Below, piece by piece: positions 1 to 47,116 of a stretch of DNA of 47,116 bases; position 1 is the first letter of the stretch, and each line of letters starts with the position of its first letter. The notes under the pieces were generated by a model. That model was not told the DNA's origin, did not search any database, and was given only the letters and a program-made list of their open reading frames with translations. Position numbers and translations under genes: made by a program. The stretch is from the sequence record DRR723986_20427; one strand, written 5' to 3'.

Positions 1-92
1 AAGTCACCAACTATTTTTGACCACATTACCTTTTTTAACTACTAGTTTATTTAAGGGTGATTGAGCTACGGACGAAAAACATTAAGCTTTTT

Positions 93-119
93 AAGCTCGG
101 ACTATAATCCGAGCTTTTT
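93..119 (+). terminator. Intrinsic terminator-like hairpin
   Basis: AAGCTCGGA-ctataa-TCCGAGCTT followed by a T-run on +; abuts the stop codon of the minus-strand cupin gene. Confidence 0.6.
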
Positions 120-641
120 TTAGGTTCGAGAATAGTCATCCTCAACTCTTACAATATCCTCTTCATTGGATGGGTGCTGAGGATCTATATGCATCCAAAT
201 TTCTGCAACTATTCCCCACGAATCCAATCCAACCAATCGATGCCTTTCACCTTGTGCCAGAGAAATAGTTTTACCAAGTTCTAATTTCTCCAAGTTCCCA
301 AGTTCATCTGTTGGGCTCCTTACTATACCAGCCTCTCCATCAATTAGCTTCCAGATCTCTGCTCTTCGATGATGGTATTGCCATGAAAGCCGGGCTCCTG
401 GTGCCACCAATAGAAATTTCGGACTAAGTTTCTGAGATAATTGATGTTCAGATAATTCAACGTCTTGGAAAAACATTTTAGCAAATTCTCGAATTTGGCT
501 TTCATCCAATACGAAAAAACCGCCCCAAGGCCTTTTATCATCCTTAACTGCAATTCTGAAACCTTTAACATTCAAAAAGTCCTCAACTCTCTGAAATACC
601 TCATTTTCATTTAGTTGGCTATTTTTATCAAGTAAATCCAT
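120..641 (-). CDS. Cupin-fold sugar-phosphate isomerase-like protein (mannose-6-phosphate isomerase type II C-terminal-like)
   Basis: RPWGGF, LSWQYHHRRAEIW, GERHRL and EEDIVRVEDDYSR motifs; start moved to MDLLDK (641) because a promoter -7 element lies at 665-672. Confidence 0.75.
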   Translation of the reverse strand: MDLLDKNSQLNENEVFQRVEDFLNVKGFRIAVKDDKRPWGGFFVLDESQIREFAKMFFQDVELSEHQLSQKLSPKFLLVAPGARLSWQYHHRRAEIWKLIDGEAGIVRSPTDELGNLEKLELGKTISLAQGERHRLVGLDSWGIVAEIWMHIDPQHPSNEEDIVRVEDDYSRT

Positions 642-664
642 GTCTGTATTAAAAATGTGAATGT

Positions 665-672
665 CAAAAATA
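665..672 (-). promoter_or_regulatory. Bacteroidota primary-sigma -7 element
   Basis: TATTTTTG on - strand matches TAnnTTTG, about 24 nt upstream of the ATG at 641. Confidence 0.55.
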
Positions 673-758
673 ATTAAATCATAGAGAAAATGCATTCCTT
701 AAAAAAAATATCACATTTAGAATCTTTTGTAAAAAAACCTAAGCCACACACCTTGTAA

Positions 759-776
759 TTGGCCGATATCATGAAA
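759..776 (+). promoter_or_regulatory. Candidate sigma54-like element upstream of ROK regulator operon
   Basis: TTGGCCGATATCATGAAA, GG-N10-GA. Confidence 0.35.
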
Positions 777-790
777 TTTAATCTACCATT

Positions 791-811
791 ACCTTATTTT
801 TTTAATAAAGT
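791..811. promoter_or_regulatory. Candidate ROK operator palindrome
   Basis: ACCTTATT-N5-AATAAAGT, a 7/8 inverted repeat 50 nt upstream of the ROK regulator. Confidence 0.45.
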
Positions 812-860
812 ACTTTTTTGAAATTCAAAAATTGCCGTAATTCAGGCATAACTTACACCT

Positions 861-2099
861 ATGCACTTAATAAATCCACAAGAAATAATCCAAAAAATGG
901 ATGGAGTGGTAGAAATAAAAAGCTACCTAAATAAAATTAAGATTATTAAGAACCTCTATACTAAGGGTGCAAATACTGCAAGCGAAATTTGCGCTGAGGT
1001 CGGAATCTCCTTACCTACCGTCAACTCCCTACTTGGTGATTTGATTACCAGTGGAGAAGTTATCAAGCAGGGACGAGCTGAATCTCAAGGTGGTCGCAAG
1101 CCAGATTTATATAGACTGGCCCCCGATGCTTTTTATGTGCTTTCTGTCGATCTTTCTAAGTTCAATATGAATCTTGCACTTTATTCATGCAATCAAACCC
1201 TGACTACCACCAAGGAAAGTCATAGAATAAGCCTAGACAACGAAAAGGAAACCTTTGATCGCATATGTACTCTTATAGAAGCATATCTAGAAAAAACAGG
1301 AATTCCGGCTCATAAAGTAATCGCGATGGGCTTTTCGATGCCAGGTTTGACAGATTCAGTTGGAGGGGTGAATTATACTTATCTAAGATTTGGGAATAAA
1401 ACGCTCCTAGAGAACTTGGAATCTAGATTTTCTAAGAAAATATTCTTGGAAAATGATGCGCGAGCGATGACACTTGCAGAATATAAATTCGCAACGGATG
1501 GCAGTCATAAGAATGTACTTGGACTTTTTATCGGATGGGGAATTGGTCTAGGGATTATCATTGATGGGAAGTTATATCAGGGCGCATCTGGTTTTGCAGG
1601 AGAATTTAGCCATTCGCCTATCTTTGAATCCAGAGATGTAACCTGCATATGTGGAAAGAAGGGTTGCTTAGAGGCTGTGGCCTCAGGGACAGCTATCGTG
1701 AAAATGGCTGAAGAGGCTATAAAACTAGATAAGGACAGCATACTAGCCAGAATGGCTCGAAATCATGAAGGCGATATAATGCCAAATCTAGTGGTAGATG
1801 CCGCTTTATCAGGAGATCAAAGAGCGATTACCATCCTCTCTGAAGCAGGTCTTGACCTCGGTAGAGGGATCTCAATGCTCATCCAGGTACTAAATCCTGA
1901 ATTAATAATAATCGGCGGATCAGTAGCAGAAGCAAATCAATATTTAATTACTCCAATTCAACAGGCTTTAAATATTTACAGTATGGCTAAGTCACGTGAA
2001 AAGTCTAAGATCGCCCTATATCAATTAGGTGAAGATGTTGGTCTTTTAGGTGGAGTTGCCGTTGTAAACGAAAAACTATTCGAAGATGTAATCAATTGA
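861..2099 (+). CDS. ROK family transcriptional regulator (NagC/XylR-like)
   Basis: N-terminal HTH followed by SQGGRKP; ENDARA, GWGIGLG and GEFSH motifs; Zn motif CICGKKGCLE. Confidence 0.92.
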   Translation: MHLINPQEIIQKMDGVVEIKSYLNKIKIIKNLYTKGANTASEICAEVGISLPTVNSLLGDLITSGEVIKQGRAESQGGRKPDLYRLAPDAFYVLSVDLSKFNMNLALYSCNQTLTTTKESHRISLDNEKETFDRICTLIEAYLEKTGIPAHKVIAMGFSMPGLTDSVGGVNYTYLRFGNKTLLENLESRFSKKIFLENDARAMTLAEYKFATDGSHKNVLGLFIGWGIGLGIIIDGKLYQGASGFAGEFSHSPIFESRDVTCICGKKGCLEAVASGTAIVKMAEEAIKLDKDSILARMARNHEGDIMPNLVVDAALSGDQRAITILSEAGLDLGRGISMLIQVLNPELIIIGGSVAEANQYLITPIQQALNIYSMAKSREKSKIALYQLGEDVGLLGGVAVVNEKLFEDVIN

Positions 2100-2129
2100 T
2101 TGGGGCTAAACTTCGAAGTTTCAAAACAC

Positions 2130-5100
2130 ATGAATTTCCTTAACAAATCTAAGACAGTCCTATTACTGAGTTTAGGGTCTTTCATATTTCTTAAGCCAGT
2201 CCTTCCTCTTCACGCTCAATCTTCTTCTGCGAATTTTGAAAAAATCTCCAATAAAAAATCCGGGATTACTTTCAAAAATCAACTGAAAGAAGATGAAAAG
2301 AACAATATTCTTCGCTATGAATACTTCTATAACGGCGGTGGAGTAGCAGTGGGTGACTTGGATAATGATGGCTTGGAAGATCTATTTTTCACAGCAAACA
2401 TGTCTTCCAATAAGATTTACCGAAATCTTGGGAAGTGGAAATTCGAAGACAAAACAAAATCAGCCGGAGTCGCTGGTAAGGACGTCTGGACCACTGGCGT
2501 CAGTATGGCAGACGTGAACGGAGATGGCCTATTAGATATCTACGTCTGCTATTCAGGTAAAGGAACTCCCGCAAAAAGGGGAAATGAACTCTGGATTAAT
2601 CAAGGGGATTTTACTTTCAAGGACGAAGCAGAAGCATATGGATTAGCTGATCAATCCAATAGTACGCAAGGCTTATTTTTTGATTTTGATCGAGATGGAG
2701 ATCTAGACTTGTATTTGTTGAATCATCACATTGAAGCCATAAATGAGCTTGAATTTAGTGATGTAAAAACTATCAGACACCCTTATGCAGGTGACAAGCT
2801 ATTTAGAAATGATAGCGGTAAATTCATTGATATAAGTGAACAGGCTGGCATCCAAGGTTCCGCATTAGGTTTTGGCTTGGGTATAGTCTCATCAGATGTC
2901 AATCAAGATGGTTGGCCAGACATCTTGATAACTAATGACTACATAGAGCCTGATTATCTCTATATCAATAATGGCGACGGTACATTTACCGATCGATTGA
3001 AGGAATATTTTCAGCACATCTCCCACTTTTCAATGGGAGCGGACATATCGGACATCAATAATGATGGAAGACCTGACATCTATACATTAGATATGCTCCC
3101 AAAAGACAATGAGCGCCAAAAGCTACTTTATGGACCAGAAAATTACGAGCAATATGCCTTGATGATACAGGAGGGATTTCACCATCAAAGTATGAGAAAT
3201 ATGCTCCAGGTTAGTCAAGGCGATGGATTATTTGCAGAAGTAGGTCAACTCGCTGGTATTTCCAATAGTGACTGGAGCTGGTCAGCCTTATTTTTTGATG
3301 CAACAAATAATGGAAAAAAAGACCTTTTCATTACAAACGGCTACTATAGGGACTATACCAACAGAGATTTTTTAAAGTATAAAGGAGATTACTATTTCAA
3401 ACAGGCGATTGCCAATGAGAAAGCGGATACGCTACACTTGGTCACCACGATGACCTCCACTCCTATTCATAATTACTTTTACGAAAATACCGGAGAATTA
3501 AATTTCGTAGATAGATCATTAGATTGGGGATTTGAAGAAAAGGGATTTTCGAGTGGAGCGGTTTACTCGGATTTAGATAATGACGGAGATCTAGATTTGG
3601 TAGTCAATAACCTGAATGAGCAAGCCTCTATTTATGAAAATGTCAGTCCTTCGAAAAATTGGTTACAAATTTCACTAAAAGACAATTCTTTAAACTCATT
3701 TGCAATAGGAGCAAAAGTCGAACTATTCACAGGTAAAGAAAATCAAACTATTGATAAACAAACAGTTAGAGGATTTCAGTCTTCAGTTAGCTCTAGACTT
3801 CAGTTTGGATTAGGCGAACTCTCACATGTTCCTTCTATTCAAATTACCTGGCCAGACGGCACTCAACAATACCTAGAGAATATACCCTCTAATCAGCATC
3901 TCACTATTGAAAAAGATAGTTTTCAAGGAGCAAAACCTGCTACAAAACCATCTCCTATACTCGATAAAAGCAACTTTGCCCCAACATACATCCCTGAGCC
4001 AAATCAGTTCAATGACTTCAAGCGTCAGCCTCTGATGCTTACCATGCCAAGCCATATCAGCCCAATTTTATCCCAAGGTGACATAAATGGAGACGGCAAT
4101 CCAGAGCTATTTATCGGGGGATCAAAAGGACAAGCTGGTAAAATCATGACCTACGAAAACGAAACTTGGAAGAGCTATTCTGGTTTTAGATCTTCTAATG
4201 AATTCACCGATGCCGTGGCTATTTTTGAGGATTTCAATGGAGATGGCAAGCAAGACTTATTTATCGGAAGCGGGGGATATCATGACTATTTAGGCTCCGA
4301 TGAGTCACTACAGGATAGACTTTATTTGAATGATGGGTTGGGTAATTTGACCAGACAACCTTCATTTCCTACTTATACATTAAGCACGGGGACTGCCCAG
4401 GCTTTCGATGCAAACGAAGATGGTCACCTAGACCTATTTATCGGGGCTAGACTTATCCCAGGGCGATATCCAATTATCCCTACTAGTAAATTACTCATCA
4501 ATGATGGTCAGGGAAATTTCACCGATCAGACTATTCAGTATTTACCTAATGAAGGGATAATAGGATTAATCACTTCCTCACAGGTGATTGATTTGAATTC
4601 AGACGGTAAAATGGATTTGGTTTTGGCGGGTGAATACATGCCAATCACCATTATGATTAATACAGGAAACAGATTTGAAAATCAAACCTCAACATACATC
4701 AAAACAGATCTTTCTGGCTGGTGGAACACACTAGTCAAGGCAGATATTGACAATGATGGAGACATGGATTTGATAGCTGGGAATTTTGGTTTAAACTCAC
4801 AATTTGAAGCGAATGAGAATAAAAAGCTTCGATTGTATGCCGCTGATTTCGACCAAAATGGATCAATCGATCCTATCCTAGAATGCTTTGTTGGAGACAA
4901 AATGTATCCTTACCCAAGTCGGGATGAATTATTGGATCAAATGGCAAGTATGAGAAGTCGATTCACGGATTACGCTTCCTACTCCAAAGCGACAATGACG
5001 GATCTTTTTACAGTGAAGGAGTTAGAAAGCTCCCAAATTCTGGAGGCAAACACCTTAGAATCAGTTGTTTTAGAAAATACTGGAAATGGGCTTGACGTTA

Positions 5101-5417
5101 AATCTCTCCCTAGAATAGCACAATCATTTCCTGTCTTTAGCATTTTACCCATTGACTTAAATCAGGATGGTCATATGGATTTGATTTTAGGAGGTAATCA
5201 ATCTTATACCCGCATACGTATTGGTTTGATGGATGCTGGATTAGGTTTGGTGCTTATCGGTGATGGTAACGGAAACTTCTCCCCTTTAAGTCCTTCAGAA
5301 TCTGGCCTAGCAATAAAAGGAGATATAAAATCCATTTTACCATTTAAAACGGCTTCAGGAACAGAGCTACTTTTCGGAATCAATCAGAAACCTTTGGAAA
5401 GCTACACGATTAAATGA
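2130..5417 (+). CDS. FG-GAP/VCBS repeat protein with ASPIC/UnbV domain (CRTAC1-like), secreted
   Basis: Signal peptide; many DxDxDGxxD repeats; YFYNGGGVAVGD; AIGAKV...RGFQSS...LQFGLG...ITWPDG ASPIC/UnbV segment; ATG at 2130 preferred. Confidence 0.88.
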   Translation: MNFLNKSKTVLLLSLGSFIFLKPVLPLHAQSSSANFEKISNKKSGITFKNQLKEDEKNNILRYEYFYNGGGVAVGDLDNDGLEDLFFTANMSSNKIYRNLGKWKFEDKTKSAGVAGKDVWTTGVSMADVNGDGLLDIYVCYSGKGTPAKRGNELWINQGDFTFKDEAEAYGLADQSNSTQGLFFDFDRDGDLDLYLLNHHIEAINELEFSDVKTIRHPYAGDKLFRNDSGKFIDISEQAGIQGSALGFGLGIVSSDVNQDGWPDILITNDYIEPDYLYINNGDGTFTDRLKEYFQHISHFSMGADISDINNDGRPDIYTLDMLPKDNERQKLLYGPENYEQYALMIQEGFHHQSMRNMLQVSQGDGLFAEVGQLAGISNSDWSWSALFFDATNNGKKDLFITNGYYRDYTNRDFLKYKGDYYFKQAIANEKADTLHLVTTMTSTPIHNYFYENTGELNFVDRSLDWGFEEKGFSSGAVYSDLDNDGDLDLVVNNLNEQASIYENVSPSKNWLQISLKDNSLNSFAIGAKVELFTGKENQTIDKQTVRGFQSSVSSRLQFGLGELSHVPSIQITWPDGTQQYLENIPSNQHLTIEKDSFQGAKPATKPSPILDKSNFAPTYIPEPNQFNDFKRQPLMLTMPSHISPILSQGDINGDGNPELFIGGSKGQAGKIMTYENETWKSYSGFRSSNEFTDAVAIFEDFNGDGKQDLFIGSGGYHDYLGSDESLQDRLYLNDGLGNLTRQPSFPTYTLSTGTAQAFDANEDGHLDLFIGARLIPGRYPIIPTSKLLINDGQGNFTDQTIQYLPNEGIIGLITSSQVIDLNSDGKMDLVLAGEYMPITIMINTGNRFENQTSTYIKTDLSGWWNTLVKADIDNDGDMDLIAGNFGLNSQFEANENKKLRLYAADFDQNGSIDPILECFVGDKMYPYPSRDELLDQMASMRSRFTDYASYSKATMTDLFTVKELESSQILEANTLESVVLENTGNGLDVKSLPRIAQSFPVFSILPIDLNQDGHMDLILGGNQSYTRIRIGLMDAGLGLVLIGDGNGNFSPLSPSESGLAIKGDIKSILPFKTASGTELLFGINQKPLESYTIK

Positions 5418-6748
5418 GTCGATATTTAATAAAATCATTTGCCCTACTTACGCTGATTTGCTCGGTGACGAATGCTTCGCTAGCGAAGCCAAAAGAAATC
5501 AATTGGCCGAAAGTGTACGCACAAGAACTCTTTCACATCACCGAAGTGATGGTGACTGATGTAGCGAGCCCTCCTGTCGCAGCTAGAATCTATGCTTATT
5601 CCAACCTTGCTGCATACTTGGTTACCAAGGAATCCGGAAAAGCATTTGAAAACCAAAACATCCTAGATCAAACCTACCTAGCGGGTCATGATTGGGAAAT
5701 CACATATCCAGAAATTAGTTCCCCTGAGTTTGCAGCTATCTACGCGATGCTGAAAGTAGGGGAATCCATCATGCCTTCAGGATATCTATTGAAAGAAAAA
5801 CAAGATGCATGGGTTGAAGCTGCTTTAAAAGCAAAAATAATCACAAAGAAATCAATGCAGGCGAATTTGGACTTTGCCTCTCTCGTTGCTAAAAAAGTGA
5901 TGGATGTTGCTAAAAAAGATGGCTATTTACAACTATCCACGTTACCTAGATATACACCTCAGAAGGGAGAAGGCTTTTGGTACCCAACCCCACCTGCCTA
6001 CATCGCTGCGGTAGAACCAGAATGGGAAACGATAAAGCCTTTTTTCATACAGGACCTAGAGGAGTATAAACCCACTCCAATGGCACCTTTTGATATGACA
6101 GAAGGTAGTTCTTTTCACACCCAATTGATGGAAGTCTATACCACCACCAATGAGCTCAATGAAGAGAGAAAGCTGATTGCCAACTTCTGGGACTGTAATC
6201 CCTTCAAGGTTGAATTCTCAGGCCACATGGCTATAGGGGTAAAGAAAATATCTCCTGGTGGGCACTGGGTAGGTATCACTGGAATTGCTGCGCAAAAAGC
6301 CGAGTTATCTTTTGAAGAGACTGCTTATGTACATGCATTAGTCGCAATGACACTTCATGATGCCTTTATTTCCTGCTGGAAAGCTAAATACGACACAGAT
6401 AGAATCCGGCCCGAAACTGTGATCAATCAGCAACTAGATCAACGCTGGAGACCAATACTACAAACTCCTCCTTTTCCAGAGTACACTTCTGGACATTCTG
6501 TAATCAGTAGAGCGTCTGCAGTAATTTTAACCGGTTATTTCGGTGATAATTTTGATTTTATTGACAGTTCAGAAACCTACTTTGGATTACCAGAAAGACC
6601 GTTTCCTTCCTTTCTTTATGCTTCTGAAGAAGCCGCCATTTCCAGACTTTATGGAGGAATTCATTTTAGAGATGCCATCGAAGAGGGCGTCAAACAAGGT
6701 GAGAAAATTGGGAATATGATCTGGGAAAAGGTTGTATTAGAAAATTAG
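5414..6748 (+). CDS. Vanadium-dependent haloperoxidase-like protein (PAP2 superfamily), secreted
   Basis: K-x6-RP (KYDTDRIRP), PPFPEYTSGHS and SRLYGGIHF motifs; signal peptide; ATGA overlap with upstream gene. Confidence 0.85.
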   Translation: MSRYLIKSFALLTLICSVTNASLAKPKEINWPKVYAQELFHITEVMVTDVASPPVAARIYAYSNLAAYLVTKESGKAFENQNILDQTYLAGHDWEITYPEISSPEFAAIYAMLKVGESIMPSGYLLKEKQDAWVEAALKAKIITKKSMQANLDFASLVAKKVMDVAKKDGYLQLSTLPRYTPQKGEGFWYPTPPAYIAAVEPEWETIKPFFIQDLEEYKPTPMAPFDMTEGSSFHTQLMEVYTTTNELNEERKLIANFWDCNPFKVEFSGHMAIGVKKISPGGHWVGITGIAAQKAELSFEETAYVHALVAMTLHDAFISCWKAKYDTDRIRPETVINQQLDQRWRPILQTPPFPEYTSGHSVISRASAVILTGYFGDNFDFIDSSETYFGLPERPFPSFLYASEEAAISRLYGGIHFRDAIEEGVKQGEKIGNMIWEKVVLEN

Positions 6749-6774
6749 ATTGACTTAAAGTAACCACGAAAAAT

Positions 6775-8217
6775 ATGCGTTTCCATCTCACCATTTACCT
6801 TTTTTCATTCCTTCTAACCTCAGTAGTAGTTAGTTCTTGCAAGACAAAACCTGAGGAAAAGGACACAGCTGAAACAACCAATAAACCAAATATTGTCTTG
6901 ATTTTCGCAGATGATTTAGGTTATGGAGATTTGGGAGTTTATGGAGCTACAGAATGGAAAACGCCCAATCTGGATCAGCTCGCAGCAGATGGTGTACGAT
7001 TCACTCAATTTTATGTTCCTCATGCAGTTTGCTCTGCATCGAGAGCAGCTTTGCTAACTGGTACCTACGCCAACAGATTAGAAATATTCGGCGCGTTGGA
7101 CCATACCGCAACTCATGGTTTAAATCCTGATGAAACTACGATTGCTGAGATGCTTAAAGGTAATGGCTACGCAACCGGGATGGTCGGAAAGTGGCATTTG
7201 GGACATCTCCCTCCTTTTTTACCTACTGAGCAAGGTTTTGATTCTTATTATGGGCTTCCTTACTCTAATGATATGTGGCCACATCATCCAGAGGCAAAGG
7301 ATTATTATCCACCGCTACCGCTTTACCGAAACACCGCTGTGATCGATACACTTGATGATCAAAGTATGTTGACCACGAATTATACTGAGGAGGCCATTAA
7401 GTTTATAGAGAAAAGTAAAGATGAACCATTCTTCCTGTATTTGGCGCATAGCATGACTCATGTGCCACTTTTTGTATCTGATAAGTTCAAAGGTAAATCC
7501 GAGCAAGGGCTTTATGGAGATGTCATGATGGAGGTGGATTGGTCAGTCGGTCAGGTAAGGAAGAAACTGGAGGATTTAGGATTAGCTGAGAATACAATCA
7601 TCATTTTCACCTCTGATAATGGGCCTTGGCTCTCTTACGGAGGTCATGCAGGACTTACAGGAGGTCTCAAAGAAGGCAAAGGCACCTCTTGGGATGGGGG
7701 AATCCGTGAACCGGGAATCTTTGTCTGGCCAAATCATTTTCCAGCTGGTAAGGTCGAAAAGCAAGCGGCTATGACGATAGACATCCTACCAACACTCGCT
7801 GAAATTACGGGCTCGAAATTACCTGAGTTAGCAATTGATGGTAGAAGTATACTTCCTATTCTGGAAGGAAAAGCAATTGAGCCAAAACCCTATTTTGCTT
7901 ACTACAATAGAAATGAATTACAGGCTGTAATTTATGGGAAATGGAAAATGGTTTTTCCTCACACCTACAGAAGTATCCCAGAAGGAACAGAAATGCGAAA
8001 TGATGGAATTCCTGTAAAATACCACATGTTGAAGCTGGACAATGCTGAGCTTTTCGATCTTTCAATCGATCCGAATGAAACGTCTGATGTCTCAGATAGC
8101 AATCCTGAAATCGTTTCTAAGCTAATTCAGTTTGCTGATGAAGCTAGAGCAGATATGGGTGATGCTTTGACAGAATCAGAAGGAAAAGGGTTAAGAAAGC
8201 ATGGAAGATTGGAATAG
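6775..8217 (+). CDS. Formylglycine-dependent (S1) sulfatase, lipoprotein
   Basis: PNIVLIFADDLGYGD, CSASRAALLTG, GKWHLG and FTSDNG motifs; lipobox VSSC. Confidence 0.92.
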   Translation: MRFHLTIYLFSFLLTSVVVSSCKTKPEEKDTAETTNKPNIVLIFADDLGYGDLGVYGATEWKTPNLDQLAADGVRFTQFYVPHAVCSASRAALLTGTYANRLEIFGALDHTATHGLNPDETTIAEMLKGNGYATGMVGKWHLGHLPPFLPTEQGFDSYYGLPYSNDMWPHHPEAKDYYPPLPLYRNTAVIDTLDDQSMLTTNYTEEAIKFIEKSKDEPFFLYLAHSMTHVPLFVSDKFKGKSEQGLYGDVMMEVDWSVGQVRKKLEDLGLAENTIIIFTSDNGPWLSYGGHAGLTGGLKEGKGTSWDGGIREPGIFVWPNHFPAGKVEKQAAMTIDILPTLAEITGSKLPELAIDGRSILPILEGKAIEPKPYFAYYNRNELQAVIYGKWKMVFPHTYRSIPEGTEMRNDGIPVKYHMLKLDNAELFDLSIDPNETSDVSDSNPEIVSKLIQFADEARADMGDALTESEGKGLRKHGRLE

Positions 8218-8233
8218 GGCAAATTGATGAAAC

Positions 8234-10090
8234 CTAATACTCTCCTTTCCAATCAATTTGCTTGGAGAAAGGATCTAAAAGTTCATCCAAAATCACCGAA
8301 ACTTGCTCTCTGCTCAGGTTCATTTCTGTAGTGAACTCTCCACCTATCCCTCTACCTTTCCAAGCTTGGGCAATTTCCAACAATGGCGTATTTGGTTTGA
8401 TCATTTCAAGTATAACTTGTAATCTCAGTCCAGTCAAATAATCTCCAGATGCTCCCCAAAAATCTTTTAGCTCAGAATAAAGAGGCCTTAATCCATTCAC
8501 TAATTCATATTCAGTGACCAATCGATCAGGATAAAACCAAGTTTGATTAGCCCAGAGATAAGGAACTCCCTCCCCTTTCAAAATCCCAGTTGCCCCAATT
8601 TTTTGCATTGCAGCAAAATTTTTGTCATTAGGATTCACATCGATGAATGGCATGATATAGGCATGTTGGGATAGCAATATTGCCTGAACCTCTCTGATAG
8701 AAACCTCATTAAGTTTTTTCTTTTCCTTAACTGCAACAGAAGCCAAAACACCTGCAGCTTGTCCAATGCCTAACACTACTGGCTGGAGTCGTGTCGCTCC
8801 ATTCACAATATTTGAAACTGAGATACTCTTTTCTGCAAGAATCAACGCTGGGTGATCCTTTGGAATCAAAGCCCCCAACGGAACATTGTAAGATGGAACA
8901 CGAATTTTGATAAAATCAATTGCTGGAGCTTCTGGATTCTTCTTATGATGATGGTCAATGGTATAATCTCCTACCACGACGCCGGTTCGATATAAAGGAT
9001 TTGTTGCTTCATATGGTGTACGCACATAAGGCAAGGTAAAATCAACCAACCCAAAAAATCTTCTAGATTCCCTGTGATATGGAATCATTGGCAGATCATC
9101 TTCTGTTGGGTATTCATCCTCTGCTATTCCTAAATGGGAGTAGCCAAGTTCATGTTGGATATAATAGATAAATCTCAGACTAGCCTGCTTTGCTGCCTCC
9201 AGAGCAACTCTGCGCTCCTCTGGATTCATCTCTACAATGTTCAAATAGTAATCATTCCCGCAATTCGGCCAATTGATCATGTATTTTCCATTGGGTAGCT
9301 TACCATAACTCAGCATTTTGTCACAATCTAAAGTGGGAGCATTCTCTGAAATAGGATCAGCATGTGCACAAGCACAGGCAAACTCAGCTGGATCATAATT
9401 AGCTGGTTTTTGAATAGTCTTAGTTGCCCCTTTTCCATAATCCTGAAGTGTGACCACATAAGTGAGATCTTGGATTATCCTATTACTTTCTGCTGGCGCA
9501 AAGCTTTCCCCAATTTCATCTCGTGCATCCATCCCAAGACGGTATGCTAAACCTTGTGAAGCAGCCACATCACCGAGCTCTGTGGCATCAATTAACATAG
9601 GTGCTTCCACCGTTAGCAACTCTCCTTTATATAGATACGTAATGGTCCAACCCCTATTAGAGTAGTCAGCTGTCTTCCAGTCACTTTCGAGGGAGACAGT
9701 CAAAGCGCTTACCGACTTAGCCATATCCTGAAGTATTTGGCTTGCCACTTTAGGTTCAAAAAGTGTATTACTCACCCACCCGGTAGAAAGCTTATCCGGG
9801 CCACCATAATGCTCTTCTAATCGCGCTTTGAACTCGCCCCAGACTCCGGAAGGCAAGCGATGATTTCCATCAATTGCGGAAACCCCGGCAGATGTAAGCA
9901 TTCCTCCAAGCCAAACAGTTGGCTCAATAATCAATGTTTTAGTACCTAACCTACCAGCAGAAATACCAGCGGCAGTACCACTTGCTCCACCTCCAATTAT
10001 GATTAAATCATACTTTTGTTGGCCAAAAATAGGCGTGACAGCCCAAATAAATAGACAAACAAGAATTGCATTAAATCTAATTGCACTCAT
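8234..10090 (-). CDS. Secreted FAD-dependent oxidoreductase
   Basis: Signal peptide; IIGGGASG Rossmann motif; LGGMLTSAGV, IDATELGD and RESRR motifs. Confidence 0.8.
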   Translation of the reverse strand: MSAIRFNAILVCLFIWAVTPIFGQQKYDLIIIGGGASGTAAGISAGRLGTKTLIIEPTVWLGGMLTSAGVSAIDGNHRLPSGVWGEFKARLEEHYGGPDKLSTGWVSNTLFEPKVASQILQDMAKSVSALTVSLESDWKTADYSNRGWTITYLYKGELLTVEAPMLIDATELGDVAASQGLAYRLGMDARDEIGESFAPAESNRIIQDLTYVVTLQDYGKGATKTIQKPANYDPAEFACACAHADPISENAPTLDCDKMLSYGKLPNGKYMINWPNCGNDYYLNIVEMNPEERRVALEAAKQASLRFIYYIQHELGYSHLGIAEDEYPTEDDLPMIPYHRESRRFFGLVDFTLPYVRTPYEATNPLYRTGVVVGDYTIDHHHKKNPEAPAIDFIKIRVPSYNVPLGALIPKDHPALILAEKSISVSNIVNGATRLQPVVLGIGQAAGVLASVAVKEKKKLNEVSIREVQAILLSQHAYIMPFIDVNPNDKNFAAMQKIGATGILKGEGVPYLWANQTWFYPDRLVTEYELVNGLRPLYSELKDFWGASGDYLTGLRLQVILEMIKPNTPLLEIAQAWKGRGIGGEFTTEMNLSREQVSVILDELLDPFSKQIDWKGEY

Positions 10091-10102
10091 TTTATATGGT
10101 GA

Positions 10103-10951
10103 TTAAATAAAGTTTAAGCAGGAGCCAATCAAAGCGGCCCTTTCACCTAAAACAGATTTCTTTATCGCTACGGGATAACCCATTGTAGCTAAATAAGAAA
10201 TGGTGGTTGGTAAATATAGATCTCCAGCTAGGCTAATCTTCCCTCCCACAACTACACCTTCAGCATGCAAGCGCATCAAATACGGTAATAAAAACTCGCC
10301 TAATGCCCTTCCAAAAGTCTCAAAAATCTGCTTGGAAATCACTGAATCGAAACTCTCATTAAGTAGATCTTTCACACCGGAAATTTCTAAACCATAATGT
10401 TCAAAAGTATAATTCACAAACCACGTAGTCCCCAAATAATCCTCTGCTATTCCATCTCTGAAGGGTGCAGTCCAAAGCATAGCGTCCTTGACTACTTCCT
10501 GAATTTTGATAGCCGAGCCTAGCCCAGTACCCAAAGTGATCCCTATAGAATTTTGAAAATTTCTTCCTGCACCGGCATAACTTTCACCGATCAAAAAAGC
10601 CTCTGCGTCATTTGTGAAGTGAATTTGATCAGCAGAGATCTTAAGACTTTCAGCTAGCAAATCTTTCACCGACATCTGATACAATGAGGACATTTTCCCT
10701 TGATCCTTGATCAAAGAAATCCCTTTTTCATAGTCATATGGACCTGGCATGGCAATACCAACGGTGATATCTTTTGAATAGTCAGCGGCTCTTAAAATCA
10801 CACTGGTCCATTCTCTTATAATTGATTCCTGATCTACATATGTATTCACATCAGCCTCATGAAAATTATGAAAAATCGCATTCCCTTCTTGCAACCCAAC
10901 CTTGGCTGCTGAGATGTGCGAACCACCAATATCCACTCCGATCAATTTCAT
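10103..10951 (-). CDS. ROK family sugar kinase
   Basis: GVDIGGSHI, NDAEAF, TLGTGLGS and AALIG motifs; no HTH; no Cys-Zn motif. Confidence 0.85.
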   Translation of the reverse strand: MKLIGVDIGGSHISAAKVGLQEGNAIFHNFHEADVNTYVDQESIIREWTSVILRAADYSKDITVGIAMPGPYDYEKGISLIKDQGKMSSLYQMSVKDLLAESLKISADQIHFTNDAEAFLIGESYAGAGRNFQNSIGITLGTGLGSAIKIQEVVKDAMLWTAPFRDGIAEDYLGTTWFVNYTFEHYGLEISGVKDLLNESFDSVISKQIFETFGRALGEFLLPYLMRLHAEGVVVGGKISLAGDLYLPTTISYLATMGYPVAIKKSVLGERAALIGSCLNFI

Positions 10952-10996
10952 GGTATAATTAGTCCTAGTAATAAATTCATAAATCTAATTTAAGAC

Positions 10997-11035
10997 AAAA
11001 AGAAAGAGGCCTCGAACCGAATCGAAACCTCTTTC
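10997..11035 (-). terminator. Hairpin/terminator between susD and ROK kinase
   Basis: On -: GAAAGAGGTTTCGA-ttcggt-TCGAGGCCTCTTTC (with G-U pairs) followed by TTTTT. Confidence 0.65.
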
Positions 11036-11059
11036 AAAAATCTAATTAATTATAGGGAA

Positions 11060-12658
11060 TTATTTATCCCACCAAACGGAATTAATCCAGGTATCACCCC
11101 CCATATTAGAAATAGCATTTGCTAAACTTTCTGGGTTGGTAGTACTTTCAGATGCTGGATACAATTGCCTTCTAGGAATTTGACCTGAGGAGAAGTTTCC
11201 TGTATAATTCACAGCACTCAACTCAGGATAGCCAGATCTTTTCCAGTTATTCCATGACTCTACGAAATTAGCTAAAACACCTGTAGTAGCCCAGATTTGA
11301 GTATTAATCATTTTAAGAGAAGCAGCAGCACTACTTGTATCTAAAGGATTTGCAGCAATGTAAGCATCAGCGTCAGCCTCAGAAACTGTTCTACCACCAA
11401 ACTTACCAATGGTAGTCATGGCGCCTTCTAATCCAGCAGCATAGTAAGAAGATGCTGTCCCTGAAACTGAAAAACCTCTTGCTGCTGCATCAGCTAGCAA
11501 AAACTGAGTTTCAGCATAAGTAAGGATAAACACCGGTGCATTTCTATCTCTATATATGGCTGTAGGTCTAGAATATGCGCCAATTGGAGCAACATCACCA
11601 CCGGTCCCAGTTGGTCCAGGATACTTCGCGTATTTAGTAATATCCTCAGCACCACCTTTCAAATCGTAACCATTTGGTAAGCCAATTTGAACACTAGGGT
11701 CACTATTTCCAACAATACTTCCGTTACGATTAGCAGAAAGTCCAGCTGGCGGTACTTCCGCAATTATTGATAAACGTGGATCATTGTTTGACTTTAAGAA
11801 GTCGATCAACTTTTCTGACCAACGAACTTCATATACATCATCAGTTACATTCAAAGCATTTGCGCTTGAATTAGCATAGCCATTATTCTGATCTGAAACT
11901 AAAACTGCTTCATCAGCAGGAGAAGCAAAGACACCACCAGCAATAGCTTTTTGAACATAAGACTGTGCAGTAGAAGGATCTACATCCACTAACCGCATTG
12001 CCATTCTAAGCATAATTGAATACCCCAGTTTCTTCCATTTCGTCAAATCACCTCCATAGAGAACATCATTTTTGATTGGATCACCAGAAGTATTAATAGA
12101 GGAAAGAGCCCCTTCTAAGTCAGCAAGCATAGCCATGTAAGCTTCGGACTGAGAATCGTATTTAGGCTGAGTGATTCCAGCTTCTGCCATTAGTGCTTCG
12201 CTATAAGGAATATCACCATAAACATCAGTCACGAACGAAAGCGTAAGGACTTTCCAAATTTCTCCTACAGCTACTAAATTCGTGAACCCTTTTGTCTCTG
12301 CTAGAGATTGCATTTGGTAAGCTCTAGAAGCAGCAGCGAATCCATCATTCCATACACTTTGTATGTAACTATTTGTACTTCCAGATGCTACATATTTATC
12401 AGCATTTGAGTAATAGTTAGCCCCACCTGTCGATGTAGATGCCATTATTTGTACCCACATACTTTGGAAAAGGATGGCTCCTGTATAACCCGTCATCATA
12501 TTACTGTAGTTATACTGAACTGTAGGTAAAATCAAGTTAGGGTCAAAAACACTACCATCCGCGCGGTTTGGATCCGTGTTAATATCGGCAAAGTCACCGT
12601 CACAGCTTGATACGGCTAATAAAATACCCGTAAGAAATATGCTTATATATTTTTTCAT
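11060..12658 (-). CDS. susD: SusD/RagB family lipoprotein
   Basis: Lipobox VSSC; TDVYGDIPYSEA motif; C-terminal IPRRQLYP...VWWDK; directly downstream of susC. Confidence 0.92.
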   Translation of the reverse strand: MKKYISIFLTGILLAVSSCDGDFADINTDPNRADGSVFDPNLILPTVQYNYSNMMTGYTGAILFQSMWVQIMASTSTGGANYYSNADKYVASGSTNSYIQSVWNDGFAAASRAYQMQSLAETKGFTNLVAVGEIWKVLTLSFVTDVYGDIPYSEALMAEAGITQPKYDSQSEAYMAMLADLEGALSSINTSGDPIKNDVLYGGDLTKWKKLGYSIMLRMAMRLVDVDPSTAQSYVQKAIAGGVFASPADEAVLVSDQNNGYANSSANALNVTDDVYEVRWSEKLIDFLKSNNDPRLSIIAEVPPAGLSANRNGSIVGNSDPSVQIGLPNGYDLKGGAEDITKYAKYPGPTGTGGDVAPIGAYSRPTAIYRDRNAPVFILTYAETQFLLADAAARGFSVSGTASSYYAAGLEGAMTTIGKFGGRTVSEADADAYIAANPLDTSSAAASLKMINTQIWATTGVLANFVESWNNWKRSGYPELSAVNYTGNFSSGQIPRRQLYPASESTTNPESLANAISNMGGDTWINSVWWDK

Positions 12659-12659
12659 A

Positions 12660-15600
12660 TTAGTTCAATTTGAAATTAAGGTTAAAACCAAAAGATCTAG
12701 TGCTCGGAAGGTTACCACCCTCAATACCAGTGTAGTTAATATTTGAACCGAAGTTAGCTTCAGGGTCAATATTCTTAGCTTTACGCATTAAGAAAGCAAG
12801 GTTTCTTCCAACTAGGGAAGCACTCAATCCTTTCAATACTGGGACATTTCCAAACCATTTCGCTGGGAAAGTGTAACCTAGGGTCAACTGTCTCAACTTG
12901 ATGAAATCACCATCAACAACACTTGTACTTGTTACATTCTGTGCCAAAGCTTGGTAATAGGCTTGAGCAGGAGCAGTCACTCCTCCATTAGTCACACCTG
13001 ACTCTCTTCCTTCAAGAGTAATTTGGTTAAGGCCTCTGAAAATCGAGTAAAATTCAGTTGCAGAAAGCACTTTGTTACCGTAGTTATAATCTATCAAGAA
13101 AGAGAATGAAACACCTTTGTAGTTAAATTCGTTATTCCATCCACCGTAAAGAGTTGGCAATACAGAGCCCATATTGATCAATTCTCCACGAACTGGAAGT
13201 CCAGCCTCGCTCACCATGATGCTTCCATCAGCATTGTATGCATAGTCATATGCTCTAATCTGAGGGCCAGCTTCACCTACTACATACGAAGTAATGGCAT
13301 TTCCAAGAGTACCCCTGTTTTGACCTAAGTTGATAGGGTTGTTATTTGGATCAGTACTTAGTATTTCACTCTTAACATTTGATAAGTTGAATGATGTCTT
13401 CCACTGAAAGTTAGAAGTCTGAACAGGTACACCTGTTACCAAAACTTCCAAGCCTTTGTTACTAGTAGAACCAGTCGCAACTACTGAGCTATTGAAACCT
13501 GAAGTAATACTTAGGTTGGCATTCATAATTTCATTGTGCGTTTCCTTCTCATAATAAGCAATATCAAAACCTAAACGGTTGTTGAAAAAGCTCAGATCAA
13601 CACCCAATTCTAATTCACTGGTAGTGAACGGCTTGAGGTTCAGGTTTGGAAGAGCAGTTGGAGAAGATCCAGCAGGAACTCCGTTATAAGAGTTTGCAGA
13701 ATTGTAGTAGAATGTACTTTGGTAAGCATCAAATGGCTCACCACTAGTCACAGCGTAAGACGCTCTAACTTTACCAAAATCCAAAGCCGGCATATCGATC
13801 AACTGATCAAAAACAAATGCAGCTGCTACTGATGGTGAGAAAATACTATTGTTAGAGGTAGGCAACGTACTATAAACATCATATCTACCTGTAGTTGTCA
13901 ATGTCAGGATATTATTATATCCGATACCAACTGAATAGTAAGCCGATTGAACTTCTCTTTCATTGTAAGAATAGGATCTGTTGAATGCCTCAACATTAAA
14001 TGGAGAATACAAATAAGGGATTACAAATCTACTTCCGCCTACTCCTACTGACTCAAATTTGTTATTTCTTCTATTTGCACCAGCTAATAAATCTAGATTT
14101 AATTTGCTTGTTAAATCAAAATTAGCACCTAAAATACCGTCGATGTTTGTTTCAGTTCTTGATGACTGACCTCTACCATTTAAACCTCCTTGAAGGTTTG
14201 CAGAATAAGCAAGTCCAGATGGATCTACACCAAAAAAGTCATCGTTAGATGCATCATTACCAAAGCGTATCATCGCGTATATATCCTTAGTAAAGCTATA
14301 TTTAGTTGATATGGCAGATATAGTACGCTTCCTTCCGATATCATTGACACCTTGGTTTGCAATAAAATAGGGGTTAGTCACATAGATATCATCACTAAAT
14401 ACCGTCTCAGCACCTGTTTCAGGATCAAAGCCTGGAGCAAAAATACTCTGTCTAATATTTGGTGCAAGAAGTAAGAAGTTGTTAGGATTCTTAGGACCAT
14501 CACTTAGATTAGGCACATTGGTAGATTTCTGATCAGTGTAATTGATCATGGCAGTCACATTAAACTTTTCAGTAATGTTTTGCTCAACGTTCAAGTTCAA
14601 TGATAGTCTATCTACTCCACTATTAGGGACAATTGATTTAGCATCAAGATTCGAAGCGGACATTCTGAAAGATCCATCTTTACCTAGTCCTTTGGAAATA
14701 GATACTGTATTGGTAAAGTTTGTACCTGTTCTGTAGAAGTCAATATAACGATCATTAGAAGGAGAATATGGATATTGATTTCCATCAAAACCTATTACTT
14801 GGCTTCCATCCATTTTAGCACCCCAGGCCAGACGGCCAGAAGTCTGAGCGTCAACAGCCGTAGTTGGCTTCAATCCTCCAACTCCTTGACCATAAACTTC
14901 CTGGAAATCTGTGAAATCCACTGGATTTTCAGCCATTACGTTCATAGTATAGGTTAGAGACCAGTCGTCACCCTTGGACCCTTTCTTTGTAGTAATCAAA
15001 ATAACGCCGTTTGAAGCTCTGGAACCATAAAGTGCAGATGCAGCTTGACCTTTCAACACAGTCATTGTCTCGATGTCATCAGGGCTAAGGTTACCAATAC
15101 CGTCACCACCATCTGCTCCACCCCATTGTCCAGCCGAACCTCTTTGGGTATTATCCATTGGGATACCATTGATCACATATAAAGGAGATCCAGTACCACT
15201 GATACTTGGTAGGCCTCTCAATGTGATTTTGGATGTTCCACCAGGACCACTATTGGTCCCTTTTACAACTAAACCAGCTACTCGGCCTGCAAGGGAGTTA
15301 GCCACGTTTGTTTCGCGCGCAGTGGTCAATGCCTCACTACCTACTTGTGTAACAGAATAACCGAGAGTTTCCTTGTCCTTGCTAATACCCAAGGCGGTAA
15401 CAACCACCTCAGATAATTCACTTGCATCTTCAGCCAGAACAACGTCCAATTCAGTCAAATTACCCACTGGAAATTCTTTCGAAGCATATCCAATGAAGGA
15501 AAAAACTAGAACTGAACTAGGACTTACAGAGATTGAATACTCACCATCTATATTCGTGGTGGTCCCTGTCTGATTACTTTTATCCAGGATAGTGACCCCT

Positions 15601-15725
15601 GGCATAGGCAAGCCGTCCGTCGATGCGGTAACGACGCCTTTCAGCACCCTCGTCTGAGCTTGCACATTAGCCATTAGGCCAATGGTCAGAACAAGTGCTA
15701 AAGCAATTGATAGAATTTTTTTCAT
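12660..15725 (-). CDS. susC: SusC/RagA TonB-dependent transporter
   Basis: EVVVTALG; plug motif LKGQAASALYGSRASNGVILITTKKG; C-terminal PSTRSFGFNLNFKL. Confidence 0.95.
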   Translation of the reverse strand: MKKILSIALALVLTIGLMANVQAQTRVLKGVVTASTDGLPMPGVTILDKSNQTGTTTNIDGEYSISVSPSSVLVFSFIGYASKEFPVGNLTELDVVLAEDASELSEVVVTALGISKDKETLGYSVTQVGSEALTTARETNVANSLAGRVAGLVVKGTNSGPGGTSKITLRGLPSISGTGSPLYVINGIPMDNTQRGSAGQWGGADGGDGIGNLSPDDIETMTVLKGQAASALYGSRASNGVILITTKKGSKGDDWSLTYTMNVMAENPVDFTDFQEVYGQGVGGLKPTTAVDAQTSGRLAWGAKMDGSQVIGFDGNQYPYSPSNDRYIDFYRTGTNFTNTVSISKGLGKDGSFRMSASNLDAKSIVPNSGVDRLSLNLNVEQNITEKFNVTAMINYTDQKSTNVPNLSDGPKNPNNFLLLAPNIRQSIFAPGFDPETGAETVFSDDIYVTNPYFIANQGVNDIGRKRTISAISTKYSFTKDIYAMIRFGNDASNDDFFGVDPSGLAYSANLQGGLNGRGQSSRTETNIDGILGANFDLTSKLNLDLLAGANRRNNKFESVGVGGSRFVIPYLYSPFNVEAFNRSYSYNEREVQSAYYSVGIGYNNILTLTTTGRYDVYSTLPTSNNSIFSPSVAAAFVFDQLIDMPALDFGKVRASYAVTSGEPFDAYQSTFYYNSANSYNGVPAGSSPTALPNLNLKPFTTSELELGVDLSFFNNRLGFDIAYYEKETHNEIMNANLSITSGFNSSVVATGSTSNKGLEVLVTGVPVQTSNFQWKTSFNLSNVKSEILSTDPNNNPINLGQNRGTLGNAITSYVVGEAGPQIRAYDYAYNADGSIMVSEAGLPVRGELINMGSVLPTLYGGWNNEFNYKGVSFSFLIDYNYGNKVLSATEFYSIFRGLNQITLEGRESGVTNGGVTAPAQAYYQALAQNVTSTSVVDGDFIKLRQLTLGYTFPAKWFGNVPVLKGLSASLVGRNLAFLMRKAKNIDPEANFGSNINYTGIEGGNLPSTRSFGFNLNFKLN

Positions 15726-15891
15726 AGTTTGAAAATAGTTGTTAGAAATAAAATGATTTTACTAATCGTGCACCACACACCTCTGCGCACTAGAGGACCA
15801 TTCATTCACAATAATTTAGTTTGGTTGGATAATAAAACACGTTTGATAATCTCTCATATTTTTTTTGATGAGGTTAATTATCTACAGTTCC

Positions 15892-15920
15892 TAAAGCTAA
15901 AAAAAACAACTATCTATCAA
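15892..15920 (-). promoter_or_regulatory. Candidate primary-sigma promoter of susC
   Basis: On -: TTG (15918-15920), 18 nt spacer, TAGCTTTA (one mismatch to TAnnTTTG). Confidence 0.4.
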
Positions 15921-16209
15921 AAACTTTAAAGTATTTTTTCTCTAAATATACAGTCACTTAGCAAAAAAAATTTATAAAGTAACCCCCTATTTCGATTATT
16001 TGGACTAATGCCCTAATTATTAGGACATATTTATAGCATCATGTCAAAAGATTTTAATTATGTACACGAGCAAGACAAGAAAATTCCAAAAACGCCATTT
16101 TTAACAGTTTCAGGCTACTCTGCATTTCGAATAATAAATAATGCGGTAGATCTGCAATCAGAATATTTGCAGGATCTAATATTTAACAATATAAATTTCT
16201 AACTATTAC

Positions 16210-16240
16210 AAAAAAGGCCTCTCAAAATTATGAGAGGCCT
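16210..16240 (-). terminator. Intrinsic terminator downstream of susD relic
   Basis: AGGCCTCTCA-aaatta-TGAGAGGCCT perfect 10-bp stem with T-run on -. Confidence 0.75.
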
Positions 16241-16267
16241 ATGGCTAGTTAAAAACCCAAAGAATTA

Positions 16268-16540
16268 CTAATTCATATCCCAGAAAATTGTATTGGTCAA
16301 CTTATCTTCTGGCTGTACCACTGAGTAGTTTTCCATGTTATAAGACTGTGCAGATCCTGCATACATCCATCTTGAAGGCGGGAGGTTCTGCTAATTAGAG
16401 TTATCTGCCCAGAAATCAAAATCTATTTCCCCTAGTCTTTTAATTTCAGTCCAACTTTCATTTGACTGTACTACATTGAAGAGCAAGCACTTTGGCTCTG
16501 CAATCAAGGTTAGCTTTTCGTTCACTCCTGAACCTGCATC
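16268..16540 (-). pseudogene. 3' remnant of a susD-family gene with internal stop
   Basis: Reading through TAG at 16391-16393 gives KLTLIAEPKCLLFNVVQSNESWTEIKRLG...DNSN*QNLPPSRWMYAGSAQSYNMENYSVVQPEDKLTNTIFWDMN*, a SusD-like C-terminus; 5' boundary approximate. Confidence 0.75.
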
Positions 16541-16731
16541 CCTAAATATCTCATCCATTGCTTGACTGCAAAAATTAATTTTCTCTAACCACAATACATA
16601 TGTTCTTTTTTTTAACAATCCCTCCATGTAGAATCAAACTAATACATCAAACCATGTATTTAACTTATTAATTGTCACAAAATTTTGTTTGTGAATCTAT
16701 GAATTGACTGAACTCTCAAATAATACAGACC

Positions 16732-16761
16732 AAAAAAAAGCCGTCCCTTTCGGAACGGCTT
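16732..16761 (-). terminator. Intrinsic terminator of glutamine synthetase gene
   Basis: AAGCCGT...ACGGCTT stem with T-run on -, about 20 nt after the stop. Confidence 0.75.
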
Positions 16762-16783
16762 TGATTAGTAGTTAAAGAAAAAC

Positions 16784-18946
16784 CTATCTAAGAAAAAGCA
16801 TTTCTCTGTACTTCACTAATGGCCATGACTCATCATCTACCAAAAGCTCAAGTTTATCAACCGCATATCGGATTTTGTCAAAGTAGGCTTCTTTGACATC
16901 AACCTGATATCCTTTGGCCATTTTTACAATATCAGTCTCCTTGTTCAGCTTCTTACGTGCTTCTACCATCGCTGTTATATTTGACTTCAAAGACTCTATA
17001 TGCTTGGAAACCTCTTTGATCGTTTCTACTGCAGCTGTGTTATCCAAACCTAGTCCTTTAAGACCATTTGCGTTTTGGATGATTTTATTTTGGTAAAGAA
17101 TTGCTGTAGGGATGATATGGTTCAATGCAAGATCCCCCATCACACGGCCTTCGATCTGAATCTTTTTCATGAAGCTTTCCAACATGATTTCGTGACGTGC
17201 ATGAACCTCGATTCCGTTCATTACATTATGTCTTTCGAAAAGCTCCTTGGTGGCTTTAGTAGAATAAACATCCAAAGCCAATGGCGTAGACTTCAAGTTA
17301 GACAACCCTCTTTTCTTAGCTTCAGCTGCCCACTCATCAGAGTAGCCATCACCTTCGAATCTTACTTTCTTGCTATCCTTGATGTATTTTCTCAATACGT
17401 TAACGATCGCAATTTTCTTCTCCTTACCTGCGCTCATCTCTTTCTCGATGTCTTTTGCCATTTCTGCCAATACATCTGCGACGATCACATTAAGTACTGT
17501 CATCGGACCAGCCACATTTGCCTGAGAACCTACAGCACGGAATTCGAATTTGTTACCTGTGAAAGCAAAAGGAGAAGTTCTGTTTCTATCAGTATTGTCA
17601 AGGATGATTTCAGGAATCTTAGAAATACCCAATTTCATATACATGTTGTCGCCCTTCTCGATTTTGATGTTCCCATTTTTCTCGAGCTCATCCAACACTT
17701 CTGTAAGAGTAGCACCTAGGAAAACAGAGATAATGGCTGGAGGAGCTTCGTTAGCACCAAGACGGTGATCATTACCTGCAGAAGCTATACTCGCTCTCAA
17801 TAGATCAGAGTGATCGTAAACCGCTTTGATTGTAGCTACTAAGAAAGTTAAGAACTGAAGATTTTCTCTAGCAGAATTACTCGGTTGGAAAAGGTTAACT
17901 CCAGTATCAGTAATCAAAGACCAGTTGTTGTGTTTACCACTACCGTTTACACCTGCAAATGGCTTCTCATGAAGAAGAACTTTCAAATCATGTCTCTCAG
18001 CTACTTTCTCCATCACATCCATCAACAATTGATTGTGATCGGTCGCTTTATTGATTTCTTCAAACAAAGGAGCAACTTCGAATTGACCTGGAGCAACTTC
18101 GTTATGACGAGTCATCACTGGAATACCCAGTTTCAGAGCTTCATTTTCGAAATCGACCATGAAGTCCTTTACTCTTGTAGGAATAGATCCAAAATAGTGA
18201 TCGTCTAATTGCTGACCTCTAGCTGGGCTATGTCCGTACACAGTTCTGCCGCCCATTACCAAATCCGGTCTTGCTGCAAAAAGAGCTTTATCTATCACAA
18301 AATATTCTTGCTCAACACCTAGAGAAGGCTGTACTTTTCTCACGTTTCTGTCAAACAATTGGCAGATAGCTACTGCTGCATCATTGATTGCCTCAATAGA
18401 CTTCAATAGAGGCGTTTTGTAATCCAATGCTTCCCCAGTGTAAGACACAAAGATTGTTGGAATACAAAGCGTATTTTCGAAGATGAAAATCGGAGAAGTA
18501 GGATCCCAGGCTGTATATCCTCTAGCTTCAAAAGTTGAGCGAATACCTCCATTCGGGAAAGAAGATGCATCTGGCTCCTGCTGAACTAGGGCAGATCCTT
18601 TAAATTTCTCAAGACCTCCTAAGGCATCGAAAAAGGAATCATGCTTCTCAGCGGTGGAACCAGTAAGTGGCTGAAACCAGTGTGTATAATGTGTAACACC
18701 TTTGGACAAGGCCCAAGTTTTTACTGCTGATGCTACTTCTTCTGCAGTAGCAGCATCAATCTTGGTTCCTTTGTCGATTGCTTCCATTACTCTCTTGTAA
18801 GCTGAAGGTGCCAAAGACACTTTCATTTGAGCAGTTCCAAAGGTATTGGTACCAAAAAAGTCTGAGATTTTAGAGGATGGTGCTTTTACAGCTACGCGCT
18901 GTCTAGTCTGCACCATTGCTAAGGCTTGTTGTCTGAGTGTTGCCAT
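16784..18946 (-). CDS. glnA: Glutamine synthetase type III
   Basis: THYTHWFQPLTG.TAEKHD, EPDASSFP, HNEVAPGQFE, NGSGKHNNWS and TGNKFEFRAVG motifs; start at MATLRQQ. Confidence 0.95.
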   Translation of the reverse strand: MATLRQQALAMVQTRQRVAVKAPSSKISDFFGTNTFGTAQMKVSLAPSAYKRVMEAIDKGTKIDAATAEEVASAVKTWALSKGVTHYTHWFQPLTGSTAEKHDSFFDALGGLEKFKGSALVQQEPDASSFPNGGIRSTFEARGYTAWDPTSPIFIFENTLCIPTIFVSYTGEALDYKTPLLKSIEAINDAAVAICQLFDRNVRKVQPSLGVEQEYFVIDKALFAARPDLVMGGRTVYGHSPARGQQLDDHYFGSIPTRVKDFMVDFENEALKLGIPVMTRHNEVAPGQFEVAPLFEEINKATDHNQLLMDVMEKVAERHDLKVLLHEKPFAGVNGSGKHNNWSLITDTGVNLFQPSNSARENLQFLTFLVATIKAVYDHSDLLRASIASAGNDHRLGANEAPPAIISVFLGATLTEVLDELEKNGNIKIEKGDNMYMKLGISKIPEIILDNTDRNRTSPFAFTGNKFEFRAVGSQANVAGPMTVLNVIVADVLAEMAKDIEKEMSAGKEKKIAIVNVLRKYIKDSKKVRFEGDGYSDEWAAEAKKRGLSNLKSTPLALDVYSTKATKELFERHNVMNGIEVHARHEIMLESFMKKIQIEGRVMGDLALNHIIPTAILYQNKIIQNANGLKGLGLDNTAAVETIKEVSKHIESLKSNITAMVEARKKLNKETDIVKMAKGYQVDVKEAYFDKIRYAVDKLELLVDDESWPLVKYREMLFLR

Positions 18947-18977
18947 TTCTACAATATGTGGTTTAAAATTATACACA

Positions 18978-18985
18978 CAAAAATA
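18978..18985 (-). promoter_or_regulatory. Primary-sigma -7 element for glnA
   Basis: TATTTTTG on -, about 32 nt upstream of ATG 18946. Confidence 0.55.
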
Positions 18986-19123
18986 GAAAAATATGTATAT
19001 GAAATCTCTTCTGACTGATTTTTGACCTCATTTTTCGAAAAAATTACACTTTTTTCAATAAATCGTGACTAAAAGACACCATTTTCGGTAAAAACCTGTG
19101 AATTATCTCTAAAAATTGGAGAA

Positions 19124-19153
19124 TTGAAAACAAGCGAAGATTAATTACCTTTG
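19124..19153 (+). promoter_or_regulatory. Primary-sigma promoter of mtaB
   Basis: TTG-N19-TACCTTTG, matching the Bacteroidota -33/-7 consensus. Confidence 0.7.
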
Positions 19154-19178
19154 CAATCTCATTGTCAGAAGCGTAATT

Positions 19179-20498
19179 GTGAAAAAAGTAGCCTTTTATA
19201 CACTAGGATGTAAGCTAAATTTCTCCGAAACCTCCACTATCAGTCGCCAATTTGAAGAAAAGGGCTACTTAAAAGTGGATTTTCAGGAAAATCCCGATAT
19301 TTTCATCATCAACACCTGCTCGGTTACCGAGAATGCTGATAAGAAGTGTAAGAAGATTGTGAAGGAGGCTAAAAAGATTTCTCCAAATTCATACGTGACC
19401 ATTATTGGGTGCTACGCTCAATTAAAGCCAAAAGAAATATCCGAAATCGAAGGAGTAGATGCAGTTCTTGGAGCAGCTGAGAAATTCCGTTTGATCGAAC
19501 TTTTGGATGATTTTGCTGCAGTACAGGAAACGAAAGTCCTTGCTTCAGAAATCCAAAAAGCCACCGTCTTTAATAATGCATACTCTATTAATGACCGCAC
19601 TAGAACATTCCTGAAAGTTCAAGATGGCTGCAACTACGGATGCGCATTCTGTACTATCCCACTTGCCCGAGGCAAAAGCCGCAGCAATACCATTGAAAGT
19701 GTGCTCCAATCGGCTCGAGAAATCGCTGCAACCGGTGTGAACGAAATAGTGCTAACTGGAGTGAATATAGGTGACTTCGGAATCGTAGATGGAAAAAGAA
19801 ACGAGCGCTTCGCAGACCTAGTCTATGCACTCGATGAGGTAGAAGGCATCAATAGATTGAGGATTTCATCCATCGAGCCAAACTTGCTCACCAACGAAAT
19901 CATCAGCTTTGCAGCACAATCCAAACGCTTTGTCCCACATTTTCATGTCCCTCTTCAATCTGGCTCTAATACTATCTTAAGAAAAATGGGCAGGAGGTAC
20001 CTGCGGGAGTTGTATGTAGATCGAGTTACAAAAATTAAAACACTCATGCCGCACGCCTGTATTGGCGTTGATGTAATCGTCGGCTTTCCTGGCGAGACTG
20101 ACGAGCTTTTCCTCGAGACTTACAATTTCCTGAACGAGCTGGATATTTCTTACCTACATGTTTTCACCTATTCTGAGCGAGCCAATACAAGAGCAGCTGA
20201 GATGGATCAGGTGGTGCCCATGAAAAAGAGAAATGAGCGCTCCAAAATGCTGCGAATTCTTTCGGAGAAAAAGAGAAGAAAATTTTACACAGAGAATCTT
20301 GGCAAAACATTCACGGTACTTTTCGAAGAAGATATTGAGGATGGTAAAATTCACGGCTTCACAGAAAACTACATTCGCGTAGCTGCTAAATACGACCCGA
20401 TGTTGATCAATGAGCTAAAACTCGTGACACTAGATCAAATAAATGACAAAGGAAACGTTGAGGTTTTAGAACCGGAAATGGTCTACGAAAAACACTAA
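19179..20498 (+). CDS. mtaB: tRNA t6A37 methylthiotransferase
   Basis: TLGCKLNFSE and INTCSVT motifs; radical SAM CNYGCAFC; C-terminal TRAM-like GFTENYIRV. Confidence 0.92.
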   Translation: MKKVAFYTLGCKLNFSETSTISRQFEEKGYLKVDFQENPDIFIINTCSVTENADKKCKKIVKEAKKISPNSYVTIIGCYAQLKPKEISEIEGVDAVLGAAEKFRLIELLDDFAAVQETKVLASEIQKATVFNNAYSINDRTRTFLKVQDGCNYGCAFCTIPLARGKSRSNTIESVLQSAREIAATGVNEIVLTGVNIGDFGIVDGKRNERFADLVYALDEVEGINRLRISSIEPNLLTNEIISFAAQSKRFVPHFHVPLQSGSNTILRKMGRRYLRELYVDRVTKIKTLMPHACIGVDVIVGFPGETDELFLETYNFLNELDISYLHVFTYSERANTRAAEMDQVVPMKKRNERSKMLRILSEKKRRKFYTENLGKTFTVLFEEDIEDGKIHGFTENYIRVAAKYDPMLINELKLVTLDQINDKGNVEVLEPEMVYEKH

Positions 20499-20535
20499 AG
20501 GCCAAACATCTTTATCTGTAGGCTGTTGTTTAAAT

Positions 20536-20889
20536 ATGGACACTATATTTAAACCTGACGGAAGAATCACCAGAAGAAGGTATCTGGTGCTATTTATAAT
20601 TTTTTATTTCATCAATATTCTTTGCTTGATGATGATTTGGGATAGTTTCCAATCACAGTCATGGACCATATTCTATGGAGCAGGGGTAGCACTTATTGCA
20701 TCTATTTCAGTTTTGTTGGTTCAAGCAATCAAAAGACTCCATGACATAGGTTATGATTGGAAATATGTCTTTTACCTTTTAATTCCACCTCCGATCAATT
20801 TCATTGGCTTCATATGGTTGGCAGCCAAAAAGGGGCAAGACGGTGCTAATGAATATGGACCTGACCCTAGAAAGACTGATATTGTATAA
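20536..20889 (+). CDS. DUF805 family membrane protein
   Basis: GRITRRRY, KRLHDIG and GANEYGPDP motifs; three hydrophobic segments. Confidence 0.88.
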   Translation: MDTIFKPDGRITRRRYLVLFIIFYFINILCLMMIWDSFQSQSWTIFYGAGVALIASISVLLVQAIKRLHDIGYDWKYVFYLLIPPPINFIGFIWLAAKKGQDGANEYGPDPRKTDIV

Positions 20890-20922
20890 AACCCTAGTAA
20901 TTACTTGACTTAATAAATGATC

Positions 20923-20968
20923 AAAGCGGTACAGAAAGTAAGATTTCTATACCGCTTTAGTTTTTTTA
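20923..20968 (+). terminator. Terminator after mtaB-DUF805
   Basis: AAAGCGGTA.AGAAA...TTTCT.TACCGCTTT followed by a T-run. Confidence 0.65.
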
Positions 20969-21053
20969 GACAAAAGATTCGAATGGGAATCTAAAAACTG
21001 ATGCGTATATACTCCCACATTTTTCTAAATTCAGATCAGCAAAAAAAATAGAA

Positions 21054-23072
21054 GTGAAAGACTCAAATAAAATCGCGCTAGTTAGAGAGGAACCTTGGCT
21101 TGCTCAATACGAACCACAAATACAAAGGCGATTTGATCGATACCAAGAAGCAATTCGTGAAATCAACGATTTCAGTGGAAATATCCTCGAATATGCCTCT
21201 GTCCATAAATTTTACGGAATACATTTCGAAGCCTGGAGAAAAGGCTGGGTCTACCGTGAATGGGCACCTGCAGCCAAGCAACTCTACTTTTTCGGCGATT
21301 TTAACAACTGGGATAGAAGCTCTCATCCCATGAAAAAAAGCGGTCGTGGTGATTGGGAGATTTTCTTGCCTTTTGAGCAATACAAGGATCGCTTTATACA
21401 TGGCAGCAAAGTAAAAGTTCATGTGGTAGCCGAAAATGGCGCTTTGGACAGAATACCCGCCTATATAAGGAGAGTAACCCAAGATGAAACCACACATGAT
21501 GTAGCTGGTCAGCTTTGGTTTGCTGAGAATTTTAAGTGGACTGATGAATCTTTTAGCACAGAGAAAAGCCTGAAGCAACCTTTAATATATGAGTGCCATG
21601 TAGGAATGGCTCAGGAGAAAATGGGAGTTGGAACTTACCAAGAATTTGAAGATTTTACACTTCCACGTATCAAAGCCGCAGGATATAATACCATCCAGAT
21701 GATGGCTATAATGGAGCACCCTTACTATGGATCCTTCGGCTATCATGTTTCTAATTTCTTTGCCCCTACCTCCCGATTTGGCACGCCTGAGGAATTAAAA
21801 TCCCTAGTCAACAAAGCGCATGAAATGGGAATTGCGGTGGTGATGGATATCGTTCATTCTCATGCGATCAAAAATGTAAATGAAGGCCTGAATGAATTTG
21901 ATGGCAGCGATCATCAATATTTCCATCCTGGCGAAAAAGGCTACCATGCGGCCTGGGACTCTAAAGTCTTCGATTATTCCAAGCGTGAAGTGCAACAGTT
22001 CCTACTTTCAAATATCCGATACTGGCTGGAAGAGTTTCATTTTGATGGATTTCGCTTCGATGGTGTGACTTCGATTATGTATCATCATCATGGATTGTTC
22101 ATGGACTTTGATTCAGTTGACCTGTATTTTGACCAAAATGTGGACGAGGATGCGATTTTGTACTTACAGCTGGCAAATACCCTGATTCACAAGTTGAAAC
22201 CTGAAAACATCTCCATCGCAGAAGATATGAGCGGAATGCCAGGCCTTGCCCGCCCCATTGAAAACGGAGGAATTGGATTCGACTTCCGAATGGCGATGGG
22301 AGTTCCAGACTTTTGGATCAAAACCCTAAAACATAAGCAGGACGAGGAATGGGACATGTTTGAGCTTTGGCACCAGCTCACCAACCGGCCAGCGGCAGAG
22401 CGCTCAATAGGCTACGCCGAAAGTCATGATCAGGCTTTAGTCGGCGATCAAACTCTTGCTTTTCGGCTGATGAAAGAAGACATGTATTTTTCCATGTCAA
22501 AACTGCAGCAAAACCTCGTAGTAGATCGTGGAGTGGCACTGCACAAATTAATTAGACTGATCACACTTACACTGGGGGGAGAAGGTTATTTAAATTTTAT
22601 TGGAAATGAATTTGGGCACCCCGACTGGGTGGATTTCCCAAGAGAGGGAAATAACTGGAGTCATCAGCATGCTAGGCGTCAATGGTCTCTCGTTGATGAC
22701 CCACTACTTCGCTATGGACAATTAGACGCATGGGATAAAGCCATTATCAAGCTGGCAACTGATTATTCGCTACTTTCCTCAGCACCTGCTGTTCAACTCT
22801 TTCTTGACCCTGACAAAAAGATCTTGGCCTACGAAAGAGCTGGGTTGATTTTCGTGTTTTCCTTCCACCCTACTGAGTCATTTTTCGGACTGCCAATTCA
22901 TGTTAAAGTCCCCGGGGAATACCAGATCCTATTGAACTCCGATGAAAAAGAATTTAGCGGTTTTGAGCGTTTGGATCTTAAAACGCACTATCCTACCGAT
23001 GAACACAAAAGCATCAAACTTTATGTTCCAAATAGAACAGTGATTGTATTGGAAAAAAAAAGTGACCTATAA
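21054..23072 (+). CDS. glgB: 1,4-alpha-glucan branching enzyme (GH13, eukaryote-like subfamily)
   Basis: YREWAP, IYECHVGM and MDIVHSH motifs; catalytic FRFDGVTS, IAEDMSG and YAESHDQA. Confidence 0.9.
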   Translation: MKDSNKIALVREEPWLAQYEPQIQRRFDRYQEAIREINDFSGNILEYASVHKFYGIHFEAWRKGWVYREWAPAAKQLYFFGDFNNWDRSSHPMKKSGRGDWEIFLPFEQYKDRFIHGSKVKVHVVAENGALDRIPAYIRRVTQDETTHDVAGQLWFAENFKWTDESFSTEKSLKQPLIYECHVGMAQEKMGVGTYQEFEDFTLPRIKAAGYNTIQMMAIMEHPYYGSFGYHVSNFFAPTSRFGTPEELKSLVNKAHEMGIAVVMDIVHSHAIKNVNEGLNEFDGSDHQYFHPGEKGYHAAWDSKVFDYSKREVQQFLLSNIRYWLEEFHFDGFRFDGVTSIMYHHHGLFMDFDSVDLYFDQNVDEDAILYLQLANTLIHKLKPENISIAEDMSGMPGLARPIENGGIGFDFRMAMGVPDFWIKTLKHKQDEEWDMFELWHQLTNRPAAERSIGYAESHDQALVGDQTLAFRLMKEDMYFSMSKLQQNLVVDRGVALHKLIRLITLTLGGEGYLNFIGNEFGHPDWVDFPREGNNWSHQHARRQWSLVDDPLLRYGQLDAWDKAIIKLATDYSLLSSAPAVQLFLDPDKKILAYERAGLIFVFSFHPTESFFGLPIHVKVPGEYQILLNSDEKEFSGFERLDLKTHYPTDEHKSIKLYVPNRTVIVLEKKSDL

Positions 23073-23089
23073 ACTGCGTAAAAGATTAA

Positions 23090-23710
23090 ATGAATCATTT
23101 CGTTGATGCGTATTTCACAGAAGGCTGTGGGCGCTGTCCATTTGGAGGCACACCTCAGTGCAAAGTTCATCACTGGACGGAAGAGTTAAAGCTTCTGAGA
23201 AAAATCATCCTTGACTGTGGACTTGAGGAACAGTCCAAATGGGGTGTTCCCACTTACACCTACCGAAAAAGTAATGTCCTCATTTTAGCAGCATTTAAAG
23301 AATACTGTTCGGTAAGCTTTTTTAAGGGAGCTCTTTTAAGCGATACAGAGAAAATCCTAAGTAAGCCAGGTGAAAACACGCAAGCAGCACGGCTGATCAA
23401 GTACACAAGCATTGACGAAGTATCTAATTTAAAAAACAGGCTGAAAGACTACATTTTTGAAGCTATTGAAGTAGAGAAAGCTGGATTAAAAGTCAAATTT
23501 GAAAAGAAGCCAGAACCAATCCTTGAAGAACTCCAACGCAAGCTAGACCAAAACCCGGAACTAAAATCAGCCTTTGAAGCATTGACTCCAGGCAGACAAA
23601 GGGGCTACATTTTGTTTTTTTCTGCTCCCAAACAGTCAAAAACCCGGGAGTCAAGGATTGAAAAATGTATCCCGAAAATTCTCGCTGGTGTGGGCCTGAA
23701 TGATCGGTAA
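23090..23710 (+). CDS. YdeI/OmpD-associated family protein (DUF1801)
   Basis: KWGVPTY, FFKGALLSD and FEALTPGRQRGY...KQSKTRESRI motifs. Confidence 0.85.
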   Translation: MNHFVDAYFTEGCGRCPFGGTPQCKVHHWTEELKLLRKIILDCGLEEQSKWGVPTYTYRKSNVLILAAFKEYCSVSFFKGALLSDTEKILSKPGENTQAARLIKYTSIDEVSNLKNRLKDYIFEAIEVEKAGLKVKFEKKPEPILEELQRKLDQNPELKSAFEALTPGRQRGYILFFSAPKQSKTRESRIEKCIPKILAGVGLNDR

Positions 23711-23763
23711 TTCTTGTTCATTCGGATCTGCAATCAATCATCTGGTCCTCAGCCCTTATTTGA

Positions 23764-25455
23764 TCAACCAATATTCCCCTTTTTCATTTCTTTTACTGCA
23801 TAATCAACCGCTCTGGCAGTTAAAGCCATATAGGTAATAGATGGATTCTGGGTTCCTGTTGAAGTCATGCAAGCACCATCTGTAACGAATACATTTGGAG
23901 CCAAATGCATCTGATTGAATCCGTTGAGTAGCGAATTCTCAGGATCTCTACCCATTCTCACTCCACCCATCTCATGAATATCCAAGCCCGGAGATTGCTT
24001 ACTGTCACCTTTACGGATATTCACGCAACCTGCTTTGGTGAGCATTTCCTCCCCTTGGTCATGAAAATCGGTTAATATTTTCTCGTCATTCTCATCGTAG
24101 CCTACCTTGATTTGCAGCAATGGAATTCCCCATTCGTCCTTCTGATCAGGACTTAAACTGACCTGATTAGACTCTTTGGGAATTGTTTCTCCCTGCATCA
24201 TCATGTAAACAGACCATGGCCCAGGTTTAGAATTATCATTCTTAAATACCGCTCCAAATGGAACTTCGGAAGAATGTCCAAATCCCGCCCTTCCTGCCGA
24301 ATAAAAAGTCATATAACCACGCAAAAAGTCCATTTCTTGCTTTTTCACATTCCTGAAATTGGGCATCATCACAGCCGTTGGCCTTCTGCCAAAATAGTAC
24401 TTGTCATCAAACCCCTCGTAATTGGCATTGATGGATCCACGATAGTTGTGGAAGGCGATATACTTTCCTAAAATCCCTGAGTCATTTCCAAGACCGTTTG
24501 GAAAGCGCTTGGAAGTGCTATTCAGCAAAATCAAGTTGGTATTCAATGCAGAAGCATTTAAAAAAATCACATCCGCAAAATATTCTGAAGATTCCTTTGT
24601 GATACGATCTACAATGCGAACTCCTGTTACTTTACCCTTTTCATCATCATAAATCAGGGAATGAACCACAGAATCAGGTCTCACTGTCAGGTTTCCTGTT
24701 TTAGCAGCTGTGGGCAAAGTTGAAGAATTCGAACTAAAATAGCCACCAAACGGACACCCTCGGTAGCATTGATTTCTAGCCATACATTGACCTCGGCCTT
24801 GGGCAAGGTGGACCTCTTTTGGTTCAGTAAGATGTGCACATCGGCCTATAATAACATCTCGATCAGTATATGACGCCTTGATACGTTTCTGAATTTCTTT
24901 CTCTACACAATTCATTTCCCAAGCTTTCAAAAACTCGCCATCAGGTAGCGTATCCAAACCTTCATAGCTTCCGCTTATTCCCACGAACTTTTCGACATAG
25001 CTGTACCAAGGAGCAATATCCTCATACCGTATTGGCCAATCAACAGCAAATCCATCTCGGCCCGGCCCCTCGAAATCATATTTACTCCATCGCTGAGTTT
25101 GACGAGCCCAAATCAAAGATTTCCCACCAACCTGATAGCCTCGCACCCAGTCAAAAGGTTTTTCCTGCACGTATGGATGCTCCGAATCTTTGACAAAAAA
25201 ATGCTGCGTATCTTCCTTATAGGCATAGCAACGATTTACTACAGGGTTTTCAAGTTTATCGGCTCTGGGAATTTGATTGCGATGAGGCATTTCCCAAGGT
25301 GCAGCGGTCATAGTAGGATAATCTTTCAAATGCTTCACATCCCTACCTCTTTCTAATACTAAGGTTTTCAAGCCTTTCTCACATAGCTCCTTTGCAGCCC
25401 AGCCTCCACTAATTCCAGAACCTACTACTAGTGCATCAAATTGATTCGATTTCAT
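23764..25455 (-). CDS. GMC family oxidoreductase (glycoside 3-dehydrogenase-like flavoprotein)
   Basis: VVGSGISGGWAAKEL; Cys cluster CMARNQCYRGC; IHEMGGVRMG; QNPSITYMALTAR. Confidence 0.88.
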   Translation of the reverse strand: MKSNQFDALVVGSGISGGWAAKELCEKGLKTLVLERGRDVKHLKDYPTMTAAPWEMPHRNQIPRADKLENPVVNRCYAYKEDTQHFFVKDSEHPYVQEKPFDWVRGYQVGGKSLIWARQTQRWSKYDFEGPGRDGFAVDWPIRYEDIAPWYSYVEKFVGISGSYEGLDTLPDGEFLKAWEMNCVEKEIQKRIKASYTDRDVIIGRCAHLTEPKEVHLAQGRGQCMARNQCYRGCPFGGYFSSNSSTLPTAAKTGNLTVRPDSVVHSLIYDDEKGKVTGVRIVDRITKESSEYFADVIFLNASALNTNLILLNSTSKRFPNGLGNDSGILGKYIAFHNYRGSINANYEGFDDKYYFGRRPTAVMMPNFRNVKKQEMDFLRGYMTFYSAGRAGFGHSSEVPFGAVFKNDNSKPGPWSVYMMMQGETIPKESNQVSLSPDQKDEWGIPLLQIKVGYDENDEKILTDFHDQGEEMLTKAGCVNIRKGDSKQSPGLDIHEMGGVRMGRDPENSLLNGFNQMHLAPNVFVTDGACMTSTGTQNPSITYMALTARAVDYAVKEMKKGNIG

Positions 25456-25521
25456 GCTTGGAATCTATTGAAATTAGCAGAAACTTTTTACAAAAAATCC
25501 ATGAAGGTTACAAGAAGGCAT

Positions 25522-25547
25522 AAAAAAAGGGCTATCAACTAGCCCTT
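25522..25547 (-). terminator. Intrinsic terminator
   Basis: AAGGGCTA-tcaac-TAGCCCTT with T-run on -. Confidence 0.65.
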
Positions 25548-25697
25548 GCAGTTTATAGGCGATTTACCTTAAAACCCTTCCCAATAGAATATGGAGAAAC
25601 AATTTTTTAAAAATTCAATGTATATATCAATTTAACTGCACTTAAGCACATTAAATCAATGCCAATAGTTTTCTCTAATCCTAACCTACAAAGATCC

Positions 25698-25982
25698 TTA
25701 TTTTTCCTCCTCGTCTGCATTACTATAGAGATTGTTCTCCTCATCCTCGGATCCGATTCTTTCCTGCTCATCATCCAATTCACTACCTGGGACATCCAAC
25801 CCATCGCCTGTGAAATCGACTTTGCGTTTTCTTTCCAGCAACTGCTCATCGTCTCCGCCATCCTGACTCAAATTAGCATCCTTTGGACCTAAAGCCTGCA
25901 GGTCTTCTTTCGTCACCTTGGCTTCTTTAGCAAGTTCTTCGGTAGTTTTCTCGTTGGAATTTTCTGGTCTATTAGTTTTCAT
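25698..25982 (-). CDS. Small acidic hydrophilic hypothetical protein
   Basis: 94 aa from MKTNRP, D/E/K-rich, ending GLDVPGSELDDEQERIGSEDEENNLYS; start supported by the promoter at 26006-26023. Confidence 0.75.
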   Translation of the reverse strand: MKTNRPENSNEKTTEELAKEAKVTKEDLQALGPKDANLSQDGGDDEQLLERKRKVDFTGDGLDVPGSELDDEQERIGSEDEENNLYSNADEEEK

Positions 25983-26005
25983 GATTTTTATGTTTTCTAT
26001 AGTTA

Positions 26006-26023
26006 GGGCAACATGAATGCCTT
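26006..26023 (-). promoter_or_regulatory. sigma54-like promoter
   Basis: AAGGCATTCATGTTGCCC, canonical GG-N10-GC. Confidence 0.7.
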
Positions 26024-26179
26024 TCAGAAGTCTAATCATGTGAAACAAACTTAATTACCCTGCTGCGGTTGATAAGCCTGTTTTATCCATTTCTAAAAAA
26101 TATCCTTGATTAAATCAGATTCTTGTATATCATGATTTTTGTGCAGAAATGTTCCCAACTTGGGCAGCTAGGTTTATTG

Positions 26180-27487
26180 TTATTGTAAAAAGGCAGGAAG
26201 AAAAAGCACGTTGCCATCCTGATCCAAAATCATATCAAATCCATCCTCAGTCTCTCCAACTTTCCTAAAATCTGCCAAATCCACCAATAAACTGTCGTTG
26301 GAAGCTTGTGATGGCAGAGTATGAGCGTAAGAAACCTTTTCTTTTAGAGAGGTAGACTCAATTGGTGATAGCAGATTCTTATATAAAAATCCAAAATTAC
26401 CATCAGCATCCTCCACCTGATACCAGTCTAGAGTCGAAGCACGCACGAATACAGGTGTGTTAGCTTTCATTTGGGAAATTATACTTGACTTGGTACTAGG
26501 CTGAGACCTTAAGTTTGCCTGAGATGTATTCACTTTCATCAGTGCAGCCACTTGCTCTTCTTTAAGTTTTGTCGCTTGCTGAAAGTCATTTTTTATCGCC
26601 GGAAAGGGATTGATTGCACCATTTTGATAAATACCAAAGTGCAGATGTGGAGCTGTTGTTCTGGCATTGCCGGTATTTCCTACCAAACCCAAGGTATCGC
26701 CAGGATTTACCCGCTGAAGGTTACTTACTAATTGACTGTCCAAATGAGCAAAATACAGGTTCCAGTTGCGCTCAGGATCCCTTACCCAAACTTGCTTTCC
26801 ACCCAATCCTCTATCCCTAACTGCAGTAACCACTCCTGATACTGGTGCGAGGACCGGAGTGCCGCGAACTGCAAAAATATCCACGCCTTCATGTGACCTT
26901 TTGCCACCATCTCGGACATCGCCCCATACACTCTGAATAGCTTTACTATTTTTGCCCTGAACAGGAAAGACAGCGTAGGTTGCAATACCTCTGATTTGAA
27001 TCTGAAAATTACCTGCACCTAATAACTCCGGCTGAATACGGAGCAAATACTGTCCGGTTTTCTGCGCTTCGAATTTCACAGAGTCGCTCTGCGTTGCAAA
27101 AGATTCCAGCTCCTTCCAGTCCGGACCCTGCATAATATCCACGATTAACTTGCTACTGTCTAGCGCCTGCCAATGAACAAGAATATTCATCGATGCACCT
27201 TGCTCCAGCTGTATTTTCCAAGCTTTTGCCTCTATAGTTTTAGACTTAAAACTGCCTTGTATGGAGATTGGAACTTCCAGCTGCGGAGCTTTTAAAATAG
27301 CTTCATTGGCAGAGTGTTTCCACTCGGAACCGATCCTAGTAGCACCAATACCCGAATTTTCAAGTGTATTGAGATAGGTTGTTCTGGCTGAGCTGGACTT
27401 AAAAATCCTCAGTGTTTGATTGTTACAAGAGAACAAAAGAACAATCAGGAAAGCAAAAATGGGCAATATAAGATTAGCGCTTTTCAT
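26180..27487 (-). CDS. M23 family peptidase lipoprotein with SH3-like domain
   Basis: Lipobox LFSC; HEGVD, YFAHL and PHLHF Zn motifs; ANLRSQPST SH3b-like segment. Confidence 0.88.
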   Translation of the reverse strand: MKSANLILPIFAFLIVLLFSCNNQTLRIFKSSSARTTYLNTLENSGIGATRIGSEWKHSANEAILKAPQLEVPISIQGSFKSKTIEAKAWKIQLEQGASMNILVHWQALDSSKLIVDIMQGPDWKELESFATQSDSVKFEAQKTGQYLLRIQPELLGAGNFQIQIRGIATYAVFPVQGKNSKAIQSVWGDVRDGGKRSHEGVDIFAVRGTPVLAPVSGVVTAVRDRGLGGKQVWVRDPERNWNLYFAHLDSQLVSNLQRVNPGDTLGLVGNTGNARTTAPHLHFGIYQNGAINPFPAIKNDFQQATKLKEEQVAALMKVNTSQANLRSQPSTKSSIISQMKANTPVFVRASTLDWYQVEDADGNFGFLYKNLLSPIESTSLKEKVSYAHTLPSQASNDSLLVDLADFRKVGETEDGFDMILDQDGNVLFLPAFLQ

Positions 27488-27984
27488 TGTGCGATTTTAG
27501 CTTCCTCCTGTAGTTGGTACCATAGCTCTGGATTGTCAGTGATCATCTGAAACACATTGACACTTACTAATCCAAAAATGATATGAGCAATTAGTAGAGC
27601 AATAAAAAAGTGAATATGAGAGAACGTAGGAGGATGGGAATGCAAAATTATATATCCCTGCCAAACCCCAATAGCAAGTACTCCGCTGATAAATCCTATC
27701 AAAACAGAATCCTCACGATTAATCCGAAAAACTCCCCAGTTCCAAAGAAGAAAATAGGCAAACGAAAATAATACCCCAACTCCAAAATGTGCTATCGTTC
27801 CTATTACCCACGCATTTCTGGAGGGAGTGTAATAATTACTTTCCCCTACAAGCATGTTACCTAGGATATGTATCACTTTAGTGAATTGCTTTGTACTAAA
27901 TGAATACAGATACATACATATAGTCATGGCTATAGTTCCTACTACTCCAGCAAGGATCGTTATAAAGAATTGTTGGATATCCAT
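27484..27984 (-). CDS. Hypothetical membrane protein (about 4 TM, His in helices)
   Basis: Hydrophobic segments with AHFGVG and AHIIFG; ATGA overlap with the M23 gene. Confidence 0.75.
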   Translation of the reverse strand: MDIQQFFITILAGVVGTIAMTICMYLYSFSTKQFTKVIHILGNMLVGESNYYTPSRNAWVIGTIAHFGVGVLFSFAYFLLWNWGVFRINREDSVLIGFISGVLAIGVWQGYIILHSHPPTFSHIHFFIALLIAHIIFGLVSVNVFQMITDNPELWYQLQEEAKIAQ

Positions 27985-28030
27985 AATGCTTTAGGTTTAA
28001 AAGGAATACAGGTAAAGGTGATAGCAATAG

Positions 28031-28048
28031 CCTCTAAAAACATTCCAA
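28031..28048 (-). promoter_or_regulatory. sigma54-like promoter
   Basis: TTGGAATGTTTTTAGAGG, GG-N10-GA. Confidence 0.55.
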
Positions 28049-28298
28049 GAGAGAAAGTCCCTTTGATCACCAAAAGTGCCAAGGCAATTTGAGTTCTATT
28101 GATTTAAAGTAAATCTCTTCAGAAAAAGCTGGAAAAGTCGTTTTATTGCTAATCCATAGTCTCTCAAAGGATTCTTCTTCACAGTTCAAAAAATCCCTGA
28201 ATTAGTGATTTTATATAATCTAAAAAATTGTAGCGGTCTATTCCCCGTAAAAATGTCTTAGAGTTTCCTCAGAATGAGGATTAAATTCATTGAAAGAG

Positions 28299-28348
28299 AA
28301 GAGGATGATACAATGCACAAAATTTTATTGGGTATGTATCATCCTCTT
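28299..28348. terminator. 14-bp perfect inverted repeat downstream of lipoprotein gene
   Basis: AAGAGGATGATACA...TGTATCATCCTCTT. Confidence 0.6.
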
Positions 28349-28366
28349 AAAATAGGAAGGGTGGAA

Positions 28367-28768
28367 TTAATCTATTGATTTCCTTTTACCATCTTCGTCA
28401 AAAACCAAAATCTGATTTGGTCCCTCTTTCATACGGAATTCAAGTTCGTAGTAAGTAATGCTATTTTCCTCAAATCTTCTTTTGACTAAAATGCTATCCG
28501 GATGAATATCACTACTCTTCTCTATCACAGATAGTAATTCCTGAGGTAGGTCAATAGAATCAGTTGATTCAATCACCACTGGAATTGAAGTTCCATCAGT
28601 AAGCCTCATGCTTGTATCTGAGCCCGCTTTCATTTTCTCATCTATCGCTGTGGACTCATCTACTTCCATCACGCCGTTATCCGTGACGCTTCCATATTCC
28701 TTTTCCTCATTACACCCCATAAGAATGGTGGTAAGTGCTAGTGCAAATAATGCTATGTGCTTTTTCAT
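28367..28768 (-). CDS. Hypothetical acidic lipoprotein
   Basis: Lipobox LMGC; C-terminal YYELEF...LVFDEDGK resembles a PepSY-like/BLIP-like repeat. Confidence 0.75.
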   Translation of the reverse strand: MKKHIALFALALTTILMGCNEEKEYGSVTDNGVMEVDESTAIDEKMKAGSDTSMRLTDGTSIPVVIESTDSIDLPQELLSVIEKSSDIHPDSILVKRRFEENSITYYELEFRMKEGPNQILVFDEDGKRKSID

Positions 28769-28809
28769 AAAATGATTATTTTAATTGAATAGGTTGATGA
28801 CAATGGGTA

Positions 28810-28827
28810 CTTCAAAATTTAACCCAA
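28810..28827 (-). promoter_or_regulatory. sigma54-like promoter
   Basis: TTGGGTTAAATTTTGAAG, GG-N10-GA. Confidence 0.6.
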
Positions 28828-29118
28828 GAGTGAATAATGGTCTTCAGAAGCACTAACAACAGATTTTGTAATGATTTCACGATTAAGAAGTCTTCCAAAT
28901 TTCCCCGGCTTGAGGAAAATATCACGCAATAATCAACCTTCTACCCTTTATAGATTATACCATAAACTTGAAAAAAGCCCGCAGACCTTATTACTCCCAC
29001 AATCGAAAAGTATACCCCTAGAATTATGGTTGTAATAAAGTAAACAGGCTTCATACGATTCATTTTTTCGAATTCGAGTTTTAATGTGATTCGTTTTTAG
29101 TGAGTCATAGTTAATTCT

Positions 29119-30399
29119 TTAATTACCAGTGTAGCTAACTCTCCACAGCGTATTTCCGGTATCATCATTGACAAGGAGTGACCCATCGGGCAATACGGTC
29201 ACATCTACTGGACGTCCGTAAACTTCCGACTCATCAGAATCTGAAACAAAACCTGACAAGAAATCCATAGGCTTTCCAGCTGGTTTGCCATTGGCAAATG
29301 GGACAAAAAGCACTTTATAACCAGCAAGCTTCTTGCGATTCCAAGAGCCATGCTGACCTATAAACGCTCCATTTCTATACTCTTCCGGAAAGGTAGATCC
29401 ATCATAAAAAGTAAGTCCTAAAGAAGCTGTATGACTTCCAACAGGAACATCTGGGATGATCGCCTTCGCCACCAAATCCTGACCTTTTCCTTGCATTCTA
29501 GGATCTTCTATCTGTCCAAAGTAGGAATATGGCCATCCATAGAAACCTCCCTTTTTCACGCTGGTGAAATAATCAGGCACTAAATCATCCCCTATCTTAT
29601 CCCGTTCATTTACTGCAGTCCAAAGCTCAGAGGTGACAGGGTTCCAAGACATTCCTACGGGGTTCCGCAATCCACTTGCATAAATAATCTCCCCCGTTCC
29701 ATCAGGGTTAATTTCGAGAATTCCAGCTCTTCTCACCTCTTCTTCCATTCCATGCTCAGCCACATTACTTGCTGATCCCACAGAGATGTAAATTTTACTT
29801 CCATCTTCATTCGCAATCAAATTTCTAGTCCAGTGGTTATTATATCCTCCTGCAGGTAGATCAACAATTTTCTCACCCTCGCTTTCAAGTTTCAATTGCC
29901 CTGATTTGTATGGAAATCTATACAGACCATCTGTGTTGGCTATGTAGAAATAATCATTCAAAATGAGCATACCATAGGGCTGATTCAAACCCTCCTTAAA
30001 AACTTCTCGGGTTTCAAAATCACCGTTTTTATCTTTGTCTCGAAAGATCGTAATACGATCAGCACTTCCTTTGGTATTACTCTCAGCTACAAACAAATCC
30101 CCATTTGGGCCTACATACGTGTTTCTTGGGTTATCCAGTTCTTCAGCAAACTTGGTAATTGTAAATCCGGCGGGGGCTGTAGGCATCTTACCTTCTGGCC
30201 AATCTACAAGTTTACTTTCGTTCCTTACAGATTCTGTGCTGTATGGTGGAGGAAGGATCAGTTCTCCGATAGCCGTCTGTACGGTATCTGGGCTGGTTTG
30301 AGATAATTGTTCTTTATCTTCTTTGGATACTTTTTCCTGACAGGAGGCAAAGGATATAGTTGCCAAAGCTAAAAGCGGCAGTGTAGTTTTAAATTGCAT
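29119..30399 (-). CDS. PQQ-dependent sugar/L-sorbosone dehydrogenase family lipoprotein
   Basis: Lipobox FASC; NNHWTR, SVGSASN, ASGLRNPVG, VNERD and GRPVDV motifs. Confidence 0.88.
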   Translation of the reverse strand: MQFKTTLPLLALATISFASCQEKVSKEDKEQLSQTSPDTVQTAIGELILPPPYSTESVRNESKLVDWPEGKMPTAPAGFTITKFAEELDNPRNTYVGPNGDLFVAESNTKGSADRITIFRDKDKNGDFETREVFKEGLNQPYGMLILNDYFYIANTDGLYRFPYKSGQLKLESEGEKIVDLPAGGYNNHWTRNLIANEDGSKIYISVGSASNVAEHGMEEEVRRAGILEINPDGTGEIIYASGLRNPVGMSWNPVTSELWTAVNERDKIGDDLVPDYFTSVKKGGFYGWPYSYFGQIEDPRMQGKGQDLVAKAIIPDVPVGSHTASLGLTFYDGSTFPEEYRNGAFIGQHGSWNRKKLAGYKVLFVPFANGKPAGKPMDFLSGFVSDSDESEVYGRPVDVTVLPDGSLLVNDDTGNTLWRVSYTGN

Positions 30400-30433
30400 A
30401 GATGGTTGATATTTGGTTTCGAATCGAACAAAA

Positions 30434-30451
30434 GATCAATCATGTAGCCAA
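30434..30451 (-). promoter_or_regulatory. sigma54-like promoter
   Basis: TTGGCTACATGATTGATC, GG-N10-GA. Confidence 0.65.
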
Positions 30452-30581
30452 AATGAAAAAGGGTTGTATAAACAATGCTAGGTATAACTGAGGGTGTTTT
30501 AAAGCTAATAATCTGCACATCAAGAAATTGTATGTGAAAATAAATTCCCATTTCGGGTCTCTTTCGGCATTACTCACTGAC

Positions 30582-33005
30582 TCAATCCTCGAGTAATTTC
30601 AGCGCTTTTTCTATACTCACTCCCTTGCCCAAAACCTCAGTAAAAAGCTTTGGGTACTTCTTCAATCTATCTTTCATAGTGAAGATTGTAAAATCATTTT
30701 TATCCAACTTGCTGTTCACTTCTTTCCAAAGTAAAGGTGTGGAAACTGTTGCTCCAGCCTTAGGACGAACACAATATGCGGATGCTAGCGTCTGACCTCG
30801 GCGATTCTGCAAATAATCCAGATAAATTCTCCCCTTTCTGGCTTTGAGGGGTCTTTCCAAAGTGGTGAGCTTGGGAAGTTGCTCCTGAATAATAGTACAA
30901 AGAAGCTTACAAAAATCCCTACCTTCTTCAAAAGTATAATTGGCTCCCAATGGAATGTATATATGCAAGCCGCTTGCGCCGGATGTTTTGCAATAGCCAT
31001 CAACCTGCAATTCCTCAAGCAATTGATGAAAAGCTTGCGCAACTTCTATGACTTGCTTGAAATCATTTTTATCAGATGGGTCGAGATCAATAACTATATA
31101 ATCCGGCTTATCCAATGAAGTGGTTCTTGAATTCCAAGGATTAAGCTCAATGCAGGCCAAATTTGCCATGTAGATCAAAGTAGCTTCATTTTGACAAAGC
31201 ATATAATCAATATTTTTCTCCGTAGACTCAGAATAAACGGAGGTCGTTTGGATCCAGTCCGGATATCCTTCCGGCGTATCCTTTTGATAAAAACCATCCT
31301 TGTCTATTCCATTGGGATGGCGATGAAGGTTTTGGGGGCGATCCTTCAAAAAAGGCAAAATGTATTTTGAAACCGAAAGATAATAGTCAATCAAATCGTA
31401 CTTGGTAATTCCTTCTTTTGGCCAGAGAGCTTTCTCAAGATTGCTTACAGGCACGTTAATTCCATCAATTTCCAATGAATTTTCAGAATTGGAATCACCT
31501 TTCACAGCACCTTTTGGTCTTTCCGCTTCCAATTGCTGAGGTAGCTTATCATTTCTCAATCCCTTAAAAACCGGCTGCCGAAGCCTGCCATTATCCGTCC
31601 ATTCTGCAAAATTCACCTCAGCTACCATGACAGGATGGAGCCAAATAGGTTCTCTCCCATTCAGGTTAATTTTGTCGGGAAATGGAGATTGGGACTGTTT
31701 GATTTTTTTAAACTGTGCAAGTAAGTCTTTTTGCTGTGCGATGGAAAAACCCGTTCCACAATTCCCTACATACTTCAATTCGTTTTTCTCCTGCAAACCT
31801 AATATCAAGGAGCCAAAAGGTCTGTTTTCAGATTTGGTATAGCCGCAGATAACAGTTTCTATGCTCTCCTGAGTTTTGAATTTGACCCAGTCCTCTGAAC
31901 GTACACCAGGATAGTAATGTGAATCTGCTTTTTTGCCGATGATTCCCTCCAAACCCATTTTCTTTACTTCTTCAAAAAATGCTTTCCCTCCACCTCTCAA
32001 ATGCTCACTGTACCTAACATTTGGAACATCTTCCACCAGTGACGCCAATAACTCCTTTCGCTCCTCAAGTTTCAAATGGATAATGCTATGCCCATCCAGA
32101 TAAAGTAGATCAAAAACTACATACACCAACTGACCTTTTGGCTCATCAGCATAATGCTGCAGCCATTGAAATCTCGAAACTCCGTCCTTGTCCAGACTTA
32201 CAACTTCCCCATCCAGAATAGCATGTTTAGGAAGCTGCTTCAGCCCGTCTATTAATTCTGGATAAATTTCTGAGTAGTCTATCCCATTGCGGGAATAAAG
32301 GCTAGTAATTGAATTGGAGTGGTTGCAAATCATCCTGTAACCATCCCATTTTATCTCATAAAGCCAGTTTTTGGAGGAAGGGAATTTCAAGTTTTTACTC
32401 GTAGTAGCTAGCATAGGGGAAATTTGCTGCTTGAGTGTGATTGCTTCAGGAGCTCGACTAGAATGAGTTGCATCCGCTTCCCCCAGATGGAGGTTGGCAT
32501 CGTAATCCAGATCTGTAGCAAATCCGTCCTTCTTTTTGATCAGAAGCCAATTAGGCTTTTTCCCTTCAAACTTGGTCTTCACTAAAGCAAAATCCCCTTG
32601 AAGTTTTGTTCCAAAAAAAGTGATTTTCAAATCACCATTCTGATACATTTTGGAGAGTGATTTTTTCTCGTCTGCAATTGGCGAATAGGTGCCACTATCC
32701 CAAATTGTCATCTCTCCGGCTCCATAATTACCTTTGGGAATAGTGCCATGAAAATCCAGGTACTTCATCGGATGATCTTCAGTCTCTACCGCTAATCTTT
32801 TATCATTAGGGTTCAAAGACGGACCTTTAGGAACTGCCCAACTTTTGAGCACGCCGTCCATTTCTAGCCTGAGATCAAAATGCAGGTGGCTTGCATCATG
32901 GCGTTGGACTACAAATCGGAGTTCACCCGTTTGTAGTCCAATATCTCCGCGTGGTTCATTTGTCTTATTGAAGTCCCGTTTTCTATTGTATTCCTCGAGA
33001 GCCAT
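30582..33005 (-). CDS. ligD: NHEJ DNA ligase D (phosphoesterase-ligase-polymerase)
   Basis: FVVQRHDASHLHFDLRLE and SWAVPKGPS (PE domain); EIKWDGYR (ligase); IDLDP and KTSGASGLHIY (Pol domain). Confidence 0.95.
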   Translation of the reverse strand: MALEEYNRKRDFNKTNEPRGDIGLQTGELRFVVQRHDASHLHFDLRLEMDGVLKSWAVPKGPSLNPNDKRLAVETEDHPMKYLDFHGTIPKGNYGAGEMTIWDSGTYSPIADEKKSLSKMYQNGDLKITFFGTKLQGDFALVKTKFEGKKPNWLLIKKKDGFATDLDYDANLHLGEADATHSSRAPEAITLKQQISPMLATTSKNLKFPSSKNWLYEIKWDGYRMICNHSNSITSLYSRNGIDYSEIYPELIDGLKQLPKHAILDGEVVSLDKDGVSRFQWLQHYADEPKGQLVYVVFDLLYLDGHSIIHLKLEERKELLASLVEDVPNVRYSEHLRGGGKAFFEEVKKMGLEGIIGKKADSHYYPGVRSEDWVKFKTQESIETVICGYTKSENRPFGSLILGLQEKNELKYVGNCGTGFSIAQQKDLLAQFKKIKQSQSPFPDKINLNGREPIWLHPVMVAEVNFAEWTDNGRLRQPVFKGLRNDKLPQQLEAERPKGAVKGDSNSENSLEIDGINVPVSNLEKALWPKEGITKYDLIDYYLSVSKYILPFLKDRPQNLHRHPNGIDKDGFYQKDTPEGYPDWIQTTSVYSESTEKNIDYMLCQNEATLIYMANLACIELNPWNSRTTSLDKPDYIVIDLDPSDKNDFKQVIEVAQAFHQLLEELQVDGYCKTSGASGLHIYIPLGANYTFEEGRDFCKLLCTIIQEQLPKLTTLERPLKARKGRIYLDYLQNRRGQTLASAYCVRPKAGATVSTPLLWKEVNSKLDKNDFTIFTMKDRLKKYPKLFTEVLGKGVSIEKALKLLED

Positions 33006-33775
33006 TAGGATGCTTTTTTACGCTTTTCCAAACTCGCTTTTAGTTGAGCCATGAGATCTTTGGAAGGGGTGTTTTCAGGCACAAACTTCTTGACCACCGC
33101 TTTCTTCCCTTTGGATTTTGCTTTGATCACCTTCATCAACTGCTCGTTGTACTGATCCTTATATTTAGAAAGATCAAATTTCTCGCTGTATTGCTCTATG
33201 AGGGATTGAGCCATATCCATCTCTTTTTTGGTGACTTTAGAGGAGGAGATTTTCAGGTCAGTGGGGCTTCGGATTTCATCCGAAAATCGAATCACATGAA
33301 GTACCAAGGCATCCTTATAGATTCCAATCAGACACAGATTCTCTTTTTGACGCATGACGAAAGTGGCCAACCCCAGCTTTTTGGTTTTCTTCAGTGCCTC
33401 CCTCAATAAGTTATAGGCTTTGCCTCCTTCCTTTTGGGGTTCTAGAAAATATGGTTTTTTGAAAAGCATATCAGCCACATCTACTTCATTGACGAAAGCT
33501 TCTATTTCCACTACTTTACTCTTTTTAGCATTTGCCTGCTCAAAATCCTCATCCTCCAGAATGATGTACTTATCATCCATTTTATATCCTTTTACGATAT
33601 CTTTCCACTCCACTTCCTTCCCGGATTTTTCATTGACACGTTGATATCTAATGCGCTCGTGGTCTTTTGAATCCAACATATCCAAGTCTATTCGCCGATC
33701 TTCGGAAGCTGAATACATTTTGATAGGGATATTTACCAGGCCGAAACCCAGGGTACCGTTCCAGATTGATTTCAT
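33005..33775 (-). CDS. ku: NHEJ Ku protein
   Basis: MKSIWNGTLGFGLVNIPIKMY, IVKGY and DLMAQLKASL motifs; TAATG overlap with ligD. Confidence 0.95.
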   Translation of the reverse strand: MKSIWNGTLGFGLVNIPIKMYSASEDRRIDLDMLDSKDHERIRYQRVNEKSGKEVEWKDIVKGYKMDDKYIILEDEDFEQANAKKSKVVEIEAFVNEVDVADMLFKKPYFLEPQKEGGKAYNLLREALKKTKKLGLATFVMRQKENLCLIGIYKDALVLHVIRFSDEIRSPTDLKISSSKVTKKEMDMAQSLIEQYSEKFDLSKYKDQYNEQLMKVIKAKSKGKKAVVKKFVPENTPSKDLMAQLKASLEKRKKAS

Positions 33776-33787
33776 GATTTCATTTCT

Positions 33788-34681
33788 TTAGGATTTGTCG
33801 TTTCTTAAAATTTTCAATTGATGCTTTGTCAATGAGATTTTCACCGTTGGCGTCTCTTCGTAAAGTGTCCTGTGTTCAAACAACTCATCATCCACGTGAA
33901 ATGGCAGGTAAGTTCTGATTTTTATTTTCTTAGCCTTGATGGTTTCAAATGGACTTGGGACTTTCCCTTTTTTCTGCGCTTTCAAAAAGGCTTTGAGCTC
34001 ATCTTTCTGATTTTCTTTCACGAGCATCACATCCAGAAAATCGTCACTATGATCTGCTGAGGGCGCAAGTTCAAGTTGTGGACCAAGTTGCTTGGTATTC
34101 ATGATTTCTATCCAGACATATTCACCTGAATAATCCTTTTTGTCCAGCTTTATTTTGTAGGTATGGGAGGGAAGTTTTGTTTCTAATTTGATCAGATTTT
34201 TAATGCCAAAATCGACTTTTGAATCCTGCTCGCATTCCAGGTTTTTATCCCGATCTAGCTGCAGCAGCAGCGCTGCAAAAATCCCCCACCCGATCCCTTC
34301 CACAAACCAGCCCTTGTCTTCTTTAGTTTTATACTTCCCAATACTGAGGTATTGGAAATCATTTTTCTCATATTGATCGACAATCTTCTTATAGTAGTCA
34401 GTCAGATCCAGACTACCAGCGATGTTATTGGCATTGCCAAAAGGAAGTATCGCTATTGGGTATTTTATGTCTCGAAGGTCCAACAGGATTTTTTCTACTG
34501 TTCCATCTCCACCAGCGATCATGATCAGATCGTAACTGAGTTCAAATACTTTCTGGTAGTTCTCCTCTTTGCAATTTTGAGCCACGATGCTCGCCCCTTG
34601 TTTTTCAAGAGATTTAATAATCTTGATCAGCGGAAAATCCTCGTTTCCGGCAGTTGGGTTATAGATTAGTATGATCTTCAT
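33788..34681 (-). CDS. Diacylglycerol/lipid kinase family protein (YegS/DgkB-like)
   Basis: YNPTAG, AGGDGTV, ILPFGNANNIA and FHVDDE motifs. Confidence 0.85.
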   Translation of the reverse strand: MKIILIYNPTAGNEDFPLIKIIKSLEKQGASIVAQNCKEENYQKVFELSYDLIMIAGGDGTVEKILLDLRDIKYPIAILPFGNANNIAGSLDLTDYYKKIVDQYEKNDFQYLSIGKYKTKEDKGWFVEGIGWGIFAALLLQLDRDKNLECEQDSKVDFGIKNLIKLETKLPSHTYKIKLDKKDYSGEYVWIEIMNTKQLGPQLELAPSADHSDDFLDVMLVKENQKDELKAFLKAQKKGKVPSPFETIKAKKIKIRTYLPFHVDDELFEHRTLYEETPTVKISLTKHQLKILRNDKS

Positions 34682-34717
34682 GAGTATTTAGCTATAAAAG
34701 TTCTGCTTGCTATTTGC

Positions 34718-34735
34718 ATGCTAAAAGGAAACCAA
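34718..34735 (-). promoter_or_regulatory. sigma54-like promoter of kinase-ku-ligD operon
   Basis: TTGGTTTCCTTTTAGCAT, GG-N10-GC. Confidence 0.6.
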
Positions 34736-34746
34736 ACTAACTAACC

Positions 34747-35481
34747 ATGAATATTTTGATCACGAATGACGACGGAGTTTATAGCCCAGGAATTTTGGAA
34801 TTGGCAGAAGTAGCTGCAGAATTTGGCGATGTGCGTATAGTCGCGCCAGATGTGGAGCAATCTTCCATGGGACATGCCGTCACGGCGACTAGACCACTTT
34901 CTTATCGGAAGACCAAGATTGGAGATTTCGACGCTTATCGGGTAAATGGAACTCCCGCCGACTGTGTTTCTTTGGGAAGCTTTCACTGGGAAAAAGTAGA
35001 TGCTGTACTTTCCGGTATTAACTTAGGTCCGAACCTGGGTAATTCCATGTGGCATTCCGGTACTCTAGCAGGAGCAAAACAAGCTGCATTGCTCGGAATA
35101 AAAGGTATTGCACTCAGTACACCCACCCAAAGAGAGGAGTATAATTTCACCCATATTCGACCCTATGCCAGAGAAGTAATTTCCTATCTACTCGGTCAGG
35201 AAGGCCCTAAATTAGTCAATGTAAACTTTCCTTTCGCCCCAACTGGAATCGTCTGGACTCGCCAGTCTGTGCGCCAATACGATGGGCTAGTTAAGCCTTC
35301 TGAAGATCCTATGGGAAGAAAACATTTCTGGTTTACGGTGGTGCCATTGGAGGCAGCGGAGGAAGGGACAGATCGCTATGCCATAGAGAATAATCTTGTT
35401 TCCCTGACTCCACTACGACTGGATCTGACGGACGAATCCCAGCTGGTGAAACTTTCAGGAATGAATATTTTCAAAAAGTAA
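34747..35481 (+). CDS. surE: 5'/3'-nucleotidase SurE
   Basis: ILITNDDG, VAP.VEQS, NGTPADCV, SGINLGPN and SGT motifs; SLTPLRLDLT. Confidence 0.92.
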   Translation: MNILITNDDGVYSPGILELAEVAAEFGDVRIVAPDVEQSSMGHAVTATRPLSYRKTKIGDFDAYRVNGTPADCVSLGSFHWEKVDAVLSGINLGPNLGNSMWHSGTLAGAKQAALLGIKGIALSTPTQREEYNFTHIRPYAREVISYLLGQEGPKLVNVNFPFAPTGIVWTRQSVRQYDGLVKPSEDPMGRKHFWFTVVPLEAAEEGTDRYAIENNLVSLTPLRLDLTDESQLVKLSGMNIFKK

Positions 35482-35757
35482 ACTGAATTTTGTTGGGGTG
35501 ATTCCTCCCAGTTTTATGCAGAGTTTTCTACATGCATGTTGCATTAACTACTAAGTCAGAATTAAAATCTTACCCACTTGGGAGGCTACCTCAAAATACT
35601 TGGAAAAAGCTGATCAATGCACTGAAACCCTGGGAGTAAATTACCTCCTTTTTAATTCCCCAAATCACCTCCACAGATTGAGAAAAATTTGTCTCTAATT
35701 TTTCACCTGCATATGTGTGAACGGTGTTTTAAAGCCTTTTAACAAGGCTTTTAGTTT

Positions 35758-35775
35758 TTGGACACTTTTTTGAAA
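35758..35775 (+). promoter_or_regulatory. sigma54-like promoter
   Basis: TTGGACACTTTTTTGAAA, GG-N10-GA. Confidence 0.55.
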
Positions 35776-35839
35776 AGACCTTTTTACTCCCACATTGATT
35801 TGGGGCAAAAACACGATTAACCAATAAATTTTTGAGAAC

Positions 35840-36535
35840 ATGAATTCAACCTCTATTAATTCTAAAACACCTTCATCACTGAATGGCGTGACTTGGTTTC
35901 CGGTCAGAAGTAGGAAAGATGTTAATCTGGAAGTAGAAAGACTAAAGTCTGAAGGAATCACTTCAATAAGACTTGGCATAGACTGCGCAAAATTCAATAC
36001 CAAGAAAGGATTACGGTGGTACGATTGGCTTGTTCCTACTCTAGCGGAAAGTTTTCATCTTGAACTCTGCTTTGATAATTTCTCCTTTGCTCCAGAAGGA
36101 ACGCATAGTAAAAGGCATAGTCTTTCAGAAATAGTTGAACATTTTATAATTAAGCACGGGCAACACTTTAATGAAGTAGAACTTTGGAGAAATCCTGCTA
36201 AAAGAGCTAATGAGGAAATATGTGAAAACATCTACTCCGAAGACGTGGTTTTCACTGCCACTTGGGCAAAACGCCTAGGAAAGAAGGTGAGTTTGGGAGG
36301 AATTCAGACTGTGGACTTTGAATGGATCACAAAATTAATTTCCTGCCAGTTTCTGAGCACGGTTGATTACCTAAAAATCGATAAGGAAACTGAAGACGAC
36401 TGGAGCACAAATACTAGGTTTTATGAGAGGACACTCCGTAGCCTCTTTGAAGCAAAAGGTGTGAAAACCCAGATAAAAACCTCAGAAATCCCGATGCGCA
36501 ATCTACTTACATCTGGAAGAGAGATAGCATGCTGA
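35840..36535 (+). CDS. Hypothetical protein, degenerate GH-A clan TIM-barrel-like
   Basis: LKSEGITSIRLG, WYDWLVPTLA and VELWRNP (where VELWNEP would be expected). Confidence 0.55.
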   Translation: MNSTSINSKTPSSLNGVTWFPVRSRKDVNLEVERLKSEGITSIRLGIDCAKFNTKKGLRWYDWLVPTLAESFHLELCFDNFSFAPEGTHSKRHSLSEIVEHFIIKHGQHFNEVELWRNPAKRANEEICENIYSEDVVFTATWAKRLGKKVSLGGIQTVDFEWITKLISCQFLSTVDYLKIDKETEDDWSTNTRFYERTLRSLFEAKGVKTQIKTSEIPMRNLLTSGREIAC

Positions 36536-36820
36536 AAGTCCTAACTACTATACATTTTGCAAAGCATACGTATGGTTTGTTCTCTCCAGATTCAGAATTC
36601 TATTGCCTGAGAAATTTTCATTGAAACAGCCGCTTCTGATTTTCCATATACATCAGCTTTTCTACCAAAAGGTTCTTCGATCAATTGTACTGAGCGTATT
36701 CGAGCATAATTCTAGCAGTTGGTATCTGTTCGGATAAACAAATTACTTACTGACTTTTAGGTTATAAATTTCATATCTTGATCGACTTTCATGGTATAAA
36801 AACTATTGACCCCCTAAATT

Positions 36821-39800
36821 GTGAGCACACCTACCAGTAGATGGAATTTTTTCTCGAAGAACAACACCCTTGGAGAACATTATAAGAATATAGATTGGAA
36901 AGCCTCCCCCCTTGGAGATGTAGCAGAGTGGCCTGTAAGTTTACTGACGACGATTTCAATGATTATGGAGCACCCCTTACCCATGTGTATTTTTTGGGGC
37001 GATGATTTTGTGAAATTATACAATGATAATTACGCGGAAATTCTTGGGGATACTTCCCATGCCAGTCTACTGGGTAAAAGCGCGAAAGAATCAGATAGAG
37101 AAAAATGGGCTAAAAGATCTGGCATTTTCAACAAAGTCATGGAGGGTAATTCAGTGCAGCTAGCTGACTCTATGATAGCTACTTCGGGGGGTGTTGTAAG
37201 CAATAAATTTTACGATTTCAATTACAGCCCTATCCGAGATCTAAAAGGGAATATCGGCGGCGTGCTTTGCACGGCAGTGGAAATAACGGATAAAAAAATA
37301 GTAGAGGAGAAACTTATTGAGAGTAAAGATCAATTGCACTTTGCTATAGATGCAGCGGGATTGGGAACTTGGGATTACAATCCTGCCAACAACACATTTA
37401 CGGGAAATGAAAAGCTTAAATCGTGGTTTGGCTTGGCTCCGGAAGAAGAAATCAACTTGGAACAAGCACTAAGTGCAATCGTCCCAGAGGACAAATCGCG
37501 GGTAACACAGGCCATTCAAAATGCGCTGCTATATGAATCGGGCGGCAACTACAATATCGAATATGCTATCATCAACCCGAATTCAGGGGAAAGACGAATT
37601 GTACATGCAAAAGGTAAAGCATGGTTTACCGATGAAAAAATCGGATATAGATTAAATGGAACGCTGGAAGATGTCACACAGCAGGTACAAGCTCGAAAAG
37701 CAATTGAAGAAAGTGAACAAAGTATCCGCTCCATAGTGGCCAACGCGCCATTTCCTATTGGTGTATATGAAGGCAAAGATTTGATCATTACACTGGCTAA
37801 TCAATCTATTCTTGATGTGTGGGGAAAAGGGAATGATGTAATAGGAAAGTCCTATAAAACAATATTACCAGAACTCGAAAATCAAGAGATTTTCGATCAA
37901 GTATATGGGGTCTTCTCAACAGGTATTCCCTTTCATGCCAAAAATCAAAAAGTTGATATTATGATTGAGGGAGTGCTTCTCCCCTTTTATTTTAACTACA
38001 GTTTCACCCCCCTATACAACACAGCCGGTGAAATATATGGCGTGATGAACACGGCTGCAGAAGTTACTGACATTCATCTCGCAAAGCAAAAGATTGAAGA
38101 AAGCGAAAAGAGGTTTAAGAATTCAGTTAAGCAAGCTCCGTTGGGCATTACCATTCTAAGAGGAGATGACTATACGGTAGAAATGGCCAATGAAAATTAT
38201 CTCCTTTTAGTTGATAAAAGCGAAGAAGAATTTATAGGAAAACCTCTATTCGAAACTCTACCAGAAGTTCAGGAAGTGATAGAGGATATTTTTTTAGAAA
38301 TAAAAAGAACAGGTAAACCATTTTTCGGAAATGAATTCCCTGTGACTCTGAATAGATATGGAAAGCACGAGTCTACCTATTTTAATTTTGTATATCATCC
38401 ACTTAAAGAACAAGGTGGAGAAATCAGTGCGATAATGGTAGTGGCAACGGAAGTTACTGCAACCGTGAAAGCAAAACATTTACTGCAAGAGAGTGAGAAA
38501 CATTTCCGAAGTATGGTCATGCAATCTCCTATCCCGATGACGATTTTGAGAGGTGAAAACCACATCATTGACTCTGCCAATAAAGTGATGTTTGAATCCG
38601 TATGGAGAAGAAAACCAGCTGATGTTATCGGCATCCCAATAATAGATGCATTCCCGGAACTTGAAGCGCAAAAGTACCCTGAGCTGTTGAAGAAAGTCTA
38701 TACTTCGGGAAAAGCTCATAGTGAAAAGGAATCAATAGCTATAATCGCTGGGGACAACGGTGTACAAAAGTTTTATTTTGATTTTGAGTATGCACCTCTA
38801 TATGACACAGAAGGAAAAGTATGGGGAATCATGATCACAGTGAATGATGTGACTGATAAAGTAGAAGCCAGATTGAAAGTAGAGGAAAACGAAGAAAGAC
38901 TGAACATTGTGATTTCTGCCAGTGGTCTAGGCGTGTGGGAGTTTAACTTAAAAACCGAAGAAAGTATAATCTCTAACAGATGTTATGAGATTATGGGGGT
39001 TTCAGGCTTAGAGAAAGTTTCGAATGCTCAATTGATGGAAAAATTCCATCCAGATGATTTAGAGACAGTCAAATTAGCCTATGAAAAAGCATATAAAACC
39101 GGTAGCTTATTATACGAATCTCGCGTCCTGCGCGACGATAGTGAGCGATGCTGGATTGAAGTGAGAGGTAAAGTATTTTTTGACCAAAACAACGAACCTG
39201 AGCGAATCGTCGGCACTATCCGGGACATTACTGAAGAAAAGAACTTTCACAAGTTATTATTAGAAAGGGAAGAGAAATTCAGACTTCTCGCTGATTCTAT
39301 GCCACAGATAATTTGGACGTCGGATAGAGATGGCAAGGTCAATTACTTTAACCAAGCTGTATATATTTTCACAGGGCTATCGGCAGATGAACTTATCAGT
39401 GACGGGTGGGCTCAAATGGTTCACCCAGATGACAGAAAGAAAAATATTGAGAAGTGGGCTCAGTCTATTTCAAGTGGGAAAGACTATCATTTCGAACATC
39501 GATTCAGAAAGGCAGATGGAACCTATCGCTGGCAATTAAGCCGTGCTATACCCCAAAGAGATGATCAAGGAAACATAAAAATGTGGGTAGGGTCCAGTAC
39601 CGATATTCAAGATCAAAAACTTTTTGCCAATGAGCTCGAGAAGCAGGTAAAAGATCGGACGAAGGAATTGCAGTTTAAGAACATTGAACTTGAAAAAATG
39701 AATAAGGAGCTACAGTCCTTTGCTTACATATCTAGTCATGATCTACAAGAACCTCTTCGCAAGATCCAGACCTTCACCAGCTTACTCTTAGATGATGAAT

Positions 39801-40408
39801 ATGATAATATATCAGCTAAGGGGAAAGACATGTTTGATCGCATGCAAAATGCAGCACAAAGAATGCAGACACTCATTCAGGATTTATTGGTTTACTCTCG
39901 TACTAATACTCAGGAAAGGGTTTTTGAAGAGGTAAGTTTTAGCTCCATCATTAATGAAATAATTGATAATCAGAAGGAAGAACTTCAATATAAAGAAGCA
40001 ACGTTAGATGTTAATGCTGCTTGCCGAATTCGAGTGATTCCTTTTCAATTCAAGCAACTGCTGATGAATTTGACTAGTAATGCATTGAAATTTTCAGATC
40101 CATCCCGAAAGGTTCTTATTGGAATTAAGTGTCAATTAATTTCAGGGGAAAATGCCGGAGTTGCCAAACTCGACCCAGAACAAATGTATAACTGGATATC
40201 ATTTTCCGACAACGGAATTGGTTTTGACCCAAGTTATAGCGAGAAAATATTTGAAGTATTTCAGCGCCTTCATGGTAAGGCTGAATATGCTGGAACTGGA
40301 ATAGGGTTAGCTATAGTCAAGAAAATCGTTGACAATCACAATGGCTTTATCCAAGCCACAGGGGAATTAGGTAAAGGAGCTACATTTGACATCTACATTC
40401 CAGCTTGA
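36821..40408 (+). CDS. Cytoplasmic multi-PAS sensor histidine kinase
   Basis: About 7 PAS/PAC repeats; H-box SHDLQEPLRKI; N box NLTSNALKF; DNGIGF and GTGIGLAIV motifs; no TM segment or receiver domain. Confidence 0.92.
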   Translation: MSTPTSRWNFFSKNNTLGEHYKNIDWKASPLGDVAEWPVSLLTTISMIMEHPLPMCIFWGDDFVKLYNDNYAEILGDTSHASLLGKSAKESDREKWAKRSGIFNKVMEGNSVQLADSMIATSGGVVSNKFYDFNYSPIRDLKGNIGGVLCTAVEITDKKIVEEKLIESKDQLHFAIDAAGLGTWDYNPANNTFTGNEKLKSWFGLAPEEEINLEQALSAIVPEDKSRVTQAIQNALLYESGGNYNIEYAIINPNSGERRIVHAKGKAWFTDEKIGYRLNGTLEDVTQQVQARKAIEESEQSIRSIVANAPFPIGVYEGKDLIITLANQSILDVWGKGNDVIGKSYKTILPELENQEIFDQVYGVFSTGIPFHAKNQKVDIMIEGVLLPFYFNYSFTPLYNTAGEIYGVMNTAAEVTDIHLAKQKIEESEKRFKNSVKQAPLGITILRGDDYTVEMANENYLLLVDKSEEEFIGKPLFETLPEVQEVIEDIFLEIKRTGKPFFGNEFPVTLNRYGKHESTYFNFVYHPLKEQGGEISAIMVVATEVTATVKAKHLLQESEKHFRSMVMQSPIPMTILRGENHIIDSANKVMFESVWRRKPADVIGIPIIDAFPELEAQKYPELLKKVYTSGKAHSEKESIAIIAGDNGVQKFYFDFEYAPLYDTEGKVWGIMITVNDVTDKVEARLKVEENEERLNIVISASGLGVWEFNLKTEESIISNRCYEIMGVSGLEKVSNAQLMEKFHPDDLETVKLAYEKAYKTGSLLYESRVLRDDSERCWIEVRGKVFFDQNNEPERIVGTIRDITEEKNFHKLLLEREEKFRLLADSMPQIIWTSDRDGKVNYFNQAVYIFTGLSADELISDGWAQMVHPDDRKKNIEKWAQSISSGKDYHFEHRFRKADGTYRWQLSRAIPQRDDQGNIKMWVGSSTDIQDQKLFANELEKQVKDRTKELQFKNIELEKMNKELQSFAYISSHDLQEPLRKIQTFTSLLLDDEYDNISAKGKDMFDRMQNAAQRMQTLIQDLLVYSRTNTQERVFEEVSFSSIINEIIDNQKEELQYKEATLDVNAACRIRVIPFQFKQLLMNLTSNALKFSDPSRKVLIGIKCQLISGENAGVAKLDPEQMYNWISFSDNGIGFDPSYSEKIFEVFQRLHGKAEYAGTGIGLAIVKKIVDNHNGFIQATGELGKGATFDIYIPA

Positions 40409-40446
40409 TTGTATAATTTTCCTAATCCGGGCAAAAATCATAGTAA

Positions 40447-40478
40447 CAAAAATGGGGCACAATAAATGCCCCATTTTG
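40447..40478. terminator. Bidirectional terminator between kinase and susD
   Basis: AAAATGGGGCA-caataaa-TGCCCCATTTT between convergent genes. Confidence 0.75.
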
Positions 40479-40497
40479 ATTTGATACTTAGGCGTTT

Positions 40498-41961
40498 TTA
40501 ATATCCTGGATTCTGGTCACTTTGATCCATGGCCTCATTAAAATTCAGTTCTTCCAAAGGAATCGGCCATAAGTAATGCCTCTCCGAAATAGATATCCCC
40601 TTATTTTTCATCACAAATTCCTCAGCTCTCCCGGTCCTCTTCAGATCCAACCAGCGCTTGCCTTCAAACTGTGTTTCGTAGGCTTTTTCCTGAAGTATAA
40701 GATCCAGAAAATTCTCCGCACTCAATTTCTCCATTTGAAAATCTAGATCTGACGCTGCCATAGGATCTAAGCCAAAAGCTCTTCGATGAACCTGATTGAC
40801 TGCTTCCAGATTGTCCTCATTCAACCCATCTATCCTTGCCGAAGCTTCTGCATAGATCAATAGCAACTCTGAATAACGATAAATAGGAATATCATTCCCT
40901 GCACCGGAATTATCCACCGCTTGGGGCTCTGCATACTTGCCATTTACTATCGTGGAATCGCCTAATCCAAAGTCCACAAACTGCCACAGATCCTTTCTTA
41001 TGTCTCCGTCCTCCCATTCTTTGTAAAAGGGATTACTTGCATCTCCATAATGCGCATAGGCTCCTCCAAAATTATAAAGTCCAGTACTAGGATGATTAAG
41101 AATCCATGGAAGCCCATTACCCTGACCTGATTGTCTGGCAAACTTGAACGAGAAAATCTCCTCGCTGGAAGTGATCAAAGTAGCTCCGAAAATCTTCTCT
41201 CGTAAATCCACCACCGTATCAATTTCCACCAATCTAAACACCTCTGATTCCATAACTTCCTCAGCTTTCAGTTTAGCCATAGCAAAATCCTCTAATTGTA
41301 GATAAACATCAGCCAAAAGTGTCTTAGCGGCCCATTGAGTAGGTCTTCCAGGTTCGGCTGCAGAGGCAGGAAGGTGCATTTCAGCATCAGCTAGGTCAGC
41401 TAGGATTAAGTCATAAACTTCCTCAGGGCTGTTTTTTGGCACATTCTTTTCTTCTATGTTTTGATCAGTACGAAGTGGAATCCCACCCCAATTTCTCACC
41501 AAGTCGAAGTAGGTAAGCGCTCTTAGGAACTTAGCCTCTGCGGTAAATTGACTTACTTCATCTGCTGTCAGTTCCTCACTAAGTGGCGCTTTCTGTATGA
41601 CAATATTCGCATTGCGGATTCCTTGATAAAAACTGTTCCATCGAGCCGCCGCCGCATTGATATTAGTAGGATTAAACCCATCAAAATCATTGTATTGGGC
41701 GCGGCTTCCCCGTCCATATCCCCAGTCTGTATGTGCGCTGAGTACTGCAATCTGCTCCGATCTCACCATCCGTAGGGGAAAATAAATCGCATTAGTCGCT
41801 GCATTGAAATCAGACACACTTTGATAGAAATTCTCCGAAACGATTGTTTTGGGCTCTTCCTCTAACATATCGCTGCAGGAACTGACAAACCCTCCCAAAG
41901 CTAGAAATCCAACTAGGAGTAATTTTGAGTTCAATATTCTCTGTTTTATTAATGTTTTCAT
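40498..41961 (-). CDS. susD: RagB/SusD family lipoprotein
   Basis: Lipobox VSSC; EAKFLRALTYFDLVRNWGGIPL, FEGKRWLDLKR and QNPGY motifs. Confidence 0.92.
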   Translation of the reverse strand: MKTLIKQRILNSKLLLVGFLALGGFVSSCSDMLEEEPKTIVSENFYQSVSDFNAATNAIYFPLRMVRSEQIAVLSAHTDWGYGRGSRAQYNDFDGFNPTNINAAAARWNSFYQGIRNANIVIQKAPLSEELTADEVSQFTAEAKFLRALTYFDLVRNWGGIPLRTDQNIEEKNVPKNSPEEVYDLILADLADAEMHLPASAAEPGRPTQWAAKTLLADVYLQLEDFAMAKLKAEEVMESEVFRLVEIDTVVDLREKIFGATLITSSEEIFSFKFARQSGQGNGLPWILNHPSTGLYNFGGAYAHYGDASNPFYKEWEDGDIRKDLWQFVDFGLGDSTIVNGKYAEPQAVDNSGAGNDIPIYRYSELLLIYAEASARIDGLNEDNLEAVNQVHRRAFGLDPMAASDLDFQMEKLSAENFLDLILQEKAYETQFEGKRWLDLKRTGRAEEFVMKNKGISISERHYLWPIPLEELNFNEAMDQSDQNPGY

Positions 41962-41979
41962 GACTTGTTGGGTTGAGGT

Positions 41980-44900
41980 TTAAAAAGTTGCGTTGAGACC
42001 AATTGTGTAAGATTTCGGAATCGGGTAGCTGAAGTGATCTATCCCTTGATTATTATCACTCCCTTTGCTATTTACCTCAGGATCCCACCAAGAGTAATCT
42101 GTGAAAGTCAACAAGTTTTGCCCACTTGCATAAATCCGTAGGCTTTGCAGGAATTTACCACTTGAATTTTTTAAAGGAAAATTATACGCCAAAAGCACAT
42201 TTTTCAACCGCAAATAAGAGCCATCCTCTACGAACCGATCTGACACACGCGCTGTAGAACTTCTACTGATTTTCGGATACTTGGCATGGATGTTTTGAGG
42301 AGTCCAGTGATCTAGAAGAACTTCTTCCGGCATATTCAGTCCCTGCCCATAATCCATTGTACTGGATATCGCGCTGACATTCATGATGTCATTTCCCTGA
42401 CTACCTTGGAAGAAAAGATCAAGCTGAAAGCCTTTGAAGCTCATATTCGAATTGAACCCGTAGAAGAAGTCAGGGTTAGGATTGCCTATGTAGGTTTTGT
42501 CATCTTCAGAGATTTCACCATCATTATTTCTATCCACATATTTAATAGCGCCTGTTTCGGTGTACCCATCTTCCTGATATCCCCAAAACTGTCCCAAAGG
42601 CTTTCCTTCTTCCATAATGGAGAAGTTATCCGAAACGGTAATCACATTAATGAAATTGGTCAGAATGGGCTGCCCATCATTTAGGCTTAGAACTTTGTTG
42701 CGATTGAAGGAGATATTTCCATCCAGACTCCAGCGGAATTCATTTGAGAATAGTTGAGCGAAAAGACTTAGCTCCACACCTCTATTTTCTATAGAACCCA
42801 CATTAGCTATCGTAGTGGTGTATCCAAAAGAACTTGGAAGGCGAACAGTGCTTAACAAATCATCGGTAGTCTTTATATAGTAATCTGCACCTACTACGAT
42901 GCGATCTTGCCAAAGGCCTAAATCCAATCCTAAATCAAACTGCTCCGTTGTTTCCCATTTCAAATCTCCAGGAAGTGTGGACCCCGGAGCAAGGAAATTA
43001 TACAATTCATCGCCGAAAATGGTATAGCCAGGAAAAAGTCTATTTAGTGTAGCATATGGATTAATAGCCTGAGAACCTGTAAGCCCCCAGCTTGACCGGA
43101 TTTTCAAGGTAGAGATAGCTTCCTGAGTCTTCATAAATTCTTCTTCGGATAATTTCCAAGCGATGGCTCCTGAAGGGAAATACCCCCACTTATTGCCCTC
43201 ACTGTATCTTGAGGAGCCATCAGCCCGGAAAGATGCTGTAAATAGATATTTGCTATCAAATCCATAATTCACCCTTCCCAGATAGGAAAGTAAAACTGAA
43301 TTTGCATAACCCGACGTAGGAATTCCAGGCGTCTCAGCTGCTCCCAGATTATCAGTTTCATAAAGATCACTTAAGAACCCTGCTCCACTTCCTGCCAGAT
43401 ATTTAGTGGTGAAATCCTGAAAGGTAAATCCCGCCAATACATTTAAATCGTGTTTCTCGTTGAAAACATCTGCATATGTGATTGTATTTTCGTTAAGTCG
43501 GCTTACATACTGGCTAGTAGTTACACTTGCATTTCCATTACTATTGATAAAATCTCTACTTCTGTAATTGTCGGTTCTGTCATCACGGTTCTCTATACCA
43601 CCGGATATTTTGATCGTAATCTCCGGGATTGGATTATAGCTAATCGCTGTATTGGCAAGGATTACATTTGCAGTAATTACAGTTGATTGCTCGTTGATAA
43701 AGTAAAATGGATTCACCAAATCCGGAGAAACGAAAGGAAAATCATCCGCTAAATTATTGATGGTGCCTTCCGCTGTAAATGGATCAGAAAGTGGTGAAGC
43801 AACCAATGCTGCTCCTATCATGCTTGCTCCTCTTGCTCCCCCCTCACTATCTCTCCTGGCGGTCACCAGCTTACTCAGTGTACTGTTGAAATCCACCTTG
43901 AATTTGTCACTGATCTTATGATTGATAGTTGATCGAATCGAATAACGGTCGTAATCAGATCCTTTGATAATCCCATCTTGCTGGTAGATGCTTCCCCCTA
44001 CTAAAAACTGGGTGCTTTCCCCTCCACCTGAAATGCTCAGAGAAGTGTTTTTGATAGGAGCTTGCTGAAAAATTTCATCCTGCCAATCAGTCCCTTCTCC
44101 AAAGCTATTGACTTCAGCATCTGTAAAATAAGGCTCTAATCCATCATTTCTAGCCTGGATATTCATCAATTCTGCGTATTGACTTCCATCCATCAAATCA
44201 AGTTTTTTCCTCAATGACTGCATACTATATGCGGCATCAAACTCTACAACAGTTCCGGCACCACTACCATTTTTGGTAGTGATTAGCACTACGCCATTTG
44301 CACCTCTAGAACCGTAAATAGCTGTAGCAGAAGCGTCTTTTAATATTTCTATACTTGCAATGTCCGAGTTATTCAGGTTGGTAGGATTGCCCGAGAATGG
44401 AAAACCATCAATAACGTATAGTGGATCGTTGTCTCCTTGGATTGAATTGGCACCACGGATTCTAACAGAAACTCCACCCCCAGGTGCACCATTATTCTGG
44501 ATAACCTGAACTCCGGGTGCGCGTCCGTTCAGCGACTGGATTACATTAGATGTGGGAAAAGCATTTAACTCATCTGAGTTTACCTGAGCCACTGAACCAG
44601 TAAGATCAGCCCTTCTAGCAGAGCCGTAGCCTATCACCACTATTTCGTCAAGTTCTTGATCATCTGTACTGAGGCTGACATCAATTATAGTCTTATTGCC
44701 GACTACAATTTCTTTTGTCTCGAAACCTAAAAAAGAAAATACCAGCACGGCGTCAGTTTGATCGGCTGGTATTTCAATAGAGTACTTTCCAGAGTCATCA
44801 GAAATTCCTCCGGTCTGAGTTCCTTTAAGTAGGACAGTTGTTCCTGGCAAAGAATTACCTTCCCCATCAGTCACAATTCCTGTAATTGTCGATTTCTGGG

Positions 44901-45039
44901 TTGAAGGCGGGGGAATAGTATCTCTCAGCGGAACAGTATCCTGGAGATAAAGTGGCGAATTGTTTCCTGCTTGTGATTCTTCTGAGTTAAACCCAAAGAA
45001 AATCAAAGCCAGAAAAATTGGGGTTGAAAGCTTTGTCAT
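41980..45039 (-). CDS. susC: SusC/RagA TonB-dependent transporter
   Basis: EIVVIGYG; LKDASATAIYGSRGANGVVLITTK; LKWETT; C-terminal Phe; ATG at 45039 preferred. Confidence 0.95.
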   Translation of the reverse strand: MTKLSTPIFLALIFFGFNSEESQAGNNSPLYLQDTVPLRDTIPPPSTQKSTITGIVTDGEGNSLPGTTVLLKGTQTGGISDDSGKYSIEIPADQTDAVLVFSFLGFETKEIVVGNKTIIDVSLSTDDQELDEIVVIGYGSARRADLTGSVAQVNSDELNAFPTSNVIQSLNGRAPGVQVIQNNGAPGGGVSVRIRGANSIQGDNDPLYVIDGFPFSGNPTNLNNSDIASIEILKDASATAIYGSRGANGVVLITTKNGSGAGTVVEFDAAYSMQSLRKKLDLMDGSQYAELMNIQARNDGLEPYFTDAEVNSFGEGTDWQDEIFQQAPIKNTSLSISGGGESTQFLVGGSIYQQDGIIKGSDYDRYSIRSTINHKISDKFKVDFNSTLSKLVTARRDSEGGARGASMIGAALVASPLSDPFTAEGTINNLADDFPFVSPDLVNPFYFINEQSTVITANVILANTAISYNPIPEITIKISGGIENRDDRTDNYRSRDFINSNGNASVTTSQYVSRLNENTITYADVFNEKHDLNVLAGFTFQDFTTKYLAGSGAGFLSDLYETDNLGAAETPGIPTSGYANSVLLSYLGRVNYGFDSKYLFTASFRADGSSRYSEGNKWGYFPSGAIAWKLSEEEFMKTQEAISTLKIRSSWGLTGSQAINPYATLNRLFPGYTIFGDELYNFLAPGSTLPGDLKWETTEQFDLGLDLGLWQDRIVVGADYYIKTTDDLLSTVRLPSSFGYTTTIANVGSIENRGVELSLFAQLFSNEFRWSLDGNISFNRNKVLSLNDGQPILTNFINVITVSDNFSIMEEGKPLGQFWGYQEDGYTETGAIKYVDRNNDGEISEDDKTYIGNPNPDFFYGFNSNMSFKGFQLDLFFQGSQGNDIMNVSAISSTMDYGQGLNMPEEVLLDHWTPQNIHAKYPKISRSSTARVSDRFVEDGSYLRLKNVLLAYNFPLKNSSGKFLQSLRIYASGQNLLTFTDYSWWDPEVNSKGSDNNQGIDHFSYPIPKSYTIGLNATF

Positions 45040-45088
45040 AGTTGGTTGGTCGAAATGAAACAATTGTGGCTCTTCGTTTCAGCATCAA

Positions 45089-45106
45089 AACCAACTACTA
45101 TTCCAG
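45089..45106 (-). promoter_or_regulatory. sigma54-like promoter of susC/D
   Basis: CTGGAATAGTAGTTGGTT, GG-N10-GG. Confidence 0.55.
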
Positions 45107-45284
45107 TAAACTAATTTATAGCTCAATAGACCCTAATAGCCCTTAAATAATCGATTTACCGGCGTATAGAGTAGACATACCCGTGATACCAATTGACTTT
45201 TTAAGCTAATTTATCATCACTGTGAGGCGTAAGAACCTCATTATGTCCCTATTAAATTTCACAACCCAACTTTCCTATAACGCA

Positions 45285-46133
45285 CTATCCACCAACTACT
45301 TCCCCACCGTTGACGTGAATGAATTGTCCTGTGATATAAGAACTATCTTCACTGGCCAGAAACACATAAGCCGGAGCTACCTCGCTTGGTTGCCCTGCTC
45401 TTCCCAGTGCTGTGTCCTGACCAAACTTGGTAACATCGTCAAAAGTCGCGGGAATTAAGGGAGTCCAGATAGGACCAGGAGCCACTCCGTTTACACGGAT
45501 TTTATCCTTAGCCAGCATTAATGCCAATGAGCGTGTAAATCCCACAATGGCACCTTTAGTACTTGCGTAATCTACCAAATGCTCACTGCCCCGATAAGTG
45601 GTAACTGAGCTCGTGTTGATGATCGTATCCCCCGCTTTGAAATGAGGAATTGCCATTTTGGCTAAATGGAAAAACGAGAAAATATTAGTCTCGAAGGTTT
45701 CTGTTAGTTGCTTTGTCGTGATGGAAGTCAACTCGTTTTTCGGGAATTGTACTGCGGCATTATTTACCAAGATATTAATCCCCCCGAGTTCCTTCACACA
45801 TTGGTTCAGCGCTTTCTTACAAAAGCTCTCAGACTTAAGATCTCCTTCGATCAAAAGGCATTTTCTTCCTTCCTTCTCTACCAATTCCTTGGTATCCTTT
45901 GCATCCTTCACCTCGCTGAGATAGATTATCGCCACATCCGCTCCTTCTCGTGCGAAGTGGACGGCCACACTTTTCCCTATCCCACTATCTCCGCCAGTGA
46001 TTAAAGCAATTTTGTTTTTCAATTTTCCGCTACCCTTATACCCTTTTCTTATTACTTCAGGCTCTGGTTTCATTTTGGTCTGCTGTCCCGGCAGAGATTG
46101 TTTTTGATCTTTAAATTCAGTTGGTTTTTTCAT
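45285..46133 (-). CDS. SDR oxidoreductase (YhdF/YdaD general-stress-like)
   Basis: YKGSGKL, TGGDSGIG, LVNNAA, DYASTKGA and APGPIWTP motifs. Confidence 0.9.
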   Translation of the reverse strand: MKKPTEFKDQKQSLPGQQTKMKPEPEVIRKGYKGSGKLKNKIALITGGDSGIGKSVAVHFAREGADVAIIYLSEVKDAKDTKELVEKEGRKCLLIEGDLKSESFCKKALNQCVKELGGINILVNNAAVQFPKNELTSITTKQLTETFETNIFSFFHLAKMAIPHFKAGDTIINTSSVTTYRGSEHLVDYASTKGAIVGFTRSLALMLAKDKIRVNGVAPGPIWTPLIPATFDDVTKFGQDTALGRAGQPSEVAPAYVFLASEDSSYITGQFIHVNGGEVVGG

Positions 46134-46166
46134 GGTTGTAGTGGTTTAGACTGTTTGAGTATTTGA

Positions 46167-46415
46167 TCAGGAATTTCTTAAAGAAGCAATCAATTCCTTC
46201 TTGGTCATTTTACTTCTTCCCGCTATGCCTACTTCTTTGGCTTTATCATAAAGCTCCTGTTTGCTCCTCTCTTCATATTCTTTGGCTTTGCCACCTTTTT
46301 TGCCCGATTTGGGAGTATTTGCGATTCGAGCCGCTTTTGTTTTACTCATTCCTTCATCCCGAAGAGCTTCATATTTTTCATCATTCTTGATGCTTGGGCC
46401 ATGGTTTTTAGTCAT
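46167..46415 (-). CDS. Small basic protein with Rho N-terminal-like domain
   Basis: GPSIK...YEALR.EGMSK.KAARIAN; ELYDKAKEVGIAGRSKMTKKELI. Confidence 0.8.
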   Translation of the reverse strand: MTKNHGPSIKNDEKYEALRDEGMSKTKAARIANTPKSGKKGGKAKEYEERSKQELYDKAKEVGIAGRSKMTKKELIASLRNS

Positions 46416-46517
46416 GATTTCTATGGTTTAAGGTTAAATAATGAGGTTTTTAGAACTCAGAAAATCAGTGATCTAACAATTAAGATCACCTGTTAATCGA
46501 GTTATCACATTACTGTA

Positions 46518-46535
46518 AACCATAAAAAATGCCGA
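46518..46535 (-). promoter_or_regulatory. sigma54-like promoter
   Basis: TCGGCATTTTTTATGGTT, GG-N10-GG. Confidence 0.5.
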
Positions 46536-46568
46536 AATACCTGAAGCCAGTTCTAAAAAAATCTGGAT

Positions 46569-46586
46569 TTGGCAATCCAATTGATA
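46569..46586 (+). promoter_or_regulatory. sigma54-like promoter of mscL
   Basis: TTGGCAATCCAATTGATA, GG-N10-GA. Confidence 0.65.
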
Positions 46587-46618
46587 AAACATTTACCAAA
46601 GGCTTTTAAAGAATAATT

Positions 46619-47080
46619 ATGAAAATTAAGTTGATTCAAGAGTTCAAGGAATTTGCTGTGAAAGGAAATATGATCGATATCGCCATCGGGGTGATTATTG
46701 GTGCAGCTTTCAATAAAGTGGTGGATGTATTGGTGAAGGAGATATTTTTACCACCTCTGTCTTTCCTGACAAATGGGATAAACTGGGAAAACAAGAAAAT
46801 AATCCTTCGAGAAGCAGTGACTATCGATGGCATCACCCATCCAGAGGAAATTGCGATCGGCTACGGTAAACTACTTGAAGCGAGTGTAGACTTTTTAATT
46901 ATTGGGTTTACAGTTTTCCTTGTCGTGAAACTTATGAATTCTATTCGTAAAAAGGCTGAAGACCCGAAAAACGACACAGTAACAACTCCTAAAAATATTG
47001 AATTGCTAAGTAGAATGGCCGAATTGATGGAAAAGCAAGTGTCGCTTCTGGAAGCAAAAAATACAAAAAGCTCTGAGTAG
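46619..47080 (+). CDS. mscL: Large-conductance mechanosensitive channel
   Basis: EFKEFAVKGNMIDIAIGVIIGAAF; IGYGKLL...FLII.F.VFLVVKLMN. Confidence 0.93.
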   Translation: MKIKLIQEFKEFAVKGNMIDIAIGVIIGAAFNKVVDVLVKEIFLPPLSFLTNGINWENKKIILREAVTIDGITHPEEIAIGYGKLLEASVDFLIIGFTVFLVVKLMNSIRKKAEDPKNDTVTTPKNIELLSRMAELMEKQVSLLEAKNTKSSE

Positions 47081-47098
47081 CATTAAATTAAAACAGGC

Positions 47099-47116
47099 CT
47101 CAAATTATAATTTGAG
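47099..47116 (+). terminator. Hairpin after mscL, cut by window edge
   Basis: CTCAAATT-at-AATTTGAG. Confidence 0.45.

Follow-up and report, generated by a model that had tools for sequence, protein, structure and literature searches.

A putative cluster of sigma-54-type -24/-12 promoters on a 21-kb island of an Algoriphagus-like genome

The general stress regulons that SigB governs in Bacillus, RpoS in E. coli and EcfG in Alphaproteobacteria overlap in content with the genes considered here, including Ku/LigD, YhdF-like SDR proteins, Dps, CsbD and mechanosensitive channels. These factors operate by sigma replacement or partner switching, whereas sigma-54 operates by ATP-driven activators, which it requires. 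To our knowledge, Bacteroidota possess no RpoS, no SigB with a partner-switching module and no EcfG, and we know of no settled account of how their general stress response is organised. The canonical sigma-54 promoter of Proteobacteria reportedly reads TGGCAC-N5-TTGC(A/T), a form attributed to Barrios et al. 1999. Published work on Bacteroidota ties sigma-54 to chaperone and envelope genes through the SM4 motif of Flavobacterium psychrophilum (Guerin et al., 2021; PMC9723704); the accessible parts of that paper term the motif 'typical', with no remark on a loose -12 position, and assign it to sigma-54 in silico, save for mutagenesis of one promoter. In its accessible parts, a PSSM survey of sigma-54 regulons in several phyla (PLoS One 2025; PMC12316311) predicts sigma-54 promoters upstream of chaperone COGs in Flavobacteriia, Bacteroidia and Cytophagia. 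It is already published that sigma-54 controls proteostasis genes in Bacteroidota, and chaperone genes, those of Cytophagia included, lie behind such promoters in the available portions of both sources (PMC9723704, PMC12316311).

Here we analysed a window of 47,116 nucleotides from an Algoriphagus-like genome, in which nine 16-mers at 26006..46586 (~21 kb, hereafter the island) had been proposed as sigma-54 promoters. The sequence-only reading had placed each of them on the coding strand with the -12 base 26-105 nt before a start codon. A position check of the 16-mers bore this out: all nine were confirmed to lie on the same strand as the gene that follows, with 26 to ~105 nt between the '-12' G and the start codon. 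Scores were computed with a position weight matrix independent of the island, for which we counted by hand the bases at 45 unique SM4 ('Sig54') sites anchored to TSSs in F. psychrophilum (supplement file 3 of PMC9723704). The boxes, and two island genes that have none, are as follows.

26008..26023, minus strand: box AAGGCATTCATGTTGC, 26 nt before the acidic-protein gene (25698-25982), 9.0 bits
28033..28048, minus strand: box TTGGAATGTTTTTAGA, before the DUF6789-M23 pair (27484-27984, 26180-27487), 10.9 bits
28066..28082, minus strand: box TTGGCACTTTTGGTGAT, 83 nt before DUF6789, 11.2 bits
28812..28827, minus strand: box TTGGGTTAAATTTTGA, 44 nt before the lipoprotein gene (28367-28768), 8.9 bits
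30436..30451, minus strand: box TTGGCTACATGATTGA, 37 nt before the GSDH/PQQ-type dehydrogenase gene (29119-30399), 7.1 bits
34720..34735, minus strand: box TTGGTTTCCTTTTAGC, 39 nt before the lipid-kinase (DAGK)-ku-ligD operon (33788-34681, 33005-33775, 30582-33005), 8.7 bits
34747..35481, plus strand: surE, within the island, no qualifying box (best 6.2 bits, without GG)
35758..35773, plus strand: box TTGGACACTTTTTTGA, 67 nt before the 'GH-like' 231-aa gene (35840-36535; no Pfam match), 6.8 bits, shuffle P 0.15
36821..40408, plus strand: multi-PAS histidine kinase, within the island, no box (best -0.3 bits)
45091..45106, minus strand: box CTGGAATAGTAGTTGG, before the SusC/SusD pair (41980-45063, 40498-41961), 7.2 bits
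46520..46535, minus strand: box TCGGCATTTTTTATGG, ~105 nt before DUF7218/Rho_N-SDR (46167-46415, 45285-46133), 7.9 bits
46569..46584, plus strand: box TTGGCAATCCAATTGA, 35 nt before mscL (46619-47080), 9.7 bits

Pfam matches agree with the gene labels of the island except at three genes without a match, which are those for the acidic protein, the lipoprotein and the 'GH-like' product. The SusC box lies 52 nt from an ATG at 45039 and 29 nt from a TTG at 45063, and TTGGACACTTTTTTGA starts within the T-tail of a terminator-like hairpin at 35731-35751. TTGGCACTTTTGGTGAT is a second, candidate DUF6789 box that was absent from the original nine, and it scores above TTGGAATGTTTTTAGA.

All nine boxes keep the GG-N10-G spacing, and the next base is C in two, A in five and G in two, in agreement with the earlier claim of an exact spacing with the -12 C relaxed to A or G in seven. 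This relaxation is genuine and matches the SM4 set, where our own count from the PMC9723704 supplement gives A16/C14/T13/G2 for the 45 bases at '-12 C', and the dnaK box of the sister genome G001 (99% identical to the window), which ends in TTGA and also lacks the C. The consensus would read approximately TTGGCAY-N5-TTTG-N, with GG and the G eleven bases on fixed and the classical -12 C free. At -24, the chaperone boxes have TGGCAC, and the island halves (TTGGGT, TTGGTT, CTGGAA) fall short of it. The -12 base belongs to an element thought to keep the sigma-54 closed complex shut, and given this supposed role its freedom bears on the mechanism of sigma-54.

Using upstream regions across 1.6 Mb of G001 as the outside set, with genes called by a longest-ORF heuristic, we assessed the enrichment of the motif. 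The nine boxes score 6.8-10.9 bits on the coding strand. At 6.8 bits, a cut chosen post hoc once the nine scores were known, 9/11 island upstream regions pass on the coding strand, against 0/8 in the rest of the window and 60/863 (7%) outside (binomial P ~2e-9, subject to the same post hoc cut); on the opposite strand, 41/863 outside regions (4.8%) reach this value. At 8.5 bits the figures are 5/11 versus 3.8% outside, and with the core required, 8/12 versus 44/862. Opposite-strand best scores within the island are negative, save at two divergent pairs. The bare GG-N10-G is uninformative, being present in 43% of other upstream regions (78/248 in another count) and in 6/8 non-island regions of the window, so that the proposed test against other DNA gives enrichment with the SM4 matrix and none with the bare spacing. 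The island is moreover the top cluster in the 1.6 Mb of G001, where 8 matches fall within 11 successive regions (by permutation, P = 5e-5 with the 6.8-bit cut and P = 0.015 with the 8.5-bit cut), and the suggested physical clustering of the targets was thereby upheld. Single sites are individually weak (dinucleotide-shuffle P of 0.01-0.15), Fisher's combination across all 11 island regions gives P = 4e-7, and 53/66 window matches of at least 6 bits fall inside coding DNA. The frequency of GG-N10-G in upstream regions, non-island ones of the window included, is what one would expect if loose matches had been picked by eye from AT-rich spacers by pure chance, but the enrichment with an independent matrix, the strand bias, the clustering permutation and the cross-species footprints described below speak against this explanation, which we consider highly improbable.

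None of the nine boxes is a TAnnTTTG element. In its exact form this element occurs in 1/11 island regions (in the acidic-gene spacer, away from the box) versus 151/862 outside; of the three genes to which the sequence-only reading had assigned it, glnA and mtaB do have it and cupin has none within 150 nt.

The proposed check for an rpoN gene found a single copy in G001, whose 484-aa product has an intact RpoN box as well as AID, CBD and DBD domains. The same genome encodes seven PF00158 activators, with the loops GAFTGA (three), GSFTGA, GAFTSA, GSFTDA and GAFTDA. Two of the activators lack an HTH_8 domain, and in these no DNA-binding domain is recognisable. Strong boxes adjoin activator genes of G001 at Dps, with 12.7 bits, and at HlyD, with 13.1 bits; each of the two ends in TTGG. 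The three chaperone genes tested in G001, dnaK (ATGGCACATCCATTGAA, 9.7 bits), groES (TTGGCACAGGAAGTGCT, 11.3 bits) and htpG (TTGGAACAACAGTTGCA, 14.8 bits), carry one match each, 47-50 nt from the ATG.

Five boxes form conserved islands amid diverged intergenic DNA, as measured by the identity of the site versus the rest of the upstream region: acidic protein (0.85 versus 0.53), lipoprotein (0.74 versus 0.47), GSDH (0.81 versus 0.51), SusC (0.96 versus 0.45) and DUF7218 (0.78 versus 0.46). The acidic-gene box keeps the core GGCA..TTGCC in 4/4 orthologs, the lipoprotein box is found in 4/4 intact close orthologs (7.7-8.1 bits, 44-46 nt from the start), the GSDH box reads TTGG-N8-TTGA in 4/4 (6.2-8.9 bits, 34-36 nt) and the SusC box scores 7.2-9.2 bits in 4/4. 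In G034 the lipoprotein gene matches as two pieces and its box lacks GG. The DUF7218 box reaches at least 6.8 bits in 15/17 Algoriphagus genomes, at 83-108 nt, and 12.5 bits in Mongoliibacter; none of these orthologous boxes departs from GG or G15, and none has C at position 16. The kinase (DAGK) box is present in 3/6 orthologs, close relatives only, and has lost GG in the other 3/6, the distant ones reading TTTAGTC. The ku gene has its own box in G016 (10.5 bits, 35 nt) and lies downstream of DUF7218-SDR in G014, which suggests that the promoter type outlives rearrangement. Island gene order is retained in G036, G029 and G030. Beyond Cyclobacteriaceae the box is mostly missing (ku 1/6, DUF7218 4/37 other Bacteroidota).

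The DUF6789 box TTGGAATGTTTTTAGA is not conserved in either of two orthologs, the M23 gene of G036, G029 and G011 has no box upstream, and the 'GH-like' gene has no orthologs among the relatives' loci compared. The two mscL orthologs sit at other loci with upstream DNA that cannot be aligned, and both carry TGGGTATGTC(A/C)TTTGAA at 47-53 nt (7.9 and 4.9 bits). The conservation check thus came out positive for five boxes and, in close relatives, for the kinase box, and negative for DUF6789/M23, with mscL not alignable. By eye, each alignment shows its own conserved upstream block, some of them terminator-like, and no upstream activator site, expected at 80-150 bp, was seen to be common to the alignments. 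These comparisons support the view that the boxes behave as real conserved -24/-12 promoter elements of a probable sigma-54 type; for the M23/DUF6789, 'GH-like' and mscL boxes the case is weaker.

This uneven conservation could mean that only a subset, for instance the acidic-protein, DUF7218-SDR, lipoprotein, GSDH and SusC boxes, are true sigma-54 promoters, the others being chance matches in T-rich DNA, with no single regulon, different activators and neighbours by accident. The modest per-site P values, the lack of alignment support for M23, 'GH-like' and mscL, the 7% of outside regions passing the cut versus 4.8% on the wrong strand, the seven activators, several adjoining strong boxes of their own, and the fact that SusC/D is not a stress function all agree with it. 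We nevertheless judge it unlikely, given that five of the 11 island regions pass even the 8.5-bit cut, that gene order is kept in three relatives and that the gene content overlaps general-stress sets elsewhere, as in the alphaproteobacterial DUF7218 homologs, which by eye carry GGAAC..CGT-type boxes.

Alternatively, the boxes could be real and conserved and be read by another factor, either a response regulator on TTG(G/A) half-sites one helical turn apart or another sigma, the SM4 likeness of the weaker boxes then being a partial coincidence. Four boxes are indeed TTGG-N8-TTGA, a direct repeat 12 bp apart, several -24 halves lack the CA of TGGCAC, an upstream activator site in common was not found, and a large PAS histidine kinase lies within the island. 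Yet the island boxes grade into those of dnaK, groES and htpG and into the TSS-anchored SM4 sites, and only GG and the fixed-distance G are invariant in orthologs while the half-sites vary (TCGGCAT..ATGG versus TCGGCCT..TTGA), so a two-block sigma-54 element fits better than a repeat. We regard a reader other than sigma-54 as quite improbable.

We favour, with a probability of about 0.6, the reading in which -24/-12 promoters of the sigma-54 (RpoN) type, in the form found in Bacteroidota, are physically clustered on the island. One promoter type would then front both the heat-shock genes of this Algoriphagus-like genome and the clustered island genes: ku-ligD (end-joining repair) with a lipid kinase, DUF7218/Rho_N with an SDR, the PQQ-type dehydrogenase, the lipoprotein, the small acidic protein, the SusC/D pair and probably mscL, which may be co-regulated. 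Sigma-54 RNA polymerase would bind and wait closed on the boxes until at least one of the seven AAA+ activators opened it upon a stress signal, with transcription starting ~13 nt past the conserved G. Since sigma-54 needs an ATP-driven activator, the switch would be the activator and not sigma competition as with RpoS or SigB.

The 'general-stress' label would derive from gene content. Among families chosen beforehand, CsbD passes the cut at 8.2 bits, and DUF892 (4.5 bits) and catalase (5.6 bits) fall below it; an open scan of G001 gave Dps (12.7 bits), DUF4142 (11.3 bits), PRC-barrel and MscS (9.2 bits each, both without G15). The sequence-only proposal of RpoN as a general-stress sigma with clustered targets is supported in part: it holds as regards box type, loose -12, the presence of rpoN and activators in G001 and clustering, with RpoN as the putative driver of the genes, and for a general-stress set one of the three families chosen beforehand agrees. 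A bolder scenario, which we consider doubtful, is that in Cyclobacteriaceae sigma-54 and an activator without a DNA-binding domain took over the role of RpoS/SigB/EcfG. This would create a single ATP-driven switch for chaperones, end-joining repair, Dps, CsbD, channels and small stress proteins; with the -12 C lost throughout the phylum, the sigma-54 'lock' would be looser, and many weak promoters could be fired from solution without enhancer sites. Other lineages would have these stress genes under ECF-type boxes, and such a takeover would mean that the general-stress regulator was exchanged recently.

Our results suggest that in one family sigma-54-type promoters extend to Ku/LigD double-strand-break repair, to osmotic release valves and to proteins typical of stationary phase, and that such targets stay together on the chromosome. 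About six of the promoters are conserved and compact and could be used directly to report on a knockout of rpoN or of an activator.

The literature searched on Bacteroidota sigma-54 yielded no mention of the island gene set. The main text of PMC12316311 gives no match for COG1273, COG1970, 'non-homologous' or 'ligase', and the cut-offs described there are stringent and consensus-based and would miss boxes like those of the island. Compared with the canonical sigma-54 promoter, the island shares the GG and G(C) blocks, the fixed spacing and the presumed dependence on rpoN and AAA+ activators, all of which G001 encodes, and differs in that only 2/9 boxes have the -12 C; the full TGGCAC-N5-TTGC occurs 0 times in the 5-Mb genome of G001, versus 2+2 for the control. 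Ku/LigD, DUF7218-SDR, MscL, GSDH and SusC/D are absent from the 47 SM4 rows of the PMC9723704 supplement, and the accessible parts of that paper describe the regulon as proteostasis, envelope stress and gliding, unlike the island set, and report no physical clustering of SM4 sites in F. psychrophilum, a member of a different class. On the other hand, the two-block motif, the spacing, the free -12 C and the position before start codons are alike in the SM4 and island boxes, the SM4 set, like the island, often has lipoproteins and function-unknown exported proteins among its targets, and dnaK, groES and htpG carry the motif in both organisms (PMC9723704, as far as its accessible parts go). Related bacteria have boxes of this loose type at their heat-shock genes, and the island boxes suggest that this sigma factor may act well beyond chaperones.

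The nine 16-mers which the sequence-only reading took as promoters of a stress island (window positions 26006..46586) were found at the positions it gave, in every case on the coding strand of the gene that follows and with their conserved G between 26 and about 105 nt from the start codon; on the minus strand, six of the boxes have this G at 26009, 28813, 30437, 34721, 45092 and 46521. GG-N10-G spacing is present in all nine, and the proposed relaxation of the classical -12 C in seven was confirmed, the base after the G being C in two boxes, A in five and G in two. We consider the island to be a set of clustered sigma-54 promoters of the Bacteroidota type that at least one AAA+ activator would fire, a reading that we hold at a little over six chances in ten. 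Most of the gene labels agree with Pfam assignments; the acidic, lipoprotein and "GH-like" proteins have no Pfam match. No Rfam family was found in the window.

Products of island genes assigned by Pfam
M23 peptidase with SH3 domains
DUF6789 protein
GSDH/DUF7133 dehydrogenase
LigD, with phosphoesterase, ligase and primase-polymerase domains
Ku
DAGK/YegS-type lipid kinase
SurE
Multi-PAS histidine kinase
SusC/SusD pair
SDR
DUF7218 protein with Rho_N
MscL

The SusC frame opens at TTG 45063 and a signal-peptide-like N-terminus begins at ATG 45039, which is the likelier start.

As a criterion, bare GG-N10-G is uninformative, since it occurs in 78 of 248 background upstream regions and in 6 of the window's 8 non-island regions; within 150 nt it is found in 43% of 862 upstream regions. 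The stricter TTGG-N8-TTGA gives 4 island matches versus 8 intergenic ones in 400 kb, other spacings giving 3-5. A scan for canonical TGGCAC-N5-TTGCW (at least 9 of 11 matches) returned mostly coding matches and nothing useful, and exact TGGCAC-N5-TTGC is absent from the whole 5 Mb of the sister genome G001, versus 2+2 occurrences for the control. The absence of primary-sigma boxes in the island was dropped as evidence because exact TAnnTTTG occurs in only 18% of regions anywhere.

An independent yardstick was taken from Flavobacterium psychrophilum, in which transcription start sites (TSSs) were mapped and a motif, SM4, was assigned to sigma-54; the accessible part of that paper terms the motif typical, places chaperone, envelope and gliding genes behind it and reports one SM4 promoter validated by mutagenesis (Guerin et al., 2021; PMC9723704). 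The 47 rows of the "putative TSSs" sheet (supplement file 3 of PMC9723704) yielded 45 unique 20-mers, which were counted by hand. Position 3 is G in 45/45 and position 4 in 43/45, position 5 is C in 33/45 and position 6 A in 39/45, positions 13 and 14 are T in 41/45 each, and position 15 is G in 44/45. Position 16, the classical -12 C, is A in 16, C in 14, T in 13 and G in 2 of the 45, so that the relaxed -12 was already present in published, TSS-anchored data of the phylum. If the sequence column spans -50 to +10, as we read it, about 14 nt separate the conserved G from the mapped 5' end downstream of it, a distance that fits sigma-54 and not the -7 box of the primary sigma factor. The resulting matrix was applied to the window and to 1.6 of the 5 Mb of G001, which is 99% identical to the window over 20 kb and serves as its proxy genome, with genes called by our own longest-ORF heuristic. 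With this borrowed matrix, G at position 2, a common base in this genus, counts against a box.

On the coding strand, 9 of 11 island upstream regions reach at least 6.8 bits, a cut set post hoc with the nine scores known; raising it to 8.5 bits leaves 5 of 11 island regions, versus 3.8% outside. The remaining two are surE (6.2 bits) and the PAS kinase (-0.3 bits). None of the 8 non-island regions of the window reaches 6.8 bits (maximum 5.4).

SM4 scores of island boxes and, where the site stands out in alignments, identity at the site/in the rest of the upstream region and state in orthologs
Acidic gene: 9.0 bits; 0.85/0.53; core kept in 4/4
DUF6789: two boxes, 11.2 and 10.9 bits
Lipoprotein: 8.9 bits; 0.74/0.47; 4/4 intact close orthologs at 7.7-8.1 bits
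GSDH: 7.1 bits; 0.81/0.51; TTGG-N8-TTGA kept in 4/4
Kinase-ku-ligD: 8.7 bits
GH-like: 6.8 bits
SusC: 7.2 bits; 0.96/0.45; orthologs 4/4
DUF7218: 7.9 bits; 0.78/0.46; 7/7 orthologs at 8.1 bits or more
mscL: 9.7 bits

Enrichment over shuffled and outside DNA is seen with the independent matrix (9/11 against 60/863 regions in the scanned part of G001, where the wrong strand gives 41/863), though not with bare GG-N10-G. When the core of GG and the conserved G at position 15 (G15) is required, the island has 8/12 regions against 44/862 outside and 2.0% in shuffles. Scores on the opposite strand of the island are negative save at two divergent pairs. Dinucleotide shuffling gives P values of 0.01-0.15 for single boxes and, combined by Fisher's method across the 11 regions, 4e-7. 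The proposed physical clustering of the targets also held, no run in the 1.6 Mb being denser than the island, where 8 matches fall in 11 consecutive regions (label permutation, P=5e-5 at 6.8 bits and 0.015 at 8.5 bits). Since 53 of the 66 window matches at 6 bits or more lie inside coding DNA, it is context that calls promoters, and not the matrix alone. The second-densest SM4-type run in the 1.6 Mb (C1:809800-847009; 6 of 11 consecutive upstream regions, several boxes without G15) contains genes for an activator lacking a helix-turn-helix and adjoining H-NOX (HNOB), a lone receiver domain, an NmrA-like protein and an amidase.

Conservation was assessed by aligning ortholog upstream regions in syntenic segments from nine other species of the genus, with some 65-80% nucleotide identity in genes. 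Five boxes stand out (acidic gene, lipoprotein, GSDH, SusC and DUF7218), the kinase-ku-ligD box is kept only in three close relatives, and conservation was not seen for M23/DUF6789, GH-like and mscL. Neither of 2 orthologs has kept the M23/DUF6789 box, and M23 has no box before it in three further genomes; the GH-like gene has no orthologs in the fetched regions, and its box begins in the T stretch that trails a terminator-like hairpin; mscL orthologs are located elsewhere and gave no alignment, both carrying TGGGTATGTC(A/C)TTTGAA at 47-53 nt. In G034 the lipoprotein ortholog matches as two overlapping pieces in different frames and is probably broken, and its box reads CTTAAG in place of CTTGGG, without the GG; decay seems to affect the gene and its promoter alike.

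In a wider set, 15 of 17 Algoriphagus genomes have a DUF7218 box of at least 6.8 bits at 83-108 nt from the ATG, and the Mongoliibacter box scores 12.5 bits. Across these orthologs the GG and G15 are invariant and the spacer is free; at position 16, A, G and T occur but never C. In G016 ku has a box of its own (CTGGAACAAAACTTGAA, 10.5 bits, 35 nt), and the ku-ligD genes of G014 lie downstream of DUF7218-SDR; judged from these sequences, the predicted promoter type follows ku through operon rearrangement. In G022, two tandem copies of GGGCATTCCAT(G/C)TG resembling the acidic-gene box precede ku, and their low scores are due solely to the borrowed matrix, which does not allow G at position 2. 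The wiring is narrow: of 37 DUF7218 loci in other Bacteroidota, 4 carry the box, and of 6 foreign ku loci, 1 has a strong box. Across the order, Ku occurs in 7 of 101 genomes; for DUF7218, a strict E-value protein search found G001 alone and a Pfam search 2 of 101 genomes. A DUF7218 gene of 76% identity, whose box, TCGGTCTCAAATTTGAT, is nearly that of Algoriphagus oliviformis, lies on a contig that bears an uncultured Limnohabitans MAG label and may be misbinned.

Two other conserved blocks lie near the boxes. The 65-nt surE/lipid-kinase spacer (window 34682-34746) contains ATGCAAATAGnAnGCAGGACTT, which includes the palindrome GCATGC and is invariant or nearly so in 7/7 genomes, including those without a sigma-54-type box; it may be an operator or the surE promoter. 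Just 3' of the M23 stop and about 170 nt before the acidic gene (window ~26140-26162), TTGGGAACATTTCTGCRCA is conserved in 5/5 genomes, reading GG-N10-GC in three and with G to A in G036 and G029.

A single rpoN is present in G001, encoding all three Pfam domains, and alignment to solved sigma-54 chains indicates an intact RpoN box. Relative to chain 5ui8_M, this protein (C7:176531-177985) retains the RpoN box and the equivalent of Arg383; other helix-turn-helix residues differ (E378 to I, T386 to N, Q387 to S and Y389 to A). The sigma-54 helix-turn-helix reads the -12 element, and these differences might relate to the free -12 base. G001 also encodes seven PF00158 activators with GAFT-type loops, two of which (C12:38987 and C1:833893) have no HTH_8 domain, and one or more such AAA+ proteins would fire the island promoters. 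No enhancer site shared among the island upstream regions was seen by eye; given this and the two activators without a DNA-binding domain, activation from solution is possible. Strong boxes adjoining activator genes in G001 precede Dps (ATGGCATGCCTCTTGGA, 12.7 bits), an HlyD gene divergent from an activator (ATGGCATACCATTTGGC, 13.1 bits) and a MacB-type permease (11.8 bits). At the dps locus (C1:284233-287724), genes for a receiver domain, an RR-AAA-HTH activator (C1:285733) and Dps succeed one another on the same strand, and a CHASE3 histidine kinase gene is next to them. The dps box ends in TTGG, and the GGCATnCC..TTGG form also precedes HlyD and MacB efflux genes elsewhere.

The proposal that RpoN acts as the general-stress sigma factor was partly supported, as regards motif, spacing, loose -12, rpoN and clustering; "general-stress" itself is unproven, a label the box-bearing set carries by gene content only. 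An open scan of G001 placed boxes before Dps, DUF4142, a PRC-barrel protein, MscS, an M48 peptidase and FKBP, those of the PRC-barrel protein and MscS without G15. Of three stress families named beforehand, CsbD passes (8.2 bits, 52 nt), while DUF892 (4.5 bits) and a KatE-size catalase (5.6 bits, lowered because the matrix penalises G at position 2) have complete cores below the 6.8-bit cut. DUF7218 homologs of alphaproteobacteria show GGAAC..CGT(T/G) boxes by eye, and those of Sphingobacterium AAC..CGTAT, which suggests that the same gene may be under ECF-type control in other lineages and would fit a stress gene wired to different regulators by lineage. Mechanistically, general-stress control here would be a matter of the activator.

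That sigma-54 controls stress-type genes in Bacteroidota is already known. In the accessible literature on rpoN mutants or a general stress sigma factor in Bacteroidetes, nothing on point was found beyond PMC9723704 and PMC12316311. Ku/LigD, DUF7218-SDR, GSDH, SusC/D and probably MscL as sigma-54 targets, and their conserved clustering, are absent from the papers and passages that were searched; what our analysis would add is the extension to these genes, in a conserved cluster. A PSSM survey, in its accessible part, predicts sigma-54 promoters before chaperone COGs in Flavobacteriia, Bacteroidia and Cytophagia (PMC12316311). In G001, dnaK (ATGGCACATCCATTGAA), groES (TTGGCACAGGAAGTGCT) and htpG (TTGGAACAACAGTTGCA) each have one SM4-type match 47-50 nt before the ATG; the -24 halves of the island boxes are poorer than those of these chaperone boxes, yet grade into them. 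The same three genes, dnaK, groES and htpG, lie behind the motif both in F. psychrophilum and in G001.
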